A stretch of 64,000 bases of DNA from Patescibacteria group bacterium (GTDB taxonomy: Bacteria > Patescibacteriota > Patescibacteriia > UBA9934), in contig JBAZXR010000001.1 in assembly GCA_041659765.1 (NCBI GenBank), positions 44,537 to 108,536 on the forward strand. Direction: 5' to 3'. The notes under the pieces are model-generated. The model saw only the letters and a program-made list of their open reading frames with translations. It searched no databases and had not been told where the DNA came from. Below are positions 1-64,000 of this stretch, in pieces (within the stretch, counting starts at the first letter, position 1; every line of letters begins with the position of its first letter). Made by a program: the position numbers and the translations under genes.

Positions 1-42
1 GTTTTCACTTTTTAGTGGTTCTGGTATTCTTCGCCGTGAACT

Positions 43-561
43 ATGTCTAATCGTCACCTCGCCAGAACTATGGCGATGCAAGCTCTTTACGAATGGGATT
101 TCCGTGGCCGAGAACTCTCTCGCCTGCCGGAAATTATGAAGTTTGTTAAGGCTGAATTCGCGCCTGATTTTGACGATGGCGGATACGTAGAAAAACAGGT
201 GACGGATATTGTGAAGCGGATGGGGGAAATTGATGACATTTTGAATCGCTTTGCTCCAAACTGGACGGTGGACACCATGACGCTGATTGATAGGAACGTG
301 CTGCGTCTCGGTGTGTATGAATTAAAAATCGACGAGTCTATTCCGTCAAAGGTTGCCATTAACGAAGCTATTGAACTCGGTAAGACCTTTGGCGGAGATG
401 CTTCTGGTAAATTTGTGAACGGCGTGCTCGGTGCGATCTATAAAGATACAGTCGATAGTGGAATCGTGAAGCAGATCGACATTGACATGGAGAAGAAGAA
501 AGCGGCCGAGATGGTAGGGGCGACGCTTGCGACGCCCACAGAAACTGAGGACGCGGAATAA
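43..561 (+). CDS. nusB: Transcription antitermination factor NusB
   Basis: 172 aa; ARTMAMQALYEWDF and KVAINEAIELGKTFGG...KFVNGVL motifs are typical of NusB. Confidence 0.85.
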   Translation: MSNRHLARTMAMQALYEWDFRGRELSRLPEIMKFVKAEFAPDFDDGGYVEKQVTDIVKRMGEIDDILNRFAPNWTVDTMTLIDRNVLRLGVYELKIDESIPSKVAINEAIELGKTFGGDASGKFVNGVLGAIYKDTVDSGIVKQIDIDMEKKKAAEMVGATLATPTETEDAE

Positions 562-564
562 ATT

Positions 565-1257
565 ATGGAAAAAAACATCCAGGAATTGGCAGACAAGTTG
601 GAAATCCCATTTAAAGCCGACGGTCACCTCGAGCAATCTGTTGTACACCGTTCGTATTTGAACGAGCATCCTGATTTTCCGCTTGATCATAACGAACGAT
701 TGGAGTTTCTCGGAGACGCCGTGCTCGAGCTCGTCGTCACGGAGAACCTCTATATCAACCACCCGAATCCGGAAGGGGATTTGACCACCTGGCGTTCAGC
801 GCTCGTGAATGGGGATTCCTTGGGCGAAATTGCCCAGGCACTGGGTATTGAGCCATATCTATATTTGTCCAAGGGCGAAGAGAAGGACACGAACTCCAAA
901 GCCCGCAAGTATATTTTGGCGAATGCGATCGAGGCAATCATTGGCGCCATTTATTTGGACTTTGGCTGGGAGCTTTCGAAAACGTTCATCACTAAGAACG
1001 TTCTTTCGCATCTGCCTAACATTATTGAAAAGCGTTTGTTTGCGGATCCTAAGAGTGTGTTCCAGGAATCTTCCCAGTCCAAACTTGGCATTACACCAAG
1101 CTATAAAGTTTTGAGTGAAACCGGTCCCGACCACGCAAAAATCTTCGTCGTCGGCGCGTTTCTTGGCAAGGACCTCGTGGCTCAGGCCAACGGATCGAGC
1201 AAACAAGAAGCCCAGGTAGCCGCTGCTCAGGCGGCAATACAGGCAAAAGGGTGGTAG
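565..1257 (+). CDS. rnc: Ribonuclease III
   Basis: 230 aa; RNase III signature ERLEFLGDAVLELVVTE; C-terminal dsRBD-like region. Confidence 0.9.
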   Translation: MEKNIQELADKLEIPFKADGHLEQSVVHRSYLNEHPDFPLDHNERLEFLGDAVLELVVTENLYINHPNPEGDLTTWRSALVNGDSLGEIAQALGIEPYLYLSKGEEKDTNSKARKYILANAIEAIIGAIYLDFGWELSKTFITKNVLSHLPNIIEKRLFADPKSVFQESSQSKLGITPSYKVLSETGPDHAKIFVVGAFLGKDLVAQANGSSKQEAQVAAAQAAIQAKGW

Positions 1258-1337
1258 AAACAAAAGAGAGATATCTCGTTAAAATTTGAGTCGGATTACC
1301 TCCTAAAAATTTTACCAAAATATCTCTCTTTTGTTTC
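1257..1337. repeat. Intergenic hairpin repeat copy 1: 18-bp perfect stem (GAAACAAAAGAGAGATAT / ATATCTCTCTTTTGTTTC), 45-nt loop containing GAGTCGGATTACCTCCTAA
   Basis: Read directly: arms at 1257-1274 and 1320-1337. It is wedged between the rnc stop codon and the tRNA-Arg 3' end. The loop 19-mer recurs at 4 other loci. Confidence 0.8.
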
Positions 1338-1414
1338 TGGTGCGGTGTGAGGGATTCGAACCCCCGACCCTCTGCTTCGAAGGCAGATGCTCTATCCAGC
1401 TGAGCTAACACCGC
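1338..1414 (-). tRNA. tRNA-Arg (anticodon TCG)
   Basis: Reverse complement folds as a cloverleaf: acceptor GCGGTGT/ACACCGC, anticodon stem TCTGC/GCAGA, loop CTTCGAA, T-loop GGTTCGAATCC, 3' CCA encoded. Confidence 0.8.
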
Positions 1415-1481
1415 AGAACCACTGAATACTAGCAAAAATCTTGACCTCAGTCAAAGCATTTGGCATACTTTCCACCGTTAC

Positions 1482-1557
1482 GCATCGGTAGCTCAGTTGG
1501 TAGAGCAGTAGACTCTTAATCTATTGGTCGCGGGTTCGAGTCCCGCCCGGTGCACCA
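1482..1557 (+). tRNA. tRNA-Lys (anticodon CTT)
   Basis: GCATCGGTAGCTCAGTTGGTAGAGC...anticodon loop CTCTTAA...GGTTCGAGTCC...CCA; canonical cloverleaf. Confidence 0.85.
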
Positions 1558-1563
1558 CAAGCC

Positions 1564-1591
1564 GATCCCCGAAAGGGGGTCGTTTTGTTTT
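1564..1591 (+). terminator. Intrinsic terminator after tRNA-Lys
   Basis: GATCCCC-GAAA-GGGGGTC hairpin followed by GTTTTGTTTT. Confidence 0.6.
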
Positions 1592-1594
1592 CTG

Positions 1595-1600
1595 ATATAC
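1595..1600 (+). promoter_or_regulatory. -10-like TATACT about 10 nt upstream of the ATG at 1611 (leaderless-type promoter)
   Basis: TATACTgtacacaatATG; no Shine-Dalgarno sequence; the pattern recurs at several genes in this window. Confidence 0.35.
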
Positions 1601-1610
1601 TGTACACAAT

Positions 1611-1817
1611 ATGTCTCCACTTCTTTTAGTTGGTATCGTCCTGGCCGGTGTTCCCGCGCTTCTTATTCTGGGATTTGCGTCGTATATCTTTATCGGGTTC
1701 GTGACTGATGATAAAGACGCCAAGTCCATTTTCCAGCTTGCTCTGATTATTATGGGCATCGGCGTCGTGTTGATTATTGCCCACATTGCCGGAACCGTTA
1801 TCCAGGTGACACCGTAG
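1611..1817 (+). CDS. Small hydrophobic membrane protein (hypothetical)
   Basis: 68 aa with two predicted TM helices; lies between a terminator and proS. Confidence 0.5.
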   Translation: MSPLLLVGIVLAGVPALLILGFASYIFIGFVTDDKDAKSIFQLALIIMGIGVVLIIAHIAGTVIQVTP

Positions 1818-1843
1818 GGAAGGGGTGCTACCATCCTTTCACT

Positions 1844-3100
1844 ATGCGCTACTCCCAACTCTTTTCGAAATCTTCTAAGAACCGGCCTGGCGATGCGGAT
1901 TCCGTGAATGCGCGGTATCTGGTGCAGGGCGGATTTGTCCACCAGGAAATGGCCGGTGTTTATTCTTGGCTGCCACTCGGCTTGCGCGTTTTGCGTAACG
2001 TGGAAAAGATCGTACGTGAGGAGATGAACTCACTTGGCGGTCAGGAGATTTTGATGACTGCGCTCCAGCCTAAAGAGAACTGGCAGAAGACTAACCGTTG
2101 GGATTCAGTTGACGTGCTTTTTAAAGTTCCGAGCCAGACTGGTAAGGAATACGGTCTCGGCCCAACTGCTGAGGAGCTCGTCACTCCGCTAGTGCAGGAA
2201 TTCGTTAAGTCCTACAAAGACTTGCCGTTGGCTGTCTATCAAATTCAAACAAAGTTCCGCGATGAGCTCCGCGCCAAGAGCGGCGTGCTTCGTGGTCGAG
2301 AGTTCCTAATGAAGGACATGTACTCGTTCCATACATCCGTCGAGGATTTCGAACGCTTCTACGAACAGGCCAAGCAGGGATACCTGAAGGCCTACTCGCG
2401 AATGGGACTAGACGCGAAAGTTACCGAATCTTCCGGTGGTTCATTCTCGAAGAAAGCCTCTCATGAGTTCCAGGTTGAAACCCCTGCCGGCGAAGATGAT
2501 TTGATTCTCTGTCGCAACTGTTCGTTCGCTCAAAACACGGAGATCGCCACGGTAAAGGCCGGTGACGCCTGCCCAAACTGTAAGGGTGAGCTGGTCGCGA
2601 CAAAGGGGATAGAGGTTGGAAACATTTTTGATTTGTCCGACAGATTCTCTAAAGACTTTAACTTTGTGGTGCAGGGCGAAGACGGAAAGTCTATGCCGAT
2701 TCTCATGGGCTGTTACGGCATTGGCGTGTCTCGACTCGTTGGCGCTATTGTCGAAGCTTCCCATGACGATAAGGGAATTATTTGGCCGAAGGCTGTGGCT
2801 CCATTTGCCGTAAACTTGGTTACGCTAAACGCCAAGAGCGCCGAGGTTCAGAAATCAGTCGATGAGGCTGCTGAGAAGCTGTACGTCGAGCTTTCCGGAA
2901 AGGGGATTGACGTTCTTTGGGATGACCGCGAGGGCGTTGCCCCTGGGGCGAAGTTCGCCGACGCTGATCTTGTGGGTATCCCGGTGCGGGTAGTGATTTC
3001 TGAGAAGTCTCTCGCTGCTGGTGGCGCAGAATGGAAGGAGCGCGCAGGTGGGGAGGCTAAGATTGTGCCTCTGGACGATGTGCTTACAGCCCTTAAGTAA
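1844..3100 (+). CDS. proS: Proline--tRNA ligase
   Basis: 418 aa; YLVQGGFVHQEMAGVYSWLPLGLRVL and class II aaRS motifs of ProRS. Confidence 0.9.
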   Translation: MRYSQLFSKSSKNRPGDADSVNARYLVQGGFVHQEMAGVYSWLPLGLRVLRNVEKIVREEMNSLGGQEILMTALQPKENWQKTNRWDSVDVLFKVPSQTGKEYGLGPTAEELVTPLVQEFVKSYKDLPLAVYQIQTKFRDELRAKSGVLRGREFLMKDMYSFHTSVEDFERFYEQAKQGYLKAYSRMGLDAKVTESSGGSFSKKASHEFQVETPAGEDDLILCRNCSFAQNTEIATVKAGDACPNCKGELVATKGIEVGNIFDLSDRFSKDFNFVVQGEDGKSMPILMGCYGIGVSRLVGAIVEASHDDKGIIWPKAVAPFAVNLVTLNAKSAEVQKSVDEAAEKLYVELSGKGIDVLWDDREGVAPGAKFADADLVGIPVRVVISEKSLAAGGAEWKERAGGEAKIVPLDDVLTALK

Positions 3101-3180
3101 ACGAAATCAAAATACTCCGTTCGGAACTGGAGTCGGATTACCTCCTAACAGTTCCTCGCGGAGTATTTTGTTTTCGTTTA
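3098..3180. repeat. Intergenic hairpin repeat copy 2: 22-bp stem (1 mismatch), loop with inner stem and GAGTCGGATTACCTCCTAA
   Basis: Arms at 3098-3119 (TAAACGAAATCAAAATACTCCG) and 3159-3180; starts at the proS stop codon. Confidence 0.8.
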
Positions 3181-3218
3181 CTTGTGGTAGAGTATTAATG
3201 TTTACCTTTGGAGGAAAC

Positions 3219-3488
3219 GTGGCAGAGTATCAATTTACCGTTGATCGGACCCTGGAGTTTGGCCGGGGTACAACCCGGCCACCGCCTAGGTTGGCAGCGT
3301 CGTCTGAGTTCATGGCCGCAGTGCATGTTTTGACCTTTCGGGTTACGGCCCTCGGGTGGGAGCACGCTTACATAGAGCGTCTACTGCATCGCCAGGTCTT
3401 TGACCAGCGGGAAGAGCGCGTGGTTGAGGCGTGGAAGAAAGTCCGCGTGGTGGGCGCAAACGTGCTTTCGGAGCAAGCTCCACTGTGA
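3219..3488 (+). CDS. Hypothetical protein (89 aa) in a GC-rich patch; coding status uncertain
   Basis: GTG start 5 nt after GGAGG; the ORF ends just before the hup hairpin terminator. No recognisable family. Could instead be a noncoding structured region. Confidence 0.3.
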   Translation: MAEYQFTVDRTLEFGRGTTRPPPRLAASSEFMAAVHVLTFRVTALGWEHAYIERLLHRQVFDQREERVVEAWKKVRVVGANVLSEQAPL

Positions 3489-3507
3489 ATACCGTTGTCA
3501 GAACGTA

Positions 3508-3541
3508 AAAGTCCCGCACCATTCTACAGGCGCGGGACTTT
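3508..3541. terminator. Hairpin terminator between convergent genes (serves hup on the minus strand)
   Basis: AAAGTCCCGC...GCGGGACTTT 10-bp stem; U-tract on the minus strand. Confidence 0.55.
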
Positions 3542-3553
3542 CTAAATTTGTTT

Positions 3554-3871
3554 TTAGGAGGCGTTAGCTACTGGTGCCGACTTACTCATGTTGGTCTTCT
3601 TTAAAGCGTCCTTCAGACCCTTACCAGCTTTGAACTTAGGCACGCGGACTTCTGGCACACGGATCTTTTCCGTTGGGTTCCGTGGGTTCACGCCCATGCG
3701 AGCGGAACGTGTGCGAGCAGAGAAGGTACCGAAGCCAGCAATCGTTACTTCATCGCCTGCTACGAGCGCCTGCACAACTAGCTGTTCAAAGTTCTCAATG
3801 AGATCTTCGGCTAGCTTTTTAGGGATATCCAAGCGCTCTGAGAGCTTAAGGGACAGTTCAGCTTTGTTCAT
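3554..3871 (-). CDS. hup: DNA-binding protein HU
   Basis: 105 aa; GFGTFSARTR...RNPRTGE-like arm motif of HU/IHF family. Confidence 0.85.
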   Translation of the reverse strand: MNKAELSLKLSERLDIPKKLAEDLIENFEQLVVQALVAGDEVTIAGFGTFSARTRSARMGVNPRNPTEKIRVPEVRVPKFKAGKGLKDALKKTNMSKSAPVANAS

Positions 3872-3912
3872 AATGCGCTTATGTTAGCGGAGTATGAGAA
3901 TGCCGTCAAGTA

Positions 3913-5439
3913 TTACCTAGCAAACTCGATTACCCGAGTCTCGCGGATAACGGTCACTTTGACCTCGCCTGGGTAGGTCAGCTCGCTTTCAATCTTCTTA
4001 GCAATATCGCGAGCCAGCTCATGGGCCTTGAAGTCATCTATCTCGCCCGGCTGAACGAATACACGCACTTCACGGCCCGCCTGAATGGCGTAGGCCTTCT
4101 CAACTCCTGGGAAGCCAGCGGCCGTCATTTCCAGGTTCTGGAGGCGTTGGAGGTACTCTTCTACAGAGTTACGGCGAGCACCCGGGCGAGCGCCTGAGAT
4201 GGCGTCAGCGGCTTTCACAACCACGCCCTCGATGGTTCTTGGTTTGTCCTCATGATGAGCGATTGACTGGTAGCACAGCTCCTCTGGAAAGCCGAACTTT
4301 TTCATGATGTTGTAACCAATCTGTGGATGAGAACCCTGCATGTCATGGTCAACGGCCTTGCCAATATCATGGAATAACCCGCCTTTCTTGAGCGGGAAGG
4401 GATCCATGCCGAGCTCCTCGCCGATCATGCCGGAGATGCGGGCAACCTCGATTGAGTGCTGGAGTACGTTCTGTCCGTAGCTCGTGCGGTACTTGAGGCG
4501 ACCAAGGATAGAGACGAGCTTAGGATCGATCGATGAAACAGGAATGCCGAGCTCGTACAACGCATCTTCACCGGCTTTCTTCATTTCTTTAGCTAGGTCG
4601 TTCTTGGATTCTTTAACGGCATCTTCAATCTTAGCTGGTTGGATTCGACCATCTTTCATTAGGATCTCGAGCGCGCGCTTGGCTACTTGGCGGCGAACGG
4701 GGGAGAAGCCGGAGATGGTGATCATGCCCGGAGTGTCGTCAACGATAAGTTCACAGCCCGTGAGGTGCTCAATTGCTTTAATGTTGCGGCCTTCTTTGCC
4801 GATGATACGACCCTTAAAGTCCTCGGACGGGAGATCGACGAACGTGGTGGCAGAATCTACGACCTGGCTCGACGCAAAACGCTGAATAACAAGAGAGAGC
4901 ACTTTGCGTGCGTGGTTCTCTAGTTCTTCTTCTGTGTGCTGGTCGTACTTGCGGATCAAGCTCATGAGCGCATCCTGCTTGTCTTCTTCAACTCGCTTCA
5001 TGATCACTTCGAGTGCTGCCTCTTTACCCATGCCAGCCACTTCCTCAAGTTTCAATTCGGCAGCTTGGCGAACCTCGTCAATCTTGGCCTTAGCAGCCTC
5101 AAGCTTGCCTTTATAGTCATCAAGCTGGAGCTTGCGAGTCTCAAAATCCAAGAGCGTCTTATCAAAAAGCTGCTCGCGGTCAGCGAGACGGTCATGCATG
5201 GACTTAACGTCACGTTCCTTAACTTGCAACTCCTTTTTGCCCTCCTCAACGTAGGCCAGGGCCTTCTCTTTAGCCTCAATGATGATTCGTTGTTCCTGTT
5301 CTTTAGCCTGTTCTAATACTTTTACAGCACGTGCCTCGGCGGAGTTTGTTTGATTTTTGACAATGTTGGCGCGGATTAAATATCCACCAAGACTACCAAG
5401 GATCAACCCCCCGAGAGCAAGAATAAGGGGGATAAGCAT
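3913..5439 (-). CDS. rny: Ribonuclease Y
   Basis: 508 aa; N-terminal TM, coiled coil, KH (GRIIGKEGRNIKAIE) and HD domains. Confidence 0.9.
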   Translation of the reverse strand: MLIPLILALGGLILGSLGGYLIRANIVKNQTNSAEARAVKVLEQAKEQEQRIIIEAKEKALAYVEEGKKELQVKERDVKSMHDRLADREQLFDKTLLDFETRKLQLDDYKGKLEAAKAKIDEVRQAAELKLEEVAGMGKEAALEVIMKRVEEDKQDALMSLIRKYDQHTEEELENHARKVLSLVIQRFASSQVVDSATTFVDLPSEDFKGRIIGKEGRNIKAIEHLTGCELIVDDTPGMITISGFSPVRRQVAKRALEILMKDGRIQPAKIEDAVKESKNDLAKEMKKAGEDALYELGIPVSSIDPKLVSILGRLKYRTSYGQNVLQHSIEVARISGMIGEELGMDPFPLKKGGLFHDIGKAVDHDMQGSHPQIGYNIMKKFGFPEELCYQSIAHHEDKPRTIEGVVVKAADAISGARPGARRNSVEEYLQRLQNLEMTAAGFPGVEKAYAIQAGREVRVFVQPGEIDDFKAHELARDIAKKIESELTYPGEVKVTVIRETRVIEFAR

Positions 5440-5468
5440 AATTTAGTTCTACGAGATCGGTCTTACGC

Positions 5469-6134
5469 CTAGGAGGGTAACACGGGAGAGGTCAGCTCGC
5501 CAAGCGTTTTTGCAGAGGTTACTGAAAATTCCCCGATTTTCGTTCGGCGAAGGCTTGAAACATATCCAGTTGTCCCCAGGAGTATCCCCAGGTCTCTCGC
5601 GAGCGCGCGAATGTAGGTGCCAGACGAACAGAAGATGCGAACCTTGATCATGACTGGCCAGGTCGTTAAATTCGGCTCGCCGAGCAACTCGAAGGAGTGA
5701 ACCGTGAGCTGTCGCGGGGCGACTTCGATGGTCTTTCCTTGACGGGCTAGATTATAGAGTTTTTGTCCGCCGACCTTAATGGCCGAGTGCATGGGGGGGA
5801 TTTGTGAGATTTCGCCGGTCAGCTTTTTCATGGCATCGAGGATCATCTGTTGGTCGATAGAGACAGCAGGCGAGGGAATGACGGCCCCTTCTGGGTCGAG
5901 CGTGTCCGTAGTTGCCCCAATTACAAACTCGGCCTCGTATTCCTTATCCATACCAAGATATGTCGAAAGCTGTTTGGTACAGTCCCGGCCCACGCCCACG
6001 ATTAAAAGCCCTGTGGCAAAGGGGTCGAGCGTGCCGGCATGGCCAACAGTCCGTTCGCCAGTGATTTTGCGGACTTTGTCGACGACATCATGAGAGGTGA
6101 TACCGGCGGGTTTATCGATTAGGAGGAAGGGCAT
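5469..6134 (-). CDS. truB: tRNA pseudouridine(55) synthase TruB
   Basis: 221 aa; LLIDKPAGITSHDVV...HAGTLDP motif. Confidence 0.9.
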   Translation of the reverse strand: MPFLLIDKPAGITSHDVVDKVRKITGERTVGHAGTLDPFATGLLIVGVGRDCTKQLSTYLGMDKEYEAEFVIGATTDTLDPEGAVIPSPAVSIDQQMILDAMKKLTGEISQIPPMHSAIKVGGQKLYNLARQGKTIEVAPRQLTVHSFELLGEPNLTTWPVMIKVRIFCSSGTYIRALARDLGILLGTTGYVSSLRRTKIGEFSVTSAKTLGELTSPVLPS

Positions 6135-6231
6135 AGGATACGGTGGATTACGGTATTCGACTCTGAGCGCAGGCGAAGAGTCTAGAGGTGGGCTATTGGA
6201 TTCCGAGAGTATGCCAGACTTTCTAGAAATA

Positions 6232-6257
6232 ACGAGATCCGCCCCCGGAGGAGCGGA
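6232..6257 (-). terminator. Hairpin terminator downstream of the NUDIX gene
   Basis: AGATCCGC-ccccggagga-GCGGATCT 8-bp stem. Confidence 0.45.
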
Positions 6258-6276
6258 TCTTAGACGAGAGCGTTCT

Positions 6277-6744
6277 TTACCGCCATGCCATGTATAGCCG
6301 GGCGATATCGAGCGCGATATTCTGAAATTCTTTGTCCTTCGCCTTTTCCATGTTTACCCATTCAGCAGGCCCTTCTTCAGGGTCTTCCCTGCTGATCTGC
6401 CAATCGCCGTCTACTTCTGCGGTGTAGATCAGCAGATGGACGTGGTAGGCCTTTTGGGTTGGATCGTAGTATGCGAAGTTCTCGAACATCTTCCAGAAGT
6501 TCACATTTTTGAGCTTGAGGCCGGTTTCTTCGAAGACTTCCCGAACCACTGCGTGTCCGGCAGATTCACCGGGTTCGATCCCGCCACCCGGCAAGAACAA
6601 CTTGCCGGTAAGCTTCATACGTATCAATAGAAGCCGATGCCCGCGTCGGACGAGCGCATACGCACTCGGCCGGAACTCCAGCTCATCCACGGGAACCTCG
6701 ATATAGCCACCCAACACACGCACACACTGAACGGTCTTTCCCAC
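6277..6744 (-). CDS. NUDIX hydrolase
   Basis: 155 aa; Nudix box GGGIEPGESAGHAVVREVFEETGL. Confidence 0.8.
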   Translation of the reverse strand: MGKTVQCVRVLGGYIEVPVDELEFRPSAYALVRRGHRLLLIRMKLTGKLFLPGGGIEPGESAGHAVVREVFEETGLKLKNVNFWKMFENFAYYDPTQKAYHVHLLIYTAEVDGDWQISREDPEEGPAEWVNMEKAKDKEFQNIALDIARLYMAWR

Positions 6745-6816
6745 GTTTTCTCCAAAACAAGGCCTTTTTTGTACTGCTCTTTTACTGAACGGTCAATTGC
6801 GCTATTAATACCCGGT

Positions 6817-7365
6817 ATGACTTACAAAATAATTGTCTACGGTCTTCCTGGGGCGGGGAAGGATACGCAGTGCGAATTACTCGCCAATATTCTTGGAATT
6901 CCGCACTTTTCTACGGGGCAGATTTTGCGGGATGAGATTGCCAAGGGGAGCGAGCTAGGCCTGCTCGTAAAACCCTATGTCGAGTCTGGAACCATGATCC
7001 CCAAGGGCGTGGCCACTGACATCTACAAAGACAAACTATTGTCCCCAGAAATTCAGAAGAGTGGATATATTGTGAATGGTTACCCCAGATCTGTGGATTC
7101 GTTGAAGACATATCTCGAGTTCGAGAAGCCAACGCATTTTATTCACCTAATTATTCCTGACGAGCTGGCTCGCCAACGTCTATCTGCTCGTGGCCGAGGT
7201 GATGATGTCTCTGAAGTGATCGAAACCCGTCTTCGCCGCTATTACGAAACCGAGAAAGCGGCGGCGGATTATGCTCGAGAGCATTCGACGGTTCAATTTA
7301 TCGAAATCAGCAGCTCAGCCTCCCCGGATGAGGTCACTAAAGTGCTCCTCGAACGTCTTAAATAG
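6817..7365 (+). CDS. Adenylate kinase-family NMP kinase (second, non-canonical paralog)
   Basis: P-loop GLPGAGKDTQ and GYIVNGYPRS (GFPR-like) motif. Start set at the ATG at 6817, because the longer listed ORF overlaps the divergent NUDIX gene. TATTAA box 10 nt upstream. Confidence 0.7.
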   Translation: MTYKIIVYGLPGAGKDTQCELLANILGIPHFSTGQILRDEIAKGSELGLLVKPYVESGTMIPKGVATDIYKDKLLSPEIQKSGYIVNGYPRSVDSLKTYLEFEKPTHFIHLIIPDELARQRLSARGRGDDVSEVIETRLRRYYETEKAAADYAREHSTVQFIEISSSASPDEVTKVLLERLK

Positions 7366-7367
7366 CT

Positions 7368-8183
7368 ATGCCCGAGCTCCCAGAGGTAGAAACAATCAAG
7401 CGTCAATTGAATGAACGCTTGGCCGGGCGAGTCATTTCGGGCGTAGAAATCTGGAAGACTGGTCGGGAGACTCCAAGCGGGAAAAGATTCGAGAAGAAGG
7501 TGGTAGGTGGTCGGTTGTTGGCCGTTGGAAGAAGAGCAAAACTTTTGATTTTTAAATTTGCTGACGGGACGGCGATAATTGGCCACTTGAAGATGACGGG
7601 TAAGTTTTTGTTTGTTGATAAAAAATATATTAGGCAGAAACACGACCGAATACTTTTTGTATTCGACGGGGGCAAAGAGAGGGTGGTGTGGTCTGATGTG
7701 CGGACTTTTGGGTATCTGAAATATGTGTCGGCGAAGGGCCTTGAAGAGGTGCTGTCGAAGTATGGTCCAGAGCCACTCGAGACACCAGTTAAGGTACTTG
7801 CTGAGTGCTTGAAAACCCCGGCCTCAAGAACCGTCAAAGCTGCGCTGTTAAACCAGGAATGTATTGCTGGCGTGGGCAATATCTACGCGGATGAGGCCTG
7901 TCACCGGACCGGGATTAGACCCACTAGACGGCTTTCGACTTTGACCGAAAAAGATCGAGTAACTTTGATCAAGGAAGTGCAAAAGATTCTGCTCAAGTCG
8001 ATTGAGCTAAACGGGACCACCGCCAACGATTACGCGGATACTAATGGTGCTCAAGGCGGTTTTTCCGCTTTGTTAAAAGTTTATGGTCGCGAGCAAGAGC
8101 CATGTAAGAAATGTAAAACGCCAATTAAGAAAATAGCGCTGGCTGGACGCGGCACGCATTATTGTCCCAGCTGTCAGAAATAA
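7368..8183 (+). CDS. mutM: Formamidopyrimidine-DNA glycosylase
   Basis: 271 aa; N-terminal MPELPEVE, C-terminal zinc finger CKKC...CPSC. Confidence 0.9.
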   Translation: MPELPEVETIKRQLNERLAGRVISGVEIWKTGRETPSGKRFEKKVVGGRLLAVGRRAKLLIFKFADGTAIIGHLKMTGKFLFVDKKYIRQKHDRILFVFDGGKERVVWSDVRTFGYLKYVSAKGLEEVLSKYGPEPLETPVKVLAECLKTPASRTVKAALLNQECIAGVGNIYADEACHRTGIRPTRRLSTLTEKDRVTLIKEVQKILLKSIELNGTTANDYADTNGAQGGFSALLKVYGREQEPCKKCKTPIKKIALAGRGTHYCPSCQK

Positions 8184-8185
8184 GG

Positions 8186-8225
8186 ACACCGCCCGTCCCG
8201 TGCGCGGGAGGGCGGTGTTTGTTTC
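8186..8225 (+). terminator. Nested hairpin terminator after mutM
   Basis: ACACCGCCC...GGGCGGTGT stem with inner TCCCG/CGGGA, then TTGTTTC. Confidence 0.6.
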
Positions 8226-8680
8226 AGGCTTGAGCCTGATGTGCGGCTTCGATGGGGTCTACCGCTTCGGAGCGCGGAGCGGCGGGGTAGAGGTTTTCCA
8301 TTTCGCGCTTGAGCTTCTCGAGGACTTTGGTGAACAGGTCTTCCACCACGAACGGCACCTGGAGTTCCAGTCCGTCCTTAGCCCTGGCTTCGTCCTTCAG
8401 GTATCGGCTGATGCCGGGGCCGGATTGGTAGGCCAGGCCGCGGATGAGTTCGTCCCAGGCTTTCTTCACGCATTCATCGGAGAACTGATCGGTGGTGTCC
8501 AGACGCCAAGAGGTGATTTGGACTTCGCGGCCGTTCCAGTTGAAGCTGAGTTCCTGCAGGTAGACGGGCTTTTGGTCTCCTTTGTGTTCGAAATAACCCT
8601 GGTGGACTGAGGCCGAGCCTTCGACCTTGTGGGAGTGGTCGATTGTTTCGGAGAATGCAGACACGGAGAGCGGTGGCATG
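8224..8680 (-). CDS. Hypothetical protein (152 aa), GC-rich island gene
   Basis: ATG preceded by GAGGAG; local GC about 60% against a 45-50% background; no recognisable family. Confidence 0.45.
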
Positions 8681-8759
8681 GGACTCCTCGGGGGGGCGGG
8701 GACTCTATAACACAACACGGCCCCCGGTGAAAAGGGCCGTGCACGGTATGGTCGCGTGA

Positions 8760-9122
8760 TCACTTGAGGATGTCCGCTGCGCGGTCACGCCTCTTTAAGA
8801 ACTGCCTGACCAGATCGATGATAGCGTTCTGGATTTCCATGACGCTGTCTGAGGCCCGTCGCCACATAAAATCGCTCTGGACGGTTTGGTTGACCACTTC
8901 GTCTGTCAGCCAGTCGGCAATGCCGCTGGGCGTTTCCTGGGGCCCGGATTCGAGAGTGATCTCATCCGACCCTGGGTCATCGGCATCGTATCCGTAGCAC
9001 AGGTCAATCATCTTCACTTTGGCGGCTGTTTGCTCCGGATTCACAAGGAGCGCACACATATACCGGCCGTCGCCGGCCGTGAACCGTTCTTCTTTGGGTT
9101 CGCTGTCGGGGTCGTCAGGCAT
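8760..9122 (-). CDS. Hypothetical acidic protein (120 aa), GC-rich island gene
   Basis: ATG preceded by AAAGGAGG; co-oriented with and immediately upstream of the 8224-8680 gene. Confidence 0.45.
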   Translation of the reverse strand: MPDDPDSEPKEERFTAGDGRYMCALLVNPEQTAAKVKMIDLCYGYDADDPGSDEITLESGPQETPSGIADWLTDEVVNQTVQSDFMWRRASDSVMEIQNAIIDLVRQFLKRRDRAADILK

Positions 9123-9165
9123 GGTGCCTCCTTTGTGGTTCCACCTTAACCTTAGCGAAAAATCC

Positions 9166-9171
9166 GGTATA
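9166..9171 (+). promoter_or_regulatory. Consensus -10 box TATAAT upstream of the 9172/9181 ORF
   Basis: ggTATAATgcaacatATG; no SD, which suggests a leaderless transcript. Confidence 0.4.
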
Positions 9172-9678
9172 ATGCAACATATGCCTCATGGCCACTTCAT
9201 GCGCGGAACCAGGCTTGATTATCTATTGGTAATCGGGCTTTTGATAATTCTAGTGATTGTGATTGCGCTGGCGGTGAATCCTGTTCGTTCATTGTCACTT
9301 GCTCGAGACAGTCAGAGAAGCGATGACGTTCGCCAGATCATGACCTCTATTCTGACCCTCTCCCAGCAAAAGAGTGATAAATACGACGCCCTTCTTCGCC
9401 GGCTCAAGGCTAACGAGGGTGAGAAGTATCTCCTCGGCACTGGTTCCTCGTGCGCCGGCGACTGGGGGAGATTTTGTCCGACCGAACAGATCGCTGATAA
9501 CTGTCTGCCTCCCGAAGAAATCTTCCCAACTGCAGAAGACGCCCCAACTGACCCTTCTCATTCACTTTTCGGCTCCTTCGGCACCGGCTACTACGTCACT
9601 GCCCATGACGACATGATTGAGGTTGGTTCATGCGGGGCTGATACCGGCATTATTCAATTGGAGACTTTTGCCCCGTAG
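9172..9678 (+). CDS. Hypothetical membrane-anchored protein with Cys-containing C-terminal domain
   Basis: N-terminal TM segment (LDYLLVIGLLIILVIVIALAV); start ambiguous among ATGs at 9172, 9181 and 9199. Confidence 0.5.
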   Translation: MQHMPHGHFMRGTRLDYLLVIGLLIILVIVIALAVNPVRSLSLARDSQRSDDVRQIMTSILTLSQQKSDKYDALLRRLKANEGEKYLLGTGSSCAGDWGRFCPTEQIADNCLPPEEIFPTAEDAPTDPSHSLFGSFGTGYYVTAHDDMIEVGSCGADTGIIQLETFAP

Positions 9679-9716
9679 CTTTTGACGGAAAGACCACTTT
9701 CGACTACTATCTTGGC

Positions 9717-11741
9717 ATGAATATTTCGGAACTCGCGCGACGCCTACGGGTGTCCACAGAAGAATTGAGAAGCAAGCTGCCGGAGCTTGGTTTTGACATT
9801 GGAGGAAAGGCGTTGAAGATTCCAGATCGTGACGTGGGAAAGATTCAAAACGCCTGGCAGGATTTGAAAAAGCGCCAGTATCTCCAGAAGAAAATGGAGG
9901 ACCAGAAGCTTCGCGCTGAGAAGAAGCTCCAGGTGCTTTCTGGTACGGCTGAACACGTAAAGATTCCGGGCAAGATTACAGTGCGCGAGTTTTCGACTCT
10001 CCTGAACTTGCCGGTGCAGAAAGTGATGCAGGAACTGATGCGTTCCGGTATTTTGGCGTCTTTGAACGAGCCGATCGACTTTGAGTCAGCTTCTATTATT
10101 GCCGAGGACTTGGGCTTCATTGCCGAGCCTGCAGAACTTCAGACTGAGTCTTTGCTTGGTGCTGGTGAGGACAGACTTGCGAAGGCTCGTGAAGACGAGA
10201 AAGCAGTAGGCGCACACTTCGTGACGCGTCCTCCAGTTATTGTCGTCATGGGCCACGTTGACCACGGCAAGACATCGCTTCTCGACGTCATCCGTAAGGA
10301 GAACGTCATGGCTGGTGAAGCTGGCGGTATCACGCAGCACATTGGCGCGTACCAGGTTGTTCGCAATGATCGTCTTTTGACCTTCATCGACACCCCAGGT
10401 CACGAAGCGTTTACGGTTATGCGTTCCCGCGGTGCGAAAGTGGCGGACATTGCTATTCTAGTTGTCGCAGCGGACGACGGCGTACAGCCCCAGACCAAAG
10501 AAGCGGTAGATATTATTAAGGCCGCCAAGCTGCCGTTCATTGTTGCGATTAACAAGATCGATAAAGACAACGCGAACATGGAGCTCGTGAAGAGCCAGTT
10601 GGCAGAACTCGGCCTGGTCCCAGAAGATTGGGGAGGGAAGACGGTTTGTGTTCCTATTTCTGCAAAAAAGAATTTGCACATTGATCAGCTCCTCGACGTC
10701 TTGCTTCTCGTCACAGACATGGAGAAGGACAACATTGTTGCCAACCCAGAACGTAAGGCACTCGGAACGATTATCGAGTCCAGAATCGACAAAGGCCAGG
10801 GACCGGTGGCGACCATCATCGTTCAGACGGGAACATTGCGTGTCGGCGACGTGCTGTCTGTCGGCGGATATTTGTACGGCAAGGTTCGTGCTTTGACCAC
10901 CTATGACGGCAAGACGATTAAAGAAGCTTTGCCTTCTACACCGGTGAAGATTCTTGGCTTCAAAGCTGCACCGTCCGTTGGCGATATTCTCGAGGTCCCT
11001 GAAAATCCAGCTGAACTTGAAGACGTGCGTGAAGACGTAAAGCGTTCTAAGAGCGGTGCGCAGGATATTGGTACAAAGACCGCTAAGCCTGCTGAAGGTG
11101 CTGAAGAGGGCAAGACTGACAAGGTCTTTTTGAACCTCATGGTGAAAGCCGACGTACTTGGTTCCCTTGAAGCGCTCGTGGGTATGATTGAAAAGATTGA
11201 GAACCCGCACGTTGGGGTGAAGATTTCATCTAAGGGTCTTGGTAATATTACGGATGTAGACGTGGCCAAGGCAGAAGCGACGAACTCCGTTATCTACGGT
11301 TTCAACGTGAAGTCCAGCACTACTGCCGCTGATGCTGCTCGCACAAAGAACATTGATCTCGAGTTACATACGGTCATTTATCGAATCTTCGAGAATGTCG
11401 TCGAGCGTCTCAAGAAACTCATTCCGTCTGAGAACATTTATACGGAACTTGGTACGGGTGAAGTCCTCGCACTCTTCAAGAAGACAGAAAAAGGACAGAT
11501 TGTGGGCGCTAAGGTGAAGAAGGGCAAGTTTGTTCCTGGCGCTGTTGTCCGCGTGCTCCGTGCCGGCCAGATTATGGGCGAGGGACGCATTGAAGCCCTC
11601 CAGAGCGGCAAATCCACCGTCAAAGACGTTCTTGCTGGCCAGGATTGTGGACTTTCTTTCCAGGGCAAGACGAAGATTGAAGTTGGTGATACACTCGAAG
11701 CCTACAAAGAAGAACTGCAGGCCAGAACGCTTGCGGTATAA
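9717..11741 (+). CDS. infB: Translation initiation factor IF-2
   Basis: 674 aa; G domain [29 protein letters not shown]. Confidence 0.95.
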   Translation: MNISELARRLRVSTEELRSKLPELGFDIGGKALKIPDRDVGKIQNAWQDLKKRQYLQKKMEDQKLRAEKKLQVLSGTAEHVKIPGKITVREFSTLLNLPVQKVMQELMRSGILASLNEPIDFESASIIAEDLGFIAEPAELQTESLLGAGEDRLAKAREDEKAVGAHFVTRPPVIVVMGHVDHGKTSLLDVIRKENVMAGEAGGITQHIGAYQVVRNDRLLTFIDTPGHEAFTVMRSRGAKVADIAILVVAADDGVQPQTKEAVDIIKAAKLPFIVAINKIDKDNANMELVKSQLAELGLVPEDWGGKTVCVPISAKKNLHIDQLLDVLLLVTDMEKDNIVANPERKALGTIIESRIDKGQGPVATIIVQTGTLRVGDVLSVGGYLYGKVRALTTYDGKTIKEALPSTPVKILGFKAAPSVGDILEVPENPAELEDVREDVKRSKSGAQDIGTKTAKPAEGAEEGKTDKVFLNLMVKADVLGSLEALVGMIEKIENPHVGVKISSKGLGNITDVDVAKAEATNSVIYGFNVKSSTTAADAARTKNIDLELHTVIYRIFENVVERLKKLIPSENIYTELGTGEVLALFKKTEKGQIVGAKVKKGKFVPGAVVRVLRAGQIMGEGRIEALQSGKSTVKDVLAGQDCGLSFQGKTKIEVGDTLEAYKEELQARTLAV

Positions 11742-11746
11742 ACTCT

Positions 11747-12058
11747 ATGGAGCTCACTACAGCGAACTTTGATTCACAGATCACGCAGTCTACAACCCCA
11801 GTTGTCGTTGATTTCTGGGCCGTTTGGTGCGGACCATGCAAAGTCATGGGTCCACTCATTGATGAACTCGCCGCAGAAATGCCCGAGGTCTCCTATGCCA
11901 AAGTGAACGTGGATGAGAACTCCGAACTCGCTATGCGTTTCAACGTTCTCTCCATTCCCACCTTTGTGGTCATGAAGGGCGGCAGCGAGGTTGGCCGGTT
12001 TTCCGGAGCGATGAGTAAGGATGCGTTCAAGGAGAGAGTGAAACAAATCACGGGTTAG
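11747..12058 (+). CDS. trxA: Thioredoxin
   Basis: 103 aa; WCGPC active site. Confidence 0.9.
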   Translation: MELTTANFDSQITQSTTPVVVDFWAVWCGPCKVMGPLIDELAAEMPEVSYAKVNVDENSELAMRFNVLSIPTFVVMKGGSEVGRFSGAMSKDAFKERVKQITG

Positions 12059-12070
12059 TTATATTCCAAC

Positions 12071-12094
12071 CGCGCCCCGCAAGGGGCGTTTTTG
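12071..12094 (+). terminator. Intrinsic terminator after trxA
   Basis: CGCCCC-GCAA-GGGGCG followed by TTTTT. Confidence 0.7.
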
Positions 12095-12156
12095 GTTGAC
12101 GAAAGTCATTTTTTACTATTCAATGCTTCAGCATTTCCTGCGCTGGAGGTTTTACA

Positions 12157-12599
12157 TGCATCAAGCAGAAGGCTTTGACGGTCCTGTCCAACCGAAAGGA
12201 ACGCTTTTCGTGTTGGAGTCATTGTATCGGGCACATGGTGCTGAGGTGATGAGCGACTACATCATGGGAAGAGTGCGTCTTGGGGTGGGTCTTCGGCAGG
12301 CCGAGACACCTGAGGAATTCGCTACGGTTCTTCCGGCTTGGCGAGGCTGTCTGCTTCCTCCATCGACGTCGAGGTCGAGCTGGCGGTTTTGCAGACCCGA
12401 GCTCAAGCAGGGAAAATCGGATTCGCGTTATGGACGGTGGTTCTTCGGATCTTCTGTCTCGTACTTTGGGGTGTTGCGCGGGTTTTCCGGGTATCTCACT
12501 TGGACTCACCGCACCGGGGATTCTATTGGAGCGGGGATTCTGTGGGAGGAAGGTTGCTCTCCCGATCACGAATTTGCTTGGGAGATGTTCGGCTCATGA
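12157..12599 (+). CDS. Hypothetical protein in a GC-rich 550-bp unit; alternatively a structured noncoding RNA
   Basis: ATG 6 nt after GGAGG; stop 14 nt before a hairpin+T8 terminator. The second half is W/R/G/S-rich and not protein-like. Overlapping ORFs in three other frames are a low-stop-density artefact of the GC-rich sequence. Confidence 0.3.
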
Positions 12600-12612
12600 T
12601 CCATGACGTTCG

Positions 12613-12648
12613 CCTCAAGTCTTCGGACCTGGGGCGTTTCTTTTTTTT
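12613..12648 (+). terminator. Intrinsic terminator (hairpin + T8)
   Basis: CCTCAAGTC-TTCG-GACCTGGGG followed by CGTTTCTTTTTTTT. Confidence 0.55.
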
Positions 12649-12652
12649 GTTC

Positions 12653-12690
12653 ACAGTAAGGGTCGACGCATGGGTCGACCCTTACTGTGA
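12653..12690. repeat. Perfect 16-bp palindromic hairpin (CACAGTAAGGGTCGAC / GTCGACCCTTACTGTG); the central 22-mer recurs inside leuS
   Basis: Read directly: arms at 12653-12668 and 12675-12690 with a 6-nt loop. Confidence 0.7.
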
Positions 12691-12712
12691 GTAGTGCTAA
12701 ACTCCCTTCACT

Positions 12713-13636
12713 ATGGATCATCAATCTCTTGTCATCATCGGTTCTGGACCGGCGGGGTATACGGCAGCTATTTATGCGGCCCGAGCTATGCTTAAGCCGG
12801 TTTTATTTGCGGGGCGTGAACCCGGAGGCCAGCTCATGCTGACGAGCGAAGTGGAGAATTGGCCAGGCGAGCCGACCGGGGTGATGGGGACAGACCTCAT
12901 GGAGAAGCTGAAGAAGCAGGCTGAGAGATTTGATACGGTGATTTTCCAGGACGTGATTACGTCCGTAGATTTTTCGTCGAAACCTTTCACATTGAAGAGT
13001 GAAGGTGGCAAAGAGATGACAGCTGACGCGGTGATTATATCGACGGGCGCATCTGCGAAGTGGATCGGTTGTCCTGGTGAGCGAGAACTGCAGGGCAAAG
13101 GTGTTTCCGCTTGCGCCACCTGTGATGGCTTCTTCTTCCGCGGCAAGGAGATCGTCGTGGTCGGCGGAGGAGACTCGGCCATGGAAGAAGCGAACTTTTT
13201 GACCAGGTTTGCTTCCAAGGTAACGGTGATCCACCGCAGCGAATCATTCCGAGCCAGCAAGATCATGCTCGAACGCGCGCAGCAGAACCCGAAGATTTCC
13301 TTCATCATGGATACTACGGTAGAGGAAGTTCTCGGCGAAGAGAGCATTCGGGCGCTTAAACTCAAGAACACAAAGACCGGAGAAGTGAGCGAATTTCTGA
13401 CACAAGGGTTATTCGTGGCCATTGGCCACAAGCCGAATACGGAGTTATTTGTCGGCACCGTCACGCTCGACCAGAAGGGTTATATTGTGACGGAGGGTAA
13501 ATCTACAAAAACAAATATCCCCGGCGTGTTTGCGTGTGGAGATGTGATGGATCCGTATTACCGGCAGGCCGTTACGGCCGCGGGAACTGGGTGTATGGCG
13601 GCGCTAGAGGCAGAGCGGTTTTTGGCGGGGCACTAG
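12713..13636 (+). CDS. trxB: Thioredoxin reductase
   Basis: 307 aa; GSGPAGYTAAIYAARA, redox-active CATCDG. Confidence 0.9.
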   Translation: MDHQSLVIIGSGPAGYTAAIYAARAMLKPVLFAGREPGGQLMLTSEVENWPGEPTGVMGTDLMEKLKKQAERFDTVIFQDVITSVDFSSKPFTLKSEGGKEMTADAVIISTGASAKWIGCPGERELQGKGVSACATCDGFFFRGKEIVVVGGGDSAMEEANFLTRFASKVTVIHRSESFRASKIMLERAQQNPKISFIMDTTVEEVLGEESIRALKLKNTKTGEVSEFLTQGLFVAIGHKPNTELFVGTVTLDQKGYIVTEGKSTKTNIPGVFACGDVMDPYYRQAVTAAGTGCMAALEAERFLAGH

Positions 13637-14496
13637 AAAAGGCTATTTTTTATGGCTTTGGCGCCCCAGCGAGCTATCGTTTCACCGCGCCAAAGCAAGC
13701 TAAACAAAATGGCCGTAGCCGGGACAATTACATTTATAATTGGTTTTTTAAGAGGCGGGGCACTGATGGTTGCGGATACGGTTGCGGGGCTCGGGCAAAT
13801 GACGGTTTCAGATATTTGTTCCGTGCTTGGAACGGCCTCCGTTGGGAGCGTTTCGGTTGGGCAGATGGTCGGGACAGTTTCCGGACAGACTAATTGTTCG
13901 GGTATCGGGGCTGCAGACTTTGGCTCTGGGACGTAAATAATCACTGGAGCTGGCGTGGTGGTAGGAGATGGTGTTGGTTGTGCGGGCGGTGGAGGGGGAG
14001 CTGGATTTAGCGTGAAAGTGGCCGAGCCTAGTCCGCTCAAGAGTTCTGAGGCTAGGCCGTCGCCAGATAAAACAGATACGCCCGAGTACGAGATGGTGGC
14101 TGACCCCGTTGTGATCGGCACAAAGGTTATGATAGCCAGCGTAATGTTTGAACCATTTAATCCAGGGCGAGGCTGGCCGCCCGTAAAAGTAATGGTTCCG
14201 GCGTTGTTATCGAACCGCGGATTCATCACCCAAAGTGAGACAGCTGAACCGGAAGTTGAGATAGAGCTAACTTGTAGTTTGCCGGCGGGGAAGGTGATAG
14301 AAGCATCAACGGCGTTAGCGATAATCCCGTTTGTGTTGAGTTTAGCCACGACGCTAAAGCTCGCGCCGACCGTCCCTGAACCGGTTACTGGTGAAAAAAA
14401 TAGATCAGCAGCGTGACTGATATTCGGCCACGCTCCGAATACAAAAAATATAAGTCCAATAAAATTTAGGGCGAATATTTTCAGCGCTTTCGCCAT
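13633..14496 (-). CDS. Secreted/anchored surface protein, putative cohesin-like domain protein
   Basis: Signal peptide (MAKALKIFALNFIGLIFFVFGAWPNISHA), ~150-aa beta-rich domain, Pro/Thr-rich linker, C-terminal hydrophobic anchor. Start overlaps the upstream gene by 16 nt. Confidence 0.55.
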   Translation of the reverse strand: MAKALKIFALNFIGLIFFVFGAWPNISHAADLFFSPVTGSGTVGASFSVVAKLNTNGIIANAVDASITFPAGKLQVSSISTSGSAVSLWVMNPRFDNNAGTITFTGGQPRPGLNGSNITLAIITFVPITTGSATISYSGVSVLSGDGLASELLSGLGSATFTLNPAPPPPPAQPTPSPTTTPAPVIIYVPEPKSAAPIPEQLVCPETVPTICPTETLPTEAVPSTEQISETVICPSPATVSATISAPPLKKPIINVIVPATAILFSLLWRGETIARWGAKAIKNSLF

Positions 14497-15365
14497 ACGA
14501 TCTGTTTGGTGACGATTACGAAGGCAATTATACCAACGATGATGAACCAATAGGTCAAGCTAGCATACCAAGCTTTAGGATGAAGCGGCGAAACGTGAAC
14601 TGTTCTGATGTTTCCGGCCTTATCTACGGCCCGTACGTTAAACGCCGAGCTGACCGATTGATCCTTGAGCGGGTAGGGATTAGTAACCCGCACCCACGGG
14701 GTGAAGAAGCCTAAAAGTCCGCCAGCTGGTTCTTGGATTTCATAATGGTCTATTCCAGTACCTTTGTCCTGCGCCACAAAGAAGACCGTCCAGGCATTTT
14801 TGTAGAGCGCTGGAATGTTTGATATTTCCGGGATAAATGGTTCCGGCGGAATGACGTCAGTAAGCGGAGGGATGGTGATGTTTCGGCGAACATCCGGTGC
14901 CAAGACATCTATGCTTGAGTTGCTGATGGAGATCTTTGCAGCTGTTCCTTGCCCGTCATTTTTAAGGAAGAGAGGATCTTTGATTTGAATAGTTCCTTGG
15001 CCTTGGCCAGCGGCGGTGAAGACGACAGAGAAGAGCAGTCCTCGAGCACCAGTGAACCCACCGGGCGTCATCCCGGCAAAATGAATTTCTTGGCCGTTGA
15101 CTTTTGGTTCCTCGACCCAATAGTTAATGATTGACCCGGTGGTGCGAACTTCTTTCACTGCAATAATCTCTTGGGGAAACGACAAAATACCTGAGAATGT
15201 ATTGATTGATTCATTTCCGGTGTTGATGGTGATGTCCGTTTGAAATTCGGCATTCTCGATGACTGATTTTTGTTCTGGGAGGACAGTAACTTGCGCAGCA
15301 AAAAGATTGAGCGGCGAGACAATCGCCGTGAGGGACATGACCACGATGATGTATAGGTATCGCAT
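14481..15365 (-). CDS. Secreted/anchored surface protein, putative cohesin-like domain protein (second)
   Basis: Signal peptide MRYLYIIVVMSLTAIV, beta-rich domain, C-terminal TM (WFIIVGIIAFVIV) with basic tail; same architecture as the neighbouring gene. Confidence 0.55.
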   Translation of the reverse strand: MRYLYIIVVMSLTAIVSPLNLFAAQVTVLPEQKSVIENAEFQTDITINTGNESINTFSGILSFPQEIIAVKEVRTTGSIINYWVEEPKVNGQEIHFAGMTPGGFTGARGLLFSVVFTAAGQGQGTIQIKDPLFLKNDGQGTAAKISISNSSIDVLAPDVRRNITIPPLTDVIPPEPFIPEISNIPALYKNAWTVFFVAQDKGTGIDHYEIQEPAGGLLGFFTPWVRVTNPYPLKDQSVSSAFNVRAVDKAGNIRTVHVSPLHPKAWYASLTYWFIIVGIIAFVIVTKQIVWRKR

Positions 15366-15367
15366 AG

Positions 15368-16429
15368 CTATCCTGTCCACCAATATGCAATGATACTTAT
15401 ATCAACCAAGTTCAAACGGCCATCGCCGTTACCGTGGCGAATTTCTAGAATTTTAAATGCGTCTGAGAGTTGCTCTTTGTACCAGTAGAGGCCAATGGAG
15501 AAATCTACTAAATTGACGCGTTGATCCTCATTGTAGTCGCCGGGCATGTAGATGATTGGGGCTGCGCCAAGGGTGAAAGACATGGGGAGACTGAGCGTGC
15601 TAGTCAGATTATTGAGGCTGGCCTGTGCGGTTACAGAGTATGCTCCTGCTAGTCTTAAGGCGGTCGTATTGAATGTAGCGGCGTAAGCACCGTTTGAATT
15701 TGCAGTTACCTGTTGCGTGGCTAGTAATGTTCCTGCGGGAGATGAGAGATTGATCGTGATGGCTGCCCTGGGGGTGCTTTGACCGGTGATTTTAAGCTGG
15801 TCTCCGGGCAAGATGACGGTGGAGACCGGGTTAATACTTGGAGAGATGAAGATATTTGGCGTGGTAACGGTGCCTCCGTTGGCCGTGAGGGTGACGGTTG
15901 TTAACGCCGAGAAGTTGCCAGCGCTATCCGTAGCTTGAAAACCAAAGGTATAGGTTCCGTTTATAAAATTATTCGCTTTAATCAAGAATTCGCCAACTGC
16001 ATCCGCCGTAGTGGTGCCAAATTTTTGTCCGTCTTTAAGGAGGGTGATCGGGCTGCTTGGATAGGCTAGTCCGGTAAAGATTTCATTAGTTGAAGAAACC
16101 ACCACGAGTGGAGTGGAACCGCCGCCGGTTGAGGCGATAGCTGAACATGAGGCAGTATTAAGTGTGCAGCTAGCTGAGCAGCTGATAGAGCCACCGGCGT
16201 AACCTTCAGTGACACAAGTATGGCTGTTCATGTTTGCGCCATCACAGTCTTCCCCAATCTGGATGATGCCGTCGCCACAGCCAAGCACTGTGGCCGTAAC
16301 AGTCACAGTTTCCGTGATGTCTGCTTTAGTTAATTCAACAAAACGCCAAACTCCCGCCGTTAGTAATATGACAGCGAGAGCTATGACTAAAAAACCATGT
16401 GGCCTGTGATTAGACTTGCGTCTTCGCAT
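15368..16429 (-). CDS. Surface protein with Cys-rich N-terminal region, Ig-like domains and a C-terminal dockerin-like domain
   Basis: C-terminus has two Ca-binding dockerin repeats, DYNEDQRVNLVD and GNGDGRLNLVD (pattern D-x-N-x-D-G-x-V-N-x-x-D). N-terminal TM/signal anchor. Confidence 0.6.
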   Translation of the reverse strand: MRRRKSNHRPHGFLVIALAVILLTAGVWRFVELTKADITETVTVTATVLGCGDGIIQIGEDCDGANMNSHTCVTEGYAGGSISCSASCTLNTASCSAIASTGGGSTPLVVVSSTNEIFTGLAYPSSPITLLKDGQKFGTTTADAVGEFLIKANNFINGTYTFGFQATDSAGNFSALTTVTLTANGGTVTTPNIFISPSINPVSTVILPGDQLKITGQSTPRAAITINLSSPAGTLLATQQVTANSNGAYAATFNTTALRLAGAYSVTAQASLNNLTSTLSLPMSFTLGAAPIIYMPGDYNEDQRVNLVDFSIGLYWYKEQLSDAFKILEIRHGNGDGRLNLVDISIIAYWWTG

Positions 16430-17402
16430 GTGCCCTCTTAATAATCCAGCGGTTATACCGCGTTATAAAGATTATACCAAGAACTAGGGCCACGAAGAGC
16501 GCGGAAATAATGAGTATGAGTGCATGCCACGGAATCATCCAGAATGAGACCTTGGCGTCAGTAGTTTTCCCGTCGGTTCCGTATTCGAGATGAAGTTTTG
16601 CGGTGAATCGGCCGAGGTGAAAATGCGTCAATTCATATTTCACTTGGGATGCAAAACTTAATTCCTCTGGATACTTTATTTCGCTGCCCTGGGAATCCTT
16701 TTCGTTCCAGTATGTTGTTAGCCTCCGGATGCTATCGGGAAGCACGTTGCCATCAGTTGGGTTTGCGTTGAACTCCGTTGTTTTAAGACCGAAAGTATTC
16801 CTAATGGTGACGGTTCCGGATGGTTTTACACGGTCTATACCGGTATTCTTAAAACGATACCAGAAGTCGACCGGCGGGGCAGTGAAGAAAGTCTGATTAT
16901 GTTTAATGCCGAATTCGAGAAGATTTCCTCCCTCCAGAATATCTCCAGAGATACGGAGAAGCATGAGTATTCCGACCTTTGCTCCAAGAGCAACTTCGCC
17001 GGTATTTAGTTCATCCGGTGGAACAGTATTCCAGAATATAGCGGCAAAATTTCCACCAGGGGCGGCGTCATTCGGAATCTCTACTGTGTACGGGACGGTG
17101 AGGCGCTCATGCGGCCCCAGGGTGACTGAGTCGCGGATGGTTATCCAGGTCGGCAGACCCTCTGTTACTTTGGAGAAGACGGGGTTTCCGGATTCTCCTT
17201 CGGCGTCAAACCGCTCGAAGGAAGAGTAATAGGTTATTTCTTTGTCTTCTTCATTTAAAAGAATGATTTCGCCGGTGATGGTTTTGCCTGGATCTCCAAT
17301 TGTTTCAAGCTTAACTGGAGAAACGGTCAGCGCGAATGCATTTTGTGTTAACAGCAAAATGCCGATAACAGATCCAAACATGCCCAAAAGCATTTTTTTC
17401 AT
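16410..17402 (-). CDS. Cell-surface protein with signal peptide and C-terminal TM anchor (DUF916-like architecture)
   Basis: 330 aa; N-terminal signal MKKMLLGMFGSVIGILLLTQNAFA, C-terminal TM followed by basic tail RYNRWIIKRAHAK. Architecture resembles CscA/DUF916 proteins of monoderm surface clusters. Confidence 0.5.
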   Translation of the reverse strand: MKKMLLGMFGSVIGILLLTQNAFALTVSPVKLETIGDPGKTITGEIILLNEEDKEITYYSSFERFDAEGESGNPVFSKVTEGLPTWITIRDSVTLGPHERLTVPYTVEIPNDAAPGGNFAAIFWNTVPPDELNTGEVALGAKVGILMLLRISGDILEGGNLLEFGIKHNQTFFTAPPVDFWYRFKNTGIDRVKPSGTVTIRNTFGLKTTEFNANPTDGNVLPDSIRRLTTYWNEKDSQGSEIKYPEELSFASQVKYELTHFHLGRFTAKLHLEYGTDGKTTDAKVSFWMIPWHALILIISALFVALVLGIIFITRYNRWIIKRAHAKTQV

Positions 17403-17522
17403 ATCAGGTTACTGGTGATCCAGTCTAGACCTATACTCCCAATTCCATTGGGCGTTGTCCACGGAGCAGTCCACACGCCTGAAAAGAAAAAGGCCGCCAC
17501 GGGCGGCATTTTTTGTGTTTAA

Positions 17523-18677
17523 TTAGAATGTTCCGGTGGCTACGTAATTAATCGTAGTGGTGTATGTACCTGCTTCTGTGGAGCCGGTGATGTTCGCCAC
17601 ATAGATGGCGTCGTAGGTTGAGGTTGCAGACGGCCCGGTAGAAGACGCGACTTGGTCTCCAACGTATGTGCTCATGCTGGCCGTGTCATATGCGTATCCA
17701 GCTGCCGCGTAAGGCGACGTTACCGTGCCTGAGCCACCGGCGACTGTGTAGCGTACGCCGAACTGTTCGGTGCCAACCGAGGAAGCGCTATTGGCTGCGC
17801 CGATTGCGGTGATTGTGGGGTTGCCTGCGGATGAGGAAGTCAGGGTGGATCCGTTTATAGTGACCGCGAATCCGCTGACGGCGTTTGTGGCTACGGCAAA
17901 GGTATGGGCAGTAGCCGCAGTAGAAGATCCGTTGGTGTCGCCTGTTGCAAAACGGTCATCGGCTGAATCCAGGGGACCAAAACCGATAGTGTTATCGCTG
18001 ACAGCGAAGGTGAGAGTTGAGTTCACAGTTGCCGTCACTACTACGTCAGCGTTAGTTTCAATGACTATTGCCCCCTGGCCACTGGTGGTGTTACCGGTGG
18101 CATATGTGATGGTGTAAAGAGAGGAATCTACATCAACATTATTTGAGATAGTGCCAGCGCCTGTGGCTGTTGTACCAAACACGCGAAAAGTTGTAGCGGT
18201 AGCGGCAGTATTAGCTACCCAACCGGAACAGAACGTGATAGTGAAGGTTTCATTAGTGTCATCAATTGTAACCATGTAATTATCTGTAGCTGTACAGGAA
18301 GGAGCTGCGCCCACTGTCAGCGGGGCTGTAGCAGTGTGGTTAGTGTCTGTAAAAGCAAAATCGGCCGTGACCCATGAAGCCGCTGCCAGGAATGAAAAAT
18401 TGGCGGAGGCGAAATCAATTGTGATAGTGCCGCCGGTAAGGTTCTGTCCAGTGCTGGTCCAAGAAAGGGTGTGGTTTGAAGTGGCACTTGGCGCCTGATC
18501 CGTCATGACGTCTGAGATCGCGCTGATGCCGGCGGCGTAAGCGATCGGAGTAAACGCCCCAAGCAATGGACCTATGACCATGGCAGCGATCGCCACCATC
18601 AAGCTGAGGCTGGATTTTATACTTTTATTAAACGAATCCGTGCTCATACGTAATAATTTGAATCCAGCGTTTATCAT
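17523..18677 (-). CDS. Secreted Thr/Ala/Gly-rich beta-rich surface protein (paralog A)
   Basis: 384 aa; signal peptide with AYA|AG site. C-terminal ~150 aa are paralogous to the 18773-19612 product (ATGDTNGS..AHT.A..T.A..GYA.T..G.TLT...TITAIG..N...GTEQFG.R.T.AGG.GTVTSPYAA.G.AY...TGTF). Confidence 0.6.
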   Translation of the reverse strand: MINAGFKLLRMSTDSFNKSIKSSLSLMVAIAAMVIGPLLGAFTPIAYAAGISAISDVMTDQAPSATSNHTLSWTSTGQNLTGGTITIDFASANFSFLAAASWVTADFAFTDTNHTATAPLTVGAAPSCTATDNYMVTIDDTNETFTITFCSGWVANTAATATTFRVFGTTATGAGTISNNVDVDSSLYTITYATGNTTSGQGAIVIETNADVVVTATVNSTLTFAVSDNTIGFGPLDSADDRFATGDTNGSSTAATAHTFAVATNAVSGFAVTINGSTLTSSSAGNPTITAIGAANSASSVGTEQFGVRYTVAGGSGTVTSPYAAAGYAYDTASMSTYVGDQVASSTGPSATSTYDAIYVANITGSTEAGTYTTTINYVATGTF

Positions 18678-18772
18678 TATTATTATATCAGCAATAGTTA
18701 TTAACTATGGAGAGTGGGGAGTGAATGTTGATAACTAATTTATGTCAGTATGAGTGTGGATTAAGTAAAAGG

Positions 18773-19612
18773 TTAAAAAGTTCCAGTTACCACGTAATAT
18801 AAGGTAGTGGAGTAGGCTCCGGATTCAGTTAGGCTGGTGATGTTGGCTAGGTATCTGGCTGAGTAGGTAGTAGTTACGTCGTCGCCGGAAGTAGCGCCAG
18901 CTACTTGGACGGCGGTTGAATCAGTGGCGTTATAAGCAAAACCGGAGGCCGCGTAGGGAGAGGTAACCGTGCCAACTCCGCCAGCAGCAGTCAGACGGAG
19001 ACCGAATTGTTCGGTGCCGGCAGTCGGGACGGTGTTGGTTCCACCAATAGCGGTGATAGTACCGCCGGCGGCGGTCAGGGTTGCGCCCCGGACGGTTAGC
19101 GCATATCCATTATAGGCGGTGGTGCTGATAGCTAGCGTGTGAGCTTCGACTTCTGTAGTTGAGCCGTTGGTGTCGCCGGTAGCATAGGTCGATTGGCTAG
19201 TTGAAAGAGAGCCAAAACCGATTGAGTTATCGCTGACGCTAAAGGTTAGGGTTTGCGGGGGCAGAGCCGTCGCACAAATTTTTACGGAGTAAGCATTGCC
19301 ATCACCAATATGACTGTTAGTTGTGGCCGTCATCGAACCGATTGTTGTATCGAAACCGGAGCAGTTAGTTGCTTGATAGCCGACTGAAACTGTACCACCA
19401 GCCGCGACCGACAGGCAGGCGTCATTGCCTGAGTAGTTTGCTTCCGTGTTTTGCTCAATATGAGCGTTGGTCGCGCCTGAAAGTTTTACTACGGTCGCAT
19501 TTACACCGGTAACACAGCTGGTCCCAAGCCCGACAACATTCGAACAACAAACCATATAGGTATAGTTTGCTTGACTGGGTATCTCGGCATGGTTGCCATT
19601 TGGATCATACAT
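18773..19612 (-). CDS. Secreted Thr/Ala/Gly-rich surface protein (paralog B); N-terminus possibly extends upstream without a canonical start
   Basis: 279 aa from the first ATG. The in-frame upstream 46 codons encode a textbook signal peptide (THRLSPTVFLLLASLGLLFGAPIARAG) but contain no ATG/GTG/TTG. Confidence 0.5.
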   Translation of the reverse strand: MYDPNGNHAEIPSQANYTYMVCCSNVVGLGTSCVTGVNATVVKLSGATNAHIEQNTEANYSGNDACLSVAAGGTVSVGYQATNCSGFDTTIGSMTATTNSHIGDGNAYSVKICATALPPQTLTFSVSDNSIGFGSLSTSQSTYATGDTNGSTTEVEAHTLAISTTAYNGYALTVRGATLTAAGGTITAIGGTNTVPTAGTEQFGLRLTAAGGVGTVTSPYAASGFAYNATDSTAVQVAGATSGDDVTTTYSARYLANITSLTESGAYSTTLYYVVTGTF

Positions 19613-19753
19613 TCGTAAAAGAACTGTTCCCGTTGGACAAGATGTAGTGACCGTGCAGGATAACGTGCCTGCGCGAGCGATAGGTGCACCAAAAAGTAGG
19701 CCGAGCGAGGCCAGGAGAAGAAAAACGGTGGGAGATAGACGGTGGGTTATAGA

Positions 19754-20179
19754 TTAGGGGGAAATAGGAGGGGCGGCCGGTGCGGGCATTGGTTCTGGTG
19801 TCGGAGCTGGAGCTGGAGACGTTTCTGCTTGGGGCTCTTGGACTAAGCTTACGACAGAAATTTCAACCACTTTATTGGTTGAGGGTCGGTAGAGAATAGC
19901 TTTTTTCTCTTCTGGATAGACCAGAATCATGTCGCCTTTGAGTGCGGTGGGAAAAAGACCTTGTTTTTTCAGAATTTCTGGGTCTTCAACAGTGGCGATT
20001 GTTGGTACGACTCCTTGTGGTAATTCGACCAAATTGCCTACGGCGGCGAGAGTTTCAGCCATGATATCCTGCGTCGGGATAATTTGGGGCACTGACATTA
20101 GCCTTAGGCCAAGGTAAATGTTGCCGGCAGTTGAGAAAAGTGAGTAGACGATGAGGGCAATTACCGCGAGTATTTTCAT
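19754..20179 (-). CDS. Membrane-anchored protein with Pro-rich C-terminus (hypothetical)
   Basis: ATG (MKILAVIALIVYSLF) preceded by AAGGAGG at -10; C-terminal PAPAPTPEPMPAPAAPP. Confidence 0.5.
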   Translation of the reverse strand: MKILAVIALIVYSLFSTAGNIYLGLRLMSVPQIIPTQDIMAETLAAVGNLVELPQGVVPTIATVEDPEILKKQGLFPTALKGDMILVYPEEKKAILYRPSTNKVVEISVVSLVQEPQAETSPAPAPTPEPMPAPAAPPISP

Positions 20180-20249
20180 AACAAGACCGCCTCCTTTGTC
20201 ATTATTAGTATGACTAAATCTTACCATGCGATGTAAAAACAAAGGAAGT

Positions 20250-23200
20250 TTAAGGAGTCGTAGTTGTGGTTATAGTTGGATCCGTGACAGGTGCCGGCGC
20301 TGGTTCGGTGACTGGTGCTGGATCGGTAGTGGTTGTGGTTGGAGCTGTATCGGTGACGATGGTTGTTGTGTCGAGCGGTGTCGTGATGATGGTGGTATCT
20401 GTTGTTGTGGTTGCTAGAGGATCAACAGCGGTAACGGTCGTGTCGATTGGAACCGTGGTGGTATCCGTGATTGGGGCGATTGAAGCTGTTGTATCGATTG
20501 GGGCGGTAGTAGTGTCAGTTGTCACCGTTTCTACGGGAGCAGGGGTAGGAGCGGGAGCGGGAACAGGGGCAGGAGCAGGAGCAATGGTGGTAGCTGCCGT
20601 GCTCGATTCATCTGTGCGTGCATCAGTGATGGCTAAGGCAACCCAGTTGAACGTGAGATCAGCTGTAGCCGGTGCGTTTAACATGATGGTAAAGCCAGTC
20701 ACATCTTTTCGGCTGACGACTGACTGAATACCGCTACTGAAGTAATTCGCTTCATCAAGCGAGGCAGCTATTTCATCTGGGATCTTCTCAAACGTGACGG
20801 AAGCTTGAACTACCGGGACGACATCATATGGTTTGTCAAAAGTAACCCGAACAAAGGTATCGCCGGAACGAATGACTGCAAAACCACCTGTGTCCTTATT
20901 AAAGTAAGGGCGGCCGATGATGCTCAGGTCACTCAAGATGCTGAGTCGGGCGCCGATTGAGCTGATCGAGTCTACTTGCAAACCACCGGTGAGAGTAGCA
21001 GTTCCGGTCACGTTTAACGTGCCAGGTAAATTAAGGCTAGTTATGGCTAGGCTATTTGATTCCAACGCAATTAAACGGCTCTGAATGTCAGCGATAGCTA
21101 AATTATTGGCTAAAACGCTTGTTTCCATGATGGTTAGGCGTGAATTAAGCCCGTCGAGGCCGGCCGAGAGAGCGTTGGTGACGGTCAGTTCTGCAGCTGT
21201 TTGAGCGGCGAGAGCGGCGGTGATTGTGGTGTTAGCCGTCTCGATCGCGATTGCCAGTTCTTCAGCTGTTACGTAGGCCGGGACGGTTGTAGTTGCCGTT
21301 GCTGGCGCTGTTGAGCCGTTAGTGATCACTGGGTCAGTTGCGCCAGCCACGAGTGGCGCTTCTGGAGCGTAGGAGTTATTTACGAAAGTGAGGACCGTAC
21401 CTAGGCCTTCGCCGGAGAAACCTGATAATGCTTGACCGATGACTCGTCCCTGAAGTGTGGAACGCATGGCGACGCCGGGGGTTGAGGATGCGGTGAGCAG
21501 ATCGCCTGGTTCAATGGGTCCATTTTCGCCCGTCACCTTAACTGGCACACGACCGGAAAGAGCTACCGGCAGAGCGGTGACGCCTTCATCGTCTACACCG
21601 CCCATGACTACGCCTGGACGAGTAGCAATAATTCCGAGCGTGTCGCGCTGATAGGCTGACGTTGTTTTCTTGACGCCTGCTTTGAGCGAGCCATCAAAAG
21701 CGACCACATCACCGGCTTCGATAGTCGAGTCTTTGGTGGTGTAGAATTCGGCCAAGTCAGCTCCAGAATCAATAACTGTAGCGACGGCCATCCCGCCAGC
21801 GGAGGCTCCGGATGCGGTGGATGAATAGGCGCAGAGCGCGTAGGTTTGAACGGCTGCACCGGCATTGGCCACCAGCGCGGCGGCGAAAATTGATGGACCG
21901 TTGGCATTGTTTGCGCTGGTGAGCGCGGCCGTACCGGAGTCAAGGAGCGTACCCGCGTTACACGAGCTGCCAGTTCTGATTTCGGCCGTGACTGTTTGGT
22001 CGGTGTTGCTGAGACTCTTGGTCCATAGATCGAGCGTGACGTAGACGTCGCCAGAAGGCGTGGACGGGGTAATGCTGACGGTGCTAATAAGATTAGCGGT
22101 GGCGCTCGTGGTTCCCGAGAGAGTTGTTTCTGTGAGTGAAGACTTACCGAGTTGCGTATCACCACCCAAACAATTTCTCCAAGCACCATTTTCATAGCAG
22201 CGATACTTATTCATGCTGGCGTTGTAGTACATGGCTCCATTTACGCCGGTGGGATCGCCCGCATCTGTTTTTGTATCAAGAACCAGGAGCGTGCCGGTAG
22301 TATCCGAATTACCGACGGCAACTTTCCCAGTGCCGTTGGGTTTTAACGCCAGGTCTCCATTGCTGCCCGTGGTGACATCAACGGCTCCAGCGCCAGTGTA
22401 AGCTTGGCCATTGCCAATCGTGACGCCGCTTGTGCCGGTTAATAATCCGGCCGAGGTAATAGTTCCAGAGCCGGAGGTTGAAATGTTCGAACTCGTAGTG
22501 ATGTCGCTCGCGGTTGAAATTAGACCGAAGCCGGAGGCGATCGAACCACCCGTTAGTGTGCCAACCGCGGTTAGGCTCGAAGTAATGATTGATCCTGCTA
22601 ATGTTGTGCCGCTCAAATCTCCAGCGGCATTGACTGTGATCGATGCATCCGGGAAGGTGATTGTGCGGTCAGCTGTTGGGTTAGTTATGGCTATGAAGGT
22701 TTCTGAGGTGTCATCAATCGAGCCTTCGAATATCAGTCCAGACATACCAAAGATACCGGCGTTAGCGGCTAGAGCAGGATCGCCAGATAAGGTTTGGGAA
22801 TAATCTAATCCCATGAGTACATCAGAGCCTGAAGGGGTGCTGATGAGTCCGGTTAATGGCGAAGTCGTGACAGACCGAACATATGTGCCGGTTGCGCTAC
22901 TGGTATCCTGACCGACGAACACTCTGATAACTCCTTGGCCACTTGCCCATGAATCAAGCGCCTGACCAATGATTACTCCGCCGCTGGTTGCTTTCATGGC
23001 GAGACCCGGGGTAGAGGAGGGGGAGAGGAGATCGCCAACTGCAACCGGTCCATTTTCATCAGTGATTTTTACCGGCACGCGACCTTTGAGGGCCACATAT
23101 CGTCCATTGGTTGTGTCGCCAGCGCCGGTCGCCTCCGCTATACCGGTGAGTGCTAAACCGGGGTTGTCAGAAATAACCCCGATAGTCAGTGGGTCAGTTG

Positions 23201-26200
23201 GTGACGCCGTTTTTTCAACAAAGAGATTGCCGCTGGCAGAGAGCGCTACTACATCGCCAGCTTGCAGGTTGTCGGCCGGATTCGTGCTGTACATTTCGGC
23301 CAAGTCAGTAGAGGCGGCGGTAAAAGCTTGGGCGAACATAGTTAGCTGAGTCGTGCCGTTGGCTACACAGGCCAGACGACCAATCTGTGTTCCGCCATTG
23401 TTTTGGAAGATGATTCCTTCGGCTTGCGCGGTAGCGCAGGTGCCTTGGCCGGCACTATTAGTAGGCACTCTGATGATTCCAGTATTTCCGGCAGTCCCTG
23501 ATGCTATCTGAATAATACTTCCGGTTGAGGTGATATCAATGGCATGGCCAGTTCCAACATTAATATCAATCGCGGCTCCAGAAGTGAGCGCCGTACCGTG
23601 GATTACCAAGAGGTTGCCGGTGGTAGCGCTGTCTGCTGTCAGGTTAATAAGACCTGCGGTAACGGCTGTAGGCGCATAAACTCCGGTTGTTTGGATAAGC
23701 AATCCGTTGCCGGTGGTCGCGGCTCCCATTTCAATGTCTACCACTCTTCCGGTAGACGCCAAGCTGGCGCCACTACCCGTTAGGAGCATCCCTGCACCTG
23801 AAGTGATAGCGCTGGCAGTTATTGAGTGAGCAGTGGTTGTGGTGCCGGCAAAAGCTTGAGTTACGGCGCCAGTGCTGGCAATTTGATAAAGATCGCCGTT
23901 GCCAACAGTGAAGAGCGAAGCTGGCGTGGTATCGCCGATTCCAATATTCCCCGCGCCAAGAATAGTAAGCCTCGGAGTTCCAAAGCTTCCGGTATACAAC
24001 TGAAGACTTGTTGCGGCTGGAGTTCCTATGAGACCTGTGCCGGTGTTATCAACGGCCAGTTCGATTCCTGGGGTTACAGAGCTGTAAGTGTCATTAAACA
24101 GACCCATGAGGTACGGATTAAAATCGTCCTGATGGAACCCCGCTACGTAGCCGTTTGTGGCCACCGTTCCTCCGTCTATAACGGTGAATCGGTGCGCGGG
24201 TGCGGCGGAGCCAACACCAACAAATCCAGTGGATGTGTCTGCGTATAGTTGATTTGTGTTTACTGCAAAATCACCCGTTGTTGAGAGTACGATGTTCAGA
24301 TTTGAGCCAGCGGCTGGAGTTACCGTCAGGGCTCCGCTGCCGGTTGTAAGGTCACCGCCATTGACGGTGAGATCACCGGTGGCGGTGACATTGCCAGCGT
24401 TCGTAATTATCAGTTGGTCAGTCCCAGCACTATTTTCAAAGACCGCCAGATTTGAAGTCTGCGTAGCATTACCTTGAACAAGCAATTGGATTTCATCCGT
24501 ATCACCATCTATAGAAAACTTGCCAAGCGAAGCGCCGCCAATGCCCACGTTGTCTGTACTTGTCACGAGTGTCACATCTGTTCCACCATCTGTCCAACCA
24601 GCTGCCCCGGTGACGTCAGAGGTGAGGGCAATAGTGCCGGTTGCATCTGGCAATGTCCAAGTACGGCCTGCGGTTAAATCTGCAGAAGTTATAGATCCAG
24701 TAAAACTTGCTGCTGCGCCCGCCGACTGAGGGGTGATCGCTAAAATATCACTGCCAGCTGTAGACGAGCCGAACGTGGCGCTGCTCGTGGTGGTGAGCGT
24801 AGTAGCAACGGTTGAGCCAGCTAGGTTTAGAGTGTCTCCAGACAGACCAAGAGTAATAGTTCTAGCTCCTACTCCTCCAAGGCCATCGCCAGTGGCAGCT
24901 AATGAAAAACCCGTATTTCCGTCAATTTGGAAATTGAGAGTATGTGAGGCCGCGTCAGCTCCGGTTACGCTGATGTTGGTATTGAGGGTTGATTGGTTAG
25001 CGGCAGTGGTAATGGAGGCTAGAGCAACGATGGCACCGGAGGAATCCACTTGAAATAGATCTCCGCTACCAACGGTGAATAGGGAAGCTGGAGTGGTATC
25101 GCCAATACCTATGTTGCCGCCTACTGCAATTCTGATTGCTTCCGCGTTATTTTGGCCAAATATAACCGGATGACTGTCGAGGGTTCCCACCAGTAGCGAA
25201 GTAGTCCCGTTATACCCGAGCACAACCGCCGCGCCTCCGCGGGGGGCTCCAAACATTACTCCGGCTTGGGTATCACCGTAAGCAATTAAAGCCAGTTGTT
25301 TGTTGGAATTGTTCGTCACGCCGAGATACATGTAGTCAGCGGTATTTCCATTTTTAAAAGTTAGAACGTCACCACCGGCTTTGGTTGAGTAAACGTCAAG
25401 CACAGAGGCGGGAGTAGCGGTTCCAATACCCACGTTTCCACTAAAAATTGCCGCATAGTTATTTGTTGCTCCCGAGGCTGTTGCATAGAGGCCGACGTTC
25501 GTTGTGGACGCGCCAGTTTTGGAAAAATAACCAGCGTATCCAGTGCCTGTAATGGCGCCGGAGTGTGACACGTCAAGGCCTTTGGTTGAGGCGGTAGTTG
25601 ATGTTGATGTTATGGAGAAAGCATTGCCTGTTCCAGCATATGACTGGGTTACGGCCCCGGTTCCAGCAATAGCGAAGAGATCAGTTCCCGCACTATTTTC
25701 AAAGACCGCCAGATTTGAAGTCTGTGTAGCATTACCCTGAACAAGCAATTGGATTTCATCTGTATCACCATCTATAGAAAACTTACCAAGCGAAACGCCG
25801 CCAATGCCCACGTTGTCTGTGCTTGTCACGAGCGTCACATCCGTTCCGCCATCCGTCCAGCCAGCCGCCCCAGTGATGTCAGAGGTGAGGGCGATAGTGC
25901 CGGTTGCATCTGGCAATGTCCAAGTACGGCCTGCGGTTAAATCTGCAGAAGTTATAGATCCAGTAAAACTTGCCGCTGCGCCCGCCGACTGAGGGGTGAT
26001 CGCTAAAATATCACTGCCAGCTGTAGACGAGCCGAACGTGGCGCTGCTCGTGGTGGTGAGAGTGACGGCGAGCGTCGTAGCTGCGAGGTTGATGGTATCA
26101 AGCGAGTCGCCAATCGATACGGTGTCGGCATCAGTGTTAGTGGCGAGTGAGAGGGTGTCGCAGGTGGCCGTGTTACAGACGGTCATGGCTGCATTGGTTC

Positions 26201-26444
26201 CGCCAAAGTCAGTGGTAAGCGAGGTAAGAATAGTGGCATCTGCGTCAGGAACGGTAAAGGTTCGGAGGAGTGTGGGTCCGGTGATGGCAAATATTCCGTC
26301 CCCAACGCCGGTCCAAGGATGGCCAGGATTTGGGGTTGTGGCGCGCGCAATTAAAAGACCGGAAAAAGAAAGTCCGATAAGCAAACATGTGCTCCAGAGC
26401 AACCGGAAGGTTTTATTACGAAAACTCATGTTTTTTGCAGGCAA
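20250..26444 (-). CDS. Giant secreted surface protein/adhesin (2064 aa) with internal tandem repeats and Thr/Pro-rich C-terminal stalk
   Basis: N-terminal signal peptide. Thr/Gly/Ala-rich beta-repeat composition. Two near-identical ~130-aa repeats. Two copies of a DLAE[MF]Y..GDVV...GRVPVK[IV]T.ENGP...GDLL..S.TPG.AM module. C-terminal TTTP/PAPAP low-complexity region. Start ambiguous (TTG at 26444 or ATG at 26429). Confidence 0.8.
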   Translation of the reverse strand: MPAKNMSFRNKTFRLLWSTCLLIGLSFSGLLIARATTPNPGHPWTGVGDGIFAITGPTLLRTFTVPDADATILTSLTTDFGGTNAAMTVCNTATCDTLSLATNTDADTVSIGDSLDTINLAATTLAVTLTTTSSATFGSSTAGSDILAITPQSAGAAASFTGSITSADLTAGRTWTLPDATGTIALTSDITGAAGWTDGGTDVTLVTSTDNVGIGGVSLGKFSIDGDTDEIQLLVQGNATQTSNLAVFENSAGTDLFAIAGTGAVTQSYAGTGNAFSITSTSTTASTKGLDVSHSGAITGTGYAGYFSKTGASTTNVGLYATASGATNNYAAIFSGNVGIGTATPASVLDVYSTKAGGDVLTFKNGNTADYMYLGVTNNSNKQLALIAYGDTQAGVMFGAPRGGAAVVLGYNGTTSLLVGTLDSHPVIFGQNNAEAIRIAVGGNIGIGDTTPASLFTVGSGDLFQVDSSGAIVALASITTAANQSTLNTNISVTGADAASHTLNFQIDGNTGFSLAATGDGLGGVGARTITLGLSGDTLNLAGSTVATTLTTTSSATFGSSTAGSDILAITPQSAGAAASFTGSITSADLTAGRTWTLPDATGTIALTSDVTGAAGWTDGGTDVTLVTSTDNVGIGGASLGKFSIDGDTDEIQLLVQGNATQTSNLAVFENSAGTDQLIITNAGNVTATGDLTVNGGDLTTGSGALTVTPAAGSNLNIVLSTTGDFAVNTNQLYADTSTGFVGVGSAAPAHRFTVIDGGTVATNGYVAGFHQDDFNPYLMGLFNDTYSSVTPGIELAVDNTGTGLIGTPAATSLQLYTGSFGTPRLTILGAGNIGIGDTTPASLFTVGNGDLYQIASTGAVTQAFAGTTTTAHSITASAITSGAGMLLTGSGASLASTGRVVDIEMGAATTGNGLLIQTTGVYAPTAVTAGLINLTADSATTGNLLVIHGTALTSGAAIDINVGTGHAIDITSTGSIIQIASGTAGNTGIIRVPTNSAGQGTCATAQAEGIIFQNNGGTQIGRLACVANGTTQLTMFAQAFTAASTDLAEMYSTNPADNLQAGDVVALSASGNLFVEKTASPTDPLTIGVISDNPGLALTGIAEATGAGDTTNGRYVALKGRVPVKITDENGPVAVGDLLSPSSTPGLAMKATSGGVIIGQALDSWASGQGVIRVFVGQDTSSATGTYVRSVTTSPLTGLISTPSGSDVLMGLDYSQTLSGDPALAANAGIFGMSGLIFEGSIDDTSETFIAITNPTADRTITFPDASITVNAAGDLSGTTLAGSIITSSLTAVGTLTGGSIASGFGLISTASDITTSSNISTSGSGTITSAGLLTGTSGVTIGNGQAYTGAGAVDVTTGSNGDLALKPNGTGKVAVGNSDTTGTLLVLDTKTDAGDPTGVNGAMYYNASMNKYRCYENGAWRNCLGGDTQLGKSSLTETTLSGTTSATANLISTVSITPSTPSGDVYVTLDLWTKSLSNTDQTVTAEIRTGSSCNAGTLLDSGTAALTSANNANGPSIFAAALVANAGAAVQTYALCAYSSTASGASAGGMAVATVIDSGADLAEFYTTKDSTIEAGDVVAFDGSLKAGVKKTTSAYQRDTLGIIATRPGVVMGGVDDEGVTALPVALSGRVPVKVTGENGPIEPGDLLTASSTPGVAMRSTLQGRVIGQALSGFSGEGLGTVLTFVNNSYAPEAPLVAGATDPVITNGSTAPATATTTVPAYVTAEELAIAIETANTTITAALAAQTAAELTVTNALSAGLDGLNSRLTIMETSVLANNLAIADIQSRLIALESNSLAITSLNLPGTLNVTGTATLTGGLQVDSISSIGARLSILSDLSIIGRPYFNKDTGGFAVIRSGDTFVRVTFDKPYDVVPVVQASVTFEKIPDEIAASLDEANYFSSGIQSVVSRKDVTGFTIMLNAPATADLTFNWVALAITDARTDESSTAATTIAPAPAPVPAPAPTPAPVETVTTDTTTAPIDTTASIAPITDTTTVPIDTTVTAVDPLATTTTDTTIITTPLDTTTIVTDTAPTTTTTDPAPVTEPAPAPVTDPTITTTTTP
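24410..24800. repeat. Intragenic direct repeat copy 2 (~390 bp) within the giant surface gene
   Basis: The same plus-strand ORF fragments occur at a 1263-bp offset (e.g. VPALFSKTARFEVCVALP, MIAKISLPAVDEPNVALLVVV). Protein repeats differ by only a few substitutions. Confidence 0.75.
25673..26063. repeat. Intragenic direct repeat copy 1 (~390 bp) within the giant surface gene
   Basis: Near-identical to 24410-24800; the period of 1263 bp equals 421 codons. Confidence 0.75.
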
Positions 26445-26523
26445 AATTTTGCCTCTCTATATTATATATTGGGCTAGGTTAATTTTATTGGTTTATCCCC
26501 TTGATTTTTGGGTATCTTTCTAA

Positions 26524-27780
26524 TTATTTGAGGTATTTTTTGCCTTGGAGTTTTACGGGTAAAAATTCCTGCTTTGCATCTTCTTTGTTTTTAAAAGCGG
26601 GAGTGTATTTATAGTCTTTGCCGTAGCCAAGATTTTTCATGAGCTTGGTGGGTGCATTTCGGATGTGAAGCGGCACTGGCTCATTCGGGAGATCGCGAAT
26701 ATCTTGTTGAACGGCTCCGTATGCTTCATACAGGGCGTTTGATTTTGGTGCTTTGGCTAGATAGGCAACACATTGTGCGAGGACTACATTGCATTCCGGC
26801 AACCCAAGCAGATGGGACGCTTGATATGCTGCAACGGCTTGGACGAGCGCAGCCGGATCTGCGAGACCGACATCTTCCGCAGCGAACCGAACGAGCCGAC
26901 GAGCCACGTAGAGCGGATCTTCTCCAGCTTCGAGCATTCGGCCCAGCCAGTAGAGGGCGGCATCCGCATCGTTTCCGCGCATGGATTTATGGAGCGCAGA
27001 AATGATGTTGTAGTGCTCCTCCCCGGTGCGGTCGTAGAGCAAATGCGTCTTCTGGAGAGCCTCTGACAGCACATCCTTCGTGATGTGTATGGCGTTATCC
27101 ACAAGAGGGGATATTTTGGCGGCAATCTCCAATGTATTCAGGGCGTTCCGAGCATCTCCGTTTGCTAAAAGTGCCAGCGCTTGAACAGCCTCGTCATCCA
27201 TGGCGATGGGCTCATTCCCGAGTCCTGACTCCTTGTCTGTGATGGCTCGACGGATTACTGCAGAGAGTTCTTTTTCCCCTAAACGTTCGAGCACCACAAC
27301 GCGGGCACGCGAGAGAAGCGCGGAGTTCACCTCGAAAGACGGATTTTCCGTGGTGGCGCCGATGAGCGTGATAATTCCTTTTTCGACCGCGGGCAAAAAT
27401 GCATCCTGTTGCGATTTATTGAAGCGATGGATTTCGTCGACGAAGAGAATGGTCCGTTCGCCATAAAACTTTCGGCGTTCTTCTGCGTCTTTGAGAATAT
27501 CTCGTACATCTTTCACCCCGCCAGAGACTGCGCTTAACGGAAGAAAACGCGCTTTTGTCATTTTTGCAATGATCTGGGCGAGTGTAGTTTTTCCTACTCC
27601 CGGCGGTCCCCAAAAAATAAGCGAGGGGAGATTGTCTCGCTCAATCATGGTGCGCAAATATTTTCCTTCGCCAATAATCGCCATCTGACCTTCAAAGTCT
27701 TCAAGCGTCTGCGGACGCATGCGTTCCGCAAGGGGAGTACTCGGGAGTTTGGTTTTGAGCTGCACGTCAAAGAGATCCAT
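26524..27780 (-). CDS. rarA: Replication-associated recombination protein A (AAA+ ATPase)
   Basis: 418 aa; Walker [19 protein letters not shown]-terminal MgsA domain. Confidence 0.9.
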
Positions 27781-27871
27781 ATGGAGCTAGTGTACGGCAT
27801 CTGTTCGGCTGCGCAAAGAAGCGTGGAGAACTCGGCGAATGTTCGCATAACATTGGTATACTGAAGTAAAT

Positions 27872-30800
27872 ATGCCTGAACCATGGTTGCCTTTTTTTGC
27901 AAATCATCGGCTTCACAGAATCATTCTCCTGATTCTCGTAGCAATTACGGTGCCGATGCTCAGTGTCTCGCTTTTTCTGAATCAAGTGTTGGCGGTCACT
28001 CGGACTTGGGATGGCGGGGGGACTGACGGAACATGCGGAGGCGGGGCAGGGGACGGTAATAAATGGTCCTGTGCGGCTAACTGGTCTGCGGACACGGTTC
28101 CTGTTTCCGGAGATGTCGTGGTTTTTGACGGGACGTCTACCAAGGATTCAACTATTGATGCTGGTTTTGCAGGGACCATCACTAGCTTGAGTATTAATTC
28201 TGGTTACACCGGAACGATTACCATGGCGCGTTCGTTAACGATGACGAGCACATATACCCAAGCCGACGGTACATTTTCGCAGGGTGCTCAGACACTCACC
28301 ATAGCCGGCAATTTTGCTCACACCGCCGGTACATTTAACGCAAATACCGGAACTGTCGTTTTGACTGGGGCAACCCCGACACTTTCTGGATCCACGACAT
28401 TTAACAATTTGTATGTAGCTACCACCACCACTAGTGATGTCACGCTAACTTTGCCAGCTTCGACTACTACAGTAGTTTCAGGTGCAACGCGATTGCTGGC
28501 GAGCACGCACAGTGATCCAGTGGTGAATATCCTGACAATTGTCAGCAGTTCCTCGGGTGTCCAGGCGAGTGTGGACTTTCAAGGAAGCCTCACGATTTTT
28601 TCGGCGCACGTGAAGGACGTTAACAACATTAACGCTACGCAAGTCCACTGTTATGTTGATTGTGTTGATGACGGAAACAATACGAATATTCGTTTTGGCG
28701 AGCCGGGGCTAGCTCGGACCACGGTTTCTGGCAATGTGACTGAAGCTGGGTCAACCGCCACATTTACCGTGGCGCTTCGTGGCAAGCCAACGGCGAACGT
28801 CATCGTTCCGCTTTCGGTGTCTGACGCTACGGAGGCAAGCGTGTCACCAGCCTCGCTGACGTTCACCGCTTTAAATTACACTACTCCGCAGACGGTGACC
28901 GTTACAGGAGTTGACGACTCAGAGGATGACGGGGGAGTCTCTTCGACAATTGTCTTTGGCACAGCTACTAGCGTGGATTCGCTGTATGGGGTATTGGATG
29001 CTTCGGATGTATCTATTTTTACCGAGGATGATGATCAGCTGGCTGCGCTCGTTGATTTTGATAATGCGGCCTTGTTAACGGAAGAAGACGTGAAGGGAAC
29101 AGCCGTTTGGTTTGATCAGACAAACCAGGGCGAGGGCACATTGAAAACCGGCAGCGGCGGAGCGGCGGTGAGTCTTACCGGAACAAAAATACTTCCAGGT
29201 TGCCGCGCGACTATTGGCGGAGTAGATTTCATTATTTCTCGTTTAAGTCCCACGGTGACTGGCCAGGTACTTTTAACTGATGGTGTGACTCGTCCTGAGA
29301 ATCTTCATCTGGTGTTGGCTGACGGAGCCGTTACAAAAATTGTTTGCACTATAAAGCCGGTGAATGATGTTCAATTAGGGGGTAGTTCATCAAGCATCGC
29401 GGTTCGAAGCACATTGTTTCCAGGCAGCGGTTACACGGAGGGGCGGGTTTTTACTGACAATACGAATGGACGTGTGTGGTTTACACAAACGAACTCCTTG
29501 CCTGCGCTGAAAGGGATTTCTATGACGACCGGGCTTGAGACCATCAGTACGGCGCTGACGGGAGAAACTGGTAATGCTGTAATCAGCCATGACTCTACGC
29601 GTGACACGTTGTGGCTTTCCGAGTATGCCTTAAACAAAGTTGTAGCTATTAATGCAGCCACGGGTGCGTACGCGTTTGGAACGCTCGGCGCGAGTAGTTT
29701 TACTATCGCTGGTTCCCCGTGGTCGATAGCCTATAACCCTGAGTTAGACGAAATTTGGGTTCTAACAAACGACGGCCATGAGGTAAAAAGAATCAATCCT
29801 GCTGATGGAGCGGTGGTCGGCACCGTGGCGCTCAGTTTTAGTCCTAATAGAATAGTTTATGACTCTACCCAGCATGCCATGTGGGTTGAAGTTGATAATA
29901 CGTACAGCAGCTCACTTATAAAATTATCAGCCACTTCTGGTACTTTTGCGAACGTAACTGAGTCTGCAAGTTTGTTTCCGGTGCCGGATGTTTCCGCCAG
30001 CGATTACGGCAGCCTGCTTTATGACTCATCGAGGAATGTTCTTTGGGAGACGTCATATCGGGAGGCCGATGGTGTTGATAAACTGAACAAGATTGACGCC
30101 TCTACGGGAGCCGTGATCGGCTCGTATCCAACCGGTGCGTTCACTAATGCGGCCGCCCTGGATCCTGTAACCGGCAATGTGCTCGTCGCGTACTCAAATT
30201 ATGTTACCCCGCCCGCAGAGGGCGGTTCGGCTGGCGTAATGGAGTTTGACGCGGCTACGGGAGAACGGATCGCTACCTACACATCGTCTACCGGTCTCGT
30301 TCAGAGTATGGCGCGCGGAACAGGGAATATCAACTGGATTCTTGACATTATTGAGAATGAACTGAGTCAATCCGTTATCGGCGGTGCGCCAGTCGGGAAG
30401 TTTTATACCACGCTTACTACATCTTCTTCTGATGTAGATATTGCGAGCGGCTCAACTCTTTCCTCGGTTTCTGCCTCGGCAAGCGAGGCCGGAGAAATTG
30501 TTTCTTTTGCCCTCACCTTTGATGGCGGAAACAGTTACAAGGTTTATGGTTCATGGCGCGTGATCGCTTCTAATAAAGCAGGAGACCACGGAGGTACTGA
30601 CGGTGTTTGGTATTACCGGGATGATGCGGACGCATGGACAGCTGCACCGAGCAATGCTCCGGCCGAAGCAGTATCTCTGGCTGTAGAAAACGGCCCGACA
30701 CATAACCGTATGACGGCCGGTACGTTAAACGGTTTGGGTGAAGATATTTTTCAGCAGGCTGGCGGTTTCTCAACCTCCACTACTTCTGTCGGGGTTTCGG

Positions 30801-31567
30801 TTACGTTATCTACGGCGGACTCATCGCATCATCCAAGCGCAGATACAGTGACCTTTAATTTTGCACCCGCTCCGACTCAGCGAGGCACGCCCGGTACCGG
30901 GACTCCTGGAGGACTGCCGCCGGTCACTGCCCCTACCCCTGAGACGCCAGAGCCGTTGCCAGAGCCGTTGCCGGAGATCGTTACGCCTATTAGTTCTTTT
31001 CCGGAGGGTACCACTCTCGTACCGGGCGACTATGTACGAAGTCTGAGTTCTTCGACCGTGTATTTGATCACCTCCGCGGGCACGCGCCGGCCGTTTATGA
31101 ATGCGAAAGTATTTTTCACTTATATCTCGGACTTTTCGGCGGTGAAATTCGTGAGCGATTCGTTTATAGAGGCCTTCGTTGATGGCCAGCCGATGCCGCC
31201 AAAACCAGGAACTGTCCTCGTGAAAACGCCGAGCTCTGACAGGGTGTATGCGTTTGCACCAGAGGCGACTATTGAACATCCAGAAATCCGTTGGATTCAG
31301 GGCGAATCTCTCGCTCGAAATTTCTTTGGCCTTAACTGGGCTGACTATGTGATTGATCTTGACCAGCCGGCCATTGACCAGCTGCCTGTGGGCGAACCTC
31401 TGACGGAGACTGATGTTGTGGACTCGACTCAATTACTGCGCCGAGTAGATTTGGCTAGACGGGTTAGCGAGTTCATCAATTTTGCCTCTGTTCATCTTCC
31501 AGGCCTAGTTGAATGGGCTTCGATTGATACCGTTCACTTCCCATTCTGGCCGAAGTTCCACAAGTAA
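27872..31567 (+). CDS. Large secreted protein (1231 aa) with autotransporter-type PATR-like N-terminal motif, Calx-beta-like segment and YVTN-type beta-propeller repeats
   Basis: N-terminal TM/signal. RTWDGGGTDG...W..ANWS...PVSGDVVVFDG fits the passenger-associated repeat pattern. VTVTGVDDSEDDG is Calx-beta-like. Repeated ..LW/VW..... N.V..I...TG.. blocks. Pro-rich linker and unknown C-terminal domain. Confidence 0.7.
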   Translation: MPEPWLPFFANHRLHRIILLILVAITVPMLSVSLFLNQVLAVTRTWDGGGTDGTCGGGAGDGNKWSCAANWSADTVPVSGDVVVFDGTSTKDSTIDAGFAGTITSLSINSGYTGTITMARSLTMTSTYTQADGTFSQGAQTLTIAGNFAHTAGTFNANTGTVVLTGATPTLSGSTTFNNLYVATTTTSDVTLTLPASTTTVVSGATRLLASTHSDPVVNILTIVSSSSGVQASVDFQGSLTIFSAHVKDVNNINATQVHCYVDCVDDGNNTNIRFGEPGLARTTVSGNVTEAGSTATFTVALRGKPTANVIVPLSVSDATEASVSPASLTFTALNYTTPQTVTVTGVDDSEDDGGVSSTIVFGTATSVDSLYGVLDASDVSIFTEDDDQLAALVDFDNAALLTEEDVKGTAVWFDQTNQGEGTLKTGSGGAAVSLTGTKILPGCRATIGGVDFIISRLSPTVTGQVLLTDGVTRPENLHLVLADGAVTKIVCTIKPVNDVQLGGSSSSIAVRSTLFPGSGYTEGRVFTDNTNGRVWFTQTNSLPALKGISMTTGLETISTALTGETGNAVISHDSTRDTLWLSEYALNKVVAINAATGAYAFGTLGASSFTIAGSPWSIAYNPELDEIWVLTNDGHEVKRINPADGAVVGTVALSFSPNRIVYDSTQHAMWVEVDNTYSSSLIKLSATSGTFANVTESASLFPVPDVSASDYGSLLYDSSRNVLWETSYREADGVDKLNKIDASTGAVIGSYPTGAFTNAAALDPVTGNVLVAYSNYVTPPAEGGSAGVMEFDAATGERIATYTSSTGLVQSMARGTGNINWILDIIENELSQSVIGGAPVGKFYTTLTTSSSDVDIASGSTLSSVSASASEAGEIVSFALTFDGGNSYKVYGSWRVIASNKAGDHGGTDGVWYYRDDADAWTAAPSNAPAEAVSLAVENGPTHNRMTAGTLNGLGEDIFQQAGGFSTSTTSVGVSVTLSTADSSHHPSADTVTFNFAPAPTQRGTPGTGTPGGLPPVTAPTPETPEPLPEPLPEIVTPISSFPEGTTLVPGDYVRSLSSSTVYLITSAGTRRPFMNAKVFFTYISDFSAVKFVSDSFIEAFVDGQPMPPKPGTVLVKTPSSDRVYAFAPEATIEHPEIRWIQGESLARNFFGLNWADYVIDLDQPAIDQLPVGEPLTETDVVDSTQLLRRVDLARRVSEFINFASVHLPGLVEWASIDTVHFPFWPKFHK

Positions 31568-31575
31568 ACTTGGGG

Positions 31576-32478
31576 TTAAGCTAGCTTTGTAAGTTTGGCG
31601 ACGAAAAATCCTTCCATGCGTTCGTCCGGCAGCATGGTGATAGTTTTATGCGCAGTTTTTTTCGCATTTTGCAGCGGGAGCGAGATTTCAACGGGCTTCA
31701 TCTGAGGGAACTCAGTAATGAGCCATTCAACCATTTGTTCGTTTTCTTCGGGTGCAAGGGTGCAGGTTGAATAGACAAGCGTTCCACCTGGCTTGAGGCA
31801 GCCCACGGCGGCCCGTAAGAGCCGACGCTGGAGCTTTGCGTGCTCGACGATGTTCTTTTCTGACCAAAAACCAAACGTCCGTTTTTCATTGATGTTGATC
31901 CGGCCTTCGGCTGAACACGGGGCATCGACCAGTATCTTATCGAAGTATTCCGGGAATTCTTTATGCAAAAGTGTGCCGTCCGTATGTCTCGCGTTCACTT
32001 TTGCGCTTTGAACGCGAATAGTGTTTTCGAGTTTTTGAAAGCGGACCTCATTGTCTTCTGTGGCAATAATCTCGGCGGCATTATTCGTCATCATGGCTAT
32101 TTCTGTTGTCTTTGACCCCGGTGCAGCACAAAGATCGAGGATCCTTTCTCCGGCTCTTGGTTCAAGGATAACCGGAGGGATCATTGAAGAGATTCCTTGT
32201 AAATATATTTTCCCGTCTTTCGCGAGCGGGTGTCCTAGAAGTTCATCGTCTGTTCGATTCTTGATTAGAAACGCGTGTGGCACGGCCTTGATCCTTTCGA
32301 ACATGATTTGTTCATCTCGAAACACAGCCATCACTGCTTCGTCTGAAGATTTGAGTGTATTGACGCGGAGGGTGGGTTTTTGGGCTACGCTAAAAGCCCG
32401 GAGCATCGCGGAATAGGTTCCGGTGCCCCATTGTTTGGTTAGTCGGTCGCGCAGGGCGTTAGGGAGAGGATCGCGCAT
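31576..32478 (-). CDS. rRNA cytosine-C5 methyltransferase, NOL1/NOP2/Sun (RsmB/RsmF-like) family
   Basis: SAM-binding ILDLCAAPGSKT, catalytic DAPCS and PGGTLVYSTCT motifs. Start set at the ATG immediately after the upstream stop (TAAcATG); the longer start at 32526 would overlap the upstream gene by 47 nt. Confidence 0.8.
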   Translation of the reverse strand: MRDPLPNALRDRLTKQWGTGTYSAMLRAFSVAQKPTLRVNTLKSSDEAVMAVFRDEQIMFERIKAVPHAFLIKNRTDDELLGHPLAKDGKIYLQGISSMIPPVILEPRAGERILDLCAAPGSKTTEIAMMTNNAAEIIATEDNEVRFQKLENTIRVQSAKVNARHTDGTLLHKEFPEYFDKILVDAPCSAEGRININEKRTFGFWSEKNIVEHAKLQRRLLRAAVGCLKPGGTLVYSTCTLAPEENEQMVEWLITEFPQMKPVEISLPLQNAKKTAHKTITMLPDERMEGFFVAKLTKLA

Positions 32479-32479
32479 G

Positions 32480-33121
32480 TTATTCGCCATGTTCGGGGAG
32501 AATCCAGATAACGTACGATTGTTCAATAGCGGTTGTTACGCCGGTTTTTCGTACTACGCCCCTAACTTTGACCCTCTTTCCTACCACAAGGTCTGTTTCT
32601 GTACCAGTGACGCTCTTGGGTTTTTGAATTTGTGTTTCAGCTGAATATGTCGCTTTCATCGTTATGTTCGATGGCAATATTTTGATCGAGAGTGACTTGC
32701 TTTGTAAATCGACGCTTAAAATTTCGCCCTCTTGAATGACCGGATCAAGAAACCAAAGATTATTATTAGTCACCGTTAATGCAGTCAGCGATCCGTCCCG
32801 GTTTCTGATTGAATAGATGGCCAGTTCTTCGTTCGATTTGAAATTACTGAGTGCCGTTCCACCGCCGTATCGCTGGAGAAAGGATGTCTTTGGGGTTAAA
32901 AAATAAGTGGTATGTATAGTTCCTCGGTCTGCATCCTGCCGGCTCACAAGGAGTGTTCCGGTGCCGGTTTTTTGATCTTGTTGCGCCGACACATAGGTGG
33001 CGATGGTCGTAAAGTACTCATAAGATGCTAGGCCTATAGATTGGGCACTGACAAAAACGGCACCCGTTAGGCAGAGTATGACTGACATGGTGACCGCTGT
33101 AGAACGAAAGTATTTGTGCAC
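32480..33121 (-). CDS. Secreted hypothetical protein
   Basis: 213 aa; N-terminal signal peptide (VILCLTGAVFVSAQS). Confidence 0.55.
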   Translation of the reverse strand: MHKYFRSTAVTMSVILCLTGAVFVSAQSIGLASYEYFTTIATYVSAQQDQKTGTGTLLVSRQDADRGTIHTTYFLTPKTSFLQRYGGGTALSNFKSNEELAIYSIRNRDGSLTALTVTNNNLWFLDPVIQEGEILSVDLQSKSLSIKILPSNITMKATYSAETQIQKPKSVTGTETDLVVGKRVKVRGVVRKTGVTTAIEQSYVIWILPEHGE

Positions 33122-33153
33122 AGAAAATATATTTAATATAGTACAATCATACT

Positions 33154-34365
33154 ATGCCCAACTTCTATCAGAATTTTCTCAAGCAGCTTGATCGGGCGCT
33201 CGTGCTTGATCAGGATATGCAGAAACAGAGCGACGACTTTAAGACGCCGCAACAGATTTGGGAGAGAACCATTCTTTTAAAAAAAGATAACGGGGAAACC
33301 ATTGAATTGCCGGCGTTCCGCATTCAGCACAACAATTGGTGCGGCCCGTATAAGGGAGGAATTCGTTTCCACCCGGATGTGAATAAGGACGAGGTGAAAG
33401 CGCTCGCTTCACTCATGAGTTTTAAGACTGCGGTTGCGGGTATTCCAATGGGCGGCGGAAAGGGCGGTGTGGCGGTTGACCCGAAGACCTTGTCCGTGCG
33501 CGAGAAGGACGAAGTCGCGCGTGAGTATGCTCGGACATTCCGCGATGTGCTCGGACCAACAAAAGACGTGCCCGCACCGGACGTGAATACGACAAGCCGC
33601 GAGATGGATATTATTGCGGAAGAATTCGGTCACCCTGCAGTTGTCACCGGTAAGAGCATTGAACATGGAGGTTCGCTCGGTCGTGATACCGCTACGGCGC
33701 AGGGAGGCTGGTATGTGTTGTCGGCTTTGAAAGAAAAACTCTTTCTCGACCCTGAGACATTTACCGTAGCAATTCAAGGTTTCGGAAATGCGGGTGCGAC
33801 ATTTGCCGACATCTGTGTGAGGCACGAGGTGAGAGTAGTTGCTGTTTCTGATTCAAAGAGTGGTATTTACGCTGAAGCGGGACTTGATGTCGCCGCCGTC
33901 CACGCATACAAGGAATCGACCGGATCACTGGTCGGTTTTCCTGGGGCGCAGCAGATTACGAACGCTGAGTTGCTAGAGCTAGAATGTGGCGTGCTAGTCC
34001 CAGCGGCACTTGAGAGTCAGATCACCGAAGAAAATGCGCCGCGTATCAAGGCGAAGGTCATTCTTGAGCTCGCGAATGGTCCCACCACGGTAGAAGCGGA
34101 CGATATTTTGTTCGGCAAGGGAATAGTTGTCATTCCTGATATCTTGGCTAATGCCGGGGGAGTGACGGTCAGTTATTTTGAGTGGGATCAGAACATGAAG
34201 AGTGAAAAGTGGACTGCCGAGCAGGTGGACGAGAAGCTTAAAACGCACATGGAAGAAGCTGCTCGCCGCGTGTGGGCGTTCAAAGAACAGTTCAAGACTG
34301 ATCTACGCCGTGCCGCTTTTTATGTGGCGCTTGATAGAATGATTGCATCTAAACCGATTCACTAA
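33154..34365 (+). CDS. gdhA: Glutamate dehydrogenase (Glu/Leu/Phe/Val dehydrogenase family)
   Basis: 403 aa; GIPMGGGKGG catalytic motif; Rossmann GFGNAG. Confidence 0.85.
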   Translation: MPNFYQNFLKQLDRALVLDQDMQKQSDDFKTPQQIWERTILLKKDNGETIELPAFRIQHNNWCGPYKGGIRFHPDVNKDEVKALASLMSFKTAVAGIPMGGGKGGVAVDPKTLSVREKDEVAREYARTFRDVLGPTKDVPAPDVNTTSREMDIIAEEFGHPAVVTGKSIEHGGSLGRDTATAQGGWYVLSALKEKLFLDPETFTVAIQGFGNAGATFADICVRHEVRVVAVSDSKSGIYAEAGLDVAAVHAYKESTGSLVGFPGAQQITNAELLELECGVLVPAALESQITEENAPRIKAKVILELANGPTTVEADDILFGKGIVVIPDILANAGGVTVSYFEWDQNMKSEKWTAEQVDEKLKTHMEEAARRVWAFKEQFKTDLRRAAFYVALDRMIASKPIH

Positions 34366-34366
34366 T

Positions 34367-34705
34367 ATGGAAACACTTTCTGTCACGGATTTGAAAACAA
34401 AGTTAGACTCAGGCGAGACGCTCATGCTCGTTGATCTGCAGGACGCAGCTAACTTTGAGCATCGCCACATTCCTGGGGCAGTGAATATTCCGCTCGATGA
34501 CAAGTGCGCCGAGACCTGCACCGCTGTCCTTAAAGACAAAGATGCCACTATTATTGTCTACGGCGAATTCGACGAACTCGGCAAGGGTTCGCAGGCAACA
34601 GATGTCCTCTCAGCTGCGGGGTACACGAAGCTCATCCGATTGACTGGCGGACTCATGGGCTGGATGGAGGCTGGGTATGCTGTTGAGGGCGGAAAAGCAT
34701 CCTAG
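34367..34705 (+). CDS. Rhodanese-like domain protein (probably catalytically inactive; no active-site Cys in the CX5R position)
   Basis: 112 aa from the ATG right after the gdh stop; rhodanese fold motifs ([14 protein letters not shown]). Confidence 0.65.
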
Positions 34706-34749
34706 TATTACTTTACTCTTTAATCTTTACGCTTTACTCTGTTAGTCGT

Positions 34750-37026
34750 ATGTCCTACGACCATTCTTCAGTTGATCCCAAATGGCAGAAGCGTTGGGAA
34801 GAGTCTGGCATTTTTCATGCTAAGGATTTCGGGAAAGAGAAATATTACATTCTCGTTGAATTTCCGTATCCATCTGGTGCCGGCCTGCACGTGGGTCACC
34901 CCAGGAGCTATACGGCGCTCGACGTCGTAGCTCGCAAGAAAAGAATGGAGGGAAAAAATGTTTTGTTTCCAATGGGCTGGGATGCGTTCGGTTTGCCCGC
35001 GGAGAACTACGCCATTAAAACGGGAATACATCCGAGCGTCGTGACCAAGCAGAACATTGATACGTTCCGCCGTCAGCTGCAATCCATCGGTTTTAGTTTT
35101 GATTGGTCGAGGGAGATCAATACAACGGATCCGAAATATTACCGCTGGACGCAGTGGCAGTTTTTGCAGTTTTTCAAAGCCGGACTCGCCTATAAGGCGA
35201 AGGCGTTTATTAATTGGTGTCCCAAAGATAAAATTGGCCTAGCTAACGAAGAAGTTATTGGCGGCAATTGCGAACGCTGTGGAACTCCCGTCGAGAAAAA
35301 AGAAAAAGAACAGTGGATGCTCGCCATTACTAAGTATGCAGACCGATTGATCGATGATCTGAAAGACGTCGACTATTTGCCGAAGATTAAAAAGCAGCAG
35401 GAAGATTGGATTGGCCGAAGCGAAGGCGCCGAAATTACATTTGGCGATATTGCTGTTTTTACAACACGTCCGGACACAATCGACGGCGTGACGTATGTCG
35501 TACTCGCTCCTGAACATCCGTTAGTCGAAAAAATGACAACCAACGAGCAGAGAAAGGAGGTTGCGAGTTATCTTGAAGATGTAAAGCAGAAAACCGAGAT
35601 TGAGCGCGGTGATGATTCCAAAGAAAAGACGGGCGTATTTACGGGTTCGTTCGTGACAAATCCATTTAATGGCGAAAAAGTTCCAGTTTGGGTGGCTGAT
35701 TACGTGCTTGGACATTATGGAACTGGTGCAGTGATGGCTGTGCCAGAGCATGATGAGCGTGATCGGACGTTTGCCGAGAAGTTCGAATTGCCAATTATCG
35801 ATAAGCCATTGGTGACCTTCGACGAGGCAGTCAAAAAGTCTGGTGGTACAAAGAAAACCACCTACAAACTCCGCGATTGGGTATTTTCTCGTCAGCGTTA
35901 CTGGGGCGAGCCGATTCCGCTCGTCCATTGTGAGAAAGACGGATGGGTTGCGGTTCCGGACGATCAACTGCCGGTCGAATTGCCACAGGTCGAGAAATAC
36001 GAACCGACTGATAACGGCGAATCGCCGCTTGCTTCTATCGAGTCATTCGTGAACACCACGTGTCCTACATGTGGGGGAGTTGCGAAGAGAGAGACTGACA
36101 CTATGCCGAACTGGGCGGGGTCTAGCTGGTACTTTTTGCGCTACGCGGATCCGCATAATGATGAGGCGTTCGCGTCAAAGAAAGCGTTGAAGTATTGGAT
36201 GCCCGTTGATTTGTATAACGGCGGCATGGAGCACACCACGCTCCACTTGTTGTACTCGCGCTTCTGGAACAAGTTTCTGTTTGACCAGGGATTGGTGCCA
36301 GTCAGCGAGCCATATCAGCGTCGTCACTCTCATGGTTTGATCATGGCTGAAGACGGTACGAAGATGAGTAAGTCTGTCGGCAATGTTGTAAATCCTGATG
36401 ATATCGTGAAGGAATTCGGCGCTGACACGCTCCGTGTTTACGAACTGTTCATGGGGCCATTCGAGGAGCCAGTGCCGTGGAGCATGAATGGCGTAGTCGG
36501 TGTGAAACGTTTTTTGGATAAAATAACCCGAATCGGTGATCGCGTAGGGGTCGACCCATGCGTCGACCCTCTCTCCGTGGATCGCGCATTGCACAAGGCC
36601 ATCAAGAAGGTGACGGCGGATATTGAGGGTTTTAAATTCAATACCGCGGTCGCCACCATGATGACGTTTGTGAACGAGGCTCAGGATAAGGGAATTTCCA
36701 AAGAGAGCTTTGAGAAGTTCTTGCAGATTCTGGTTCCTTTCGCTCCTCACACTGCTAATGAACTTTGGGAAAAGTTGGGTCATGAAGGATTTGTAGAAGC
36801 GCAGTCTTGGCCGATGTTTGACCCGGCCATGCTGATTGAAGAAGCTGTGACCATGGCGGTCCAAATCAACGGTAAGTTGCGGGCGAATATCTCTGTGCCC
36901 CCGGATTCTGCAGATGATGAGGTTGTTGCGGTCGCGAAGGCCGACGAGAATGTAAAAAAGTATTTGACTGTGGAACCAAAGAAGACGATTGTGGTGAAGA
37001 ATAAGATTGTGAATTTTGTGGTGTGA
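34750..37026 (+). CDS. leuS: Leucine--tRNA ligase
   Basis: 758 aa; HIGH (HVGHPRSY) and KMSKS (KMSKSVGN) motifs; CP1 editing region. Confidence 0.9.
36549..36570. repeat. 22-bp near-palindrome GGGTCGACCCATGCGTCGACCC inside leuS; reverse-complement twin of the intergenic palindrome at 12662-12683
   Basis: Exact 22/22 match to the reverse complement of 12662-12683. Flanked by direct GATCGCG heptamers at 36537 and 36582. Encodes the in-frame segment [11 protein letters not shown]. Confidence 0.6.
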
Positions 37027-38282
37027 TGAAGGTAACGCCGAGCAGAGCTCTCAGAGTTTTGCTCGGTGTTTTTATTTGTGGTGTAGCTATCTACTCGTTC
37101 TTTCCTGGATTTGCTCCTCGTCCAAACTCTGTTGCCTTTTATCTTGGGAAAGATGCGAGCGTGACGGGCGTTATCATGAGGCATCAGGCGGGGAAGAAGA
37201 GTGACAAAGTGACGCTTGAGCGATTAACCGTGAATGGGGAAGAGGTTCTTGATAAGGTGTTGCTTTATCTTCCGGCTGGTGCAAAAGCCGAGCTTGGGGA
37301 CAAGGTGGGGGTTCACTGTAATTTGTATAAACCACATCCGTTTGCCGATTTTCAGTATGACCGCTGGTTAGCTGCCAGACAGATTTTTGCTTTGTGCAGG
37401 AGCAGTAATTCGCCCTTCGTGCTAGAGCGTGAAGCCGCGCAAGGTCCGCGAGTTTGGTTGGGCAACCTTCATACCACCGCGGTTGAGTATATTGACGCTT
37501 CGATACCAGACCCGCATGCCCAGTTACTTGCGGGTTTACTACTTGGCGATAATGCTTTTACTGACGAGTGGAAAGAACAGTTTATTCGTACTGGCACTTC
37601 GCACGTGGTGGCTGCGAGCGGATACAACGTGGCGCTTGTGTCATCACTCGCGTTTGCCTTTCTTGTTTATGCAGGCCTGCGCAGACAATACGCTTTTCCG
37701 TTCGTGATCGCTGCGGTTGCGGGATTCGTCATTATTGCCGGAGCCGAGGCGGCAGTGACGCGTGCGGGCATTATGGGCGTTATTGGCCTCTCGGCGACCC
37801 AACTCGGTCGGAAGAGCTCGGCGAAGACTGCATTATTGTTGACCGCTGCTATCATGCTTGCCCTTGAGCCGAGACTCCTTCGCGATGATCCAGGGTTTCA
37901 GCTGTCGGTCTTGTCGACCATGGGGCTCATGGCTTTTGCTAAACCAATCGCGCAGAAGATCGATTGGATCCCCGAGCGGTTTGGTATCCGCGAATCTTTT
38001 GCCTGCACCCTGGCCGCAACTTTGGCGACTCTGCCGATTTCTATTTTTAGTTTTCATCGTGTGTCTCTAGTTGGTCCGCTCACGAATCTAATCATTTTGC
38101 CTTTTGTTCCTTACGCCATGGCCACAGGAACGATCGGTGTTTTAAGCCAGGCTGTCCTTAACTCGCTTGACCTTCGCAGCCTCCCTAACCTTTTAGCCTT
38201 TCCCGGTTGGTTATTGCTCGAGATTATTCTCGACGTTATCCAGGCAATGGCGAACCTTCCATTCGCGGTACTTAACCTTTGA
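37026..38282 (+). CDS. comEC: ComEC/Rec2-family competence membrane protein (no metallo-beta-lactamase domain)
   Basis: Competence domain signature GTSHVVAASGYNV; multiple TM helices; start overlaps the leuS stop (TGATG). Confidence 0.75.
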   Translation: MKVTPSRALRVLLGVFICGVAIYSFFPGFAPRPNSVAFYLGKDASVTGVIMRHQAGKKSDKVTLERLTVNGEEVLDKVLLYLPAGAKAELGDKVGVHCNLYKPHPFADFQYDRWLAARQIFALCRSSNSPFVLEREAAQGPRVWLGNLHTTAVEYIDASIPDPHAQLLAGLLLGDNAFTDEWKEQFIRTGTSHVVAASGYNVALVSSLAFAFLVYAGLRRQYAFPFVIAAVAGFVIIAGAEAAVTRAGIMGVIGLSATQLGRKSSAKTALLLTAAIMLALEPRLLRDDPGFQLSVLSTMGLMAFAKPIAQKIDWIPERFGIRESFACTLAATLATLPISIFSFHRVSLVGPLTNLIILPFVPYAMATGTIGVLSQAVLNSLDLRSLPNLLAFPGWLLLEIILDVIQAMANLPFAVLNL

Positions 38283-38336
38283 ACTTGACCATCTTTATAA
38301 ATCCCCGTATCTTTCAGGCCAATTAACCGAACTTTT

Positions 38337-38804
38337 ATGGCCGAAGTACAAAAAACATTAGTGTTGGTGAAACCAGACGCTTTGCAACGCGAACTTGCTG
38401 GTGAAGTTATTCACCGCTTGGAACGAAAGGGCCTCAAGATTGTGGCGATGAAAATGGCACATCTCGATGAAGTCACGCTCCGCGAGCACTACGGCCATCT
38501 CCAAGAGAAGGTTTGGTTCCCGTCACTCCTCCAGTTCATGATGCAGACCCCGGTGATTGCCATGGTGCTTGAAGGACTCGACGCGATTGAAACGGTCCGC
38601 CTCATTGTGGGCGCTACAAATCCACGTGCCGCTGACGCCGGAACTATCCGCGCCGACCTGTCCATGAACGTCCCTTCAAACATGGTCCACGCTTCTGACT
38701 CTATCGAAGCCGCCGCCGCCGAGGTGAAGCGTTTCTTTAAAGATGACGAGATTTTTGCCTACGAAAAGCTGACCGATAAGTTCCACTTTGGTGAGGGTGT
38801 GTAA
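38337..38804 (+). CDS. ndk: Nucleoside diphosphate kinase
   Basis: 155 aa; TLVLVKPDA...NMVHASDS with active-site His. Confidence 0.9.
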   Translation: MAEVQKTLVLVKPDALQRELAGEVIHRLERKGLKIVAMKMAHLDEVTLREHYGHLQEKVWFPSLLQFMMQTPVIAMVLEGLDAIETVRLIVGATNPRAADAGTIRADLSMNVPSNMVHASDSIEAAAAEVKRFFKDDEIFAYEKLTDKFHFGEGV

Positions 38805-38824
38805 GAAGGGCTTGGAAGGCTGAA

Positions 38825-38851
38825 AAAGCGGCGCTATTGCGCCGTTTTTTG
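38825..38851 (+). terminator. Intrinsic terminator after ndk
   Basis: GCGGCGC-TATT-GCGCCG followed by TTTTTT. Confidence 0.7.
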
Positions 38852-38915
38852 CTTTTTGTTAGGGTCAAAGTCTCGTTCTATCCAAGAAAACGTCTAACCG
38901 TATTGGGGGGGAGTC

Positions 38916-40316
38916 ATGAATAAGGGGGCTGACGACGATTGGGTTGACGAGGCAGAGTTCGGCGATGGGTCGGAAATTGAATCCACCTTTCGTCCCTCGG
39001 ATGCACTCCGGTTTCTGTCTTTTCAGCGCGAGCTTGAATCGATCGAACGCCTCTGGGCCGCCTACAAGCGGCACCGGAAGCGCGGGGCGAAGATGAAGTC
39101 CGCTTTCTACCACGCGTGGAAGACGGTGCATCGGAGCGGGGAAGACGCTCTACCGTCGCTCGGCGCCAGAGATTTCTGGAGCTTGATCGTTGGTCGGACG
39201 GACTATTCGCAGCTGTACGCCGACACCATCGTGAGCGAGTACGCTCATCCGTTCAGGAAGAAACTGCGGGCTCACAACGGAGCAGCCAACCGGGTGAGTC
39301 CGGTAAAATTGCTTCAGTTGTGGATCCGGACCCGCGACCGCGTAGATCGACTCGGCCGTTTGGCGTGTTTCGAGGCGAAAAGAAACTACGTCTTCGGTTC
39401 ACAGTTCTCACAGATCCAGATCGCGGATCCTGACCAGTGGATTTCTGACGACGTCGTTGCCATCGACGAACTTTCACTCAACCGACTGTTCGTGCGCGAC
39501 GCTTCTCAAGACGTGTATACGGTGTTTGTGCTTGATACGCGTAAATATAATCGGCTCGTCAAGAGCAAGGTTCGGGTGACGCTGTCGTATGACGAGGCAA
39601 AGCGGTGGTTTGACGAGTGGACTGCTGTGGCACCCACTCATCATCTCGTGAAGATGGAGGAGCGTACCTGTCGGGTAGTGCGGGTGAAGGCCAAGAAGAA
39701 TCGTCCGGAGCGTCTGTACTACGTGGAAGATGATGATCGCCGCAAGCGTTCATTCTCCCGACTGCGGAAGTACGAACACCTCGCTTCCACTTGGGAGGAG
39801 GCGCACCCCGAAGAAGGCGTAGCGCACCCGCGCATCAACGACAGCCGCGGGATGCTTCTCACCGTTGTCTCGATTCACGAGGGTGATGAGCTCCGTCTCC
39901 CCACGCGTTCATGCGCGCTCGCACTCAAGCGGATCGCCAAACGGCGTATGTGGTCGAAGGCTCCGCTCTCGGTGCTTAGTGAGCAAGCACGGCCGCTCCG
40001 TCGTTTGAAAGACGCTGAAGGGACCCACCGCGACTCGAATCCTGATTACTGGGACGCGAAGATCATCGGCAACTACCGCTGGAAGGACGATGATCGGTTT
40101 GTCGAAGTGCTGGTGGAGCAGAAGTTCACCACGCTTCAAGACCGCATCAACGAGGAAAATGCCACGGACGACTTGAACCACGGCGTGCGTCGGGGGAAGC
40201 AGATCCTTCGGCTCCTCAAGTCCTACTTCCCGGTGGAGATCTATTCGGTCGATTGGGACTCCCAAGCGGTGCAGGACAGACTCCTCCGCTACTGGGAAGA
40301 GCGTTTCAGTGATTGA
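38916..40316 (+). CDS. Hypothetical Arg-rich protein (466 aa), GC-rich (~62%) orphan gene
   Basis: Long uninterrupted ORF with GGGGGGAG upstream. Strongly elevated GC relative to its neighbours. Flanked by the ndk terminator and hairpin repeat copy 3. No family recognised. Confidence 0.55.
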   Translation: MNKGADDDWVDEAEFGDGSEIESTFRPSDALRFLSFQRELESIERLWAAYKRHRKRGAKMKSAFYHAWKTVHRSGEDALPSLGARDFWSLIVGRTDYSQLYADTIVSEYAHPFRKKLRAHNGAANRVSPVKLLQLWIRTRDRVDRLGRLACFEAKRNYVFGSQFSQIQIADPDQWISDDVVAIDELSLNRLFVRDASQDVYTVFVLDTRKYNRLVKSKVRVTLSYDEAKRWFDEWTAVAPTHHLVKMEERTCRVVRVKAKKNRPERLYYVEDDDRRKRSFSRLRKYEHLASTWEEAHPEEGVAHPRINDSRGMLLTVVSIHEGDELRLPTRSCALALKRIAKRRMWSKAPLSVLSEQARPLRRLKDAEGTHRDSNPDYWDAKIIGNYRWKDDDRFVEVLVEQKFTTLQDRINEENATDDLNHGVRRGKQILRLLKSYFPVEIYSVDWDSQAVQDRLLRYWEERFSD

Positions 40317-40395
40317 TCGTAACCGTGCCCCGGGCTCGAAGCCTGGGGCGCGGTTCCTCTTTTTTTAAGGCTCGTGTACTCTATTCAAGGGCGCA

Positions 40396-40456
40396 GAAAG
40401 TATTCGAAAAAATCTGTTAGGAGGTAATCCGACTCCAGATTTTTGCGAATGCTTTC
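40396..40456. repeat. Intergenic hairpin repeat copy 3 (loop motif in reverse orientation: TTAGGAGGTAATCCGACTC)
   Basis: Arms GAAAGTATTCGAAAAAATCTG / CAGATTTTTGCGAATGCTTTC (2 mismatches); the loop 19-mer lies 50 nt upstream of the next ATG. Confidence 0.8.
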
Positions 40457-40485
40457 GAAGCCCGATATCTGTTGAACCCAATCCT

Positions 40486-41031
40486 ATGAACATCGTCGTC
40501 TTACTTGGTACGGTTCGTAAAGGTCGTCAATCAGAAAAACCGTATAGAGTTATTTTAGATCTATTAAAAAAGAAAGGCGCTGAGGTGGTTGCGGTCGATT
40601 GCGCTGACCTCGACTTGCCGAGATTTGACGGCGAACGCTATGAACACGCAGGCGTAAAACTGCTCACGAGTGCGGTGGCCGCTGCTGACGCAATTATTGT
40701 TGTCACACCGGAATACAATCATTTCATTCCCGGGGTTCTGAAGGATGCGATTGATTTCTGTAGAAAGCGCGAAATCATGAGTAAGCCGTTGGCGACTGTT
40801 GGTGTCTCGAGTGGTGCGTTCGGGGGAGTGCGGGCTATTAAACAGCTCGAGGCTATTTGGATCGGTAGTAAGGGGATTGTCTTGCCGGTCTTTTTGCCAA
40901 CACCGATGATCGAACAATTCGATGAACAGAACCCTCCTACGGATTGGTTGGCAAAGGCAGAATCTTTTGTAGATCTCGCCATTCAAATGTTCACTGTTAT
41001 TGCTGAGGGAAAGAAAATCGTTGCGAAATAA
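40486..41031 (+). CDS. NADPH-dependent FMN reductase family protein (flavodoxin-like fold)
   Basis: 181 aa; VVTPEYNHFIPGVLKDAIDF signature. Confidence 0.75.
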   Translation: MNIVVLLGTVRKGRQSEKPYRVILDLLKKKGAEVVAVDCADLDLPRFDGERYEHAGVKLLTSAVAAADAIIVVTPEYNHFIPGVLKDAIDFCRKREIMSKPLATVGVSSGAFGGVRAIKQLEAIWIGSKGIVLPVFLPTPMIEQFDEQNPPTDWLAKAESFVDLAIQMFTVIAEGKKIVAK

Positions 41032-41032
41032 T

Positions 41033-42331
41033 ATGAACATTTTGAAAGTCACGGGTGGAAAACCGCTTCACGGTTCAGTCAAAATTGCCGGTGCAAAGAA
41101 TGCCGCATCAAAAATGATGATCGCGTGCTTGCTGACTGCTGACGAAGTCACGCTCGAGAACGTGCCACTGCAGCAGGAGTCTGAAATCGCTCGCGAACTC
41201 ATTACCATGCTCGGCGCGAAGACTGAACTAGTCGACCACACCCTGAAGATTCAGGTGAAAGAGATCGCTACGACTTCAGCTATGCAACTGTCACGCAAGA
41301 ACCGCCTGGCGATTCTCGCGCTTGCGCCGTTGCTTCATCGTGCGGGGGAGGGCTATGTCCCAACCCTCGGTGGCGACAAAATTGGGCCTCGACCAGTGAA
41401 TTTTCATATTGATGTCCTTGAGAAAATGGGTGCAACTATTGAAGCGGATACTGAAGGGTACCGAGCAACGGTGAAAGGCGGTCTCAAAGGAACGCTGATT
41501 GAACTGCCATATCCATCAGTAGGTACGACTGAAACTGCGATTTTGGCTGGCGTGCTCGCGAAGGGTCGAACAGTGATTAAGAACGCGGCCATTGAATCCG
41601 AGATTCTCGATCTCATTTTGATGCTCCAGAAGATGGGCGCGATTATTGAGATGGGTGCTGGTCGTCATATTGAAATTACTGGGGTCGAAAAATTGCACGG
41701 CTGTACGCATCGCATTTTGCCGGATCGTATGGAGGCGGCGAGCTATGCTTCAATGGCACTTGCGACTCGTGGTGAGATCTTCTGCGAGGGTGCAGAACAT
41801 CGAGATATGATCACTTTTCTGAATGCTGTCCGACGAATGGGCGGGGAGTACGTTGTTGAAGAAAGCGGTATTCGTTTTATCGGCTCAAAGAAATATAACG
41901 GTTTGCAGATTGAAACCGATACGCATCCCGGTTTTATGACTGATTGGCAGCAACCGCTTGTCGTGGCGTTGACGCAGGCCGAGGGAACGAGCGTGGTACA
42001 CGAAACGGTTTTTCAGGAAAGATTCGCGTACGCAGAAGAACTCGTAAAGATGGGCGCGGATATTACGTTGTTCGAGAATTGTCTCGGCGAGGTGTCATGT
42101 CGCTTTAAGGACCAGAATTACAAGCACTCCGCAGTCATTAAGGGACCGACGGCGTTGAAGCCTGCGACTGAACTTAAAGTGCCAGATATCCGTGCTGGTC
42201 TTGCATATGTCATCGCCGCGCTCGTTGCTGACGGGGAGTCGACGCTGACTGGCATCGAGCATCTTGAGCGCGGGTACGAGGATTTGTTTGGTAAGCTTCG
42301 ATCAGTGGGTGCCGATATCTCTGTTGAATAA
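41033..42331 (+). CDS. murA: UDP-N-acetylglucosamine 1-carboxyvinyltransferase
   Basis: MNILKVTGGKPLHGSVKIAGAKNAA N-terminus; EPSP-synthase fold; ATG 1 nt after the upstream stop. Confidence 0.9.
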   Translation: MNILKVTGGKPLHGSVKIAGAKNAASKMMIACLLTADEVTLENVPLQQESEIARELITMLGAKTELVDHTLKIQVKEIATTSAMQLSRKNRLAILALAPLLHRAGEGYVPTLGGDKIGPRPVNFHIDVLEKMGATIEADTEGYRATVKGGLKGTLIELPYPSVGTTETAILAGVLAKGRTVIKNAAIESEILDLILMLQKMGAIIEMGAGRHIEITGVEKLHGCTHRILPDRMEAASYASMALATRGEIFCEGAEHRDMITFLNAVRRMGGEYVVEESGIRFIGSKKYNGLQIETDTHPGFMTDWQQPLVVALTQAEGTSVVHETVFQERFAYAEELVKMGADITLFENCLGEVSCRFKDQNYKHSAVIKGPTALKPATELKVPDIRAGLAYVIAALVADGESTLTGIEHLERGYEDLFGKLRSVGADISVE

Positions 42332-42341
42332 TTTTCTTCCT

Positions 42342-42416
42342 GGGACGCAGAATGTTTTCGGAAAAATTGTTAGGAGGTAATCTGACACCAATTTTTACGA
42401 GAACATTCGTAGTCCC
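42342..42416. repeat. Intergenic hairpin repeat copy 4 (28-bp imperfect stem; loop TTAGGAGGTAATCTGACAC)
   Basis: Arms GGGACGCAGAATGTTTTCGGAAAAATTG / CAATTTTTACGAGAACATTCGTAGTCCC; the loop lies 50 nt upstream of the next ATG. Confidence 0.8.
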
Positions 42417-42438
42417 AAAAAAAGCGTGGACAAAAACT

Positions 42439-43119
42439 ATGTTCTTATCTCTTCTCTTCACATCGCCATTTCTCGCTTTGGCCTGGGCCACGGCGTTGAT
42501 TTTGTCGCTCACTGTCCACGAGTTCGCGCACGCGCTCGTGGGGAAGTGGAGAGGAGACGATACCGCTGAACAGCTGGGGAGACTGACGTTGAACCCGCTA
42601 GCCCATCTCGATATCGCCGGCACGCTTATGTTACTTATTGTTGGTTTTGGTTGGGCTAAGCCGGTGCCATTTAATCCTACTCGCCTCAAGAATCCGCTGG
42701 CCGATGGAATTGCCATCGCGCTCGCTGGCCCCTTCGCCAACCTTATTTTGGCTGTTATTGCAGCCGGAGTTTTTCACGGACTCGCTAAGTCAGGGTCGCT
42801 CGATCCTAATTCTATCTTGCCGGCGTTCTTGATTTTTGTGCTGCTCGTGAACATGCTTTTACTTTTCTTTAACCTTATTCCAGTTCCACCGCTCGATGGC
42901 TCGAAGGTCCTCGATGCGGCGCTCGTGCATGGTAACGCGCTTCAGGCTCGCGACTGGTTGGAGGTGAATGGTCCGAAGATTCTGCTGGGTTTGGTTATTC
43001 TTTCTTTGGTGACTCCGTTTAATGTTTTTGTGGTGGTGCAGGCACCAGCCACCATCGCCTGCGATCAGCTCTCTCAAACGTCATGCCTGGGTCTTCTCGA
43101 GCAATATCTTGGAGAATAG
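42439..43119 (+). CDS. Site-2 protease family zinc metalloprotease (peptidase M50)
   Basis: HEFAHAL (HExxH) and NLIPVPPLDG motifs; polytopic membrane protein. Start moved to the ATG at 42439, downstream of the repeat. Confidence 0.8.
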   Translation: MFLSLLFTSPFLALAWATALILSLTVHEFAHALVGKWRGDDTAEQLGRLTLNPLAHLDIAGTLMLLIVGFGWAKPVPFNPTRLKNPLADGIAIALAGPFANLILAVIAAGVFHGLAKSGSLDPNSILPAFLIFVLLVNMLLLFFNLIPVPPLDGSKVLDAALVHGNALQARDWLEVNGPKILLGLVILSLVTPFNVFVVVQAPATIACDQLSQTSCLGLLEQYLGE

Positions 43120-43206
43120 CAGAGATTAGCGAAAATATTTGTTTTCTGCAGGGGGACAGTCCCGGTTGACCAATAATTTCTCTTATGTTAGAGTTTTGCC
43201 ACTTTT

Positions 43207-43641
43207 ATGCCCACCATCAATCAACTCATTAGAAAGGGCCGTACGTCTGCTAAGCGCAAGAGCAAGTCTCCGGCCATGCAGTACACGCACGATTCCCTGC
43301 ACCGTTTGCGCACCGTTCTCCCTAAGGGGGCTCCGTTTAAGCGCGGCGTGTGTGTGAAGGTCACCACCATGACTCCAAAAAAGCCAAACTCGGCTTTGCG
43401 TAAGATTGCGCGTATTCGCCTTTCTAACGGCACGGAAGTCACGGCCTACATTCCTGGCGAAGGTCACAACCTCCAGGAACACTCCATTGTTATGATTCGC
43501 GGCGGACGTGTGAAGGACCTTCCTGGTGTGCGTTATCACATCGTGCGCGGACGCTATGACGCCACCGGCGTTGAGGGCCGCAACCGTAGCCGTTCACTGT
43601 ACGGTACAAAGAAACCAAAGGCTGCCAAGGCAAAGAAGTAA
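43207..43641 (+). CDS. rpsL: 30S ribosomal protein S12
   Basis: [12 protein letters not shown]...; 144 aa. Confidence 0.95.
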
Positions 43642-43724
43642 GGTTTAACTAAATTATTCAATAGTTCTCGAGTACCGCACACCACGCGGGAAGAAAAAAC
43701 GGGAACCCAAAACACTAATATAAT

Positions 43725-44192
43725 ATGCGTGGTAAAGCTGCTGTTAAGCGCGTTCTCATTCCCGACTTTAAGTATGGGAATGTTTTGGTTGCAAAGCTCA
43801 TCAATTACGTCATGAAGGATGGTAAGAAGTCTACGGCCGAACGGGTCGTGTATGATTGTTTTGCGATTGTTGCCGAGGAAACAAAAGAAGACCCAATGGT
43901 TGTCTTTGATAACGCTCTCAAAAACATCACGCCAACCGTTGAAGTGAAGAGCAAGCGCGTTGGTGGTGCTAACTACCAGGTGCCTATGCCGGTTCGCGGT
44001 GATCGCCGCTACGCTTTGGCGTACCGCTGGCTCCTGGACGCCGCTCGCGGCAAGAAGGGCAAGCCAATGGCCGAGAAGCTCGCAGAAGAGATTATGCTCG
44101 CCGCTAAGAATGAAGGTGACTCCGTGAAGAAGCGTGCCGACGTTCAGCGTATGGCTGATGCCAACCGTGCCTTCGCTCACTTCGCTCGGTAA
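43725..44192 (+). CDS. rpsG: 30S ribosomal protein S7
   Basis: 155 aa S7 family. Confidence 0.95.
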   Translation: MRGKAAVKRVLIPDFKYGNVLVAKLINYVMKDGKKSTAERVVYDCFAIVAEETKEDPMVVFDNALKNITPTVEVKSKRVGGANYQVPMPVRGDRRYALAYRWLLDAARGKKGKPMAEKLAEEIMLAAKNEGDSVKKRADVQRMADANRAFAHFAR

Positions 44193-44204
44193 TTTCCATT
44201 TTCT

Positions 44205-46307
44205 ATGAACCGTGATTATCCGTTAGAGCGAGTTCGCAACATCGGAATCATTGCGCACATTGACGCTGGTAAGACCACTACCACAGAGCGCGTGCTTTTC
44301 TACACCGGTAAGAAGCACAAGATTGGCGAAGTGCATGAGGGCGAAGCCACCATGGACTGGATGGAGCAGGAACAGGAGCGCGGTATCACTATTACGGCTG
44401 CGGCTACTACCTGTTTCTGGAAGGATCACCGCATTAACATTATTGACACCCCAGGACACGTGGACTTCACCGTTGAAGTTGAGCGTTCTTTGCGCGTGCT
44501 TGATGGCGGCGTGACCGTTTTTGACGGTGTGGCTGGCGTTGAACCGCAGTCAGAAACCGTGTGGCACCAGGCTGATAAATACGGCGTGCCACGCGTTTGT
44601 TATATCAACAAATTGGACCGCACGGGCGCAGACTTCTATAAGGACTTGGCGAGCATTCACGCCCGCCTCTCTACAAACGCACATCCTATTCAGTTGCCGA
44701 TTGGCGTTGAATCTGATTTCGTGGGTTTGATCGACCTTTTCACCCGCAAGGCCTACATCTATAAGGATGACCTCGGAAAAGAAATTGACGAGATTGAAGT
44801 GCCGGAGGAATACAAAGAGAAGGTTGAGAAGTTCCGCGCACAGCTTGTAGAGGCTTGTGTTGAGCATGATGAAACACTCATGGAGCGTTTCTTTGCTGGC
44901 GAAGAAATTTCTGTCCCAGAACTGAAGGCCGCGCTTCGCAAGGGCGTTATTGCCATGAAAGTATTTCCGGTTATTTGTGGTTCATCCTTGAAGAACAAGG
45001 GCGTTCAGCAGATGCTTGATGCGGTTGTCGATTTCCTACCGTCTCCGCTTGATCGTCCGGCCATTTCTGGTTTTAATCCGGACAATCCAGAGGAGTTGAT
45101 TGAATGTCCAGCTAAGGATGACGCACCATTTGCGGCGCTCGCCTTTAAGATTGCCGCTGATCCATTTGTGGGCAAGCTTGCTTTCTTCCGCGTGTACTCT
45201 GGCTCTGTGAAGTCTGGTTCATACATCTTGAACTCTTCTACCGGTGAGAAGGAGCGCTTGTCCCGCATTGTCCGCTTGCACGCTAACTCGCGTGAAGAAG
45301 TGGACCAGGTGTATGCCGGTGAAATTGCCGCTGCCGTAGGTTTGAAAGGCACCGCTACCGGTCAGACGCTCTGTGATCCGGATCACCCAATTGTTCTCGA
45401 GTCCATCACCTTTGCTGCTCCGGTTATTTCCCAGGCTGTTGAACCAAAGACGAAGGGCGATCAGGAACGCATGGGCATGGCACTTGGAAAACTCATGGAA
45501 GAAGATCCTACTTTCCATGTGAACACTGATCCCGATTCCAATCAGACGATTATTGCAGGCATGGGCGAGCTTCACCTTGAAATCATGGTGGATCGCATGA
45601 AGCGTGAATACTCGGTCGAAGTGAACGTCGGCAAGCCACAGGTAAGCTACCGTGAAACCATTCGCGCTTCAGCTGAAGGTGAAGGACGCTACATTAAGCA
45701 GTCTGGTGGTCGCGGTCAGTATGGTCACGCATGGTTGCGTGTAGAACCGTTCATTGATCCTGAAGGCGAGAACTTCGTCTTTGAGGACGAGGTGAAGGGC
45801 GGTGCAATTCCGCGCGAGTTCATTACCCCAATTGGTAAGGGCGCGCGTGAAGCGTGTGATCGCGGTGTGTTGGCAGGCTTCCCACTCATTAACATCAAGG
45901 CCACTGTTTTTGACGGTTCGTACCATGATGTTGACTCTAATGAAGCCGCCTTTAAGATGGCCGGCTCCATGGCTTTCCAGGCAGCTATTAAGAACGCTAA
46001 GCCAGTCTTGCTCGAGCCAATCATGAAAATCGAGGTGGTAACACCAGAAGACTTCATGGGTACAGTGGTTGGAGACTTGAACAGCAAGCGCGGACAGATT
46101 CAGGAGATGGGCGATCGCGGAAACATGAAGACCGTCCGCGCTCTTGTGCCTCTCGCTGAAATGTTCGGCTACGCTACAAACCTCCGTTCGTTGACCCAGG
46201 GTCGCGCCTCCTCCTCCATGGAGTTTGGCGAGTACCAGGAAACCCCACGCAACGTGACGGAAGCCATTATCAAAGAAAGAACGGGCAAGCTATCAGAAAG
46301 AGTGTAG
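44205..46307 (+). CDS. fusA: Elongation factor G
   Basis: 700 aa; [21 protein letters not shown]. Confidence 0.95.
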
Positions 46308-46310
46308 GAA

Positions 46311-46346
46311 AAAGCAAAGCACCCCTCACGGGGTGTTTTTGCTTTA
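46311..46346 (+). terminator. Intrinsic terminator after fusA
   Basis: AAAGCAAAGCACCCC-TCAC-GGGGTGTTTTTGCTTT. Confidence 0.7.
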
Positions 46347-46398
46347 CAAAAGCTAAGTTTTTTGCTAGAGTTGCCGGTCCCTTTTATTGGAGGTAAAC

Positions 46399-46818
46399 GT
46401 GGACGAACCAACGTTTCTTGTTGTCGATGACGACCAGGCTAAGCTAGCTGGCGCCGTGGAGGTGGTGAAGGAGATTTTTCCCGGAGCGGATATCAAAGAA
46501 AGGCTCATTGGGTTCATGGAACCGTGGACCAGGCAGACGCTCGCGGAATATGTCCGTACCGAGGATCGTGACGTGGTCATCATGGACAATAGCTTGGGAA
46601 TGGTCTTGGGTGGTTCGATCGGCGGACCTCTCAGGAAGATGCTCGGTCCTGACCATTCCATGGAGCTCGTGATCTATAGCGGGGATCTCTCCGCTTGGAA
46701 GGGCTCACCGTTCGCCGGCGCACTTGGCCGTCTGGGCTGGCATTACGGAGCAACGCGTAAAGACGAGTTGCGGGAGACGCTCGTACAGTTGCGTCAAGAC
46801 AAGTTCTCAGGCAAATAG
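46399..46818 (+). CDS. Single-domain CheY-like receiver protein (degenerate), GC-rich insert gene
   Basis: GTG 4 nt after GGAGGT. FLVVDDD N-terminus, VVIMDNSLG at the phospho-acceptor position, VIYSGD and a conserved-Lys-like AWKG. Local GC about 60%. Confidence 0.5.
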   Translation: MDEPTFLVVDDDQAKLAGAVEVVKEIFPGADIKERLIGFMEPWTRQTLAEYVRTEDRDVVIMDNSLGMVLGGSIGGPLRKMLGPDHSMELVIYSGDLSAWKGSPFAGALGRLGWHYGATRKDELRETLVQLRQDKFSGK

Positions 46819-46918
46819 CGTCGTTCGGATCCCGTCGTTGGCTTTGTGCCGACGGTGGGATTTTACTTTCCACCTATTTTTTTGACTTTGCGCACCTGAG
46901 TGTCTAAGCTTTCCGCAT

Positions 46919-47389
46919 ATGCAGAACTCCCAACTTGATCGATTGCTGAAATTAGCCAAGCGAACGGGCGACCGTCTCATAGTCACGAGTAATGACGGCG
47001 CCGAGCCGGTGGTCATCCTTCCGCTCGCTGAGTACGAAGGCATGTTAGACGCTATGACCTTTTTTCGCAGCGAAAAAGGGGGGAGCTCCAATCCCGCGTT
47101 TGAGGAAAATACAAACAACGAAGGCGGGTTTGACGCAGATGTTGAGAGAGGTCACGTGAGAAATGCCGTTACTGCTGAGGAGGCCGAAGGGGACTTCGAT
47201 CCGGTGGCTCTTGAACGCCAGGTAATGGCCGCCATGAACCGGGAGGAGCCAGAGGTCGTGCCGGTCGAAACTTCAGCAGAAAGCCAGGCTACGCCAGTTC
47301 CGGAAGAAACCACAAGAAAACCCATTACTCGTAAGGTAAATCAGCCGGAAGACGGGGGAGAAGAGCGGTTCTATCTGGAAGCAGTGTAA
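46919..47389 (+). CDS. Phd/YefM-like antitoxin-domain protein with acidic C-terminal extension; no cognate toxin gene adjacent
   Basis: N-terminus LAKRTGDRLIVTSNDGAEPVVILPLAEYEGMLD matches the YefM/Phd fold pattern. TTGACT-17-TAAGCT promoter ends about 10 nt before the ATG (leaderless). Confidence 0.45.
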   Translation: MQNSQLDRLLKLAKRTGDRLIVTSNDGAEPVVILPLAEYEGMLDAMTFFRSEKGGSSNPAFEENTNNEGGFDADVERGHVRNAVTAEEAEGDFDPVALERQVMAAMNREEPEVVPVETSAESQATPVPEETTRKPITRKVNQPEDGGEERFYLEAV

Positions 47390-47529
47390 ACATTGGGGTT
47401 CTTCGTCCACCCAGCCCCTTGCGCGTTTTACTGAGCTTTGTTACACTCCTCCCGCATTTAAATCTTAGTATTTCATCATTCTTTGCGCCTTTTCTCCTCA
47501 CCCGGGGAAAAAACGCTCCATAAACTTGT

Positions 47530-48723
47530 ATGGCAGAGCAATTTGTGCGTGAAAAGCCACACGTTAACGTTGGCACTATTGGTCACGTTGACCACGGCAA
47601 GACCACTACGACCGCTGCTTTGACTGCTGTTTCAGCAGCCCGCGGCCTCGGTAAGACTAAGTCTTACGCTGATATCGCCAAGGGCGGTACGGTTCGTGAT
47701 GCGTCCAAAATCGTGACTATCGCTACCAGCCACGTTGAGTATTCCTCAGCCAAGCGCCACTACGCGCACGTTGACTGTCCAGGACACGCTGATTATGTGA
47801 AGAACATGATCACGGGTGCTGCTCAGATGGACGCCGCAATTTTGGTGGTTTCCGCCGCTGACGGTCCAATGCCTCAGACTCGCGAGCACATTCTTCTCGC
47901 TCGCCAGGTTGGTGTTCCGTACATCATCGTCTTCTTGAACAAAGTTGACCTTGTTGATGATCCAGAACTCCTTGACCTCGTTGAACAGGAAGTTCGTGAC
48001 CTTTTGACCAAGTACCAGTACCCGGGTGACACCACGCCAATTATCCGCGGTTCCGCCTCTAAGGCGCTTGAGAACCCAGCTGATGATACGGCTGCTAAGC
48101 CAATCCTTGATATTATCAAGGCCTTGGATGAATACGTTCCAGATCCAGTTCGTGATACCGAGAAGCCATTCTTAATGTCAGTGGAAGACGTGTTCTCCAT
48201 TGAAGGACGCGGTACGGTGGTCACCGGTCGTATCGATCGCGGTGTAGTTAAGGTAAACGACGAAGTTGAAATCGTTGGTCTTAAGGATACCCAGAAGACG
48301 GTAGTCACTGGCATCGAAATGTTCAACAAGTCCCTTGATTCCGGTATGGCCGGAGATAACGCCGGTGTTCTGTTGCGCGGCGTGAAGAAGACGGACGTTG
48401 AGCGCGGTCAGGTACTGGCCAAGCCAGGTTCCGTGACCCCTCACACTAAGTTTGAAGCTGAAATCTACGCTTTGACTAAGGAAGAGGGTGGTCGCCACAA
48501 GCCGTTCTTTAAGGGCTACAAGCCACAGTTCTACATCCGCACTACGGATGTAACCGGTGAAATTGAGCTCCCAGCAGGAACCGAGATGGTTATGCCAGGA
48601 GACACGGTTAACTGTGTCGTAACCCTCATGAGCACGGTTGCTCTTGAAGACAAGATGCGTTTCGCTATCCGCGAGGGTGGCCGCACGGTTGGTGCTGGTG
48701 TGGTTGTAAAAATTATTGAATAA
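47530..48723 (+). CDS. tuf: Elongation factor Tu
   Basis: 397 aa; [21 protein letters not shown]. Confidence 0.95.
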
Positions 48724-48733
48724 TGTCCCACAT

Positions 48734-48763
48734 GTAGGGGCGGGTTTAAAGACTCGCCCCTAC
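48734..48763 (+). terminator. Hairpin between tuf and rpsJ (weak terminator or attenuator)
   Basis: GTAGGGGCG...CGCCCCTAC 9-bp stem without a clear U-tract. Confidence 0.35.
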
Positions 48764-48795
48764 CTCTGTAAACAATTGTCCTTTGTTCCCCTTGT

Positions 48796-49134
48796 ATGGC
48801 CGATAAAGAAAAGAAAACTGAAGGTGAGAAGGAGCAGCGGATTCGTATTAAGATCCGCGCCTATGACCACAAGGTCATTGATGCTGCCACGGTGACTATT
48901 ATCAAGACAGCGGAAAGAAGCGGGGCTAACGTGCTTGGTCCGGTGCCTCTGCCTACAGAACGCCGCCGCTACACGGTGAACCGTTCCACCTTCATTGATA
49001 AGCAGTCGCGTGATCAATATGAGATGCGTATCCATAAGCGTCTCATTGACATCATGAATCCTACGGAACGGACCATTGACGCTCTTATGAGCTTGAACCT
49101 TCCAGCCGGTGTCGACATCGAAATTAAAATGTAA
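48796..49134 (+). CDS. rpsJ: 30S ribosomal protein S10
   Basis: 112 aa; [11 protein letters not shown]. Confidence 0.95.
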
Positions 49135-49142
49135 CGTGCGCG

Positions 49143-49197
49143 TTCGGGATTGCGATCTCAGCATCAGCTCCGCTGGTACCGCGATCGCAATCTCGAA
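49143..49197. repeat. 15-bp stem hairpin (TTCGGGATTGCGATC / GATCGCAATCTCGAA) at the start of a 308-bp rpsJ-rplC spacer
   Basis: Read directly; one G-U/mismatch position; 25-nt loop. Confidence 0.55.
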
Positions 49198-49442
49198 CAA
49201 CCCCTCCTACAGTGAACCGGAAAGAAAGATCCTTTATTGGAAAACCTTCCCGACGCTTCATGCGGAGTTTGTGAGAGGAATTGCCTATTCACACCTGAAC
49301 AAATCAACCTGAATGTATTAGCTCATTCGAGCATTACTTCAGGCTATAGCCCCCAACTTCCTTTGTGGAGTGACGTGGCTGTAGTCTGTTTTTGTTCAAA
49401 ACGAACGTTCCGCCCACGGCTAACGTGGTGAACGATGATTCT

Positions 49443-50051
49443 ATGAAATATATCATTGGTACAAAACTCGAGATGACCCAGGCTTTCCGTCCGGACGGAT
49501 CGGCTGTGGCGGTGACTCTTATTTCTGCTGAGCCATGTACGGTGGCTCGTCTTGGAAAGGATGATTCAGGCCACTCCGTCGCCATCATTGGCGTCGGTAA
49601 GACCAAGCATCCGGCTAAGGCTCAAGCTAAGGAAGCGTTTGCACACATGCAGTCGCTTCGTCTCAAAGACGGCCAGACACTAGAAGTCGGTGCAGTCTTG
49701 TCCGTGAATGACTTTACCGTGGGCGACAAGATCACGGTCATTGGCACGAGTAAGGGCAAGGGCTTCCAAGGTGTGGTTAAGCGCCATGGATTCCATGGTC
49801 ACCCAACCACCCACGGTCACAAAGACCAGGTCCGTAAGTCTGGTTCCATCGGTGCGGGTGGCGTGCAGCGCGTGTTCAAGGGCATGCGCATGGCCGGCCG
49901 AATGGGTGGAGATCGGGTTACGGTGCAAAATCTTGAGGTCATCACCATTGATACAGAAAAGAACATTTTGGGTGTGATGGGCGCAGTTCCGGGCGCGCGC
50001 GGAGGTTCGATCACCATTCATGAAACTGACGGAAATGTATGGCACAAGTAA
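49443..50051 (+). CDS. rplC: 50S ribosomal protein L3
   Basis: Start set at MKYIIGTKLEMTQAF; L3 family. Confidence 0.9.
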   Translation: MKYIIGTKLEMTQAFRPDGSAVAVTLISAEPCTVARLGKDDSGHSVAIIGVGKTKHPAKAQAKEAFAHMQSLRLKDGQTLEVGAVLSVNDFTVGDKITVIGTSKGKGFQGVVKRHGFHGHPTTHGHKDQVRKSGSIGAGGVQRVFKGMRMAGRMGGDRVTVQNLEVITIDTEKNILGVMGAVPGARGGSITIHETDGNVWHK

Positions 50052-50671
50052 AATGCTACACCTGGGATGGTAAAGATGCAGGCACGGTCTCCGTGTCTGA
50101 CAAGCTTTTTGCTGTGACACCAAAGCTGTCTGTTATTCATGATGTCATCGTGGCACAGGATGCTAACAGCCGGGTCATTCATTCTCACGCTAAGGATCGC
50201 TCTGAGGTTCGCGGCGGTGGACGAAAGCCATGGAAGCAGAAGGGTACTGGTCGTGCTCGCCACGGTTCTTCACGCTCACCAATTTGGATTGGTGGAGGTG
50301 TGACCCATGGTCCGCAGAGTGACCAGAACTTCTCTTTGAAGATCAACAAGAAAACCAAGCGCTTGGCGATGGCTATGTTGTTGACGGATAAGATGAACGA
50401 CGGTGCCTTTGTAGCTTTGGAAAACTATGCACTTCCAGAAGGGAAGACAAAGTTCGCAAACCAGATGCGCAAGGCGCTTCCGGGGGCAGGTAAATCCGCT
50501 CTCGTACTCTTGACTGTTGGCGACGACGTTATGCTCCGCGCAGCCAAGAACTTGCCTAAGACAAAGACTATGTACGCCCACAGCTTGAACGCTCGTGATT
50601 TGGCTAAGTATGCTTTCGTCTTGGCTTCCAAGACCGCTATTGAGACTCTTGAACACACTTTTGCTCTCTAA
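50039..50671 (+). CDS. rplD: 50S ribosomal protein L4
   Basis: 210 aa L4 family. Confidence 0.9.
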   Translation: MAQVKCYTWDGKDAGTVSVSDKLFAVTPKLSVIHDVIVAQDANSRVIHSHAKDRSEVRGGGRKPWKQKGTGRARHGSSRSPIWIGGGVTHGPQSDQNFSLKINKKTKRLAMAMLLTDKMNDGAFVALENYALPEGKTKFANQMRKALPGAGKSALVLLTVGDDVMLRAAKNLPKTKTMYAHSLNARDLAKYAFVLASKTAIETLEHTFAL

Positions 50672-50672
50672 T

Positions 50673-51098
50673 ATGGCGATCTTCAAAAAGAAAACAGCAG
50701 TGCCAGTGGAAGCCGATGTGAAGACAGAGGCTCCGAAGGAGGTTAAGAAAACAGCTCCTAAGGCGAAGAAAGAAGAAAAGCGCGATGTACTTAAGGCACA
50801 GGGTGGTGCAGTTTCTGCTTTGGCCGCCCGGACGCTTTTGGCTCCGCTCGTAACGGAGAAGACGGCACATTTGGCTGATGCTGGTGTTTACGCTTTCCGT
50901 GTTCCGCTTAATGCTAATCGTGTAGCTGTACGCGCTGCTTTTAAGGAGCTGTACAAAGTGGCACCAGCTAACGTGAATATCATGCGTGTGCACGGTAAGG
51001 AATCTAAGTCTGGACGTTTCGCTTCTCGGGCTTCAGATTGGAAGAAAGCTATGATCACTCTTCCAGCTGGTTCTCGGGTAGACATTTTTGCGCTCTAG
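50673..51098 (+). CDS. rplW: 50S ribosomal protein L23 (with Lys-rich N-terminal extension)
   Basis: ATG 1 nt after the rplD stop; L23 core preceded by a KKKTAVPVEADVKTEAPKEVKKTAPKAKKEEK extension. Confidence 0.9.
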   Translation: MAIFKKKTAVPVEADVKTEAPKEVKKTAPKAKKEEKRDVLKAQGGAVSALAARTLLAPLVTEKTAHLADAGVYAFRVPLNANRVAVRAAFKELYKVAPANVNIMRVHGKESKSGRFASRASDWKKAMITLPAGSRVDIFAL

Positions 51099-51099
51099 T

Positions 51100-51948
51100 A
51101 TGCCAATCACCAACTATAAACCAACAACTGCAGCTCGCCGGAAGTCCAGCGTGCAGTCATTCAAAGACGTCACGAGCTCAACGCCCCTGAAGTCACTTTT
51201 GAAGTCCCGCAAGGAACAGGCTGGCCGCGGTGCCGGTGGTAAGATCACCGTTCGTCATCGTGGCGGTGGTGGACGTACGCACGTTCGCGTGATTGACTGG
51301 AAATTTGATCGCTTGAATATTCCAGCCAAGGTCCAGACCATTGAATACGATCCAAACCGCGGTGCTCGTTTGGCGCTTCTGGCCTATGCCGATGGTTTGC
51401 GCGTTTACGTTCTTGCTCCACACGGTCTGACAGTCGGGATGACCGTAGTATCTAGCAAAGAGAAGGGCGAGCCGTCCGTTGGCAACCGTTTCCCGCTTGA
51501 AAAAATTCCAGTCGGTATGCAGGTTCATAACATTGAACTTCAGCCAGGCGGAGGCGGACAGATTGTCCGTGGTGCCGGTACGTCAGCTGAGCTCCTCGCT
51601 ATTGAGGGAGATCACGCGACGCTCCGCTTGCCTTCCGGCGAAGTTCGCCGAGTACTAAAGGTTTGCATGGCGACCATTGGTACTGTTTCTAACCCAGATT
51701 GGAGCTTGGTGCGCTGGGGCAAGGCTGGTCGTACGCGTTGGCGCGGTATTCGCCCAACCGTTCGTGGTAAAGCCATGAACCCGGTTGATCACCCACACGG
51801 TGGAGGTGAAGCTAGAAACTCTATTGGTCTCAAGCATCCGAAGACGCCAACCGGTAAGCCGGCCCTCGGAGTGAAGACTCGCAAAGAGCAGGCTTCAGAC
51901 AGAATGATTGTCCGCCGTCGGAATCACGATAAGAATCGCGCAGTGTAA
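51100..51948 (+). CDS. rplB: 50S ribosomal protein L2
   Basis: MPITNYKPTTAARR...; L2 family. Confidence 0.95.
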   Translation: MPITNYKPTTAARRKSSVQSFKDVTSSTPLKSLLKSRKEQAGRGAGGKITVRHRGGGGRTHVRVIDWKFDRLNIPAKVQTIEYDPNRGARLALLAYADGLRVYVLAPHGLTVGMTVVSSKEKGEPSVGNRFPLEKIPVGMQVHNIELQPGGGGQIVRGAGTSAELLAIEGDHATLRLPSGEVRRVLKVCMATIGTVSNPDWSLVRWGKAGRTRWRGIRPTVRGKAMNPVDHPHGGGEARNSIGLKHPKTPTGKPALGVKTRKEQASDRMIVRRRNHDKNRAV

Positions 51949-51954
51949 ACCCCT

Positions 51955-52284
51955 ATGACCCGAAGTCTAAAAAAAGGCCCGTTCGTAGCCGACCACCTTC
52001 AGAAGAAGGTGGACAAGCTTCGCCCAGGAGATAAGACGGTCGTGAAGACCTGGTCTCGCTCCTCCACCATCACTCCACAGATGGTTGGGTTTACGTTTGC
52101 TGTGCACAACGGTAAGGATTTCATTCAGGTGCGAGTTGTTGAAAACATGGTCGGCCACAAGCTAGGCGAGTTTTCTCCAACGCGTAAGTTTGTTCGCCAC
52201 GCTGGCAAGATGGTTGCTGCTGAAGCAGCACCAGCTCCGGCCGCGGCCGCTGCCCCGGCAGCAGCTAAGAAGATCAGCCGATAA
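51955..52284 (+). CDS. rpsS: 30S ribosomal protein S19 (Ala/Pro-rich C-terminal tail)
   Basis: SLKKGPFV...; C-terminal [19 protein letters not shown] tail. Confidence 0.95.
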
Positions 52285-52292
52285 ATTGCCAT

Positions 52293-52694
52293 ATGGAAGC
52301 TATCAGCAAAGCAAAATTTATCCGCATCGCTCCTCGAAAGTCTCGCCTGGTGGTGAGCCTCATTCGGGGGATGTCTATCGGCGCTGCTCGCCGCCAGCTT
52401 ATGGTGTCTGACAAACTCGCGGCGACGCCAGTTTTAAAGGCGCTGAATTCGGCCATTGCCAACGCCGTGAACAACCTCAAGATGGATGAATCCACCCTGG
52501 TTGTTTCTAAGGCGTACGTGGATGAGGGGCCGAAGATTAAGCGTTCCACGCCCCGCGCGCAGGGTCGGGCTACACCGATTCGCCTCCGTATGTCGCACAT
52601 CACCATTGCGGTCTCTGGACCGGATGAAGCGACGAAGGTGAAAAAAGTGACGGCGAAGAAATCTGTAGTAAAAGCTCAAACGACAACCGCCTAA
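52293..52694 (+). CDS. rplV: 50S ribosomal protein L22
   Basis: 133 aa L22 family. Confidence 0.95.
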   Translation: MEAISKAKFIRIAPRKSRLVVSLIRGMSIGAARRQLMVSDKLAATPVLKALNSAIANAVNNLKMDESTLVVSKAYVDEGPKIKRSTPRAQGRATPIRLRMSHITIAVSGPDEATKVKKVTAKKSVVKAQTTTA

Positions 52695-52695
52695 T

Positions 52696-53430
52696 ATGGG
52701 TCACAAAGTCCATCCAAAAGCATTCCGTCTCGCCACCATTTACACTTGGGATTCCAAGTGGTTTGCCCGTGGCGGACAATTTATTTCTCAACTGAAAGAA
52801 GACGTTGAGCTCCGCGAATTCCTCCGCAAAGAACTGAAGGAAGCCGGTCTGAACGATGTCGGTATTGAGCGTACGCCGAAACAGTTGACCATCACGGTCC
52901 ATGTTGCAAAACCAGGTTTCGTGATTGGCCGTTCCGGTGCCGGCATTGAGGATCTAAAGAAGAAGATCATGAAGGCCTTCTTCCGCGGTCGCCGGGTCAC
53001 GCTGAACATCAACGCGACTGAGGTTTCTCGCCCGTCTCTTTATTCACAGATTATTGGCGAACAGATCGCTCAGGACATTGAACGCCGTCTCCCGTTCCGT
53101 CGGTCCATGAAAATGGCCATTGAACGCGTCATGAAGGGCGGAGCCAAGGGAGTTAAGATGACCCTGTCCGGACGTTTGAACGGAGCAGAAATCGCTCGTA
53201 CGGAAACGCTGTCCCAGGGTTCTATCCCGCTTCATAACTTGCGCGCCGACATTGACTTCGCTCGCGTGCGAGCGAACACGGTTTACGGTGTCATTGGTAT
53301 CAAAGTGTGGGTTTACCGCGGCGATGTTTTTGAAAAGGATAAGGCCGCTGAAGCTACCCAGTCCGCAGAAACGGCTCCGGAAGCCTCAAAACGTGCAGCT
53401 CCTACTCGCTACCGCGCACCTCGCGCCTAA
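52696..53430 (+). CDS. rpsC: 30S ribosomal protein S3
   Basis: MGHKVHPKAFRL; KH domain. Confidence 0.95.
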   Translation: MGHKVHPKAFRLATIYTWDSKWFARGGQFISQLKEDVELREFLRKELKEAGLNDVGIERTPKQLTITVHVAKPGFVIGRSGAGIEDLKKKIMKAFFRGRRVTLNINATEVSRPSLYSQIIGEQIAQDIERRLPFRRSMKMAIERVMKGGAKGVKMTLSGRLNGAEIARTETLSQGSIPLHNLRADIDFARVRANTVYGVIGIKVWVYRGDVFEKDKAAEATQSAETAPEASKRAAPTRYRAPRA

Positions 53431-53443
53431 CTGACCCTGTCCT

Positions 53444-53854
53444 ATGCTACTCCCCAAAAAAATGAAATATAGAAAGTGGCAAAAGCGACGCACCGCTGGT
53501 GATCGCGTTGCCACCCAGAAAACGGACGTTGCTTTCGGCTCCTTTGGCTTAAAAGCTATTACGGAGGCCTGGGTAACGGCTCGCCAGATTGAAGCTGCCC
53601 GCCGCGCGATGACGCGTGCGATTAAGCGCGGTGGAAAAATTTGGATCCGTATTTTTCCTGACCATCCGGTCACTAACCATGGCGCAGAAGCTCCGATGGG
53701 TAAGGGAAAGGGTGGAGTGGACTACTACATGGTTCCTGTCCGCGCCGGCACTGTCATGTTTGAGATGGACGGGGTGACGCCTGAGGTAGCTAAAGAGGCT
53801 TTCCGTCTGGCAGCTTACAAGCTCCCGGTTAAGACAAAGATTATTTCCCGCTAA
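53444..53854 (+). CDS. rplP: 50S ribosomal protein L16
   Basis: [14 protein letters not shown]. Confidence 0.95.
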
Positions 53855-53855
53855 T

Positions 53856-54044
53856 ATGCGCTATAAAGAACTTGACGGTAAAACCGAAAAAGAGCTCCAG
53901 GCGCTAATGGCGGAGGGGAGAGCCAGAATCCACGCGCTCAGATTGAGCCGTTCCATGAACCAGCTAAAAGGCGTGCGGGAAATCAGACAGGTTAGAAAAG
54001 ATACGGCTCGCATGATGACCAAGTTGTCCGCTTTGAAGAAGTAA
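53856..54044 (+). CDS. rpmC: 50S ribosomal protein L29
   Basis: 62 aa L29 family. Confidence 0.9.
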   Translation: MRYKELDGKTEKELQALMAEGRARIHALRLSRSMNQLKGVREIRQVRKDTARMMTKLSALKK

Positions 54045-54045
54045 T

Positions 54046-54300
54046 ATGCCTAACGAAACCAAAAAAATCACCCGCCGCCGCTTGATCGGTACGGTCGTCT
54101 CTACTAAGATGATGAAAACCGTATCCGTTCGAGTTGACCGCACCGTGATCCATCCTAAGTACGGTAAGCGCTACGCTGTGAGCGCTAAGTACTTGGCGCA
54201 CAACGAATCTCCAGACATCCAGGCTGGTGATAAGGTTGTGATTGAAGAAACCAGACCACTGTCTGCGCTTAAGCGCTGGAGAGTAGTCAGTAAAGCCTAA
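54046..54300 (+). CDS. rpsQ: 30S ribosomal protein S17
   Basis: 84 aa S17 family. Confidence 0.9.
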
Positions 54301-54305
54301 GCCCT

Positions 54306-54677
54306 ATGTTGCAACACCGATCAATGATCGCCGTGGCTGACAACAGCGGCGCCAAAAAGCTCCAGGTCATTCGTGTCCTGGGTGGCTACAAGAAGCGTTA
54401 TGCCCGTTTGGGCGACGTCGTGACTGCTGTCGTGAAGGTCGCTGACCCGCACAACCCAGTCAAAAAGAGCGACGTAGTGCACGCGGTGATTGTCCGCTCA
54501 CGCAAAGAAGTACGCCGTGAAGACGGCTCCTACATCCGCTTTGATGAGAACGCAGCTGTTCTGATCAATCGTGAAACAGGAGATCCTCGCGGAACACGTA
54601 TCTTTGGACCAGTGGCTCGCGAGTTGCGCGCTGGTGGTTTCACTAAAATTGTGTCCTTGGCCCCTGAAGTCCTCTAA
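54306..54677 (+). CDS. rplN: 50S ribosomal protein L14
   Basis: [11 protein letters not shown]. Confidence 0.95.
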
Positions 54678-54687
54678 TCCATCTACT

Positions 54688-55020
54688 ATGAAAATCAAAA
54701 CAGGCGACATGGTTCGCGTCATGGTAGGGAAGGATAAGGGTAAAGAAGGCAAAGTGACTCAGACGTTTCCAGAACTTGGTCTGGTGGTAGTAGAGGGCGT
54801 GCGCCTCACGGTCAAGCACATCTCGCCTAAGCGGATGAAGCAGCAGGCGGGGGCAGCTAAACCAGAAGGACAGAAGGTGACTTACAGCGCTCCGATCCGA
54901 GTAGAGAACGTGGCGGTGGTGTCTGGCGGTACGGTTGGTCGGGTTGGCTACAAAGTGACGGAAGGCGGTCAGAAGACACGCGTCCTTCACTCAAAGAAAT
55001 CGGTCAAAGACATTGGCTAA
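54688..55020 (+). CDS. rplX: 50S ribosomal protein L24
   Basis: MKIKTGDMVRVMVGKDKGKEGKV (KOW motif). Confidence 0.9.
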   Translation: MKIKTGDMVRVMVGKDKGKEGKVTQTFPELGLVVVEGVRLTVKHISPKRMKQQAGAAKPEGQKVTYSAPIRVENVAVVSGGTVGRVGYKVTEGGQKTRVLHSKKSVKDIG

Positions 55021-55022
55021 TT

Positions 55023-55580
55023 ATGCAAACTCTTAAGGAACAATTTACGACCGTAGTTCAGCCGGCTCTCCGCCAGGAGTTTGGTTTGACTAACGTTCAC
55101 GAAACCCCAACCATCTTGAAAGTGACGCTGAATGCCGGCTTTGGCAAAGGCAAGGATGCGAAGTTTTCTGATGTGGTGGTAGACACTTTCCGTCGTATCA
55201 CTGGCCAGCAGCCAGTCAAAACCAAGGCCCGCAAGTCCATTGCTGGATTCAAGGTTAGAGAAGGTATGGTGGTTGGCGTGACAGTTACCCTGCGCGGTAA
55301 GAAGATGTGGGACTTCTTAGAGAAGCTGTCTCGCGTGTCATTCGCTCGTATTCGTGACTTCCGAGGTATCCCGGAATCGGCGGTAGATAAGGATGGAAAC
55401 TTCAACTTCGGCATGAATGAACACACGTCGTTCCCGGAGATTCTGCCAGATGAAGTAGAATCACTGCACGGTCTCCAGATCACGATCACTACTACCGCCA
55501 AGAATCATGCGGAAGGAGTAGCGCTCATGAGGGGCCTCGGGTTCCCATTTGCTACGAAAGAGAAAATCAGCCGAGCCTAA
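55023..55580 (+). CDS. rplE: 50S ribosomal protein L5
   Basis: 185 aa L5 family. Confidence 0.95.
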   Translation: MQTLKEQFTTVVQPALRQEFGLTNVHETPTILKVTLNAGFGKGKDAKFSDVVVDTFRRITGQQPVKTKARKSIAGFKVREGMVVGVTVTLRGKKMWDFLEKLSRVSFARIRDFRGIPESAVDKDGNFNFGMNEHTSFPEILPDEVESLHGLQITITTTAKNHAEGVALMRGLGFPFATKEKISRA

Positions 55581-55583
55581 CCT

Positions 55584-55769
55584 ATGGCAACAACGAACCA
55601 AATTGCTAAGTCCAAGAAGACGCCTAAGTTCATGACCCGCCACGTACTACGGTGCTGGCGCTGTGGCCGAAAGCGTTTCTTCATGCGGGACTTCGGCTTG
55701 TGCCGCATCTGTTTCCGTGAACTTGCAAACGTGGGCGAGATCCCAGGCATTCGGAAAGCTAGCTGGTAA
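55584..55769 (+). CDS. rpsZ: 30S ribosomal protein S14 type Z (zinc-binding)
   Basis: 61 aa; CWRCGRKRFFMRDFGLCRICFRE. Confidence 0.9.
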   Translation: MATTNQIAKSKKTPKFMTRHVLRCWRCGRKRFFMRDFGLCRICFRELANVGEIPGIRKASW

Positions 55770-55774
55770 TCCTA

Positions 55775-56169
55775 TGATGACAGACCCAATCTCAGACATG
55801 CTCACCCGCATCCGCAACGCCGCCATGGTGAAAGCGGAGGTGGTCACCATGCCCCTCTCACAAATGAAATTCGCTTTGGCGAAGATTCTAGAGAGCGAGG
55901 GCTTCCTTCAGGCTGTCAGCCGGGAGGAGCAGGGCGGACGCCCCATCTTGAAGGTGGAGCTTCGCTATGAACCGAATGGTTCACCCCGCGTCTCGGACTT
56001 GAAGCGCATTAGTAAGCCAGGCCGCCGTGTTTATGTGAAGGCGACTGAGCTGACTCGTGTCCGTTCAGGTTTTGGTATTGCGATTCTTTCAACCCCGAAC
56101 GGACTCATGACGAGCGACGAGGCAAAGAAACGGCATTTGGGCGGAGAACTTATTTGCGAAATTTACTAA
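55775..56169 (+). CDS. rpsH: 30S ribosomal protein S8
   Basis: MMTDPISDMLTRIRNA. Confidence 0.95.
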
Positions 56170-56170
56170 T

Positions 56171-56728
56171 ATGTCGCGAATCGGCAAAAAACCAGTTTTC
56201 CTCCCCGCCGGTGTAACCGCGGAGATCGCAAACGATAAAGTTACTGTAAAGGGTCCAAAGGGGGCTTTGACCTTGGCTCTTCACGCTCACGCTCACGTGG
56301 CCCAGTCTGCTGATAGCACTGGCATGGCTCAGCTTGATGTTACGGTGAATGATCCGGAGAATGACGACCGAGCCATCTGGGGTACCATGCGCGCACTTCT
56401 GAATAAGATGGTGAAGGGCGTGACTGAAGGCTACGCTAAGACACTCGAGCTCAATGGAGTTGGTTTCAAGATGAACTTGAAAGGCAAGGGACTCCTCATG
56501 TCACTTGGCTTCTCCCATGACGTAGAATACGAATTGCCAGAAGGCGTCGTAGCTAAGATCGAGGGGAACGTTCTGACGCTGTCCGGCATTGACGCGGAGG
56601 CAGTCGGTCGAGCAGCGGCAGAGATTCGCTCGCTCAAGAAGCCGGAACCATATAAAGGAAAAGGCTTTAAGTACTCTGACGAAGTGATTCGTCGTAAGGC
56701 TGGAAAGGCTGCGAAGAGCGAGAAATAA
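56171..56728 (+). CDS. rplF: 50S ribosomal protein L6
   Basis: MSRIGKKPV. Confidence 0.95.
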
Positions 56729-56732
56729 GCAT

Positions 56733-57092
56733 ATGACCCCAAAGAACATCCAAAAAAAGCGTGCACAGGCTGAACGCCGCGCTATCCGCACTCGCGCTAA
56801 GATCTCCGGAACCACGGAGCGACCGCGCTTGTCTATCTTCCGATCTTCTAAGCACATGAGTGCTCAGGTTATTGATGATACAAAGGGCAAGACTTTGGCC
56901 TCTGCTTCTGATCTGAAGATGGATGCCAAGAAGACAGGCCTGGAATTAGCGGCGATGGTTGGCCAGGAAGTGGCCGCCAAAGCCAAGGCTGCCGGCATCA
57001 CGAAAGTCGTTTTTGATAAAGGCCAATTCCGTTTCCACGGGCGCGTAAAGGCGCTCGCTGAGGCGGCTCGTGAAGGCGGACTTGTATTCTAA
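56733..57092 (+). CDS. rplR: 50S ribosomal protein L18
   Basis: 119 aa L18 family. Confidence 0.9.
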
Positions 57093-57096
57093 TCCT

Positions 57097-57747
57097 ATGG
57101 AAGAACCAACAAAAATTGTTACTCCAGTAGTTGCTCCGGCTCCTGCCGGACAAGCTCCTCGCACGACTGATCGTCGCGGACCTCCGCAGCGCGGTGGTGC
57201 TGGTGCTGGCCGTGGTGGTCAGGGTCAAGGTGGTCGGGGCGGAGATAGCCGCGGACGCGGACCTCGCACCGGTGGCCGCCCAGAACGTGAACCACGCGAA
57301 TTCGAGCAGAAGATTCTAGAACTTGTTCGCGTTACTCGCGTGACCAAGGGCGGTAAACGCATGCGTTTCCGCGCCTCTATTATCATCGGCGACCGTCGTG
57401 GTCGGGTGGGCTTTGGCGTAGCAAAGGGTGTTGACGTGGCTATGTCTGTAGAGAAAGCTTTCCGTCAGGCTAAGAAGAACATGATCACAGTGCCGCTCGT
57501 CAACGAGACTATTCCGCACGAGGTATATAGCAAGTACGCCGCAGCTAAAGTGCTTTTGAAGCCAGCACCTAAGGGTACTGGACTCAAGAGCGGCGGCCCG
57601 ACCCGCATGGTGCTTGAACTGGCTGGTGTTCCGAACGCAGTTTCTAAGCTTCTTGGAGCCAAGAACAAGATCAACAGTGCTAAGGCCACCTTCTTGGCAC
57701 TCAGTGCTTTGAAAATGCCTCTGCCAAAGGAGAACGCAAAGAAATAA
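57097..57747 (+). CDS. rpsE: 30S ribosomal protein S5 with ~75-aa Arg/Gly-rich (RGG-type) N-terminal extension
   Basis: S5 core (ELVRVTRVTKGGKRMRF) preceded by PPQRGGAGAGRGGQGQGGRGGDSRGRGPRTGGRPE. Confidence 0.9.
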   Translation: MEEPTKIVTPVVAPAPAGQAPRTTDRRGPPQRGGAGAGRGGQGQGGRGGDSRGRGPRTGGRPEREPREFEQKILELVRVTRVTKGGKRMRFRASIIIGDRRGRVGFGVAKGVDVAMSVEKAFRQAKKNMITVPLVNETIPHEVYSKYAAAKVLLKPAPKGTGLKSGGPTRMVLELAGVPNAVSKLLGAKNKINSAKATFLALSALKMPLPKENAKK

Positions 57748-57748
57748 T

Positions 57749-58183
57749 ATGGCAATTACTCTATCTAATTTACGCTCAGCTAAGGGTGCTCGCGCCCTGC
57801 CTAAGCGTGTAGGCCGCGGTCTTGGTTCTAAGGGAACCACCGCCGGTCGTGGTCAGAAAGGTCAAAGCTCTCGCTCCGGCGTGGGTGGACTTAAGCGTCT
57901 TGGTATGCGCCACACGCTGTTGGCCACTCCAAAGAAGCGTGGCTTCACGTCTTTGAGCGAAAAGCTGGTGTCTGTGAATATCGGCGAGCTCGAGAAGAAA
58001 ACAATTGCTAATGAAGTAGTTACTCCAAAGACACTCGTGGCTAAGGGATTGATTCCGAAGGGTTCTCACGCAGCTAAGATCCTGGGCGGTGGTGAGTTGA
58101 CGCACGCGATTGTGGTCAAGAACTGCGAGGTTTCAAAATCCGCAGCCGAGATGATCGCGAAGTTGGGCGGAAAGATTGAGTAA
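57749..58183 (+). CDS. rplO: 50S ribosomal protein L15 (directly follows rpsE; no rpmD/L30 gene)
   Basis: LSNLRSAKGARALPKRVGRGLGSKGTTAGRGQKGQ. Confidence 0.95.
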   Translation: MAITLSNLRSAKGARALPKRVGRGLGSKGTTAGRGQKGQSSRSGVGGLKRLGMRHTLLATPKKRGFTSLSEKLVSVNIGELEKKTIANEVVTPKTLVAKGLIPKGSHAAKILGGGELTHAIVVKNCEVSKSAAEMIAKLGGKIE

Positions 58184-58191
58184 CCATTCTT

Positions 58192-59466
58192 TTGAACGGT
58201 ATGAACGTATTCCTGCGGATCCTGAAGACGAAAGAGCTCCGGAACGGTCTGCTCTTCATGCTCCTCTGTGTCACGGTATTCCGTATTGCCGCGCACATTC
58301 CGGTGCCGGGGATTGATTCGTCCGGTCTTGAATCTCTTCTGGCAGGAAACCAGTTTCTTGGGCTTTTGAACGTTTTTTCCGGCGGCACGCTGACGAGCTT
58401 TTCGATCGTGGCGCTTGGTGTTGGTCCCTATATCACGGCATCCATCATTTTCCAGCTGCTCGGAATGATTTTTCCGTCTGTAGAGGAAATGCAACAGGAA
58501 GAACAGGGTAGACAGAAGATTAACCGCTGGACGCGTTTGCTGACGGTTCCGCTTTCGTTCCTTCAGGGCTACAGCATCCTGAAGCTTCTTCAGCAGTCCA
58601 GCGCATCGCTCGGAACTCAGCTGACCTTCTCTACCATGGATTATTTGCTCGCCATGCTTTCCATGATGGCTGGGACGATTTTTCTTATGTGGTTGGGGGA
58701 GCTTATCAGCGAGCGCAAGATGGGGAACGGTCTTTCGATCATGATTTTCTCCGGTATTATTGCTTCCATGCCAGGTTTTGTGGCGAAATCGTTTGCGGCG
58801 AGCACCAGCGCGGACACGACGAATATTATTCTCTTCGTGGCGTTGACGCTCGTGACGGTTATTGGCGTTGTCTACGTGAGCGAGGCCGTGCGTAACTTGC
58901 CGGTGCAATATGCCCGCGGTGGTGGCGCAGGTTCAACCGTGAACTCGTCCTTGCCACTCCGTATCAACATGGGCGGTATGATTCCTATTTTGTTTGCCCT
59001 CTCCTTGATTGTGCTTCCTCCGCTTGTGGCGCAGTTCTTTGTGAATGCTCGAACGGAGATCATACAGCAGATTGCTACACAGACCGTCACGCTTTTTGGG
59101 AACAATTTGTTCTACGGAGTTGTTTACTTCATTCTAGTGTTTTCCTTCACCTTCTTCTATTCATCGGTGGTGTTTAAGCCAGAGCAGGTGGCCGAGAACC
59201 TCCAGAAGCAGGGTGGATTCATCCCCGGTGTTCGGCCCGGAGAGCAGACGGCTAAGTATCTCCAGTGGGTCACTAATCGTCTCTTGCTGATTGGCGCGCT
59301 TTTCTTGAGCATAATCGCGGTTCTCCCAGTCTTCATGCAGGAAATCACCGGTACTCAGAATCTGGTGGTTGGCGGTTCGTCCGTCATCATCGTTGTGTCT
59401 GTCATTGTCGATATGGTGAAACAGGTTGAGGCTCAGCTGACCATGCGTAGCTACGACAACAAGTAA
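58192..59466 (+). CDS. secY: Preprotein translocase subunit SecY
   Basis: 424 aa; 10 TM helices; SecY signature. Confidence 0.95.
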   Translation: MNGMNVFLRILKTKELRNGLLFMLLCVTVFRIAAHIPVPGIDSSGLESLLAGNQFLGLLNVFSGGTLTSFSIVALGVGPYITASIIFQLLGMIFPSVEEMQQEEQGRQKINRWTRLLTVPLSFLQGYSILKLLQQSSASLGTQLTFSTMDYLLAMLSMMAGTIFLMWLGELISERKMGNGLSIMIFSGIIASMPGFVAKSFAASTSADTTNIILFVALTLVTVIGVVYVSEAVRNLPVQYARGGGAGSTVNSSLPLRINMGGMIPILFALSLIVLPPLVAQFFVNARTEIIQQIATQTVTLFGNNLFYGVVYFILVFSFTFFYSSVVFKPEQVAENLQKQGGFIPGVRPGEQTAKYLQWVTNRLLLIGALFLSIIAVLPVFMQEITGTQNLVVGGSSVIIVVSVIVDMVKQVEAQLTMRSYDNK

Positions 59467-59472
59467 TATGGA

Positions 59473-59501
59473 AGCAGCCCTTCAGGGCTGTTTTCTTTTT
59501 T
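59473..59501 (+). terminator. Intrinsic terminator after secY
   Basis: AGCAGCCC-TTCA-GGGCTGTT followed by TTCTTTTTT. Confidence 0.65.
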
Positions 59502-59532
59502 ACTATTAGCAGTTATCATCCCCCAGTAGCTT

Positions 59533-60084
59533 ATGCATAGAATATTCATCTTGGGGCCGCAGGGGAGTGGGAAGGGGACGCAGGCCAAGAAATTGTCAGC
59601 CTTCCTCGGGATACCGTACCTATCCATGGGCGATCTTTTGAGAGAAGAGGCAAAGGGAGAGGGCGAGCTTTCTCAAAAGGTGCGGGCAATCGTGGAGACT
59701 GGTAGTTTAGTATCGGACGTTGTGGCTGAAGCAGTACTCAGGAAGCGTTTGGCAGAGCCGGATGTGGCGAATGGATATATTTTGGACGGCTTCCCGCGGA
59801 ACTTTGAACAGATGAAGGCGTTTGTGGGATTTGATCAACCAACAGCAGTTATCGTGATCGACATACCAAAGCGTGAATCACGGGCTCGCTTACAGAACCG
59901 AGCAATCACGGAAGGCCGCACGGATGACACACCAGAGGTCATCGAGAAACGACTCGGCATCTATAGTACAGATACCGTTCCGATTATTGAGGAATACAAG
60001 AAGCTTGGTGTCGTGCGAGAAGTTGACGGGATGGGAACCATTGAAGAAGTAGCTGAGAGAATTCAACGGCTTTTTGTTTTATAG
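59533..60084 (+). CDS. adk: Adenylate kinase
   Basis: GPQGSGKGTQA P-loop; GYILDGFPRN. Confidence 0.9.
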   Translation: MHRIFILGPQGSGKGTQAKKLSAFLGIPYLSMGDLLREEAKGEGELSQKVRAIVETGSLVSDVVAEAVLRKRLAEPDVANGYILDGFPRNFEQMKAFVGFDQPTAVIVIDIPKRESRARLQNRAITEGRTDDTPEVIEKRLGIYSTDTVPIIEEYKKLGVVREVDGMGTIEEVAERIQRLFVL

Positions 60085-60087
60085 GGT

Positions 60088-60156
60088 CTACGAATGTTCT
60101 CGTAAAAATTTGGAGTCGGGTTACCTCCTAACAAATTTTTCCGAAAACATTCTTCG
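60088..60156. repeat. Intergenic hairpin repeat copy 5 (loop GGAGTCGGGTTACCTCCTAACA)
   Basis: Arms CGAATGTTCTCGTAAAAATTT / AAATTTTTCCGAAAACATTC (2 mismatches); lies between adk and map. Confidence 0.8.
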
Positions 60157-60174
60157 CCCCTAACCAATACCAAT

Positions 60175-60957
60175 ATGGCGCTAATCAAAACTGCAGAAGA
60201 AATCCAGGCGATGCGTGAGGGCGGGGCGTTGCTATCAAAGGCGCTTCAGGCCGCGGTAGACATTGTGAAGCCGGGCGTGACGATGCGACAGCTCGACGAT
60301 ATTGCTCGAAAGACTATTGAAGATGGTGGCGGAAAACCGTCATTCTTGGGGTATAAAGGCGGTAACAAAATCCCGTTCCCTTCGACTGTTTGCATCTCGG
60401 TTAATGAAGAAGTTGTCCACGGGGTAGGCTCGCGCGAGATAGTGCTAAATGAAGGCGACATTGTCGGACTCGACATTGGCTGTTGGTATAAAGACATGTG
60501 TACAGATATGGCTGTGACGGTACCGGTTGGAAATATTTCTAAGGAACTCAAGGAGCTTCTCCATGTTACTCGAGATTCAATGCGTGCCGGTGTTGAAGCA
60601 GCTAAGGTTGGCGGAGTAGTGCGTGACATCAGCCAGGCTGTTGAAGGCGCGGTGAACCAAAAGAAGTATGGAATTGTTAAGGCGTTGGTCGGCCATGGCG
60701 TAGGACATGCGGTACATGAATCGCCACACGTGCCGAATTACGTCGATAGCTCCTTTCCGAAGACGGCGCTTAAAGAAGGAATGTGTTTGGCTATTGAGCC
60801 TATGTTGACGCTCGGGACTGATGACGTAGTTACCGCGAAAGATGGTTGGACGATTGTTACCGCAGACAATTCACTCGCTGCGCATTTTGAGGTGACCATC
60901 GCACTGCTTCCAGGCGGCCCAGAAGTATTGACGCCAGAGCCTACCGTCAAGATCTAA
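60175..60957 (+). CDS. map: Methionine aminopeptidase type I
   Basis: 260 aa; metal-binding D, D, H, E, E residues in the pita-bread fold. Confidence 0.9.
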   Translation: MALIKTAEEIQAMREGGALLSKALQAAVDIVKPGVTMRQLDDIARKTIEDGGGKPSFLGYKGGNKIPFPSTVCISVNEEVVHGVGSREIVLNEGDIVGLDIGCWYKDMCTDMAVTVPVGNISKELKELLHVTRDSMRAGVEAAKVGGVVRDISQAVEGAVNQKKYGIVKALVGHGVGHAVHESPHVPNYVDSSFPKTALKEGMCLAIEPMLTLGTDDVVTAKDGWTIVTADNSLAAHFEVTIALLPGGPEVLTPEPTVKI

Positions 60958-60961
60958 AAAA

Positions 60962-61325
60962 GAAGAGGTCCCTTCGGGGTTTAAACCCGAAGGGACCTGA
61001 GATGCACCCTATCCTGCGCTGGCCAGCGTCCAAGATTTCTACGATATCTATTCGTCCCCATCCCATCGAATTGGCACCCGATGGACGTGTGGACGGAGAT
61101 GATCCTGCGGGCCCGGGTGTGGGGGACCCATCCTCTTTATGAGATTTTGAGCTGAGTACCGGCGGCACTCGAAGCTGGCCGATCTCGACCCCTGTTGTCT
61201 TTGCGTTAAGACTGACAGGAGCTCGCCTCCACGGGGGATGTCCGTGTTTTTTCCCTTGCAATCACTCCGACTCTCCATGCGGGAACCAGGATTGACTGCA
61301 AATTGAGGCATTCACGATATGGTGA
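60962..61325 (-). ncRNA. Candidate unassigned transcript (~360 nt, GC-rich): TTGACA-17-TAGCAT promoter at 61358-61330, terminated by the 60967-60997 hairpin; identity unknown
   Basis: Promoter and terminator read directly. A 104-aa TTG-initiated ORF with GGAG upstream overlaps it but reads through the terminator stem and has P/G/S/R-biased composition. No RNase P or tmRNA signature found by eye. Confidence 0.3.
60967..60997. terminator. Perfect 12-bp GC-rich hairpin (GGTCCCTTCGGG/CCCGAAGGGACC); U-tract on the minus strand, A-tract on the plus strand
   Basis: Read directly; functions as a terminator for minus-strand transcription coming from about 61320. Confidence 0.6.
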
Positions 61326-61378
61326 CAATATGCTAGCATTAGGCGAGAGTTTTGTCAATAAAATCGCTAATATTCGCT

Positions 61379-61585
61379 ATGCACGAGCGTAAAGAGATCC
61401 ATGAGGCCTTTCTTCGCCAGGCCCTGCAGGCTATGGGAGTAGAAGACGCGGTCTATGTGACAGAGAATAGTTATGATGGCGGATATGAGATTCGGGTAGG
61501 TTCTTGTGACTTTTTTGTAGATTACGAGACGGCAGACGAAGAAGACGCGGAGTATATTAAGAAGCAACTGAACTTATGTTCATAA
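61379..61585 (+). CDS. Small hypothetical acidic protein (68 aa)
   Basis: ATG 7 nt after a TAATAT box (leaderless pattern). Confidence 0.4.
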   Translation: MHERKEIHEAFLRQALQAMGVEDAVYVTENSYDGGYEIRVGSCDFFVDYETADEEDAEYIKKQLNLCS

Positions 61586-62028
61586 AAAAAGAAGATGCAA
61601 CTGGGTTAGTAATTTTGTTCGTGATGATGGTGATAATCGCCACTTTTTTTGTGCTTGCGCCAAACGCGCCGGAGATCAGCTATAGACCCGTGGAGGAAAC
61701 AGGAAGCGCCTTAATCGTCGTTGACCCGACGCTCGATAACCTAGGCGAGATTCACGTGAGCGCCACGGTGAAGACGCCTGGGTTTATTACGTTCCATGAG
61801 GCAATCGGCCAGGCGCCGGGAGGAGTAGTTGGCGTTTCAGAATACTTGCAACCTGGGGAGTATAAAGATTTGGTTATTACGCCTTTAAGACCGCTCGAAA
61901 GGGACAATCAATACTTCGCTCTGATGTTTAAGGATGGAGGTAATCATAAATATGATCTTGGTGTAGACCTTCCTATAATGAGCAATGGGGCAGTGATTAA
62001 AGTTCACTTCATAACTCCCGCGATGTGA
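61576..62028 (+). CDS. Membrane-anchored hypothetical protein
   Basis: 150 aa; N-terminal TM (LVILFVMMVIIATFFVLA); overlaps neighbouring genes in operon fashion. Confidence 0.5.
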   Translation: MFIKKEDATGLVILFVMMVIIATFFVLAPNAPEISYRPVEETGSALIVVDPTLDNLGEIHVSATVKTPGFITFHEAIGQAPGGVVGVSEYLQPGEYKDLVITPLRPLERDNQYFALMFKDGGNHKYDLGVDLPIMSNGAVIKVHFITPAM

Positions 62029-62435
62029 AATATCTCGGCGTAGATTTTGGATTTAAGAAAATTGGGCTCGCGTTAGGGGATGATGGCGCTCGCGTGGCCG
62101 TTCCTTTTAGCGTCATCTTTGGCGGTCTCAAGGAGCTGCTCGAAGTTATTAAGGAGGAGCAGATTGAGGCCTTGGTGATCGGACTCGCGGTCCCAGAGGC
62201 TCATCAAAGCCAGACGCAGCTTGAGCGCACGTTAGCCTTTGCCGAAAAACTTAGAGCCGAGAGCGGACTCCAGGTACATGTGGTTGATGAACAATTTACG
62301 TCAACGGAGGCACGACGCGTGCAGAAAGAGACAGGAACTAAGGCGGATGAAGACGCACTCGCGGCCATGTTGATCCTGCAGGCGTATTTTGACGAAGGCT
62401 CCATGGGCGTAGAGCAGTTCTCCGTGAAGCCGTAA
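62025..62435 (+). CDS. ruvX: Holliday-junction resolvase-like YqgF/RuvX
   Basis: MKYLGVDFGFKKIGLALGDD...; RNase H-like fold motif. Confidence 0.8.
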   Translation: MKYLGVDFGFKKIGLALGDDGARVAVPFSVIFGGLKELLEVIKEEQIEALVIGLAVPEAHQSQTQLERTLAFAEKLRAESGLQVHVVDEQFTSTEARRVQKETGTKADEDALAAMLILQAYFDEGSMGVEQFSVKP

Positions 62436-62441
62436 AACCCT

Positions 62442-63221
62442 ATGTGGTCGTCCCTCAAGACCGAAGCCATGATTCTGACCATCTCGCCTTTTCGGGAGGC
62501 GGATAGGCGCTATTCGGCGTTGACTCGGGACCATGGCAAGATTGAGTTCATTGGCCGGGGCGCGCGGAAGGGGAAGGCTAAAGTAGCACCACATCTTGAT
62601 CCCTTTGCGGTTATCACCCTTGAGATTATTAAGGGCCAGCGGGGCATGACGGTGATTGGGGCTGAACGAGCGCATGCCTTCCGTGAGCTCGCAGGATCGC
62701 TCGACGGCCGAATGCTAGCTCATGCCGCGGGCGCGTTGTTAGAAAAAACAGTTCAGCAGGATTTACCAGACCTTGAGCTTTACGAAGAGTATAAAGCGTT
62801 GCTCCAGTTTTTGAATGATACGAGCGCGCTTTCGCCCATGCGTACAACTTTTGTGCTGGGCGGGTTTCTTTTGCGTCTTCTTTCGATGCTCGGTTACGAG
62901 GTTGAGCTGAACTCGTGTCTGGCATGCAAGGGCGACATTCTTCCGTTGTCATTTCGCTGGCATGATGGCCGGGGCGGACTTGTCTGTACTGGCTGTACGT
63001 TGGCCGAGCCTCAGGAATGGGTGGCGGCGCGAGTTTTGGAAGAGGAGATCGTGACCCTAATGCGTTTTGCACGCGAAGCTCAGTATTCAGACTATGTGCG
63101 GCCAGCGCTTAAGGCAGAGCATGTCAATGCGTTTGCCGCGTGCGTGCATGACCTCATGCGCCACCATGTTCCTGGCTATCAAATGGACGAGCCGTTTTGG
63201 AGTTTGCTTTTTCTTTATTAA
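62442..63221 (+). CDS. recO: DNA repair protein RecO
   Basis: 259 aa; N-terminal OB fold; zinc-binding CLAC...CTGC. Confidence 0.8.
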   Translation: MWSSLKTEAMILTISPFREADRRYSALTRDHGKIEFIGRGARKGKAKVAPHLDPFAVITLEIIKGQRGMTVIGAERAHAFRELAGSLDGRMLAHAAGALLEKTVQQDLPDLELYEEYKALLQFLNDTSALSPMRTTFVLGGFLLRLLSMLGYEVELNSCLACKGDILPLSFRWHDGRGGLVCTGCTLAEPQEWVAARVLEEEIVTLMRFAREAQYSDYVRPALKAEHVNAFAACVHDLMRHHVPGYQMDEPFWSLLFLY

Positions 63222-63283
63222 AATGGCGAACCGCTCCTCCGACGAATCAGAGGAGCGGTACAGAACGGACGACTGCGGCGTGA

Positions 63284-63643
63284 TTAGCCGCGGTGACGGA
63301 GCTCGATCATGAGCGAGCGAATACGAACCTCCTGGATGATGTGGATGTCTTCGCCCTGAAGGAGACGGCGAACCGCACGACGGAACTGGCTGAGTGCCAG
63401 CTTGTTGTCGCGGTTTTCCACATCTATCTTCACGATGCCTTCTACTTCGAGTAACGCGAACGCTTCGCGATCAGCCTGGGTGACTTCCTCTGGCTTGACC
63501 CAAAGGACGCGATTAGCGCTCTTCACGATCTCAATGATTTTCTGGAGGAGCTTGCACGCCTCCATGATCTCCTCGTGGTTGATGACGGCGCTATCGCCGG
63601 AGTGGATTTCTGCGGTCGCGGGGAGCGACGTGTCGAGGTTCAT
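63284..63643 (-). CDS. Hypothetical protein (119 aa)
   Basis: ATG (MNLDTSL) 10 nt after AGGAG; no family recognised. Confidence 0.5.
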   Translation of the reverse strand: MNLDTSLPATAEIHSGDSAVINHEEIMEACKLLQKIIEIVKSANRVLWVKPEEVTQADREAFALLEVEGIVKIDVENRDNKLALSQFRRAVRRLLQGEDIHIIQEVRIRSLMIELRHRG

Positions 63644-63851
63644 CAAGGCGGGACTCCTGCTAAAAGGCCTTTTTAACATATCACGCGTGGCGTTTTCCGC
63701 GAATATTTATCCACTCTAGCCAGGTCGTTCGCGAAACGACGTGGCTTGCAGGAAAAAAATGATTGCGCTATGGTTTCTTGGTAACTGCTCGCGACTGACA
63801 ACCGCGATGGGCTAAAACTTCATAAAAAGTACAAAGCAAGGTGGCACCGCG

Positions 63852-63907
63852 GAGTGAAATTCGCCCTTAGCACATAATTCTTTAACGGAATTGTGTTGTG
63901 AGGGCGA
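63852..63907 (+). promoter_or_regulatory. 11-bp stem hairpin (AAATTCGCCCT...AGGGCGAATTT) with 34-nt loop, 40 nt upstream of a partial ORF
   Basis: Read directly; followed by TTTTGTTCTCC; could be a leader structure or terminator. Confidence 0.3.
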
Positions 63908-63946
63908 ATTTTTGTTCTCCCTCGACACAGAAATTTTATGCAACGT

Positions 63947-64000
63947 ATTCTTACATCAGAGACGGTTGGAAAGATTGGTGAAACAGTGACCGTGGCAGGC
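63947..64000 (+). CDS. Partial ORF (N-terminus MQRILTSETVGKIGETVTVAG), truncated by the window end
   Basis: ATG-initiated frame open to the window edge; identity not determinable from 18 residues. Confidence 0.3.
   Translation, partial: MLTSETVGKIGETVTVAG

Follow-up and report, generated by a model that had tools for sequence, protein, structure and literature searches.

Among described repeats, the closest counterparts of the hairpins reported here are the REP/BIME/REPIN elements of proteobacteria, RAYT-mobilized short imperfect palindromes that are extragenic, occur in both orientations, often follow stop codons or lie between convergent genes, occasionally form inverted doublets and are gained or lost between relatives. 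Their transcribed copies act as 3'-end stabilizers or resemble terminators, and recognition is of a specific strand in single-stranded form, properties comparable with those considered below. MITEs of the Correia (CREE) and ERIC types are similar in length (approximately 70–150 nt), in forming long hairpins in mRNA, in lying between operon genes and in showing presence/absence polymorphism; Correia elements are substrates of RNase III and alter the stability of the flanking mRNA. A further likeness is to bidirectional intrinsic terminators, in which an A-tract, a hairpin and a U-tract lie between two 3' ends. Cuckoo/CcsR (RSs0680) and RsaE-type small RNAs carry a variable-stem hairpin module with a conserved CCUCC-containing motif, present in several copies per genome (PMC4615179).

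The window, by which is meant the whole 64-kb stretch of DNA analysed, contains five occurrences of the 19-mer GAGTCGGATTACCTCCTAA, all capping the window's longest hairpins. Three are exact (1288-1306 and 3130-3148 on the plus strand, 40417-40435 on the minus strand), one has two mismatches (42370-42388, minus strand) and one a single mismatch (60113-60131, plus strand), and no further site was found on either strand of the window when up to 3 mismatches were allowed. None of 100 dinucleotide shuffles yielded a match (0 expected). The inverted arms around each 19-mer are 28–35 nt long and 82–91% complementary, the five hairpins all fall within the top six short-range inverted repeats of the 64 kb by length, the inverted-repeat search found no other long AT-rich hairpin in the window, and folding z-scores of the five range from -4.8 to -10.6. 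A covariance model built from the family (R1) retrieved the five copies and nothing else in the window, in agreement with the five-hairpin family with a common 19-mer proposed in a sequence-only reading of this DNA. Each copy was assigned to its better-folding strand, the one reading UUAGGAGGUAAUCCGACUC, as follows.

1256 to 1338, minus strand: copy 1, terminator type, with arms at 1256-1287 and 1307-1338 and tip at 1288-1306.
3095 to 3183, minus strand: copy 2, terminator type, with arms at 3095-3129 and 3149-3183 and tip at 3130-3148.
40389 to 40463, plus strand: copy 3, D family, without a U tract, with arms at 40389-40416 and 40436-40463 and tip at 40417-40435.
42341 to 42417, plus strand: copy 4, D family, with arms at 42341-42369 and 42389-42417 and tip at 42370-42388, carrying two changes.
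60082 to 60162, minus strand: copy 5, D family, with arms at 60082-60112 and 60132-60162 and tip at 60113-60131, carrying one tetraloop change.

The names first given to the neighboring genes (RNase III, class-II aaRS, MurA, Adk and Map) were confirmed. Copy 1 takes up all the space between rnc, which stops with TAG at 1255-1257, and the 3' end of a minus-strand tRNA-Arg gene (1338-1414) with its own promoter on that strand. In copy 2 the 5' arm includes the TAA stop codon of the aaRS gene (3098-3100), and an A-tract and a T-tract make up the outer arms. Copy 4 separates murA, whose stop codon is at 42329-42331, from the gene of an M50 peptidase (ATG at 42439), and has an ortholog in MAG CAYGEQ01 (L006). 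Copy 5 is inside the secY-adk-map operon; the base of its hairpin is the stop codon of adk (TAG, 60082-60084), and a 12-nt spacer leads to the map ATG (60175). The proposal that every copy starts within 0–10 nt of a stop codon fails for copy 3, which begins at 40389 after a 466-aa gene ending at 40316 and an ordinary terminator at 40321-40368; the start codon of an FMN-reductase gene (40486) follows 23 nt downstream.

A further 18 copies were found in related MAGs, giving 23 copies from four related genomes, all of them intergenic and approximately 10 of them between convergent genes. Copy 5 was recovered in an independent Logan assembly, so that the copies are not artefacts of assembly. No match to the hairpin family was found in Rfam, phage, plasmids or the literature: with Rfam 15 only tRNAs reached the gathering threshold, in line with the first reading, which recognized no described element, and the next-best matches were plant miRNA-precursor models far below threshold, representing generic long-hairpin matches. 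The five loci, in a small Uhrbacteria-like Patescibacteria genome, are members of a genuine family of dispersed repeats that is intergenic and previously undescribed.

Comparison of the 23 copies revealed that the tip is the same throughout whilst the stems are very different. On the better-folding strand a variable basal stem of approximately 20–25 bp leads, usually through a G.A/U.G internal loop, into an A/U-rich inner stem of 7 bp and then the tip, and the supposed loop is itself a mini-helix (AG-GA-GG[UAAU]CC-GA-CU) with pairs A-U, G-C, G.A, A.G, G-C and G-C closed by a UAAU tetraloop. Covariation favors this register, on the strand opposite to that of the GGAG/CTCC mini-hairpin initially suggested. 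GGAGG and CCGAC are invariant, and variation within the tip is restricted to the tetraloop, to unpaired positions and to compensated or wobble pairs; one of the changes in copy 4 preserves a G.U pair on the plus strand, and a swap of A3-U18 to G3-C18 in a copy from a related genome (L021) supports the mini-helix. Across the family 27 of 31 pairs were changed on both sides and 94.9% of cells were paired, compared with 63% in shuffles, none of 500 of which reached this, bearing out the expectation that related genomes would show a conserved tip with covarying stems. Even within a single genome the stems of different copies have almost nothing in common. This is the reverse of the REP arrangement, in which conservation falls on the stem and on a 5' GTAG, with loops or spacers varying; GTAG is absent here. 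The elements also differ from REPs in apparently numbering tens rather than hundreds of copies, in being approximately twice as long and AT-rich, and in that neither the window nor the surroundings of copies revealed a RAYT gene.

The two strands are not equivalent. All 20 copies tested folded better on one strand, the mean advantage being 7.6 kcal/mol, and this was the same strand whichever way the copy faced genes or replication; on it, non-Watson-Crick cells comprised 25 G.U and 27 G.A compared with 3 A.C and 3 C.U. GC skew indicates a single replichore across the window, yet the copies there run -, -, +, +, -. With respect to genes the two orientations are about equally frequent. For co-directional copies the well-folding strand is antisense to the operon in about half, which is a point against the elements acting as RNA.

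Filled and empty orthologous sites were observed at the gdh-rhodanese junction, the gap between a 1231-aa gene and rsmB, and the adk-map junction, the last being filled in L013 and L021/L022 and empty in L020 (TAG-GT-ATG) and L023 (TAG-AT-ATG); such presence/absence bears out the suggestion of a REP/MITE-type dispersed repeat. Between species, D-family copies from sites that are not orthologous differ by as little as 3–4 nt, less than positional orthologs do, and paralogs have a species-specific paired state in common; copies have been homogenized between sites by concerted evolution. A purely selfish, non-autonomous element, a MITE or REP-like relic with no host function whose single-stranded DNA is moved by an enzyme (HUH/RAYT-type or other) with its gene elsewhere in the genome, would account for this polymorphism and for D-family copies that are nearly identical between unrelated loci and between species. 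On that reading gene ends would simply be places where insertions are tolerated, and the occurrence of both orientations, the low GC content of the elements (29–43% compared with approximately 51% for the genome), one back-to-back inverted doublet (L014) of the kind seen in BIME/REPIN arrangements, and a hairpin strand independent of host transcription and replication, as expected of a single-stranded transposition intermediate, would all follow. Such a relic is nevertheless rather unlikely. A gene for a transposase, HUH or RAYT protein was found neither in the approximately 64-kb window nor in the annotated flanks of related loci, and filled sites (gdh-rhodanese, adk-map) have neither target-site duplications nor conserved terminal repeats. 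Element ends differ between subfamilies, unlike Correia and ERIC elements with their conserved terminal inverted repeats, TA target duplications and full-length conservation. Integron attC sites, with conserved R/L core sites at the hairpin base and single-orientation arrays beside an integrase, are also distinct from elements conserved at the tip and scattered among housekeeping genes both ways. No decayed copies were seen in the window, although retrieval via the tip sequence may under-count them. Copy 1 differs from its ortholog in an Uhrbacteria MAG (L010) at 1 of 83 nt (98.8% identity), whereas the adjoining 3' end of rnc has frequent substitutions.

The relationship of the elements to transcription units also argues against a purely selfish origin. 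Outer arms consisting of A/T tracts were present in 8 of 10 convergent-site copies but in only 1 of 13 co-directional copies, such that U tracts accompany copies at transcription-unit ends and are missing from those within operons. At the rnc/tRNA-Arg junction an ordinary bidirectional terminator is present in L026, L027 and L028, and the element takes its position in the window and L010; on the 3' side of the aaRS gene, L028 has an ordinary bidirectional terminator, L026 has none and the window has copy 2. The suggestion of bidirectional terminators consequently holds in architecture and position for copies 1 and 2, which like most convergent-site copies have the A-tract, hairpin and U-tract layout, but not for copies 3–5, which have no U tract. 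Even the former are not standard intrinsic terminators, which have a GC-rich stem of 5–15 bp rather than an AT-rich one of 25–35 bp (stem GC 22–45% here) and lack a shared, structured 19-nt tip, and a consensus terminator scan did not call the element hairpins. These genomes also have ordinary terminators rich in GC, as directly upstream of copy 3 and upstream of L007:4748-4830.

The first reading listed several interpretations, of which the family itself, its covariation and its REP/MITE-like behavior stand and titration of ribosomes is not supported. We put at about even the chance that the approximately 75–90-nt elements are confined to one Uhrbacteria-like Patescibacteria clade and are REP/MITE-like portable hairpins acting once transcribed. 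Copies at unit ends would serve as intrinsic terminators, in places bidirectional, and as hairpins protecting 3' ends, replacing the ordinary terminators of relatives, whilst operon copies, which have no U tract, would stabilize the transcript between cistrons or mark it for processing, for instance by RNase III. Arms of this length and complementarity provide the approximately 20 bp or more of near-perfect double-stranded RNA expected of an RNase III substrate, and genes for RNase III (rnc, 565-1257) and RNase Y are both present; cleavage of the duplexes is putative. The family would spread, be lost and be homogenized between sites. A generic hairpin alone is insufficient, since the near-invariant tip would be left unexplained, and the tip is probably the handle of a trans-acting factor which would read it in single-stranded form, as RNA or single-stranded DNA, and copy, maintain or use the element.

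An improbable alternative is that the tip acts as an SD/anti-SD RNA element, in one orientation a super-SD binding the 16S 3' end (ribosome standby site, tether or mRNA stabilizer) and in the other an anti-SD seed masking ribosome-binding sites in the manner of cuckoo/CcsR or RsaE-type sRNAs. The tip includes a perfect AGGAGGU and complements the canonical bacterial 16S 3' tail, GGAUCACCUCCUUA, at 12 of 14 positions, although the tail of the host may differ, and genes downstream of copies 3–5 have no obvious SD of their own. Exposure of an SD or anti-SD by the loop was among the original interpretations, but the even split of orientations relative to genes does not suit it, and on the structurally selected strand GGAGG is base-paired with the equally invariant CCGAC, the A-U to G-C swap again indicating a helix rather than an exposed seed. 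The tips of copies 3–5 lie 44–51 nt from the next start codon (corrected from 43–50 nt), with none at SD distance. In the window no other site resembles the 19-mer or its complement at up to 3 mismatches, and no promoter and terminator defining an sRNA unit were found around copies. Hairpin families with conserved anti-SD loops are known (PMC4615179). No Rfam family was hit, the cuckoo model RF02344 named in that paper included. Each of those sRNAs is an independent gene comprising 2–4 short hairpins, has a promoter and a terminator of its own, and carries its C-rich loop unpaired and always on the same strand, whereas the elements are single long hairpins abutting stop codons either way, with a favored strand that is SD-like and paired. 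The ribosome-titrating idea is thus poorly supported.

A DNA-level site, that is, a 19-bp protein-binding or recombination sequence in a cruciform-forming palindrome (for gyrase, topoisomerase or a nucleoid protein as in REP/BIME, or as a recombination target), would suit a function independent of gene orientation, the enrichment of copies between convergent genes where positive supercoils accumulate, the anecdotal proximity of some copies to gyrB and topA, and a tip invariant in sequence beyond its structure, but is very improbable given that neither the excess of G.U and G.A over A.C and C.U nor the uniform one-strand folding advantage would be selected in a duplex or symmetric cruciform, that tip variation obeys base-pairing rules, and that the match of U tracts to genomic context indicates RNA.

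By analogy only, the AGNN-capped substrate hairpins of yeast Rnt1p and the origin hairpins of HUH nucleases follow the same design, in which an apical signal stays invariant on a stem free to vary and is read by a protein whose action falls within the loop or a set distance away. The tip matches neither AGNN nor the known nonanucleotide nick sites, and no such enzyme was identified here. Tentatively, and as a possibility that we regard as unlikely, a factor dedicated to the elements in this CPR clade would dock on the tip mini-helix, with its tandem G.A pairs and UAAU tetraloop, and the elements would be portable terminators, modules that take the place of ordinary ones and spread via a strand-specific single-stranded intermediate. 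If so, these minimal-genome bacteria would have either a new class of hairpin-mobilizing enzyme or a new system in which a factor assists the formation or processing of 3' ends.

The five hairpins of the window, which a sequence-only reading had picked out by inspection, proved to be real elements carrying exact or near-exact matches to the 19-mer GAGTCGGATTACCTCCTAA.

1256-1338, minus orientation: copy 1, exact 19-mer at 1288 (+)
3095-3183, minus orientation: copy 2, exact 19-mer at 3130 (+)
40389-40463, plus orientation: copy 3, exact 19-mer at 40417 (-)
42341-42417, plus orientation: copy 4, 19-mer with two mismatches at 42370 (-)
60082-60162, minus orientation: copy 5, 19-mer with one mismatch at 60113 (+)

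The 19-mer was matched in none of 100 dinucleotide shuffles of the window, and folding z-scores of the five copies against shuffled sequence ranged from -4.8 to -10.6. Each copy was flanked by inverted arms of 28-35 nt (82-91% complementary), all five ranked within the window's top six short-range inverted repeats by length, and copy 5 was also present in an independent Logan assembly. The adjoining genes encode RNase III, a class-II aminoacyl-tRNA synthetase, a 466-aa orphan, FMN reductase, MurA, an M50 peptidase, Adk and Map, with tRNA-Arg directly adjoining copy 1. The claim that every copy starts within a few nucleotides of a stop codon did not hold for copy 3, which lies 73 nt past the upstream stop codon, beyond an ordinary terminator, and the distances from conserved segment to start codon, first given as 43-50 nt, were measured as 44-51 nt. 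A 40-nt near-perfect palindrome with GTCGAC at 12651-12690 (20-nt arms, 95% complementary, no spacer) is unrelated to these hairpins.

Exact scans of one genome per species, using the 19-mer or a 17-mer as query, identified 15 further hairpin copies, nine in the Candidatus Uhrbacteria MAG MFD02832.bin.1.179 and six in the MAG CAYGEQ01. A covariance model built from the hairpin family, R1, added copies with variant tips (the tip being the conserved 19-nt apical segment) in loci from related genomes, bringing the family to 23 copies.

L007, 1742-1824: copy with variant tip
L021, 692-774: copy with variant tip, the same copy also in L022
L023 (Uhrbacteria MAG), 15364-15446: copy with variant tip

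Matches to the 19-mer or 17-mer in the genome of L009, at two places in the metagenome scan and at one in the viral scan had no hairpin and were set aside as chance matches. When 15-21-kb stretches were searched with R1, no copy turned up in the L020 genome (Adk 89% identical) or in the more distant relatives L024-L025 (Adk 60-66% identical) and L026-L028 (RNase III 73-84% identical), and the family therefore appears to be restricted to a narrow clade. CAYGEQ01 (L001-L003, L006, L013, L015) is titled 'uncultured Gammaproteobacteria bacterium', a label that looks wrong because the MAG is collinear with the Patescibacteria window (78-81% identical in nucleotides) and has the same hairpin family. 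In the Uhrbacteria MAG the conserved genes map, aspS and recO (L023) are called in two pieces, probably through frameshift errors of long-read assembly, and its sequence details are therefore treated with caution. No Rfam family matched the hairpins: searches of the window and 14 loci at gathering and permissive thresholds returned tRNAs only, and sub-threshold matches to the hairpin were to generic long-hairpin (miRNA-precursor) models. Two copies used as blastn queries matched nothing in phage and plasmid collections, and the searchable literature held nothing relevant on repeats, hairpins or REP in CPR, Patescibacteria or Uhrbacteria.

We give about even chances to a reading of the family as REP/MITE-like portable hairpins, some being bidirectional terminators with A/U tracts and others intercistronic hairpins without a U tract, with the tip as a handle for a putative factor. 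In copies between convergent genes, and in copy 2, the outer arms are an A tract on one side and a T tract on the other, arranged as in a bidirectional intrinsic terminator; at least seven of 12 positions were T in 8 of 10 copies at convergent sites versus 1 of 13 at co-directional sites. Position relative to relatives is consistent with this role. At the rnc/tRNA-Arg junction, the more distant relatives carry ordinary bidirectional terminators directly at the tRNA 3' end, and the element occupies exactly the same place in the window and in the Uhrbacteria MAG.

L026, rnc/tRNA-Arg junction: two GC-rich hairpins
L027, rnc/tRNA-Arg junction: ACAAAAAAATCCCC-TTGAAA-GGGGATTTTTTTG
L028, rnc/tRNA-Arg junction: AT-rich 13-bp hairpin

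Since tRNA-Arg has its own predicted promoter, copy 1 constitutes the tRNA-Arg 3' trailer and its only terminator candidate. Copy 1 differs from its ortholog at only 1 of 83 nt, although the neighbouring 3' end of rnc is often substituted. Similarly, the place 3' of the aminoacyl-tRNA synthetase gene is taken by an ordinary terminator in L028 and by copy 2 in the window. The outermost pairs of many hairpins are stop codons on both strands, e.g. AAGTAAAC...GTTTACTT and TAGGG...CCCTA (window 3095-3183 and 60082-60162; L001, L003, L008, L011 and L012), so that genes from either side come to their end inside the element. Copies with A/U tracts would act as bidirectional terminators and 3'-end hairpins. 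The suggestion that the elements are bidirectional terminators does not extend to the D family (copies 3-5 and related-stem copies elsewhere), which has GGGAC...GUCCC bases and no U tract and lies in operons or 5' regions. Such copies may be intercistronic hairpins and possible targets of RNase III, the gene for which is present. Ordinary GC-rich terminators occur alongside family hairpins in the same genomes. The idea that the tip was inserted into terminators already in place found no support, as ordinary terminators are short and GC-rich and the whole hairpin is absent from empty sites; no hairpin with a related stem and no tip was seen. Promoter predictions and inspection of the flanks showed that the well-folding strand is not consistently preceded by a promoter, which argues against an independent sRNA with its own promoter.

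Occupancy of three orthologous sites differed between genomes.

gdh-rhodanese: empty in the window (TAA-T-ATG); filled in the Uhrbacteria MAG (TAA-T-[77-nt hairpin]-15 nt-ATG)
1231-aa gene/rsmB convergent gap: 8 nt with no terminator hairpin in the window (31567-31576); ordinary terminator plus family hairpin in the Uhrbacteria MAG
adk-map: filled in the window, L013 and L021; empty in L020 and L023 (TAG-GT-ATG and TAG-AT-ATG)

D-family copies at non-orthologous sites of different species were as few as 3-4 nt apart, versus 7-9 between positional orthologs, and one pair that is U-A in both window copies is C-G in the Uhrbacteria MAG copy and the two from CAYGEQ01; sequence comparison thus indicates concerted evolution or replacement among D-family copies. 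At adk-map, 12 pairs had changed on both sides between the L021 and window copies with pairing kept. Element GC is 29-43%, against ~51% for the genome. Between dprA and topA in L014 (883-1045), a pair of family members whose stems are unrelated lies inverted back to back across a 4-nt gap, with tips complementary to each other in a BIME/REPIN-like manner. The proposal of a REP/MITE-like mobile repeat is therefore supported by the filled and empty sites and by near-identical dispersed copies; against it, no target duplication or conserved termini were visible on comparing filled with empty sites, and no transposase or other partner gene lay beside the copies, the neighbours all being housekeeping genes. 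The family would nevertheless have spread between sites. A purely selfish element mobilised as ssDNA draws on the same site turnover, and on the strand preference described below, and is considered unlikely. A ~3-kb insertion in the Uhrbacteria MAG (L023, 7001-10001) splits the conserved secY-adk junction and encodes a 258-aa protein without Pfam match together with a fragment of a reverse transcriptase (RVT_1, E=1e-8). This reverse transcriptase was rejected as a partner, being adjacent to no element; Rfam detected no group II intron RNA there, and it may therefore be of DGR, retron or defence type.

When the 23 copies were aligned on the strand reading UUAGGAGGUAAUCCGACUC, one common hairpin emerged, with 94.9% of cells paired versus 63% in shuffles and 36-51% with slid partners, and both-side changes at 27 of 31 pairs. 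The expectation that the loop would be conserved while stems covary was borne out in the related genomes, the tip being nearly invariant. The supposed loop is itself a helix, in a register other than the mini-hairpin first proposed: A3-U18, G4-C17, G5.A16, A6.G15, G7-C14 and G8-C13 with a UAAU tetraloop on top. Variation is limited to the tetraloop, unpaired positions 1, 2 and 19, and two pairs, A3-U18 (G-C in L021, broken as A.A in copy 4) and G8-C13 (G.U in copy 4); GGAGG and CCGAC are invariant in all copies. In about half of the copies tandem G.A recurs directly under a 7-bp A/U-rich inner stem. A K-turn or box C/D motif was ruled out by inspection because no 3-nt bulge lies beside the G.A pairs. 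An SD/anti-SD translational device, proposed earlier as a ribosome-titrating role, would account for the SD-like sequence of the tip, but orientation is random, GGAGG is paired with a partner, CCGAC, that is just as invariant, and start codons are absent nearby, making this role improbable; SD usage in the window is too noisy for inferring the 16S 3' tail. The portable-hairpin reading instead takes the invariant structured tip as a recognition handle by which a putative trans-acting factor would bind one strand in single-stranded form.

The strand carrying the SD-like sequence folded better as RNA in all 20 copies tested (mean 7.6 kcal/mol), and in 18 of 20 with DNA parameters. Stem non-Watson-Crick cells on this favoured strand comprised 25 G.U and 27 G.A versus 3 A.C and 3 C.U, the G.U and G.A cells reading as C.A and C.U mismatches on the opposite strand; by our own count, independent events ran ~18 to 3 for G.U versus A.C. 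The one nucleotide that separates copy 1 from its ortholog gives U.G versus C-G on the favoured strand. A replication-strand explanation was rejected because GC skew is positive over the whole window while orientations alternate (-,-,+,+,-). At co-directional sites ~5 independent copies are sense and ~4 antisense. The favoured strand tracks neither replication nor transcription, and the single-stranded form of one strand is therefore under selection or required, as a property of the element and not of host context. This asymmetry makes a duplex-DNA or cruciform protein site very improbable.

Other sites in the window were also recorded. A ~420-nt insert at 60957-61380 separates map from a 68-aa gene, the two being contiguous in four relatives (L020, L021, L023, L024). 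Its minus strand has small ORFs (61048-61311) and, at 61358-61330, a strong promoter-like site (TTGACA-17-TAGCAT with TG), and a bidirectional terminator spans 60966-60998. One possibility is a small gene in antisense, another an sRNA cassette; CAYGEQ01 likewise has extra sequence at this site. At 63834-63911, just 5' of the aspS start (~63940), a leader fragment resembling a T-box (GGTGGCACCGCGG) precedes a 24-bp hairpin, its Rfam T-box score being 21 bits against a gathering threshold of 93 with only the model's 3' end matched. A second adenylate-kinase-family gene (6637-7365, 242 aa, ADK domain E=1.6e-29) is present besides the adk of the ribosomal-protein operon.

We rate the family as dispersed intergenic palindromic repeats. 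REP/BIME, Correia-type hairpins and bidirectional terminators are closest in working, but defining features of each are missing: the conserved stem and GTAG of REP and the TIR and TSD of MITEs are lacking, and terminators differ in having neither the long AT-rich stems nor the common tip. TIGR-Tas arrays are tandem, whereas these hairpins are dispersed. The only useful literature analogue found, the cuckoo/CcsR RNAs, is alike only in a CCUCC-containing motif on variable hairpins. REP/MITE logic is inverted here, with a nearly invariant tip on freely varying stems, one strand selected whatever the gene direction, and ordinary terminators replaced at orthologous positions. Patescibacteria/CPR genomes are streamlined. 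The family offers a handle on how these uncultured bacteria end and process transcription units, on the spread of small non-coding elements where no transposase is visible and, as the main source of interest, on which protein reads the conserved tip, and R1 can be applied to any CPR genome or metatranscriptome.

Follow-up and report, generated by a model that had tools for sequence, protein, structure and literature searches.

A putative stand-alone RNA gene and two probable orphan mini-genes in lineage-specific insertions of a Candidatus Uhrbacteria genome

Are the short intergenic patches that interrupt conserved gene order in a small bacterial genome structured RNAs, remnants of foreign DNA or genes in their own right? 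The initial annotation of the window, i.e. the whole 64-kb stretch of DNA that was analyzed, singled out three such patches: patch 1 (3190-3500), patch 2 (12100-12650) and patch 3 (60962-61325, minus strand). The genome (~0.9 Mb) belongs to Candidatus Uhrbacteria (Patescibacteria), a small groundwater bacterium; its relatives according to RNase Y and map are metagenome-assembled genomes of Candidatus Uhrbacteria or Patescibacteria.

The GC content of the patches had been given as 58-62%. This was overstated: we measured 56.3% for patch 1, 53.4% for patch 2 and 55.8% for patch 3, compared with a mean of 51.6% for the window. Among windows of the same size these values rank at the 90th, 74th and 89th percentile, respectively; therefore the patches are not GC outliers. 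The idea that all frames are open simultaneously was wrong, as every patch contains between 1 and 9 stop codons per frame.

The window was searched with the 4227 models of Rfam 15 in gathering mode, and each patch, as well as the related loci L161 and L169, in E-value mode. The latter scans covered 60940-61400, 3090-3570 and 12050-12720 at E <= 10, and L161 and L169 at E <= 5. All of these searches together yielded only tRNAs and chance matches and no ncRNA family. The only RNA genes recognized by Rfam and ARAGORN in the 64 kb are two tRNAs at 1338-1557, which bears out the reported absence of RNase P RNA and tmRNA. Among the chance matches were miRNA models and, on the terminator hairpin, ctRNA_pGA1.

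We consider it reasonably probable that the three patches are unrelated and recent insertions, each specific to its lineage and flanked by conserved housekeeping genes, with patch 3 being a non-coding RNA gene and patches 1 and 2 most likely orphan mini-genes; each of them appears to carry its own expression signals. A common origin or family of the three was rejected, as there is no similarity among them. They had been treated as one phenomenon, but neither nhmmer nor a covariance model built on patch 3 detected relatives of it inside patches 1 or 2. Blastn and tblastn searches of phage and plasmid collections gave no match for any of the three patches. The proposed transfer from a high-GC actinobacterial host is unsupported: the organism belongs to Candidatus Uhrbacteria and is neither known as an episymbiont of Actinobacteria nor a member of the Saccharibacteria, and the GC excess is small.

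Patch 3 is a putative stand-alone, separately transcribed non-coding RNA gene of ~330 nt on the minus strand, which together with its promoter extends over 60958-61358. The predicted transcribed region (60958-61326) comprises a body of ~325 nt (~61323-60999), followed by a terminator. Transcription would run from a conserved promoter of the extended -10 type to an intrinsic terminator. The minus-strand promoter TTGACA-17-TAGCAT named in the initial annotation was found at 61358-61330, with a TG ahead of the -10 element; with the extended -10 it reads TTGACA-17-TGCTAGCAT. The window, L161 and L169 share TGCTAGCAT and a -35 element of the form TTGACA or TTGACT. Because ATGCTAGCAT is a palindrome, TGCTAGCAT can also be read on the plus strand (61331-61339); the motif is listed on both strands. 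The terminator (60958-60998), which had also been noted before, consists of a 13-bp stem (60998-60966) and a U-tract and abuts the map stop codon. Its stem is kept in L161 with one compensatory change from G-C to A-U. Hence a promoter and a Rho-independent terminator of its own occur on the same strand, both kept in the window and L161, and the promoter also in L169.

Three related metagenomic sequences have a copy of patch 3, namely the window, L161 (5820-6181, minus strand) and L169 (1-243, minus strand), the last of which is partial. The patch is missing in about ten relatives (L082, L085, L162-L168 and the P0015 contig); in these map adjoins the next gene with a gap of 1-12 nt. Patch 3 would have entered precisely where the map stop codon meets the start of a 68-aa ORF, in an ancestor from which a narrow clade descends. 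A search for further copies or paralogues with nhmmer and a covariance model (R1, the core of patch 3 with 97 positions), applied to the window as well as 170 loci (1.96 Mb), returned only the three seed sequences. When viral contigs were searched for the conserved motifs of patch 3, a single match of 22 nt was found (L170). It was judged a chance match because it is without extended similarity.

The comparison of the window with L161, the closest copy, shows how the patch has evolved. The RNA gene is 79% identical between the two, while ~51% of the third codon positions differ in the neighboring genes. The mismatches in these genes fall mainly on the third codon position (20, 13 and 134 for positions 1, 2 and 3 of map; 12, 2 and 92 for adk). 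The mismatches in patch 3, in contrast, have no 3-periodicity. The two copies also differ by 12 indels (3, 1, 2, 13, 1, 1, 4, 1, 1, 2, 1 and 4 nt), most of which are not multiples of 3 and disrupt reading frames. No ORF common to the copies was found, and the coding score prefers no frame. Patch 3 is therefore non-coding, as indicated by the lack of a conserved ORF, the non-periodic substitutions and the frame-breaking indels. Judged from the sequence comparison, it has apparently been under purifying selection since its insertion.

The RNA is predicted to fold into about eight hairpins, several of which would keep their shape while the sequence changes. This eight-helix layout was recovered in all copies when they were folded between invariant anchor blocks, and it includes compensatory changes. 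The 5' domain (61225-61309, minus strand like all of the following elements) contains a helix GCCUC/GAGGC around a variable long hairpin, plus a hairpin CACGG/CCGUG (61246-61230) with a C-rich loop (ACAUCC, CAUCC or CGCUCCA); it folds alike in all three sequences cut at the anchors. A hairpin (H2; 61190-61221) forms in each of the three copies from a different sequence, and a comparison of the window with L161 shows both partners altered in six of its pairs. Anchor-cut folding then gives an invariant hairpin GUCG-AGAY-CGGC followed by H4 (AGCU..GAGUG / UACUC AGCU; 61149-61189), which shows compensatory changes such as C-G to U-A in L169. H6 (61109-61129) pairs GGGUCC(C) with GGG(A)CCC and has a conserved loop, ACACCC. 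The base pair adjoining this loop has turned from C-G into G-C in L169, and all three copies have the loop motif ACACC. H7 and H8 occupy 61012-61107. The long and variable H7 (61107-61036) forms from different sequence in the window (-26.6 kcal/mol) and in L161 (-22.0 kcal/mol); the conserved H8 (61035-61012, UCUUGGACGCU..AGCGCAGGA) shows changes from U-G to U-A and from A-U to G-C.

The fold z-score is -3.0 for the minus strand of the window copy and -2.3 for that of L161, compared with -0.9 for the plus strand; the L169 fragment alone gives -0.6. RNAalifold with column shuffling yielded z = -2.6, based on 2-3 sequences only. On a MAFFT alignment we counted 14 compensatory pairs versus 9 +/- 3 in column shuffles, with 3 of 60 shuffles reaching 14; this is a modest excess from the same 2-3 sequences.

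Two invariant hairpins of the RNA would expose C-rich loops (AUCC/CUCC and ACACCC). We infer that the RNA most likely acts in trans as a regulator, either by pairing of these loops with G-rich Shine-Dalgarno regions or by binding a protein. Within the window, GGGTGTGG-like sites complementary to the ACACCC loop are not enriched. Pairing of C-rich apical loops with Shine-Dalgarno regions is found in the regulatory RNAs RsaE/RoxS and, with hairpins 7, 13 and 14, in the Staphylococcus aureus RNAIII. Like these RNAs, patch 3 is a lineage-restricted, stand-alone gene that has a promoter and an intrinsic terminator to itself; its RNA is predicted to be multi-hairpin, and its predicted hairpin loops show conserved C-rich sequences that may pair in this way. 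Unlike RsaE/RoxS and RNAIII, it is ~330 nt long with eight predicted helices, occurs in Patescibacteria and encodes no peptide, and neither its sequence nor the covariance models link it to any Rfam family, including RsaE and RNAIII.

Patch 1 is a lineage-specific insert of 371 nt (3183-3553, plus strand) with the ProRS terminator on one side and the HU stop codon on the other. It is missing in L001, whose RNase Y is 97% identical and where the gap is 31 nt, and in L004 and L005. A possible extended -10 element TGGTAGAGT with the motif TGnTAnnnT lies at 3185-3193 on the plus strand and may serve as a promoter. The same motif precedes ProRS, trxB, tRNA-Arg and the patch 3 RNA. The ORF of patch 1 (3219-3488, plus strand; 89 aa) has a GTG start, and the ribosome binding site described earlier was found as GGAGG-4-GTG at 3219, with the GGAGG at 3210-3214. 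A hairpin AAAGUCCCGC/GCGGGACUUU (3508-3552, both strands; hairpin proper 3508-3541), flanked by A and T runs, corresponds to the terminator of the initial annotation. On the plus strand it could serve as terminator of the patch 1 ORF, and on the minus strand, where a site was detected at 3530-3513, as that of HU; the hairpin belongs to the insert and is missing in L001. The ORF corresponds to a JGI 'hypothetical protein' (P0001) and matches only itself in 5.8 billion protein clusters. Its GC content at the three codon positions (0.70/0.44/0.63) has a codon-like periodicity.

Patch 2 occupies the intergenic slot between trxA and trxB (12059-12712, plus strand), which is 654 nt long here. In L006, L007 and L008 the slot has ~30-70 nt and no insert; in L002, L003 and L004 it holds unrelated cargo of 0.7-1.0 kb. 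The inserts of the relatives range from 39 to 58% GC and, together with the missing matches in phage and plasmid collections and in the 5.8 billion protein clusters, this leaves the view of the patches as DNA acquired from a high-GC host unsupported. The bounding terminators were confirmed as the trxA terminator (12072-12089) and, 3' of the ORF, a hairpin with a U-run (12611-12648, plus strand; 11-bp stem with one mismatch, UUCG loop), which is kept in L002 (CGCCTCGGGTCTTAATGACCTGGGGCG). A possible promoter TTGACG-17-TTCAAT lies at 12096-12124 on the plus strand. The ORF (12156-12599, plus strand; 147 aa, ATG start, GGAGG at 12145-12149) does have the GGAGG-6-ATG reported for it, with the start at 12156 and not at 12157. 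A search of 1.84 billion representative proteins gave no real homologue of its product (P0002). The sole match other than itself, P0003, is a eukaryote-like repeat protein and was judged junk.

A positional counterpart of this ORF is found in the L002 slot, namely an orphan ORF of 291 aa with a repeat, which matches only itself and has no Pfam, NCBIfam, PHROGs or PADLOC match. The ribosome binding site and start context of patch 2 and its C-terminal motif recur there. The Smith-Waterman score of the patch 2 C-terminus against the repeat is 47 versus 30 +/- 4.7 for shuffled sequences; this likeness is weak, with 15 of 2000 shuffles scoring as high (p about 0.0075). The patch 2 ORF is half as long as its counterpart. 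Patch 2 could represent a form of this two-repeat L002 orphan that has been shortened, diverges fast or is decaying.

Most likely, patches 1 and 2 are lineage-specific orphan mini-genes that encode proteins of 89 and 147 aa, as suggested by their Shine-Dalgarno sites, an unusually long open frame, the frame-specific coding score and, for patch 2, the L002 counterpart. The coding score of the ORF frame is -0.02 in patch 1 versus -0.27 and -0.30 in the other frames; in patch 2 the preference is weak (-0.065 versus -0.21). Compared with real genes, which have a mean of 0.13 and a minimum of -0.06, both values are at the bottom margin; they also lie inside the range of spurious ORFs (-0.10 +/- 0.11). 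Neither ORF has a Pfam, NCBIfam, PHROG or PADLOC match, nor a tblastn match in 1.9 Mb of related loci. Single-sequence AlphaFold2 models of the products have pLDDT values of 59 and 33, respectively, which do not warrant a fold search. Small orphan ('hypothetical') genes that are specific to one lineage are common in Patescibacteria/CPR genomes. Patches 1 and 2 resemble these in being short ORFs with a Shine-Dalgarno sequence and a terminator, found in one genome only and located between conserved genes; nothing sets them apart from this class except a slightly raised GC content and, in the case of patch 2, the changing cargo of its slot.

The initial annotation had proposed unknown structured RNAs. 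This holds for patch 3, a conserved non-coding unit without an Rfam match, but not for patches 1 and 2, which lean to orphan genes. It is quite improbable that the latter two are non-coding structured RNAs like patch 3 and that their ORFs are artefacts. Both have a terminator and an element that resembles a promoter, patch 1 has a fold z-score of -2.7 with its terminator included, and the products have an odd amino-acid composition and low to moderate AlphaFold2 confidence. However, patch 2 folds no better than its shuffles (z = -1.3), and neither patch resembles patch 3 or any Rfam family. In both, moreover, a GGAGG stands at canonical spacing ahead of the start codon of the longest ORF and the ORF frame outscores the two others, and the 291-aa ORF in which patch 2 features recur is too long for chance openness at 58% GC. 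We also regard it as unlikely that all three patches are inert, decaying remnants of horizontally acquired foreign genes in which the signals are leftovers or due to chance. The absence of homologues in large protein collections, the lineage-specific occurrence of all three, the weak coding score and unconfident fold of patch 2 and its halved length would agree with decay. But the searches of phages, plasmids and viral contigs revealed no donor, the GC content is only slightly raised, and patch 1 retains an open frame of 155 codons with its codon-like periodicity. Patch 3 in particular has kept its promoter and terminator, its predicted helices still pair, and its identity remains high next to diverged third codon positions; its history is therefore not one of neutral decay.

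A highly divergent housekeeping RNA (RNase P RNA, 6S, SRP RNA or tmRNA) that was missed by the Rfam models is a very improbable explanation for patch 3. Its size is like that of RNase P RNA, it has a promoter and terminator of its own, and all four of these RNAs are missing from the 64-kb window. The covariance models of bacterial RNase P RNA (type A and B) have no match in the window, in any patch or in L161 or L169, however, and no P4-type motif of RNase P can be seen in the invariant blocks of patch 3. A tmRNA was found neither by ARAGORN, which detects two tRNAs only, nor by Rfam in the window. 6S and SRP RNA have no Rfam match in the window, patch 3, L161 or L169, and the predicted multi-hairpin layout is unlike the 6S rod. 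Furthermore, the gene is missing at this locus in close relatives, and the 1.96 Mb of related loci hold no copy beyond the seeds.

Among RNAs without an assigned function, patch 3 is comparable to OLE, GOLLD, ROOL, HEARO and raiA in being conserved and, by prediction, structured. In contrast to these it has no match among the 4227 Rfam 15 models, which include this group and other ncRNAs, and its distribution is far narrower (three sequences from one clade). It is smaller than OLE, GOLLD and ROOL and has no associated protein gene such as IscB. It is doubtful, though conceivable, that patch 3 is the founding member of an undescribed class of structured ncRNAs in Patescibacteria, a mobile promoter-RNA-terminator cassette that can insert precisely between genes of an essential operon, has a regulatory or ribonucleoprotein role in these minimal-genome organisms and is more widespread than the three copies.

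The field of non-coding RNAs in Patescibacteria/CPR is almost unexplored, and full-text literature searches on this subject found nothing relevant. The practical value of patch 3 is limited by its very narrow known distribution. Modest 'GC-rich patches' in such genomes would mostly represent lineage-specific accessory cargo in intergenic slots and not evidence of transfer from a host. Patch 3 provides a concrete candidate regulator, apparently a recent gain that a genome of ~0.9 Mb has since kept, in organisms that have few known regulators.

Patches 1 (3190-3500), 2 (12100-12650) and 3 (60962-61325, minus strand) have a GC content of 56.3%, 53.4% and 55.8% respectively, compared to a window mean of 51.6%. 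They rank at the 74th to 90th percentiles among windows of the same size, and the 58-62% GC given in the initial annotation is an overestimate. Also the statement that all frames are open is incorrect; each reading frame has 1-9 stop codons in each patch. The signals described at the boundaries are real. The minus-strand promoter of patch 3, TTGACA-17-TAGCAT with a preceding TG, is at 61358-61330, and a 13-bp terminator is at 60998-60966 on the same strand. The trxA terminator (12072-12089) and a hairpin with a U-run (12611-12648) bound patch 2; a similar hairpin and U-run terminator (3508-3552) bounds patch 1. GGAGG ribosome-binding sites precede the GTG at 3219 and the ATG at 12156. The window contains no RNase P RNA or tmRNA: a search of Rfam at gathering thresholds returned two tRNAs only, and ARAGORN found no tmRNA. 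Scanning each patch against Rfam in E-value mode gave chance matches only.

Genes related to RNase Y of the window (3913-5439, minus strand) are found in metagenome-assembled genomes of Candidatus Uhrbacteria or Patescibacteria. The RNase Y proteins from three related loci, L001, L002 and L003, are 97%, 92% and 89% identical to that of the window, while the DNA is only ~80-85% identical. The source organism is not a Saccharibacteria episymbiont; therefore the proposed transfer from an actinobacterial host lacks a starting point and is unsupported.

Comparison with related loci indicates that all three patches are lineage-specific insertions. The patch 1 insert (3183-3553, 371 nt) separates the ProRS terminator from the stop codon of HU; L001 has 31 nt between this terminator and HU, and the insert is likewise missing from L004 and L005. 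The patch 2 insert (12059-12712, 654 nt) occupies the trxA-trxB space, which in L006-L008 is an empty slot of 30-70 nt. The patch 3 insert (~420 nt) lies between map and a 68-aa ORF. The ancestral order at this site is map, 68-aa ORF, DUF7282, RuvX and RecO, with 1-12 nt separating the map stop from the start that follows; this order is kept, and patch 3 is absent, in L082, L085, L162, L163/164, L165, L166/167, L168 and the contig of P0015. The same insertion occurs in two loci: in L161 it fills a 450-nt gap in which no gene is called, and the short contig L169 begins within it.

The trxA-trxB space is a slot with variable content. In the window (slot at 12059-12712) it contains a 147-aa orphan, in L002 (4008-5024) an internally duplicated 291-aa orphan with 58% GC, in L003 (538-1214) an AT-rich ORF of ~190 aa with 39% GC and in L004 (569-1442) a minus-strand ORF. 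The extended -10 element of trxB, GTGCTAnACT, is kept throughout the slots compared. A 17-bp inverted repeat without mismatches, CACAGTAAGGGTCGAC gcat GGGTCGACCCTTACTGTG, follows the patch 2 terminator and precedes the trxB promoter (12652-12689); L002 lacks it. A fourth lineage-specific insert at 8183-8705 (57-59% GC), which is missing from L001 and L002, carries its own terminator-like hairpin and a minus-strand ORF of ~152 aa (ATG near 8680, end 8224) with an ordinary-looking protein composition. In L163 (1019-2796) and L164 (950-2727), in which map is 87% identical, secY and adk are separated by inserted ORFs of 250 aa and 135 aa, the latter with a weak match to RVT_1 (reverse transcriptase); this makes a further accessory insertion within the ribosomal-protein operon.

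The copies of patch 3 in the window, L161 and L169 are alignable along the entire element. All three keep the -35 element (TTGACA or TTGACT) and TGCTAGCAT, and the terminator is kept in the window and L161. Between these two, mismatches at codon positions 1/2/3 number 20/13/134 in map, where about half of the third positions differ, 12/2/92 in adk and 5/4/20 in the 68-aa ORF. The patch 3 RNA gene, on the other hand, is 79% identical with a 3-periodicity in no ungapped block. It differs by 12 indels (3, 1, 2, 13, 1, 1, 4, 1, 1, 2, 1 and 4 nt), the minus-strand ORFs of 87 aa and 104 aa in the window are not retained in L161, and no frame of the patch has a coding-like score. Because of this combination of identity, aperiodic mismatches, indels, unshared ORFs and non-coding frames, the element is much more strongly conserved than neutrality would give and does not encode a protein.

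Without its terminator, the window RNA has a fold z of -3.0 on the minus strand vs -0.9 on the plus strand; the values are -2.3 for L161 and -0.6 for the L169 fragment alone. When the three copies were split at invariant anchor blocks and the segments folded one by one, all three gave one common architecture. A GCCUC/GAGGC helix surrounds a variable long hairpin and a C-rich-loop hairpin, CACGG/CCGUG. Hairpin H2 differs in sequence among all copies, the hairpin GUCG-AGAY-CGGC is invariant, and H4 has compensatory changes from C-G to U-A. H6 (GGGUCC.../...GGACCC) retains its ACACCC loop, and in L169 one of its pairs is swapped from C-G to G-C. Hairpin H7 is long and variable, H8 is conserved, and the terminator follows. 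In an RNAalifold comparison of the window and L161, 15 of 78 pairs were altered on both sides. Column shuffling of the alignment yielded a consensus energy z of -2.6 (0/60 shuffles as low) and 14 compensatory pairs vs 9 +/- 3 in shuffles (14 reached by 3/60). With so few sequences the covariation is supportive but not decisive.

When tested for membership, patch 3 did not qualify as RNase P RNA, tmRNA, 6S, SRP RNA or any of the large ncRNAs named in the initial annotation, and the L161 and L169 copies have no Rfam match. Searches with nhmmer and a core covariance model of the window and 170 related loci (1.96 Mb) found no copies beyond the three seed sequences. Phages, plasmids and viral contigs gave one match, of 22 nt, in the IMG/VR contig L170 (6760-6785); it is exact to the invariant GUCGAGAUCGGCC-AGCUUCGAG block with nothing beyond, and was judged to be chance. 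Our literature search turned up no previously described sRNA from Uhrbacteria or Patescibacteria. The sequence evidence makes patch 3 a conserved gene for a non-coding RNA, with predicted signals that fit an independently transcribed bacterial sRNA. It appears to be a new family, so far with three sequences from one Uhrbacteria clade. The initial observation holds in part, and its interpretation has partial support: patch 3 stands as a structured-RNA candidate, and patches 1 and 2 are read as orphan genes.

The ORFs of patches 1 (P0001, 89 aa) and 2 (P0002, 147 aa) are on record as hypothetical proteins. The former matched only itself among 5.8 billion protein clusters. The latter matched itself and P0003, a junk repeat protein, among 1.84 billion representatives. 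Neither matches protein family libraries, and no related locus, phage or plasmid searched encodes a relative. Patch 1 has an extended -10 motif, TGGTAGAGT (3185-3193), and 4 bases between GGAGG and the GTG. Its ORF frame scores -0.02 vs -0.27 and -0.30 in other frames, GC1/2/3 is codon-like (0.70/0.44/0.63), and AlphaFold2 gives a weakly confident alpha/beta model (pLDDT 59). It is a probable orphan small-protein gene. The signals of patch 2 are weaker: a coding score of -0.065 vs -0.21, no GC periodicity, pLDDT 33 and an RNA fold z of -1.3. Between trxA and trxB, L002 encodes an orphan protein that is internally duplicated (Smith-Waterman score 65 vs 27 +/- 4 in shuffles). We interpret patch 2 as a version of this gene with a single repeat, diverging rapidly or in decay, because both share the RBS/start context TGGAGGTTT..ATG and a downstream terminator, and because the C-terminus of the patch 2 ORF matches the L002 repeat motif G[FY]L..G..W[DE]..P..[FY]AW (score 47 vs 30 +/- 4.7; 15/2000 shuffles as high). 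Both patches are most likely ordinary orphan genes.

The patch 3 RNA probably acts in trans. One proposed mode is pairing of G-rich ribosome-binding regions with AUCC/CUCC and ACACCC, the C-rich loops that are invariant among the copies; the other is binding of a protein. No targets of the loops were found, and complementary sites are not enriched within the window. C-rich loops occur in the sRNAs RsaE/RoxS and in RNAIII hairpins, which would be the closest likeness in working principle.

The -10 element of patch 3, ATGCTAGCAT (61329-61338), is a perfect palindrome; therefore the extended -10 TGCTAGCAT is legible on both strands. A bidirectional promoter here may also drive the 68-aa ORF, DUF7282, RuvX and RecO, which the insertion would have severed from the ribosomal-protein/map operon. 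The 68-aa ORF (61379-61585) is conserved, with core motif YDGGYEIRVG and no family, and the DUF7282 protein is at 61576-62028. Both occur downstream of map in many Uhrbacteria, usually overlapping or abutting their neighbors, which implies translational coupling to that operon. Extended -10 motifs TGnTAnnnT are found at 1826-1834, 12695-12703, 27854-27862 and 1426-1434. They end 9 nt ahead of the ATG of ProRS (1844), trxB (12713) and a gene at 27872, and ~11 nt ahead of tRNA-Arg; this proximity suggests that many of the genome's mRNAs carry a very short leader or none. The overall outcome is a solid, narrowly distributed new sRNA gene, as predicted from its signals, together with two putative orphan genes.

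Follow-up and report, generated by a model that had tools for sequence, protein, structure and literature searches.

The gene immediately upstream of tuf in the chromosome analysed here, which belongs to a member of the Patescibacteria (Cand. Uhrbacteria), encodes a protein, ORF2, that combines the core of a Phd/YefM-type antitoxin fold with a long acidic tail and has no adjoining toxin gene. With about even confidence, and partly by analogy with antitoxins, ORF2 is interpreted as a domesticated, toxin-less antitoxin derivative, that is, a dimeric adaptor whose tail would bind a conserved partner, for which EF-Tu is the leading candidate. This interpretation belongs to a single explanation of the whole fusA-tuf interval, for which confidence is just as evenly balanced. 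The interval would be native, vertically inherited DNA of two unlike parts; the slot between fusA and ORF2 would be either empty or filled with different lineage-specific genes according to the Uhrbacteria clade, and ORF1, which lies there in this genome, would be a degenerate receiver-like protein of one domain that evolves rapidly and whose gene carries a promoter, a Shine-Dalgarno sequence and a terminator of its own.

The ORF2 family is undescribed and unnamed and has no dedicated Pfam or NCBIfam model; no description of it was found in the literature, and one member carries the name 'Antitoxin' in UniRef. For annotation, a sub-threshold 'antitoxin' match beside tuf in Uhrbacteria should be read neither as the remnant of a toxin-antitoxin (TA) module nor as a foreign islet; it marks a lineage-wide, vertically inherited family. 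The truncated core, acidic tail, terminal motif, linkage to tuf and leaderless expression of ORF2 would make it a clear and cheaply testable case of antitoxin domestication, and in very small genomes the genes that are retained are likely to matter.

Organisation of the fusA-tuf interval

The window, meaning the whole 64-kb stretch of DNA that was analysed, carries on its forward strand the genes rpsL (43207-43641), rpsG (43725-44192), fusA, ORF1, ORF2, tuf and rpsJ, in that order. As a rule, bacterial fusA and tuf genes lie side by side. The two ORFs that separate them here are real genes and are arranged as an earlier note, made from the sequence alone, had claimed. The upstream anchor is fusA (44205..46307, + strand), a 700-aa ORF for EF-G whose orthologues at related loci carry EF-G Pfam domains and are 64-97% identical to the window protein. 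As was also claimed, fusA has a terminator of its own, an intrinsic-terminator-like hairpin, CACCCC-TCAC-GGGGTG, followed by the T-run TTTTTGCTTT (46320..46345, + strand; read from the sequence, the stem being also found by a scan). Downstream of ORF2 lies tuf (47530..48723, + strand), a 397-aa ORF for EF-Tu with an identity of 72-96% across all related loci.

ORF2 belongs to a lineage-wide family linked to tuf

On the basis of homologues and synteny, ORF2 (46919..47389, + strand) is a 156-aa member of a family of tuf-upstream, Phd/YefM-like acidic proteins. It has 26 close homologues, and the family comprises at least 150 clusters at 50% identity, with 199 cluster representatives at E<=1e-10; members from named organisms all belong to Cand. 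Uhrbacteria or unclassified Patescibacteria. A homologue lies upstream of tuf-rpsJ at each of the 113 loci whose flank is long enough, a number that includes some duplicate contigs, and the gene directly downstream is tuf in 111 of these 113. The gap between the two genes has a median of 148 bp and falls between 81 and 255 bp in 111/113 loci. Synteny of the str-S10 region is stable in bacteria generally, so inertia may account for part of the linkage of ORF2 to tuf.

The N-domain of ORF2 (aa 1-50; 46919..47068, + strand) has the helix-strand-strand-helix core of the Phd/YefM fold, as indicated by the PF02604 profile, AF2 and Foldseek. ORF2 matches PF02604 at E = 6e-6 with 26.4 bits, under the cut-off of 29.8, its residues 5-57 aligning with profile positions 12-63 and positions 1-11 being unmatched; the same profile is matched by 23 of the 23 family members tested (E<=0.01; best 1.2e-7). 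The match to TIGR01552 has E = 0.027, and a profile search of PDB sequences reached YefM at E = 0.74 only. AF2 places helices at residues 4-16 and 36-49 and strands at 20-22 and 31-33, with a pLDDT of 70-84. The best Foldseek matches in the PDB are RelJ, YefM and Phd, with an rmsd of ~2 Å over 41-48 residues and E of 0.3-1, which is not significant alone. Given the sub-threshold profile match, its presence in every member tested and the identity of the best structural matches, the assignment of the N-terminus to YefM/Phd holds as a remote resemblance.

The core is present, but S1 and H1 of the canonical S1-H1-H2-S2-S3-H3 fold are missing. ORF2 begins six residues later than a canonical Micromonospora YefM, with which it shares identical runs such as EPVVILPLAEYE, and the Arg10 of YefM aligns with Ser4. 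The YefM of S. aureus uses Arg10, Thr7 and Tyr14 to read its GTAC operator (PMC8717551). At a control locus (L039), the nearest match outside the family, a full-length YefM is followed directly by YoeB. No toxin gene adjoins ORF2 in the window, in agreement with what had been noted. The Pfam-annotated neighbourhoods of its relatives contain no toxin family, and a Pfam scan of ten small ORFs of the window gave no match to one; a nearby toxin partner was therefore rejected within these two sets.

ORF2 resembles the antitoxins of YefM-YoeB and Phd-Doc modules (PF02604) in its small N-terminal alpha/beta core, in its disordered C-terminal part and in being the first gene, directly upstream of the slot of a 'partner'. 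It differs from them in lacking beta1, H1 and the DNA-reading Arg10, in a PF02604 score under the gathering threshold, in having tuf and not a toxin gene downstream, and in a predicted leaderless mRNA. Its tail is at least 100 residues long, acidic and proline-rich, with an invariant GEExFYLEP tip, and its gene keeps to a single chromosomal site throughout the lineage, in contrast to the patchy distribution and mobility typical of TA modules.

In the N-domain R15-T16-G17-D18-R19, I21, T23, G27, Y39 and E40 are invariant, and R8, R15 and R19, all basic, show little or no variation. The linker is 40-169 residues long across the family, with 27% Asp+Glu and 10% Pro. Outside the N-domain the AF2 model is disordered apart from one linker helix (blocks of mean pLDDT 71-77); this conserved amphipathic helix, FDPVALERQVMAAM (aa 95-106; 47201..47236, + strand; AF2 and alignment), is kept in the close clade, and a large sister clade has IWxxMxPAGxxxETWDL there. 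ORF2 ends in the motif GGEERFYLEAV (47354..47386, + strand; from alignments), for which the family consensus is GEE[QRK]FYLEP[IV]E, with E148, F151, Y152 and E154 invariant. The motif is found in 139 of the 150 best representatives, 2-3 residues from the C-terminus, and no second copy occurs elsewhere in the window. The last residues have a pLDDT of 68, compared with 51-57 in the preceding linker, and the model, which is of the monomer alone, predicts no strand and no docking for the motif.

Expression signals of ORF2 and tuf

The ORF2 promoter consists of TTGACT (46882-46887), a 17-nt spacer and TAAGCT (46905-46910), followed after 8 nt by the ATG (46882..46918, + strand; from sequence and conservation). 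It is near-consensus and ends 8-10 nt before the ATG, with no Shine-Dalgarno sequence. The proximity of the -10 element to the ATG, together with the missing Shine-Dalgarno sequence, suggests that the mRNA has either no leader or one of no more than 3 nt, and the promoter is therefore of the leaderless type that had been proposed. The architecture is conserved across the family: it is the same in nearly all 32 genome loci and is detected by a strict pattern in 29 of 53 metagenome loci, to which about ten with a CAAAAT-type -10 can be added, and 85/85 loci inspected use ATG as the start.

The claim that tuf has its own promoter-like element is likewise borne out. TTGCGC-17-TACACT (47419..47447, + strand; from the sequence), with TG at 47439-47440 as an extended -10, starts 30 bp downstream of the ORF2 stop codon and is kept in relatives, most related loci having TTGCG/TTGCA-17-(TGn)TACACT/TATACT and the region being conserved beyond the hexamers. 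In some clades a terminator separates ORF2 from the tuf promoter. Having a promoter of its own and, in those clades, a terminator as well, ORF2 need not be co-expressed with tuf. The tuf ATG is not preceded by a Shine-Dalgarno sequence, and the 5' UTR contains a hairpin (47485..47516, + strand; MFE -16.5 kcal/mol, z = -2.05); at many related loci the same position is taken by a hairpin of different sequence. A known RNA element was rejected for the intergenic regions because they gave no Rfam family match at E<=0.1.

A candidate role for ORF2

According to the preferred explanation, the ORF2 family would be derived from a Phd/YefM-type antitoxin of which the small helix-hairpin-helix core was kept, the N-terminal DNA-reading strand and helix and the toxin gene having been lost and a 40-170-residue acidic, proline-rich disordered linker ending in GEE[QRK]FYLEP having been gained. 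The gene's own near-consensus promoter would give a leaderless or near-leaderless mRNA, and across the lineage the gene would have kept its place directly upstream of tuf. The N-domain is expected to dimerise the protein, and the disordered tail may use the C-terminal motif and a second motif, in the linker, to capture a cellular protein that is itself highly conserved, in the manner in which antitoxin tails wrap toxins. By gene position and by analogy with these tails, EF-Tu would be the most likely partner, tuf occupying the slot of the toxin gene in a canonical module; another translation component encoded in the str/S10 cluster would be the alternative. Binding of ORF2 would then buffer, chaperone or regulate its partner.

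A comparable arrangement, in which an acidic disordered linker joins a folded, oligomerising N-domain to a short conserved C-terminal tip, is found in SSB, with its C-terminal tail, and in the archaeal/eukaryotic stalk proteins P1/P2, whose tails recruit translational GTPases. By architectural analogy, ORF2 is like both in overall architecture and in an acidic tip with aromatic/hydrophobic residues, and is like the stalk proteins in its link to elongation-factor GTPases, the genes of which flank it. It differs from SSB and the stalk proteins in having no sequence or fold relationship to them and in its antitoxin-like N-domain.

The most specific form of the proposal, in which EF-Tu or another translational GTPase encoded next to ORF2 stands in the place of the toxin and is bound by the GEExFYLEP tip and the linker motif, is tentative and rather improbable. 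If it were true, bacteria with reduced genomes would possess a dedicated, abundant buffer, chaperone or regulator of EF-Tu made from a leaderless mRNA, ORF2 would be the first antitoxin scaffold domesticated into an accessory factor of core translation, and the arrangement would echo the Phd-Doc-EF-Tu axis. Whether the partner were EF-Tu or a different translation component, ORF2 would add a lineage-specific accessory factor to the core machinery of translation.

An equally tentative alternative is that ORF2 is a transcription factor, the N-domain dimer binding its own and/or the tuf promoter and the tail binding a co-repressor, so that the tuf-S10 unit would be under feedback. Local regulators are usually encoded beside their targets, the conservation of the tuf promoter region exceeds the hexamers, R8, R15 and R19 are retained, and the window has a near-palindrome, TTCCGCATATGCAGAA, across the ORF2 start and its ATG. 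The inverted repeats of the window have no counterpart in other loci, however, and no palindrome conserved across loci was found, so a conserved operator palindrome was rejected; moreover, the -35/-10 spacer of the ORF2 promoter varies freely across loci although the N-domain is invariant. The protein as a whole is strongly acidic. Nor are the expected contact residues in place: Arg31, a second DNA-contact residue of E. coli YefM, would by the residue offset align with residue 24, where the window protein has Ser and most members have Asp (IVTD). The Phd/YefM fold family does bind DNA (PMC8717551), but ORF2 lacks the strand and helix on which YefM has its DNA-reading Thr7 and Arg10. The suggestion in the earlier note that ORF2 is a repurposed DNA-binding regulator is retained in part: it may be a repurposed regulator, and the invariant R8, R15 and R19 mean that nucleic-acid binding could still occur, but DNA binding of the YefM kind is weakened as an idea by the loss of the N-terminal strand and Arg10.

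Appreciably less probable is a self-contained ORF2, in which the C-terminal motif would be either an intramolecular or inter-subunit strand that replaces beta1, making the protein an oligomeric element, or a protease degron, making it a short-lived one. Such a strand would be in keeping with the missing beta1 and with the higher pLDDT of the terminal residues (68 against 51-57 in the linker), yet the AF2 monomer neither forms nor docks it, and a variable tether of 40-170 residues would be an odd means of supplying a core strand. Antitoxins are classically protease substrates (PMC8717551), which is consistent with a degron. Against both forms stands a second conserved motif, in the linker, which suggests multivalent binding of a partner.

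Slightly less probable again, and doubtful overall, is a bona fide type II antitoxin, with its toxin encoded elsewhere or with a role in neutralising toxins that come in from outside, such as the EF-Tu-targeting Doc-type kinases of hosts, competitors or phages. Phosphorylation of EF-Tu by Doc, the toxin partner of Phd, is established and would fit this function, as would the resemblance to Phd/YefM, the single UniRef entry named 'Antitoxin' and a disordered C-terminal region of the kind typical of antitoxins. The ORF2 tail is, however, 3-4 times the length of toxin-binding tails; 0/10 of the small ORFs scanned in the 64-kb window, itself part of an 897-kb contig, match a toxin family, and the annotated neighbourhoods of relatives contain no adjacent toxin gene, tuf being next in 111/113 loci. 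Fixation at one site across the lineage and absence from collections of mobile elements also argue against a classical antitoxin.

ORF1 is a degenerate receiver-like protein

ORF1 (46399..46818, + strand) encodes a single-domain degenerate CheY-like receiver of 139 aa, as indicated by AF2, Foldseek and hhalign. Its start is most likely the GTG at 46399, as in the JGI call, a TTG at 46387 being the alternative; a GGAGG at 46389-46393 lies 5 nt before the GTG and within the longer reading from the TTG. Upstream is a promoter-like site, TTTACA-17-TAGAGT, preceded by TG (46343..46371, + strand), which is a pattern match from a consensus scan only, and 3' of the gene is a terminator-like hairpin, GGTGGG...CCACC, with a T-run (46854..46884, + strand; scan and sequence).

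The AF2 model of ORF1 is a (beta-alpha)5 fold of five strand-helix units, with a pLDDT of 83.5 and a pTM of 0.82 from an input alignment of only 3 sequences. Its best Foldseek matches in the PDB are the receiver domains of RcsB, ARR1, GacS D1, RR468 and CheY4 (E ~1e-4, TM 0.6-0.7, probability 1.0), and hhalign against four receiver domains gave a probability of 88.9% and E = 2.4e-6. A profile search of PDB sequences reached receiver domains at E = 0.12-0.7 only, and ORF1 has no Pfam match, Response_reg (PF00072) not appearing even at E<=10. The earlier identification of a receiver therefore survives as a remote resemblance. Compared with CheY-like single-domain response regulators (PF00072), ORF1 has the predicted (beta-alpha)5 fold and keeps the acidic pair/triad after beta1, the Asp ending beta3 and the Ser/Thr ending beta4: D10-D12 and D63, invariant in all three members, align with CheY D12, D13 and D57, and S94 aligns with CheY T87 (hhalign). 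It differs in the lack of a Pfam match and in the replacement of the conserved Lys after beta5, the position of CheY K109 being the Ala of an invariant YGA. No histidine-kinase domain was matched among the ORFs of the 64-kb window scanned against Pfam.

A further difference from the CheY-like regulators is that the family has only 3 members among 5.8 billion proteins, and these are ~33% identical to one another despite flanking genes that are 95-97% identical, indicating that ORF1 is old and fast-evolving and not recent. It occupies this site in L001 and in L002/L008; in other clades it is replaced or absent. ORF1 and ORF2 were rejected as a functional pair because ORF1-like genes accompany ORF2 in one small clade only.

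Origin of the interval

Contrary to the description of the interval as ~60% GC in a background of 45-50%, direct counts give 52.8% for positions 46308-47529 against a window mean of 51.6% (SD 2.0, equal-sized windows), which places it at the 72nd percentile among windows of equal size. ORF1 has 55.8% GC and ORF2 54.1%, and the highest 300-bp window reaches 58%. The comparison of codon usage and GC3 that the earlier note had proposed finds both genes typical: synonymous codon usage has z = 0.0 for ORF1 and -0.1 for ORF2, and GC3 has z = +0.1 for ORF2 and is only mildly raised, at z = +1.8, for ORF1. A GC-rich island is thus ruled out by the counts and the codon statistics. A mobile origin was also rejected: the phage, plasmid and IMG/VR collections contain no relatives of ORF1 or ORF2, and no tRNA gene, flanking direct repeats or mobility genes were found at the locus.

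The synteny check in related genomes places ORF2 upstream of tuf in every related locus with enough flank (113 measured), down to an EF-G identity of ~64%, so that horizontal acquisition disrupting the operon does not hold; the same position in relatives together with native composition is the very pattern that the earlier note had set against its own reading, and for ORF2 that reading is already refuted. That a recent GC-rich foreign insertion of 1.2 kb split fusA from tuf and imported a receiver gene and an orphan antitoxin is therefore extremely improbable, even though fusA-tuf adjacency is usual in bacteria, the GC3 of ORF1 is somewhat high, ORF1 is limited to three related contigs and genes have clearly been gained or lost in the fusA-ORF2 gap, since composition and codon usage are native, the positional orthologues of ORF1 have diverged far beyond their flanks, and neither mobility features at the locus nor relatives in phage, plasmid and viral collections were found.

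That gap is a hotspot of clade-specific genes and could help in the study of gene gain in Patescibacteria. Ten of the genes that fill it in other clades were scanned, and 0/10 have a Pfam family. Across the lineage the distance between fusA and ORF2 ranges from 30 to 3053 bp, exceeding 500 bp in 41 of 55 loci.

Inheritance of the fusA-tuf interval

ORF2, which encodes an acidic Phd/YefM-like protein of 156 aa (46919-47389, + strand), is vertically inherited and fixed beside tuf, the gene for EF-Tu. The + strand order in the window is murA (41000-42331), an M50 peptidase gene, rpsL (43207-43641), rpsG (43725-44192), the EF-G gene fusA (44205-46307), the receiver-like ORF1 (46399-46818), ORF2, tuf (47530-48723), rpsJ and rplC. 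A word-indexed search returned 26 ORF2 homologues, and every contig looked up from its matches carried the homologue between fusA and tuf-rpsJ. Scanning a single genome from each GTDB species added 33 Patescibacteria loci, mostly labelled Cand. Uhrbacteria or Patescibacteria, and a metagenome scan seeded with distant family members added 80 more. Tblastn of these loci with the window proteins gave an identical gene order everywhere, with ORF2 upstream of tuf-rpsJ, whereas the earlier note had regarded ORF1 and ORF2 as a foreign insertion splitting fusA from tuf.

Between the ORF2 stop and the tuf start the median distance is 148 bp, and 111 of 113 loci, a set that includes some duplicate contigs, fall within 81-255 bp; only in L044 and L058 are the genes separated, by a 1.43-kb insertion. 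On the other side, fusA and ORF2 lie 30 to 3053 bp apart, with more than 500 bp between them in 41 of 55 loci, so insertions are tolerated upstream of ORF2 and almost never between ORF2 and tuf. The largest + strand ORF of the insertion (L044:4381-5815, and L058) is 158 aa. Several TPA-assembled MAGs titled 'uncultured Gammaproteobacteria bacterium' (L007, L016, L018, L023, L026, L035-L037, L044) carry the Uhrbacteria-type locus with an EF-Tu 76-95% identical to that of the window, and their taxonomic labels look wrong.

The composition of the interval is native. GC content of the 1222-bp stretch is 52.8% against a window mean of 51.6% (SD 2.0, same-size windows; 72nd percentile), with ORF1 at 55.8%, ORF2 at 54.1% and no 300-bp window above 58%; the earlier figures of 60% GC against 45-50% around it are wrong. 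Synonymous codon choice, scored for each gene relative to the remaining 63 window ORFs, is average (z = 0.0 for ORF1, -0.1 for ORF2) and GC3 is mildly raised in ORF1 only (z = +1.8). No relatives of either protein were found in phage, plasmid and viral-contig collections, and the interval contains no tRNA gene or flanking repeats. The foreign GC-rich islet is thus rejected. The earlier note had accepted that horizontal acquisition would fall if related genomes of the lineage all carried the two genes at this position with native composition, and since ORF2 is fixed next to tuf in relatives the proposal fails on its own terms for ORF2.

Expression signals

The gene and signal layout first described for this stretch is real, because the ORFs and the terminator and promoter signals are present at their coordinates. 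The 3' side of fusA carries the hairpin CACCCC-TCAC-GGGGTG and a T-run. ORF1 has a promoter-like TTTACA-17-TAGAGT and a terminator-like hairpin (46854-46874); GGAGG 5 nt upstream makes GTG 46399 its probable start, in agreement with the JGI call of 139 aa. The leaderless-type promoter proposed for ORF2 was borne out: TTGACT-17-TAAGCT ends 8 nt before the ATG with no Shine-Dalgarno sequence, and upstream of nearly every family member a near-consensus TTGAC[AT]-16/17-TA[AC][AG]AT ends 8-10 nt before the ATG, or lies approximately 30 nt further upstream in a minority of loci. The start codon was ATG in all 85 loci inspected, consistent with leaderless initiation. The tuf promoter of the window is TTGCGC-17-TACACT, preceded by TG. 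In several clades an intrinsic terminator separates ORF2 from the tuf promoter, and together with its own promoter this makes ORF2 its own transcription unit; the window lacks the terminator, and read-through into tuf is possible there.

The tuf 5' UTR is approximately 85 nt (47448-47529; equivalent region in L001-L125), lacks a Shine-Dalgarno sequence upstream of the ATG, and matches no Rfam family. In the window it contains a stable hairpin (47485-47516; -16.5 kcal/mol, z = -2), and many related loci have one of different sequence equally far from the ATG. The last codons of ORF2, GGAAGCAGTGTAA (47377-47389), and the tuf -10 region, TTACACTCCTCCC (47441-47453), form a 13-nt inverted repeat, 85% complementary, that brackets the tuf -35 element; to judge by intergenic DNA at other loci, it probably arose by chance.

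ORF1 and the fusA-ORF2 slot

Only three ORF1 family members occur in a collection of 5.8 billion proteins, all at the same position in closely related contigs (the window, L001:600-1016 and L002:5446-5868). Their identity is only ~33%, against 95-97% for EF-G and EF-Tu on either side and 65-73% for ORF2; by this sequence comparison ORF1 is unusually fast-evolving, yet structurally well predicted. A Pfam search with ORF1 finds nothing, but its AF2 model, built from a three-sequence alignment, is a confident (beta-alpha)5 fold (pLDDT 83.5, pTM 0.82) whose top PDB matches are receiver domains, and hhalign against CheY, Spo0F, PhoB and NarL receiver domains gives 88.9% probability. D10-D12 align with CheY D12/D13, D63 with D57 and S94 with T87, whereas the conserved Lys109 position is an Ala within an invariant YGA. 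The earlier term 'degenerate single-domain receiver' is a fair one for the predicted fold of ORF1.

In other clades the slot holds unrelated genes or nothing, including a 395-428-aa ORF family, a 324-334-aa family, a minus-strand TrmB-family gene and others, and ten such genes scanned matched no Pfam family. The slot being filled differently across clades, ORF1 and ORF2 are ruled out as a conserved pair. The gap is a hotspot of clade-specific genes, ORF1-like ones among them, and is 30 bp to 3 kb long (L002-L038, L046-L125; window 46308-46918).

Architecture of the ORF2 family

Searched exhaustively with an HMMER profile, the ORF2 family gave 1139 cluster representatives at E<=1e-3, of which 199 reached E<=1e-10. 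Named members belong to Cand. Uhrbacteria (NCBI phylum Cand. Uhriibacteriota) or unclassified Patescibacteria and are called 'hypothetical protein' or, once, 'Antitoxin'; no dedicated Pfam or NCBIfam model matched, and a literature search found no paper on the family. Alignments divide it into a highly conserved N-domain (invariant R15-T16-G17-D18-R19, I21, T23, G27, Y39, E40), a linker of 40-169 residues (27% Asp+Glu, 10% Pro) that varies freely in sequence and length, and an invariant C-terminal tip, GEE[QRK]FYLEP[IV]E. The motif [DE][DE]xFY[LMIV][DE] lies 2-3 residues from the C-terminus in 139 of the best 150 representatives, the remainder having mostly close variants. A second conserved linker element, FDPVALERQVMAAM in the window's clade, is a predicted helix (blocks of mean AF2 pLDDT 71-77), replaced in a large sister clade by IWxxMxPAGxxxETWDL and an amphipathic stretch. 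Around 40 of the 150 representatives (P0053-P0168) have a mid-linker DIWxxMxPAGxxxETWDLxxMSxEE..LExQY with two tryptophans, at the place that FDPVALERQVMAAM takes in the window's clade.

Residues 5-57 of ORF2 match positions 12-63 of the Phd/YefM profile PF02604 (E = 6e-6; 26.4 bits, under the curated cut-off of 29.8), as did 23 of 23 diverse family members tested. The AF2 model has a helix-strand-strand-helix N-domain (pLDDT 70-84) with disorder elsewhere; in the PDB it comes closest to RelJ, YefM and Phd (~2 A over 41-48 residues), at E values of 0.3-1 that are not significant alone. The nearest non-family match of the genome scan, a full-length Micromonospora YefM (78 bits), served as positive control: its YoeB toxin gene (110 bits) begins at the yefM stop codon, whereas no toxin gene adjoins ORF2. 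ORF2 residue 21 aligns with residue 27 of this YefM, an offset that leaves ORF2 without strand beta1, and the Arg10 position is Ser4. In S. aureus YefM, Arg10, Thr7 and Tyr14 read the GTAC operator (PMC8717551). The YefM/Phd assignment of the N-terminus thus held, as a remote resemblance, for the core of the fold and failed for the DNA-reading head. With the core kept, the head lost and no toxin neighbour, ORF2 should not be classed with the type II antitoxins, and is best described as an antitoxin-derived protein.

A putative role for ORF2

The invariance of the tip despite a free linker, the second linker motif, the loss of the DNA-reading head and the strong acidity favour a protein-binding adaptor over a classical repressor. 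The N-domain, whose fold dimerises in relatives, would bring two tails together, and these would close around a conserved partner, much as the tails of antitoxins enwrap their toxins. Position gives a single clue to that partner: the linkage to tuf is unbroken, and tuf sits in the toxin-gene slot, which makes EF-Tu a candidate. EF-Tu is also the target of Doc, the toxin paired with Phd, a link that is suggestive and may be coincidence. We regard EF-Tu or a translation factor as a tentative and rather unlikely identification.

The C-terminal motif might instead serve self-complementation or as a degron; the second linker motif favours the adaptor. A promoter-binding regulator would account for the retained fold core but would have to act without strand beta1 and Arg10. 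A classical antitoxin with a distant toxin would share that core, and is opposed by the lack of an adjacent toxin gene and by fixation beside tuf. The fold superfamily is already known; what is new is the architecture, the genomic fixation and the probable role, and the locus is a clean comparative-genomics lead open to testing.

Other genes of the window

Elsewhere the window encodes ordinary core functions (IF-2, RNase Y, LeuRS, ComEC, glutamate dehydrogenase, MgsA). The ORF2 protein is identical to an NCBI entry from a 'Patescibacteria group bacterium' MAG, encoded on a contig of 897 kb. Two very large ORFs, of 2064 aa (20250-26444, - strand) and 1231 aa (27872-31567, + strand), had no Pfam match at E<=1e-5, and both have hydrophobic N-termini. 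Two adenylate-kinase-type genes are apparent (6637-7365 and 59533-60084, both + strand): one, which ends the ribosomal-protein cluster, was assigned by N-terminal sequence only, and in the second, of 242 aa, an N-terminal extension of 65 residues precedes an ADK domain (E = 1.6e-29).
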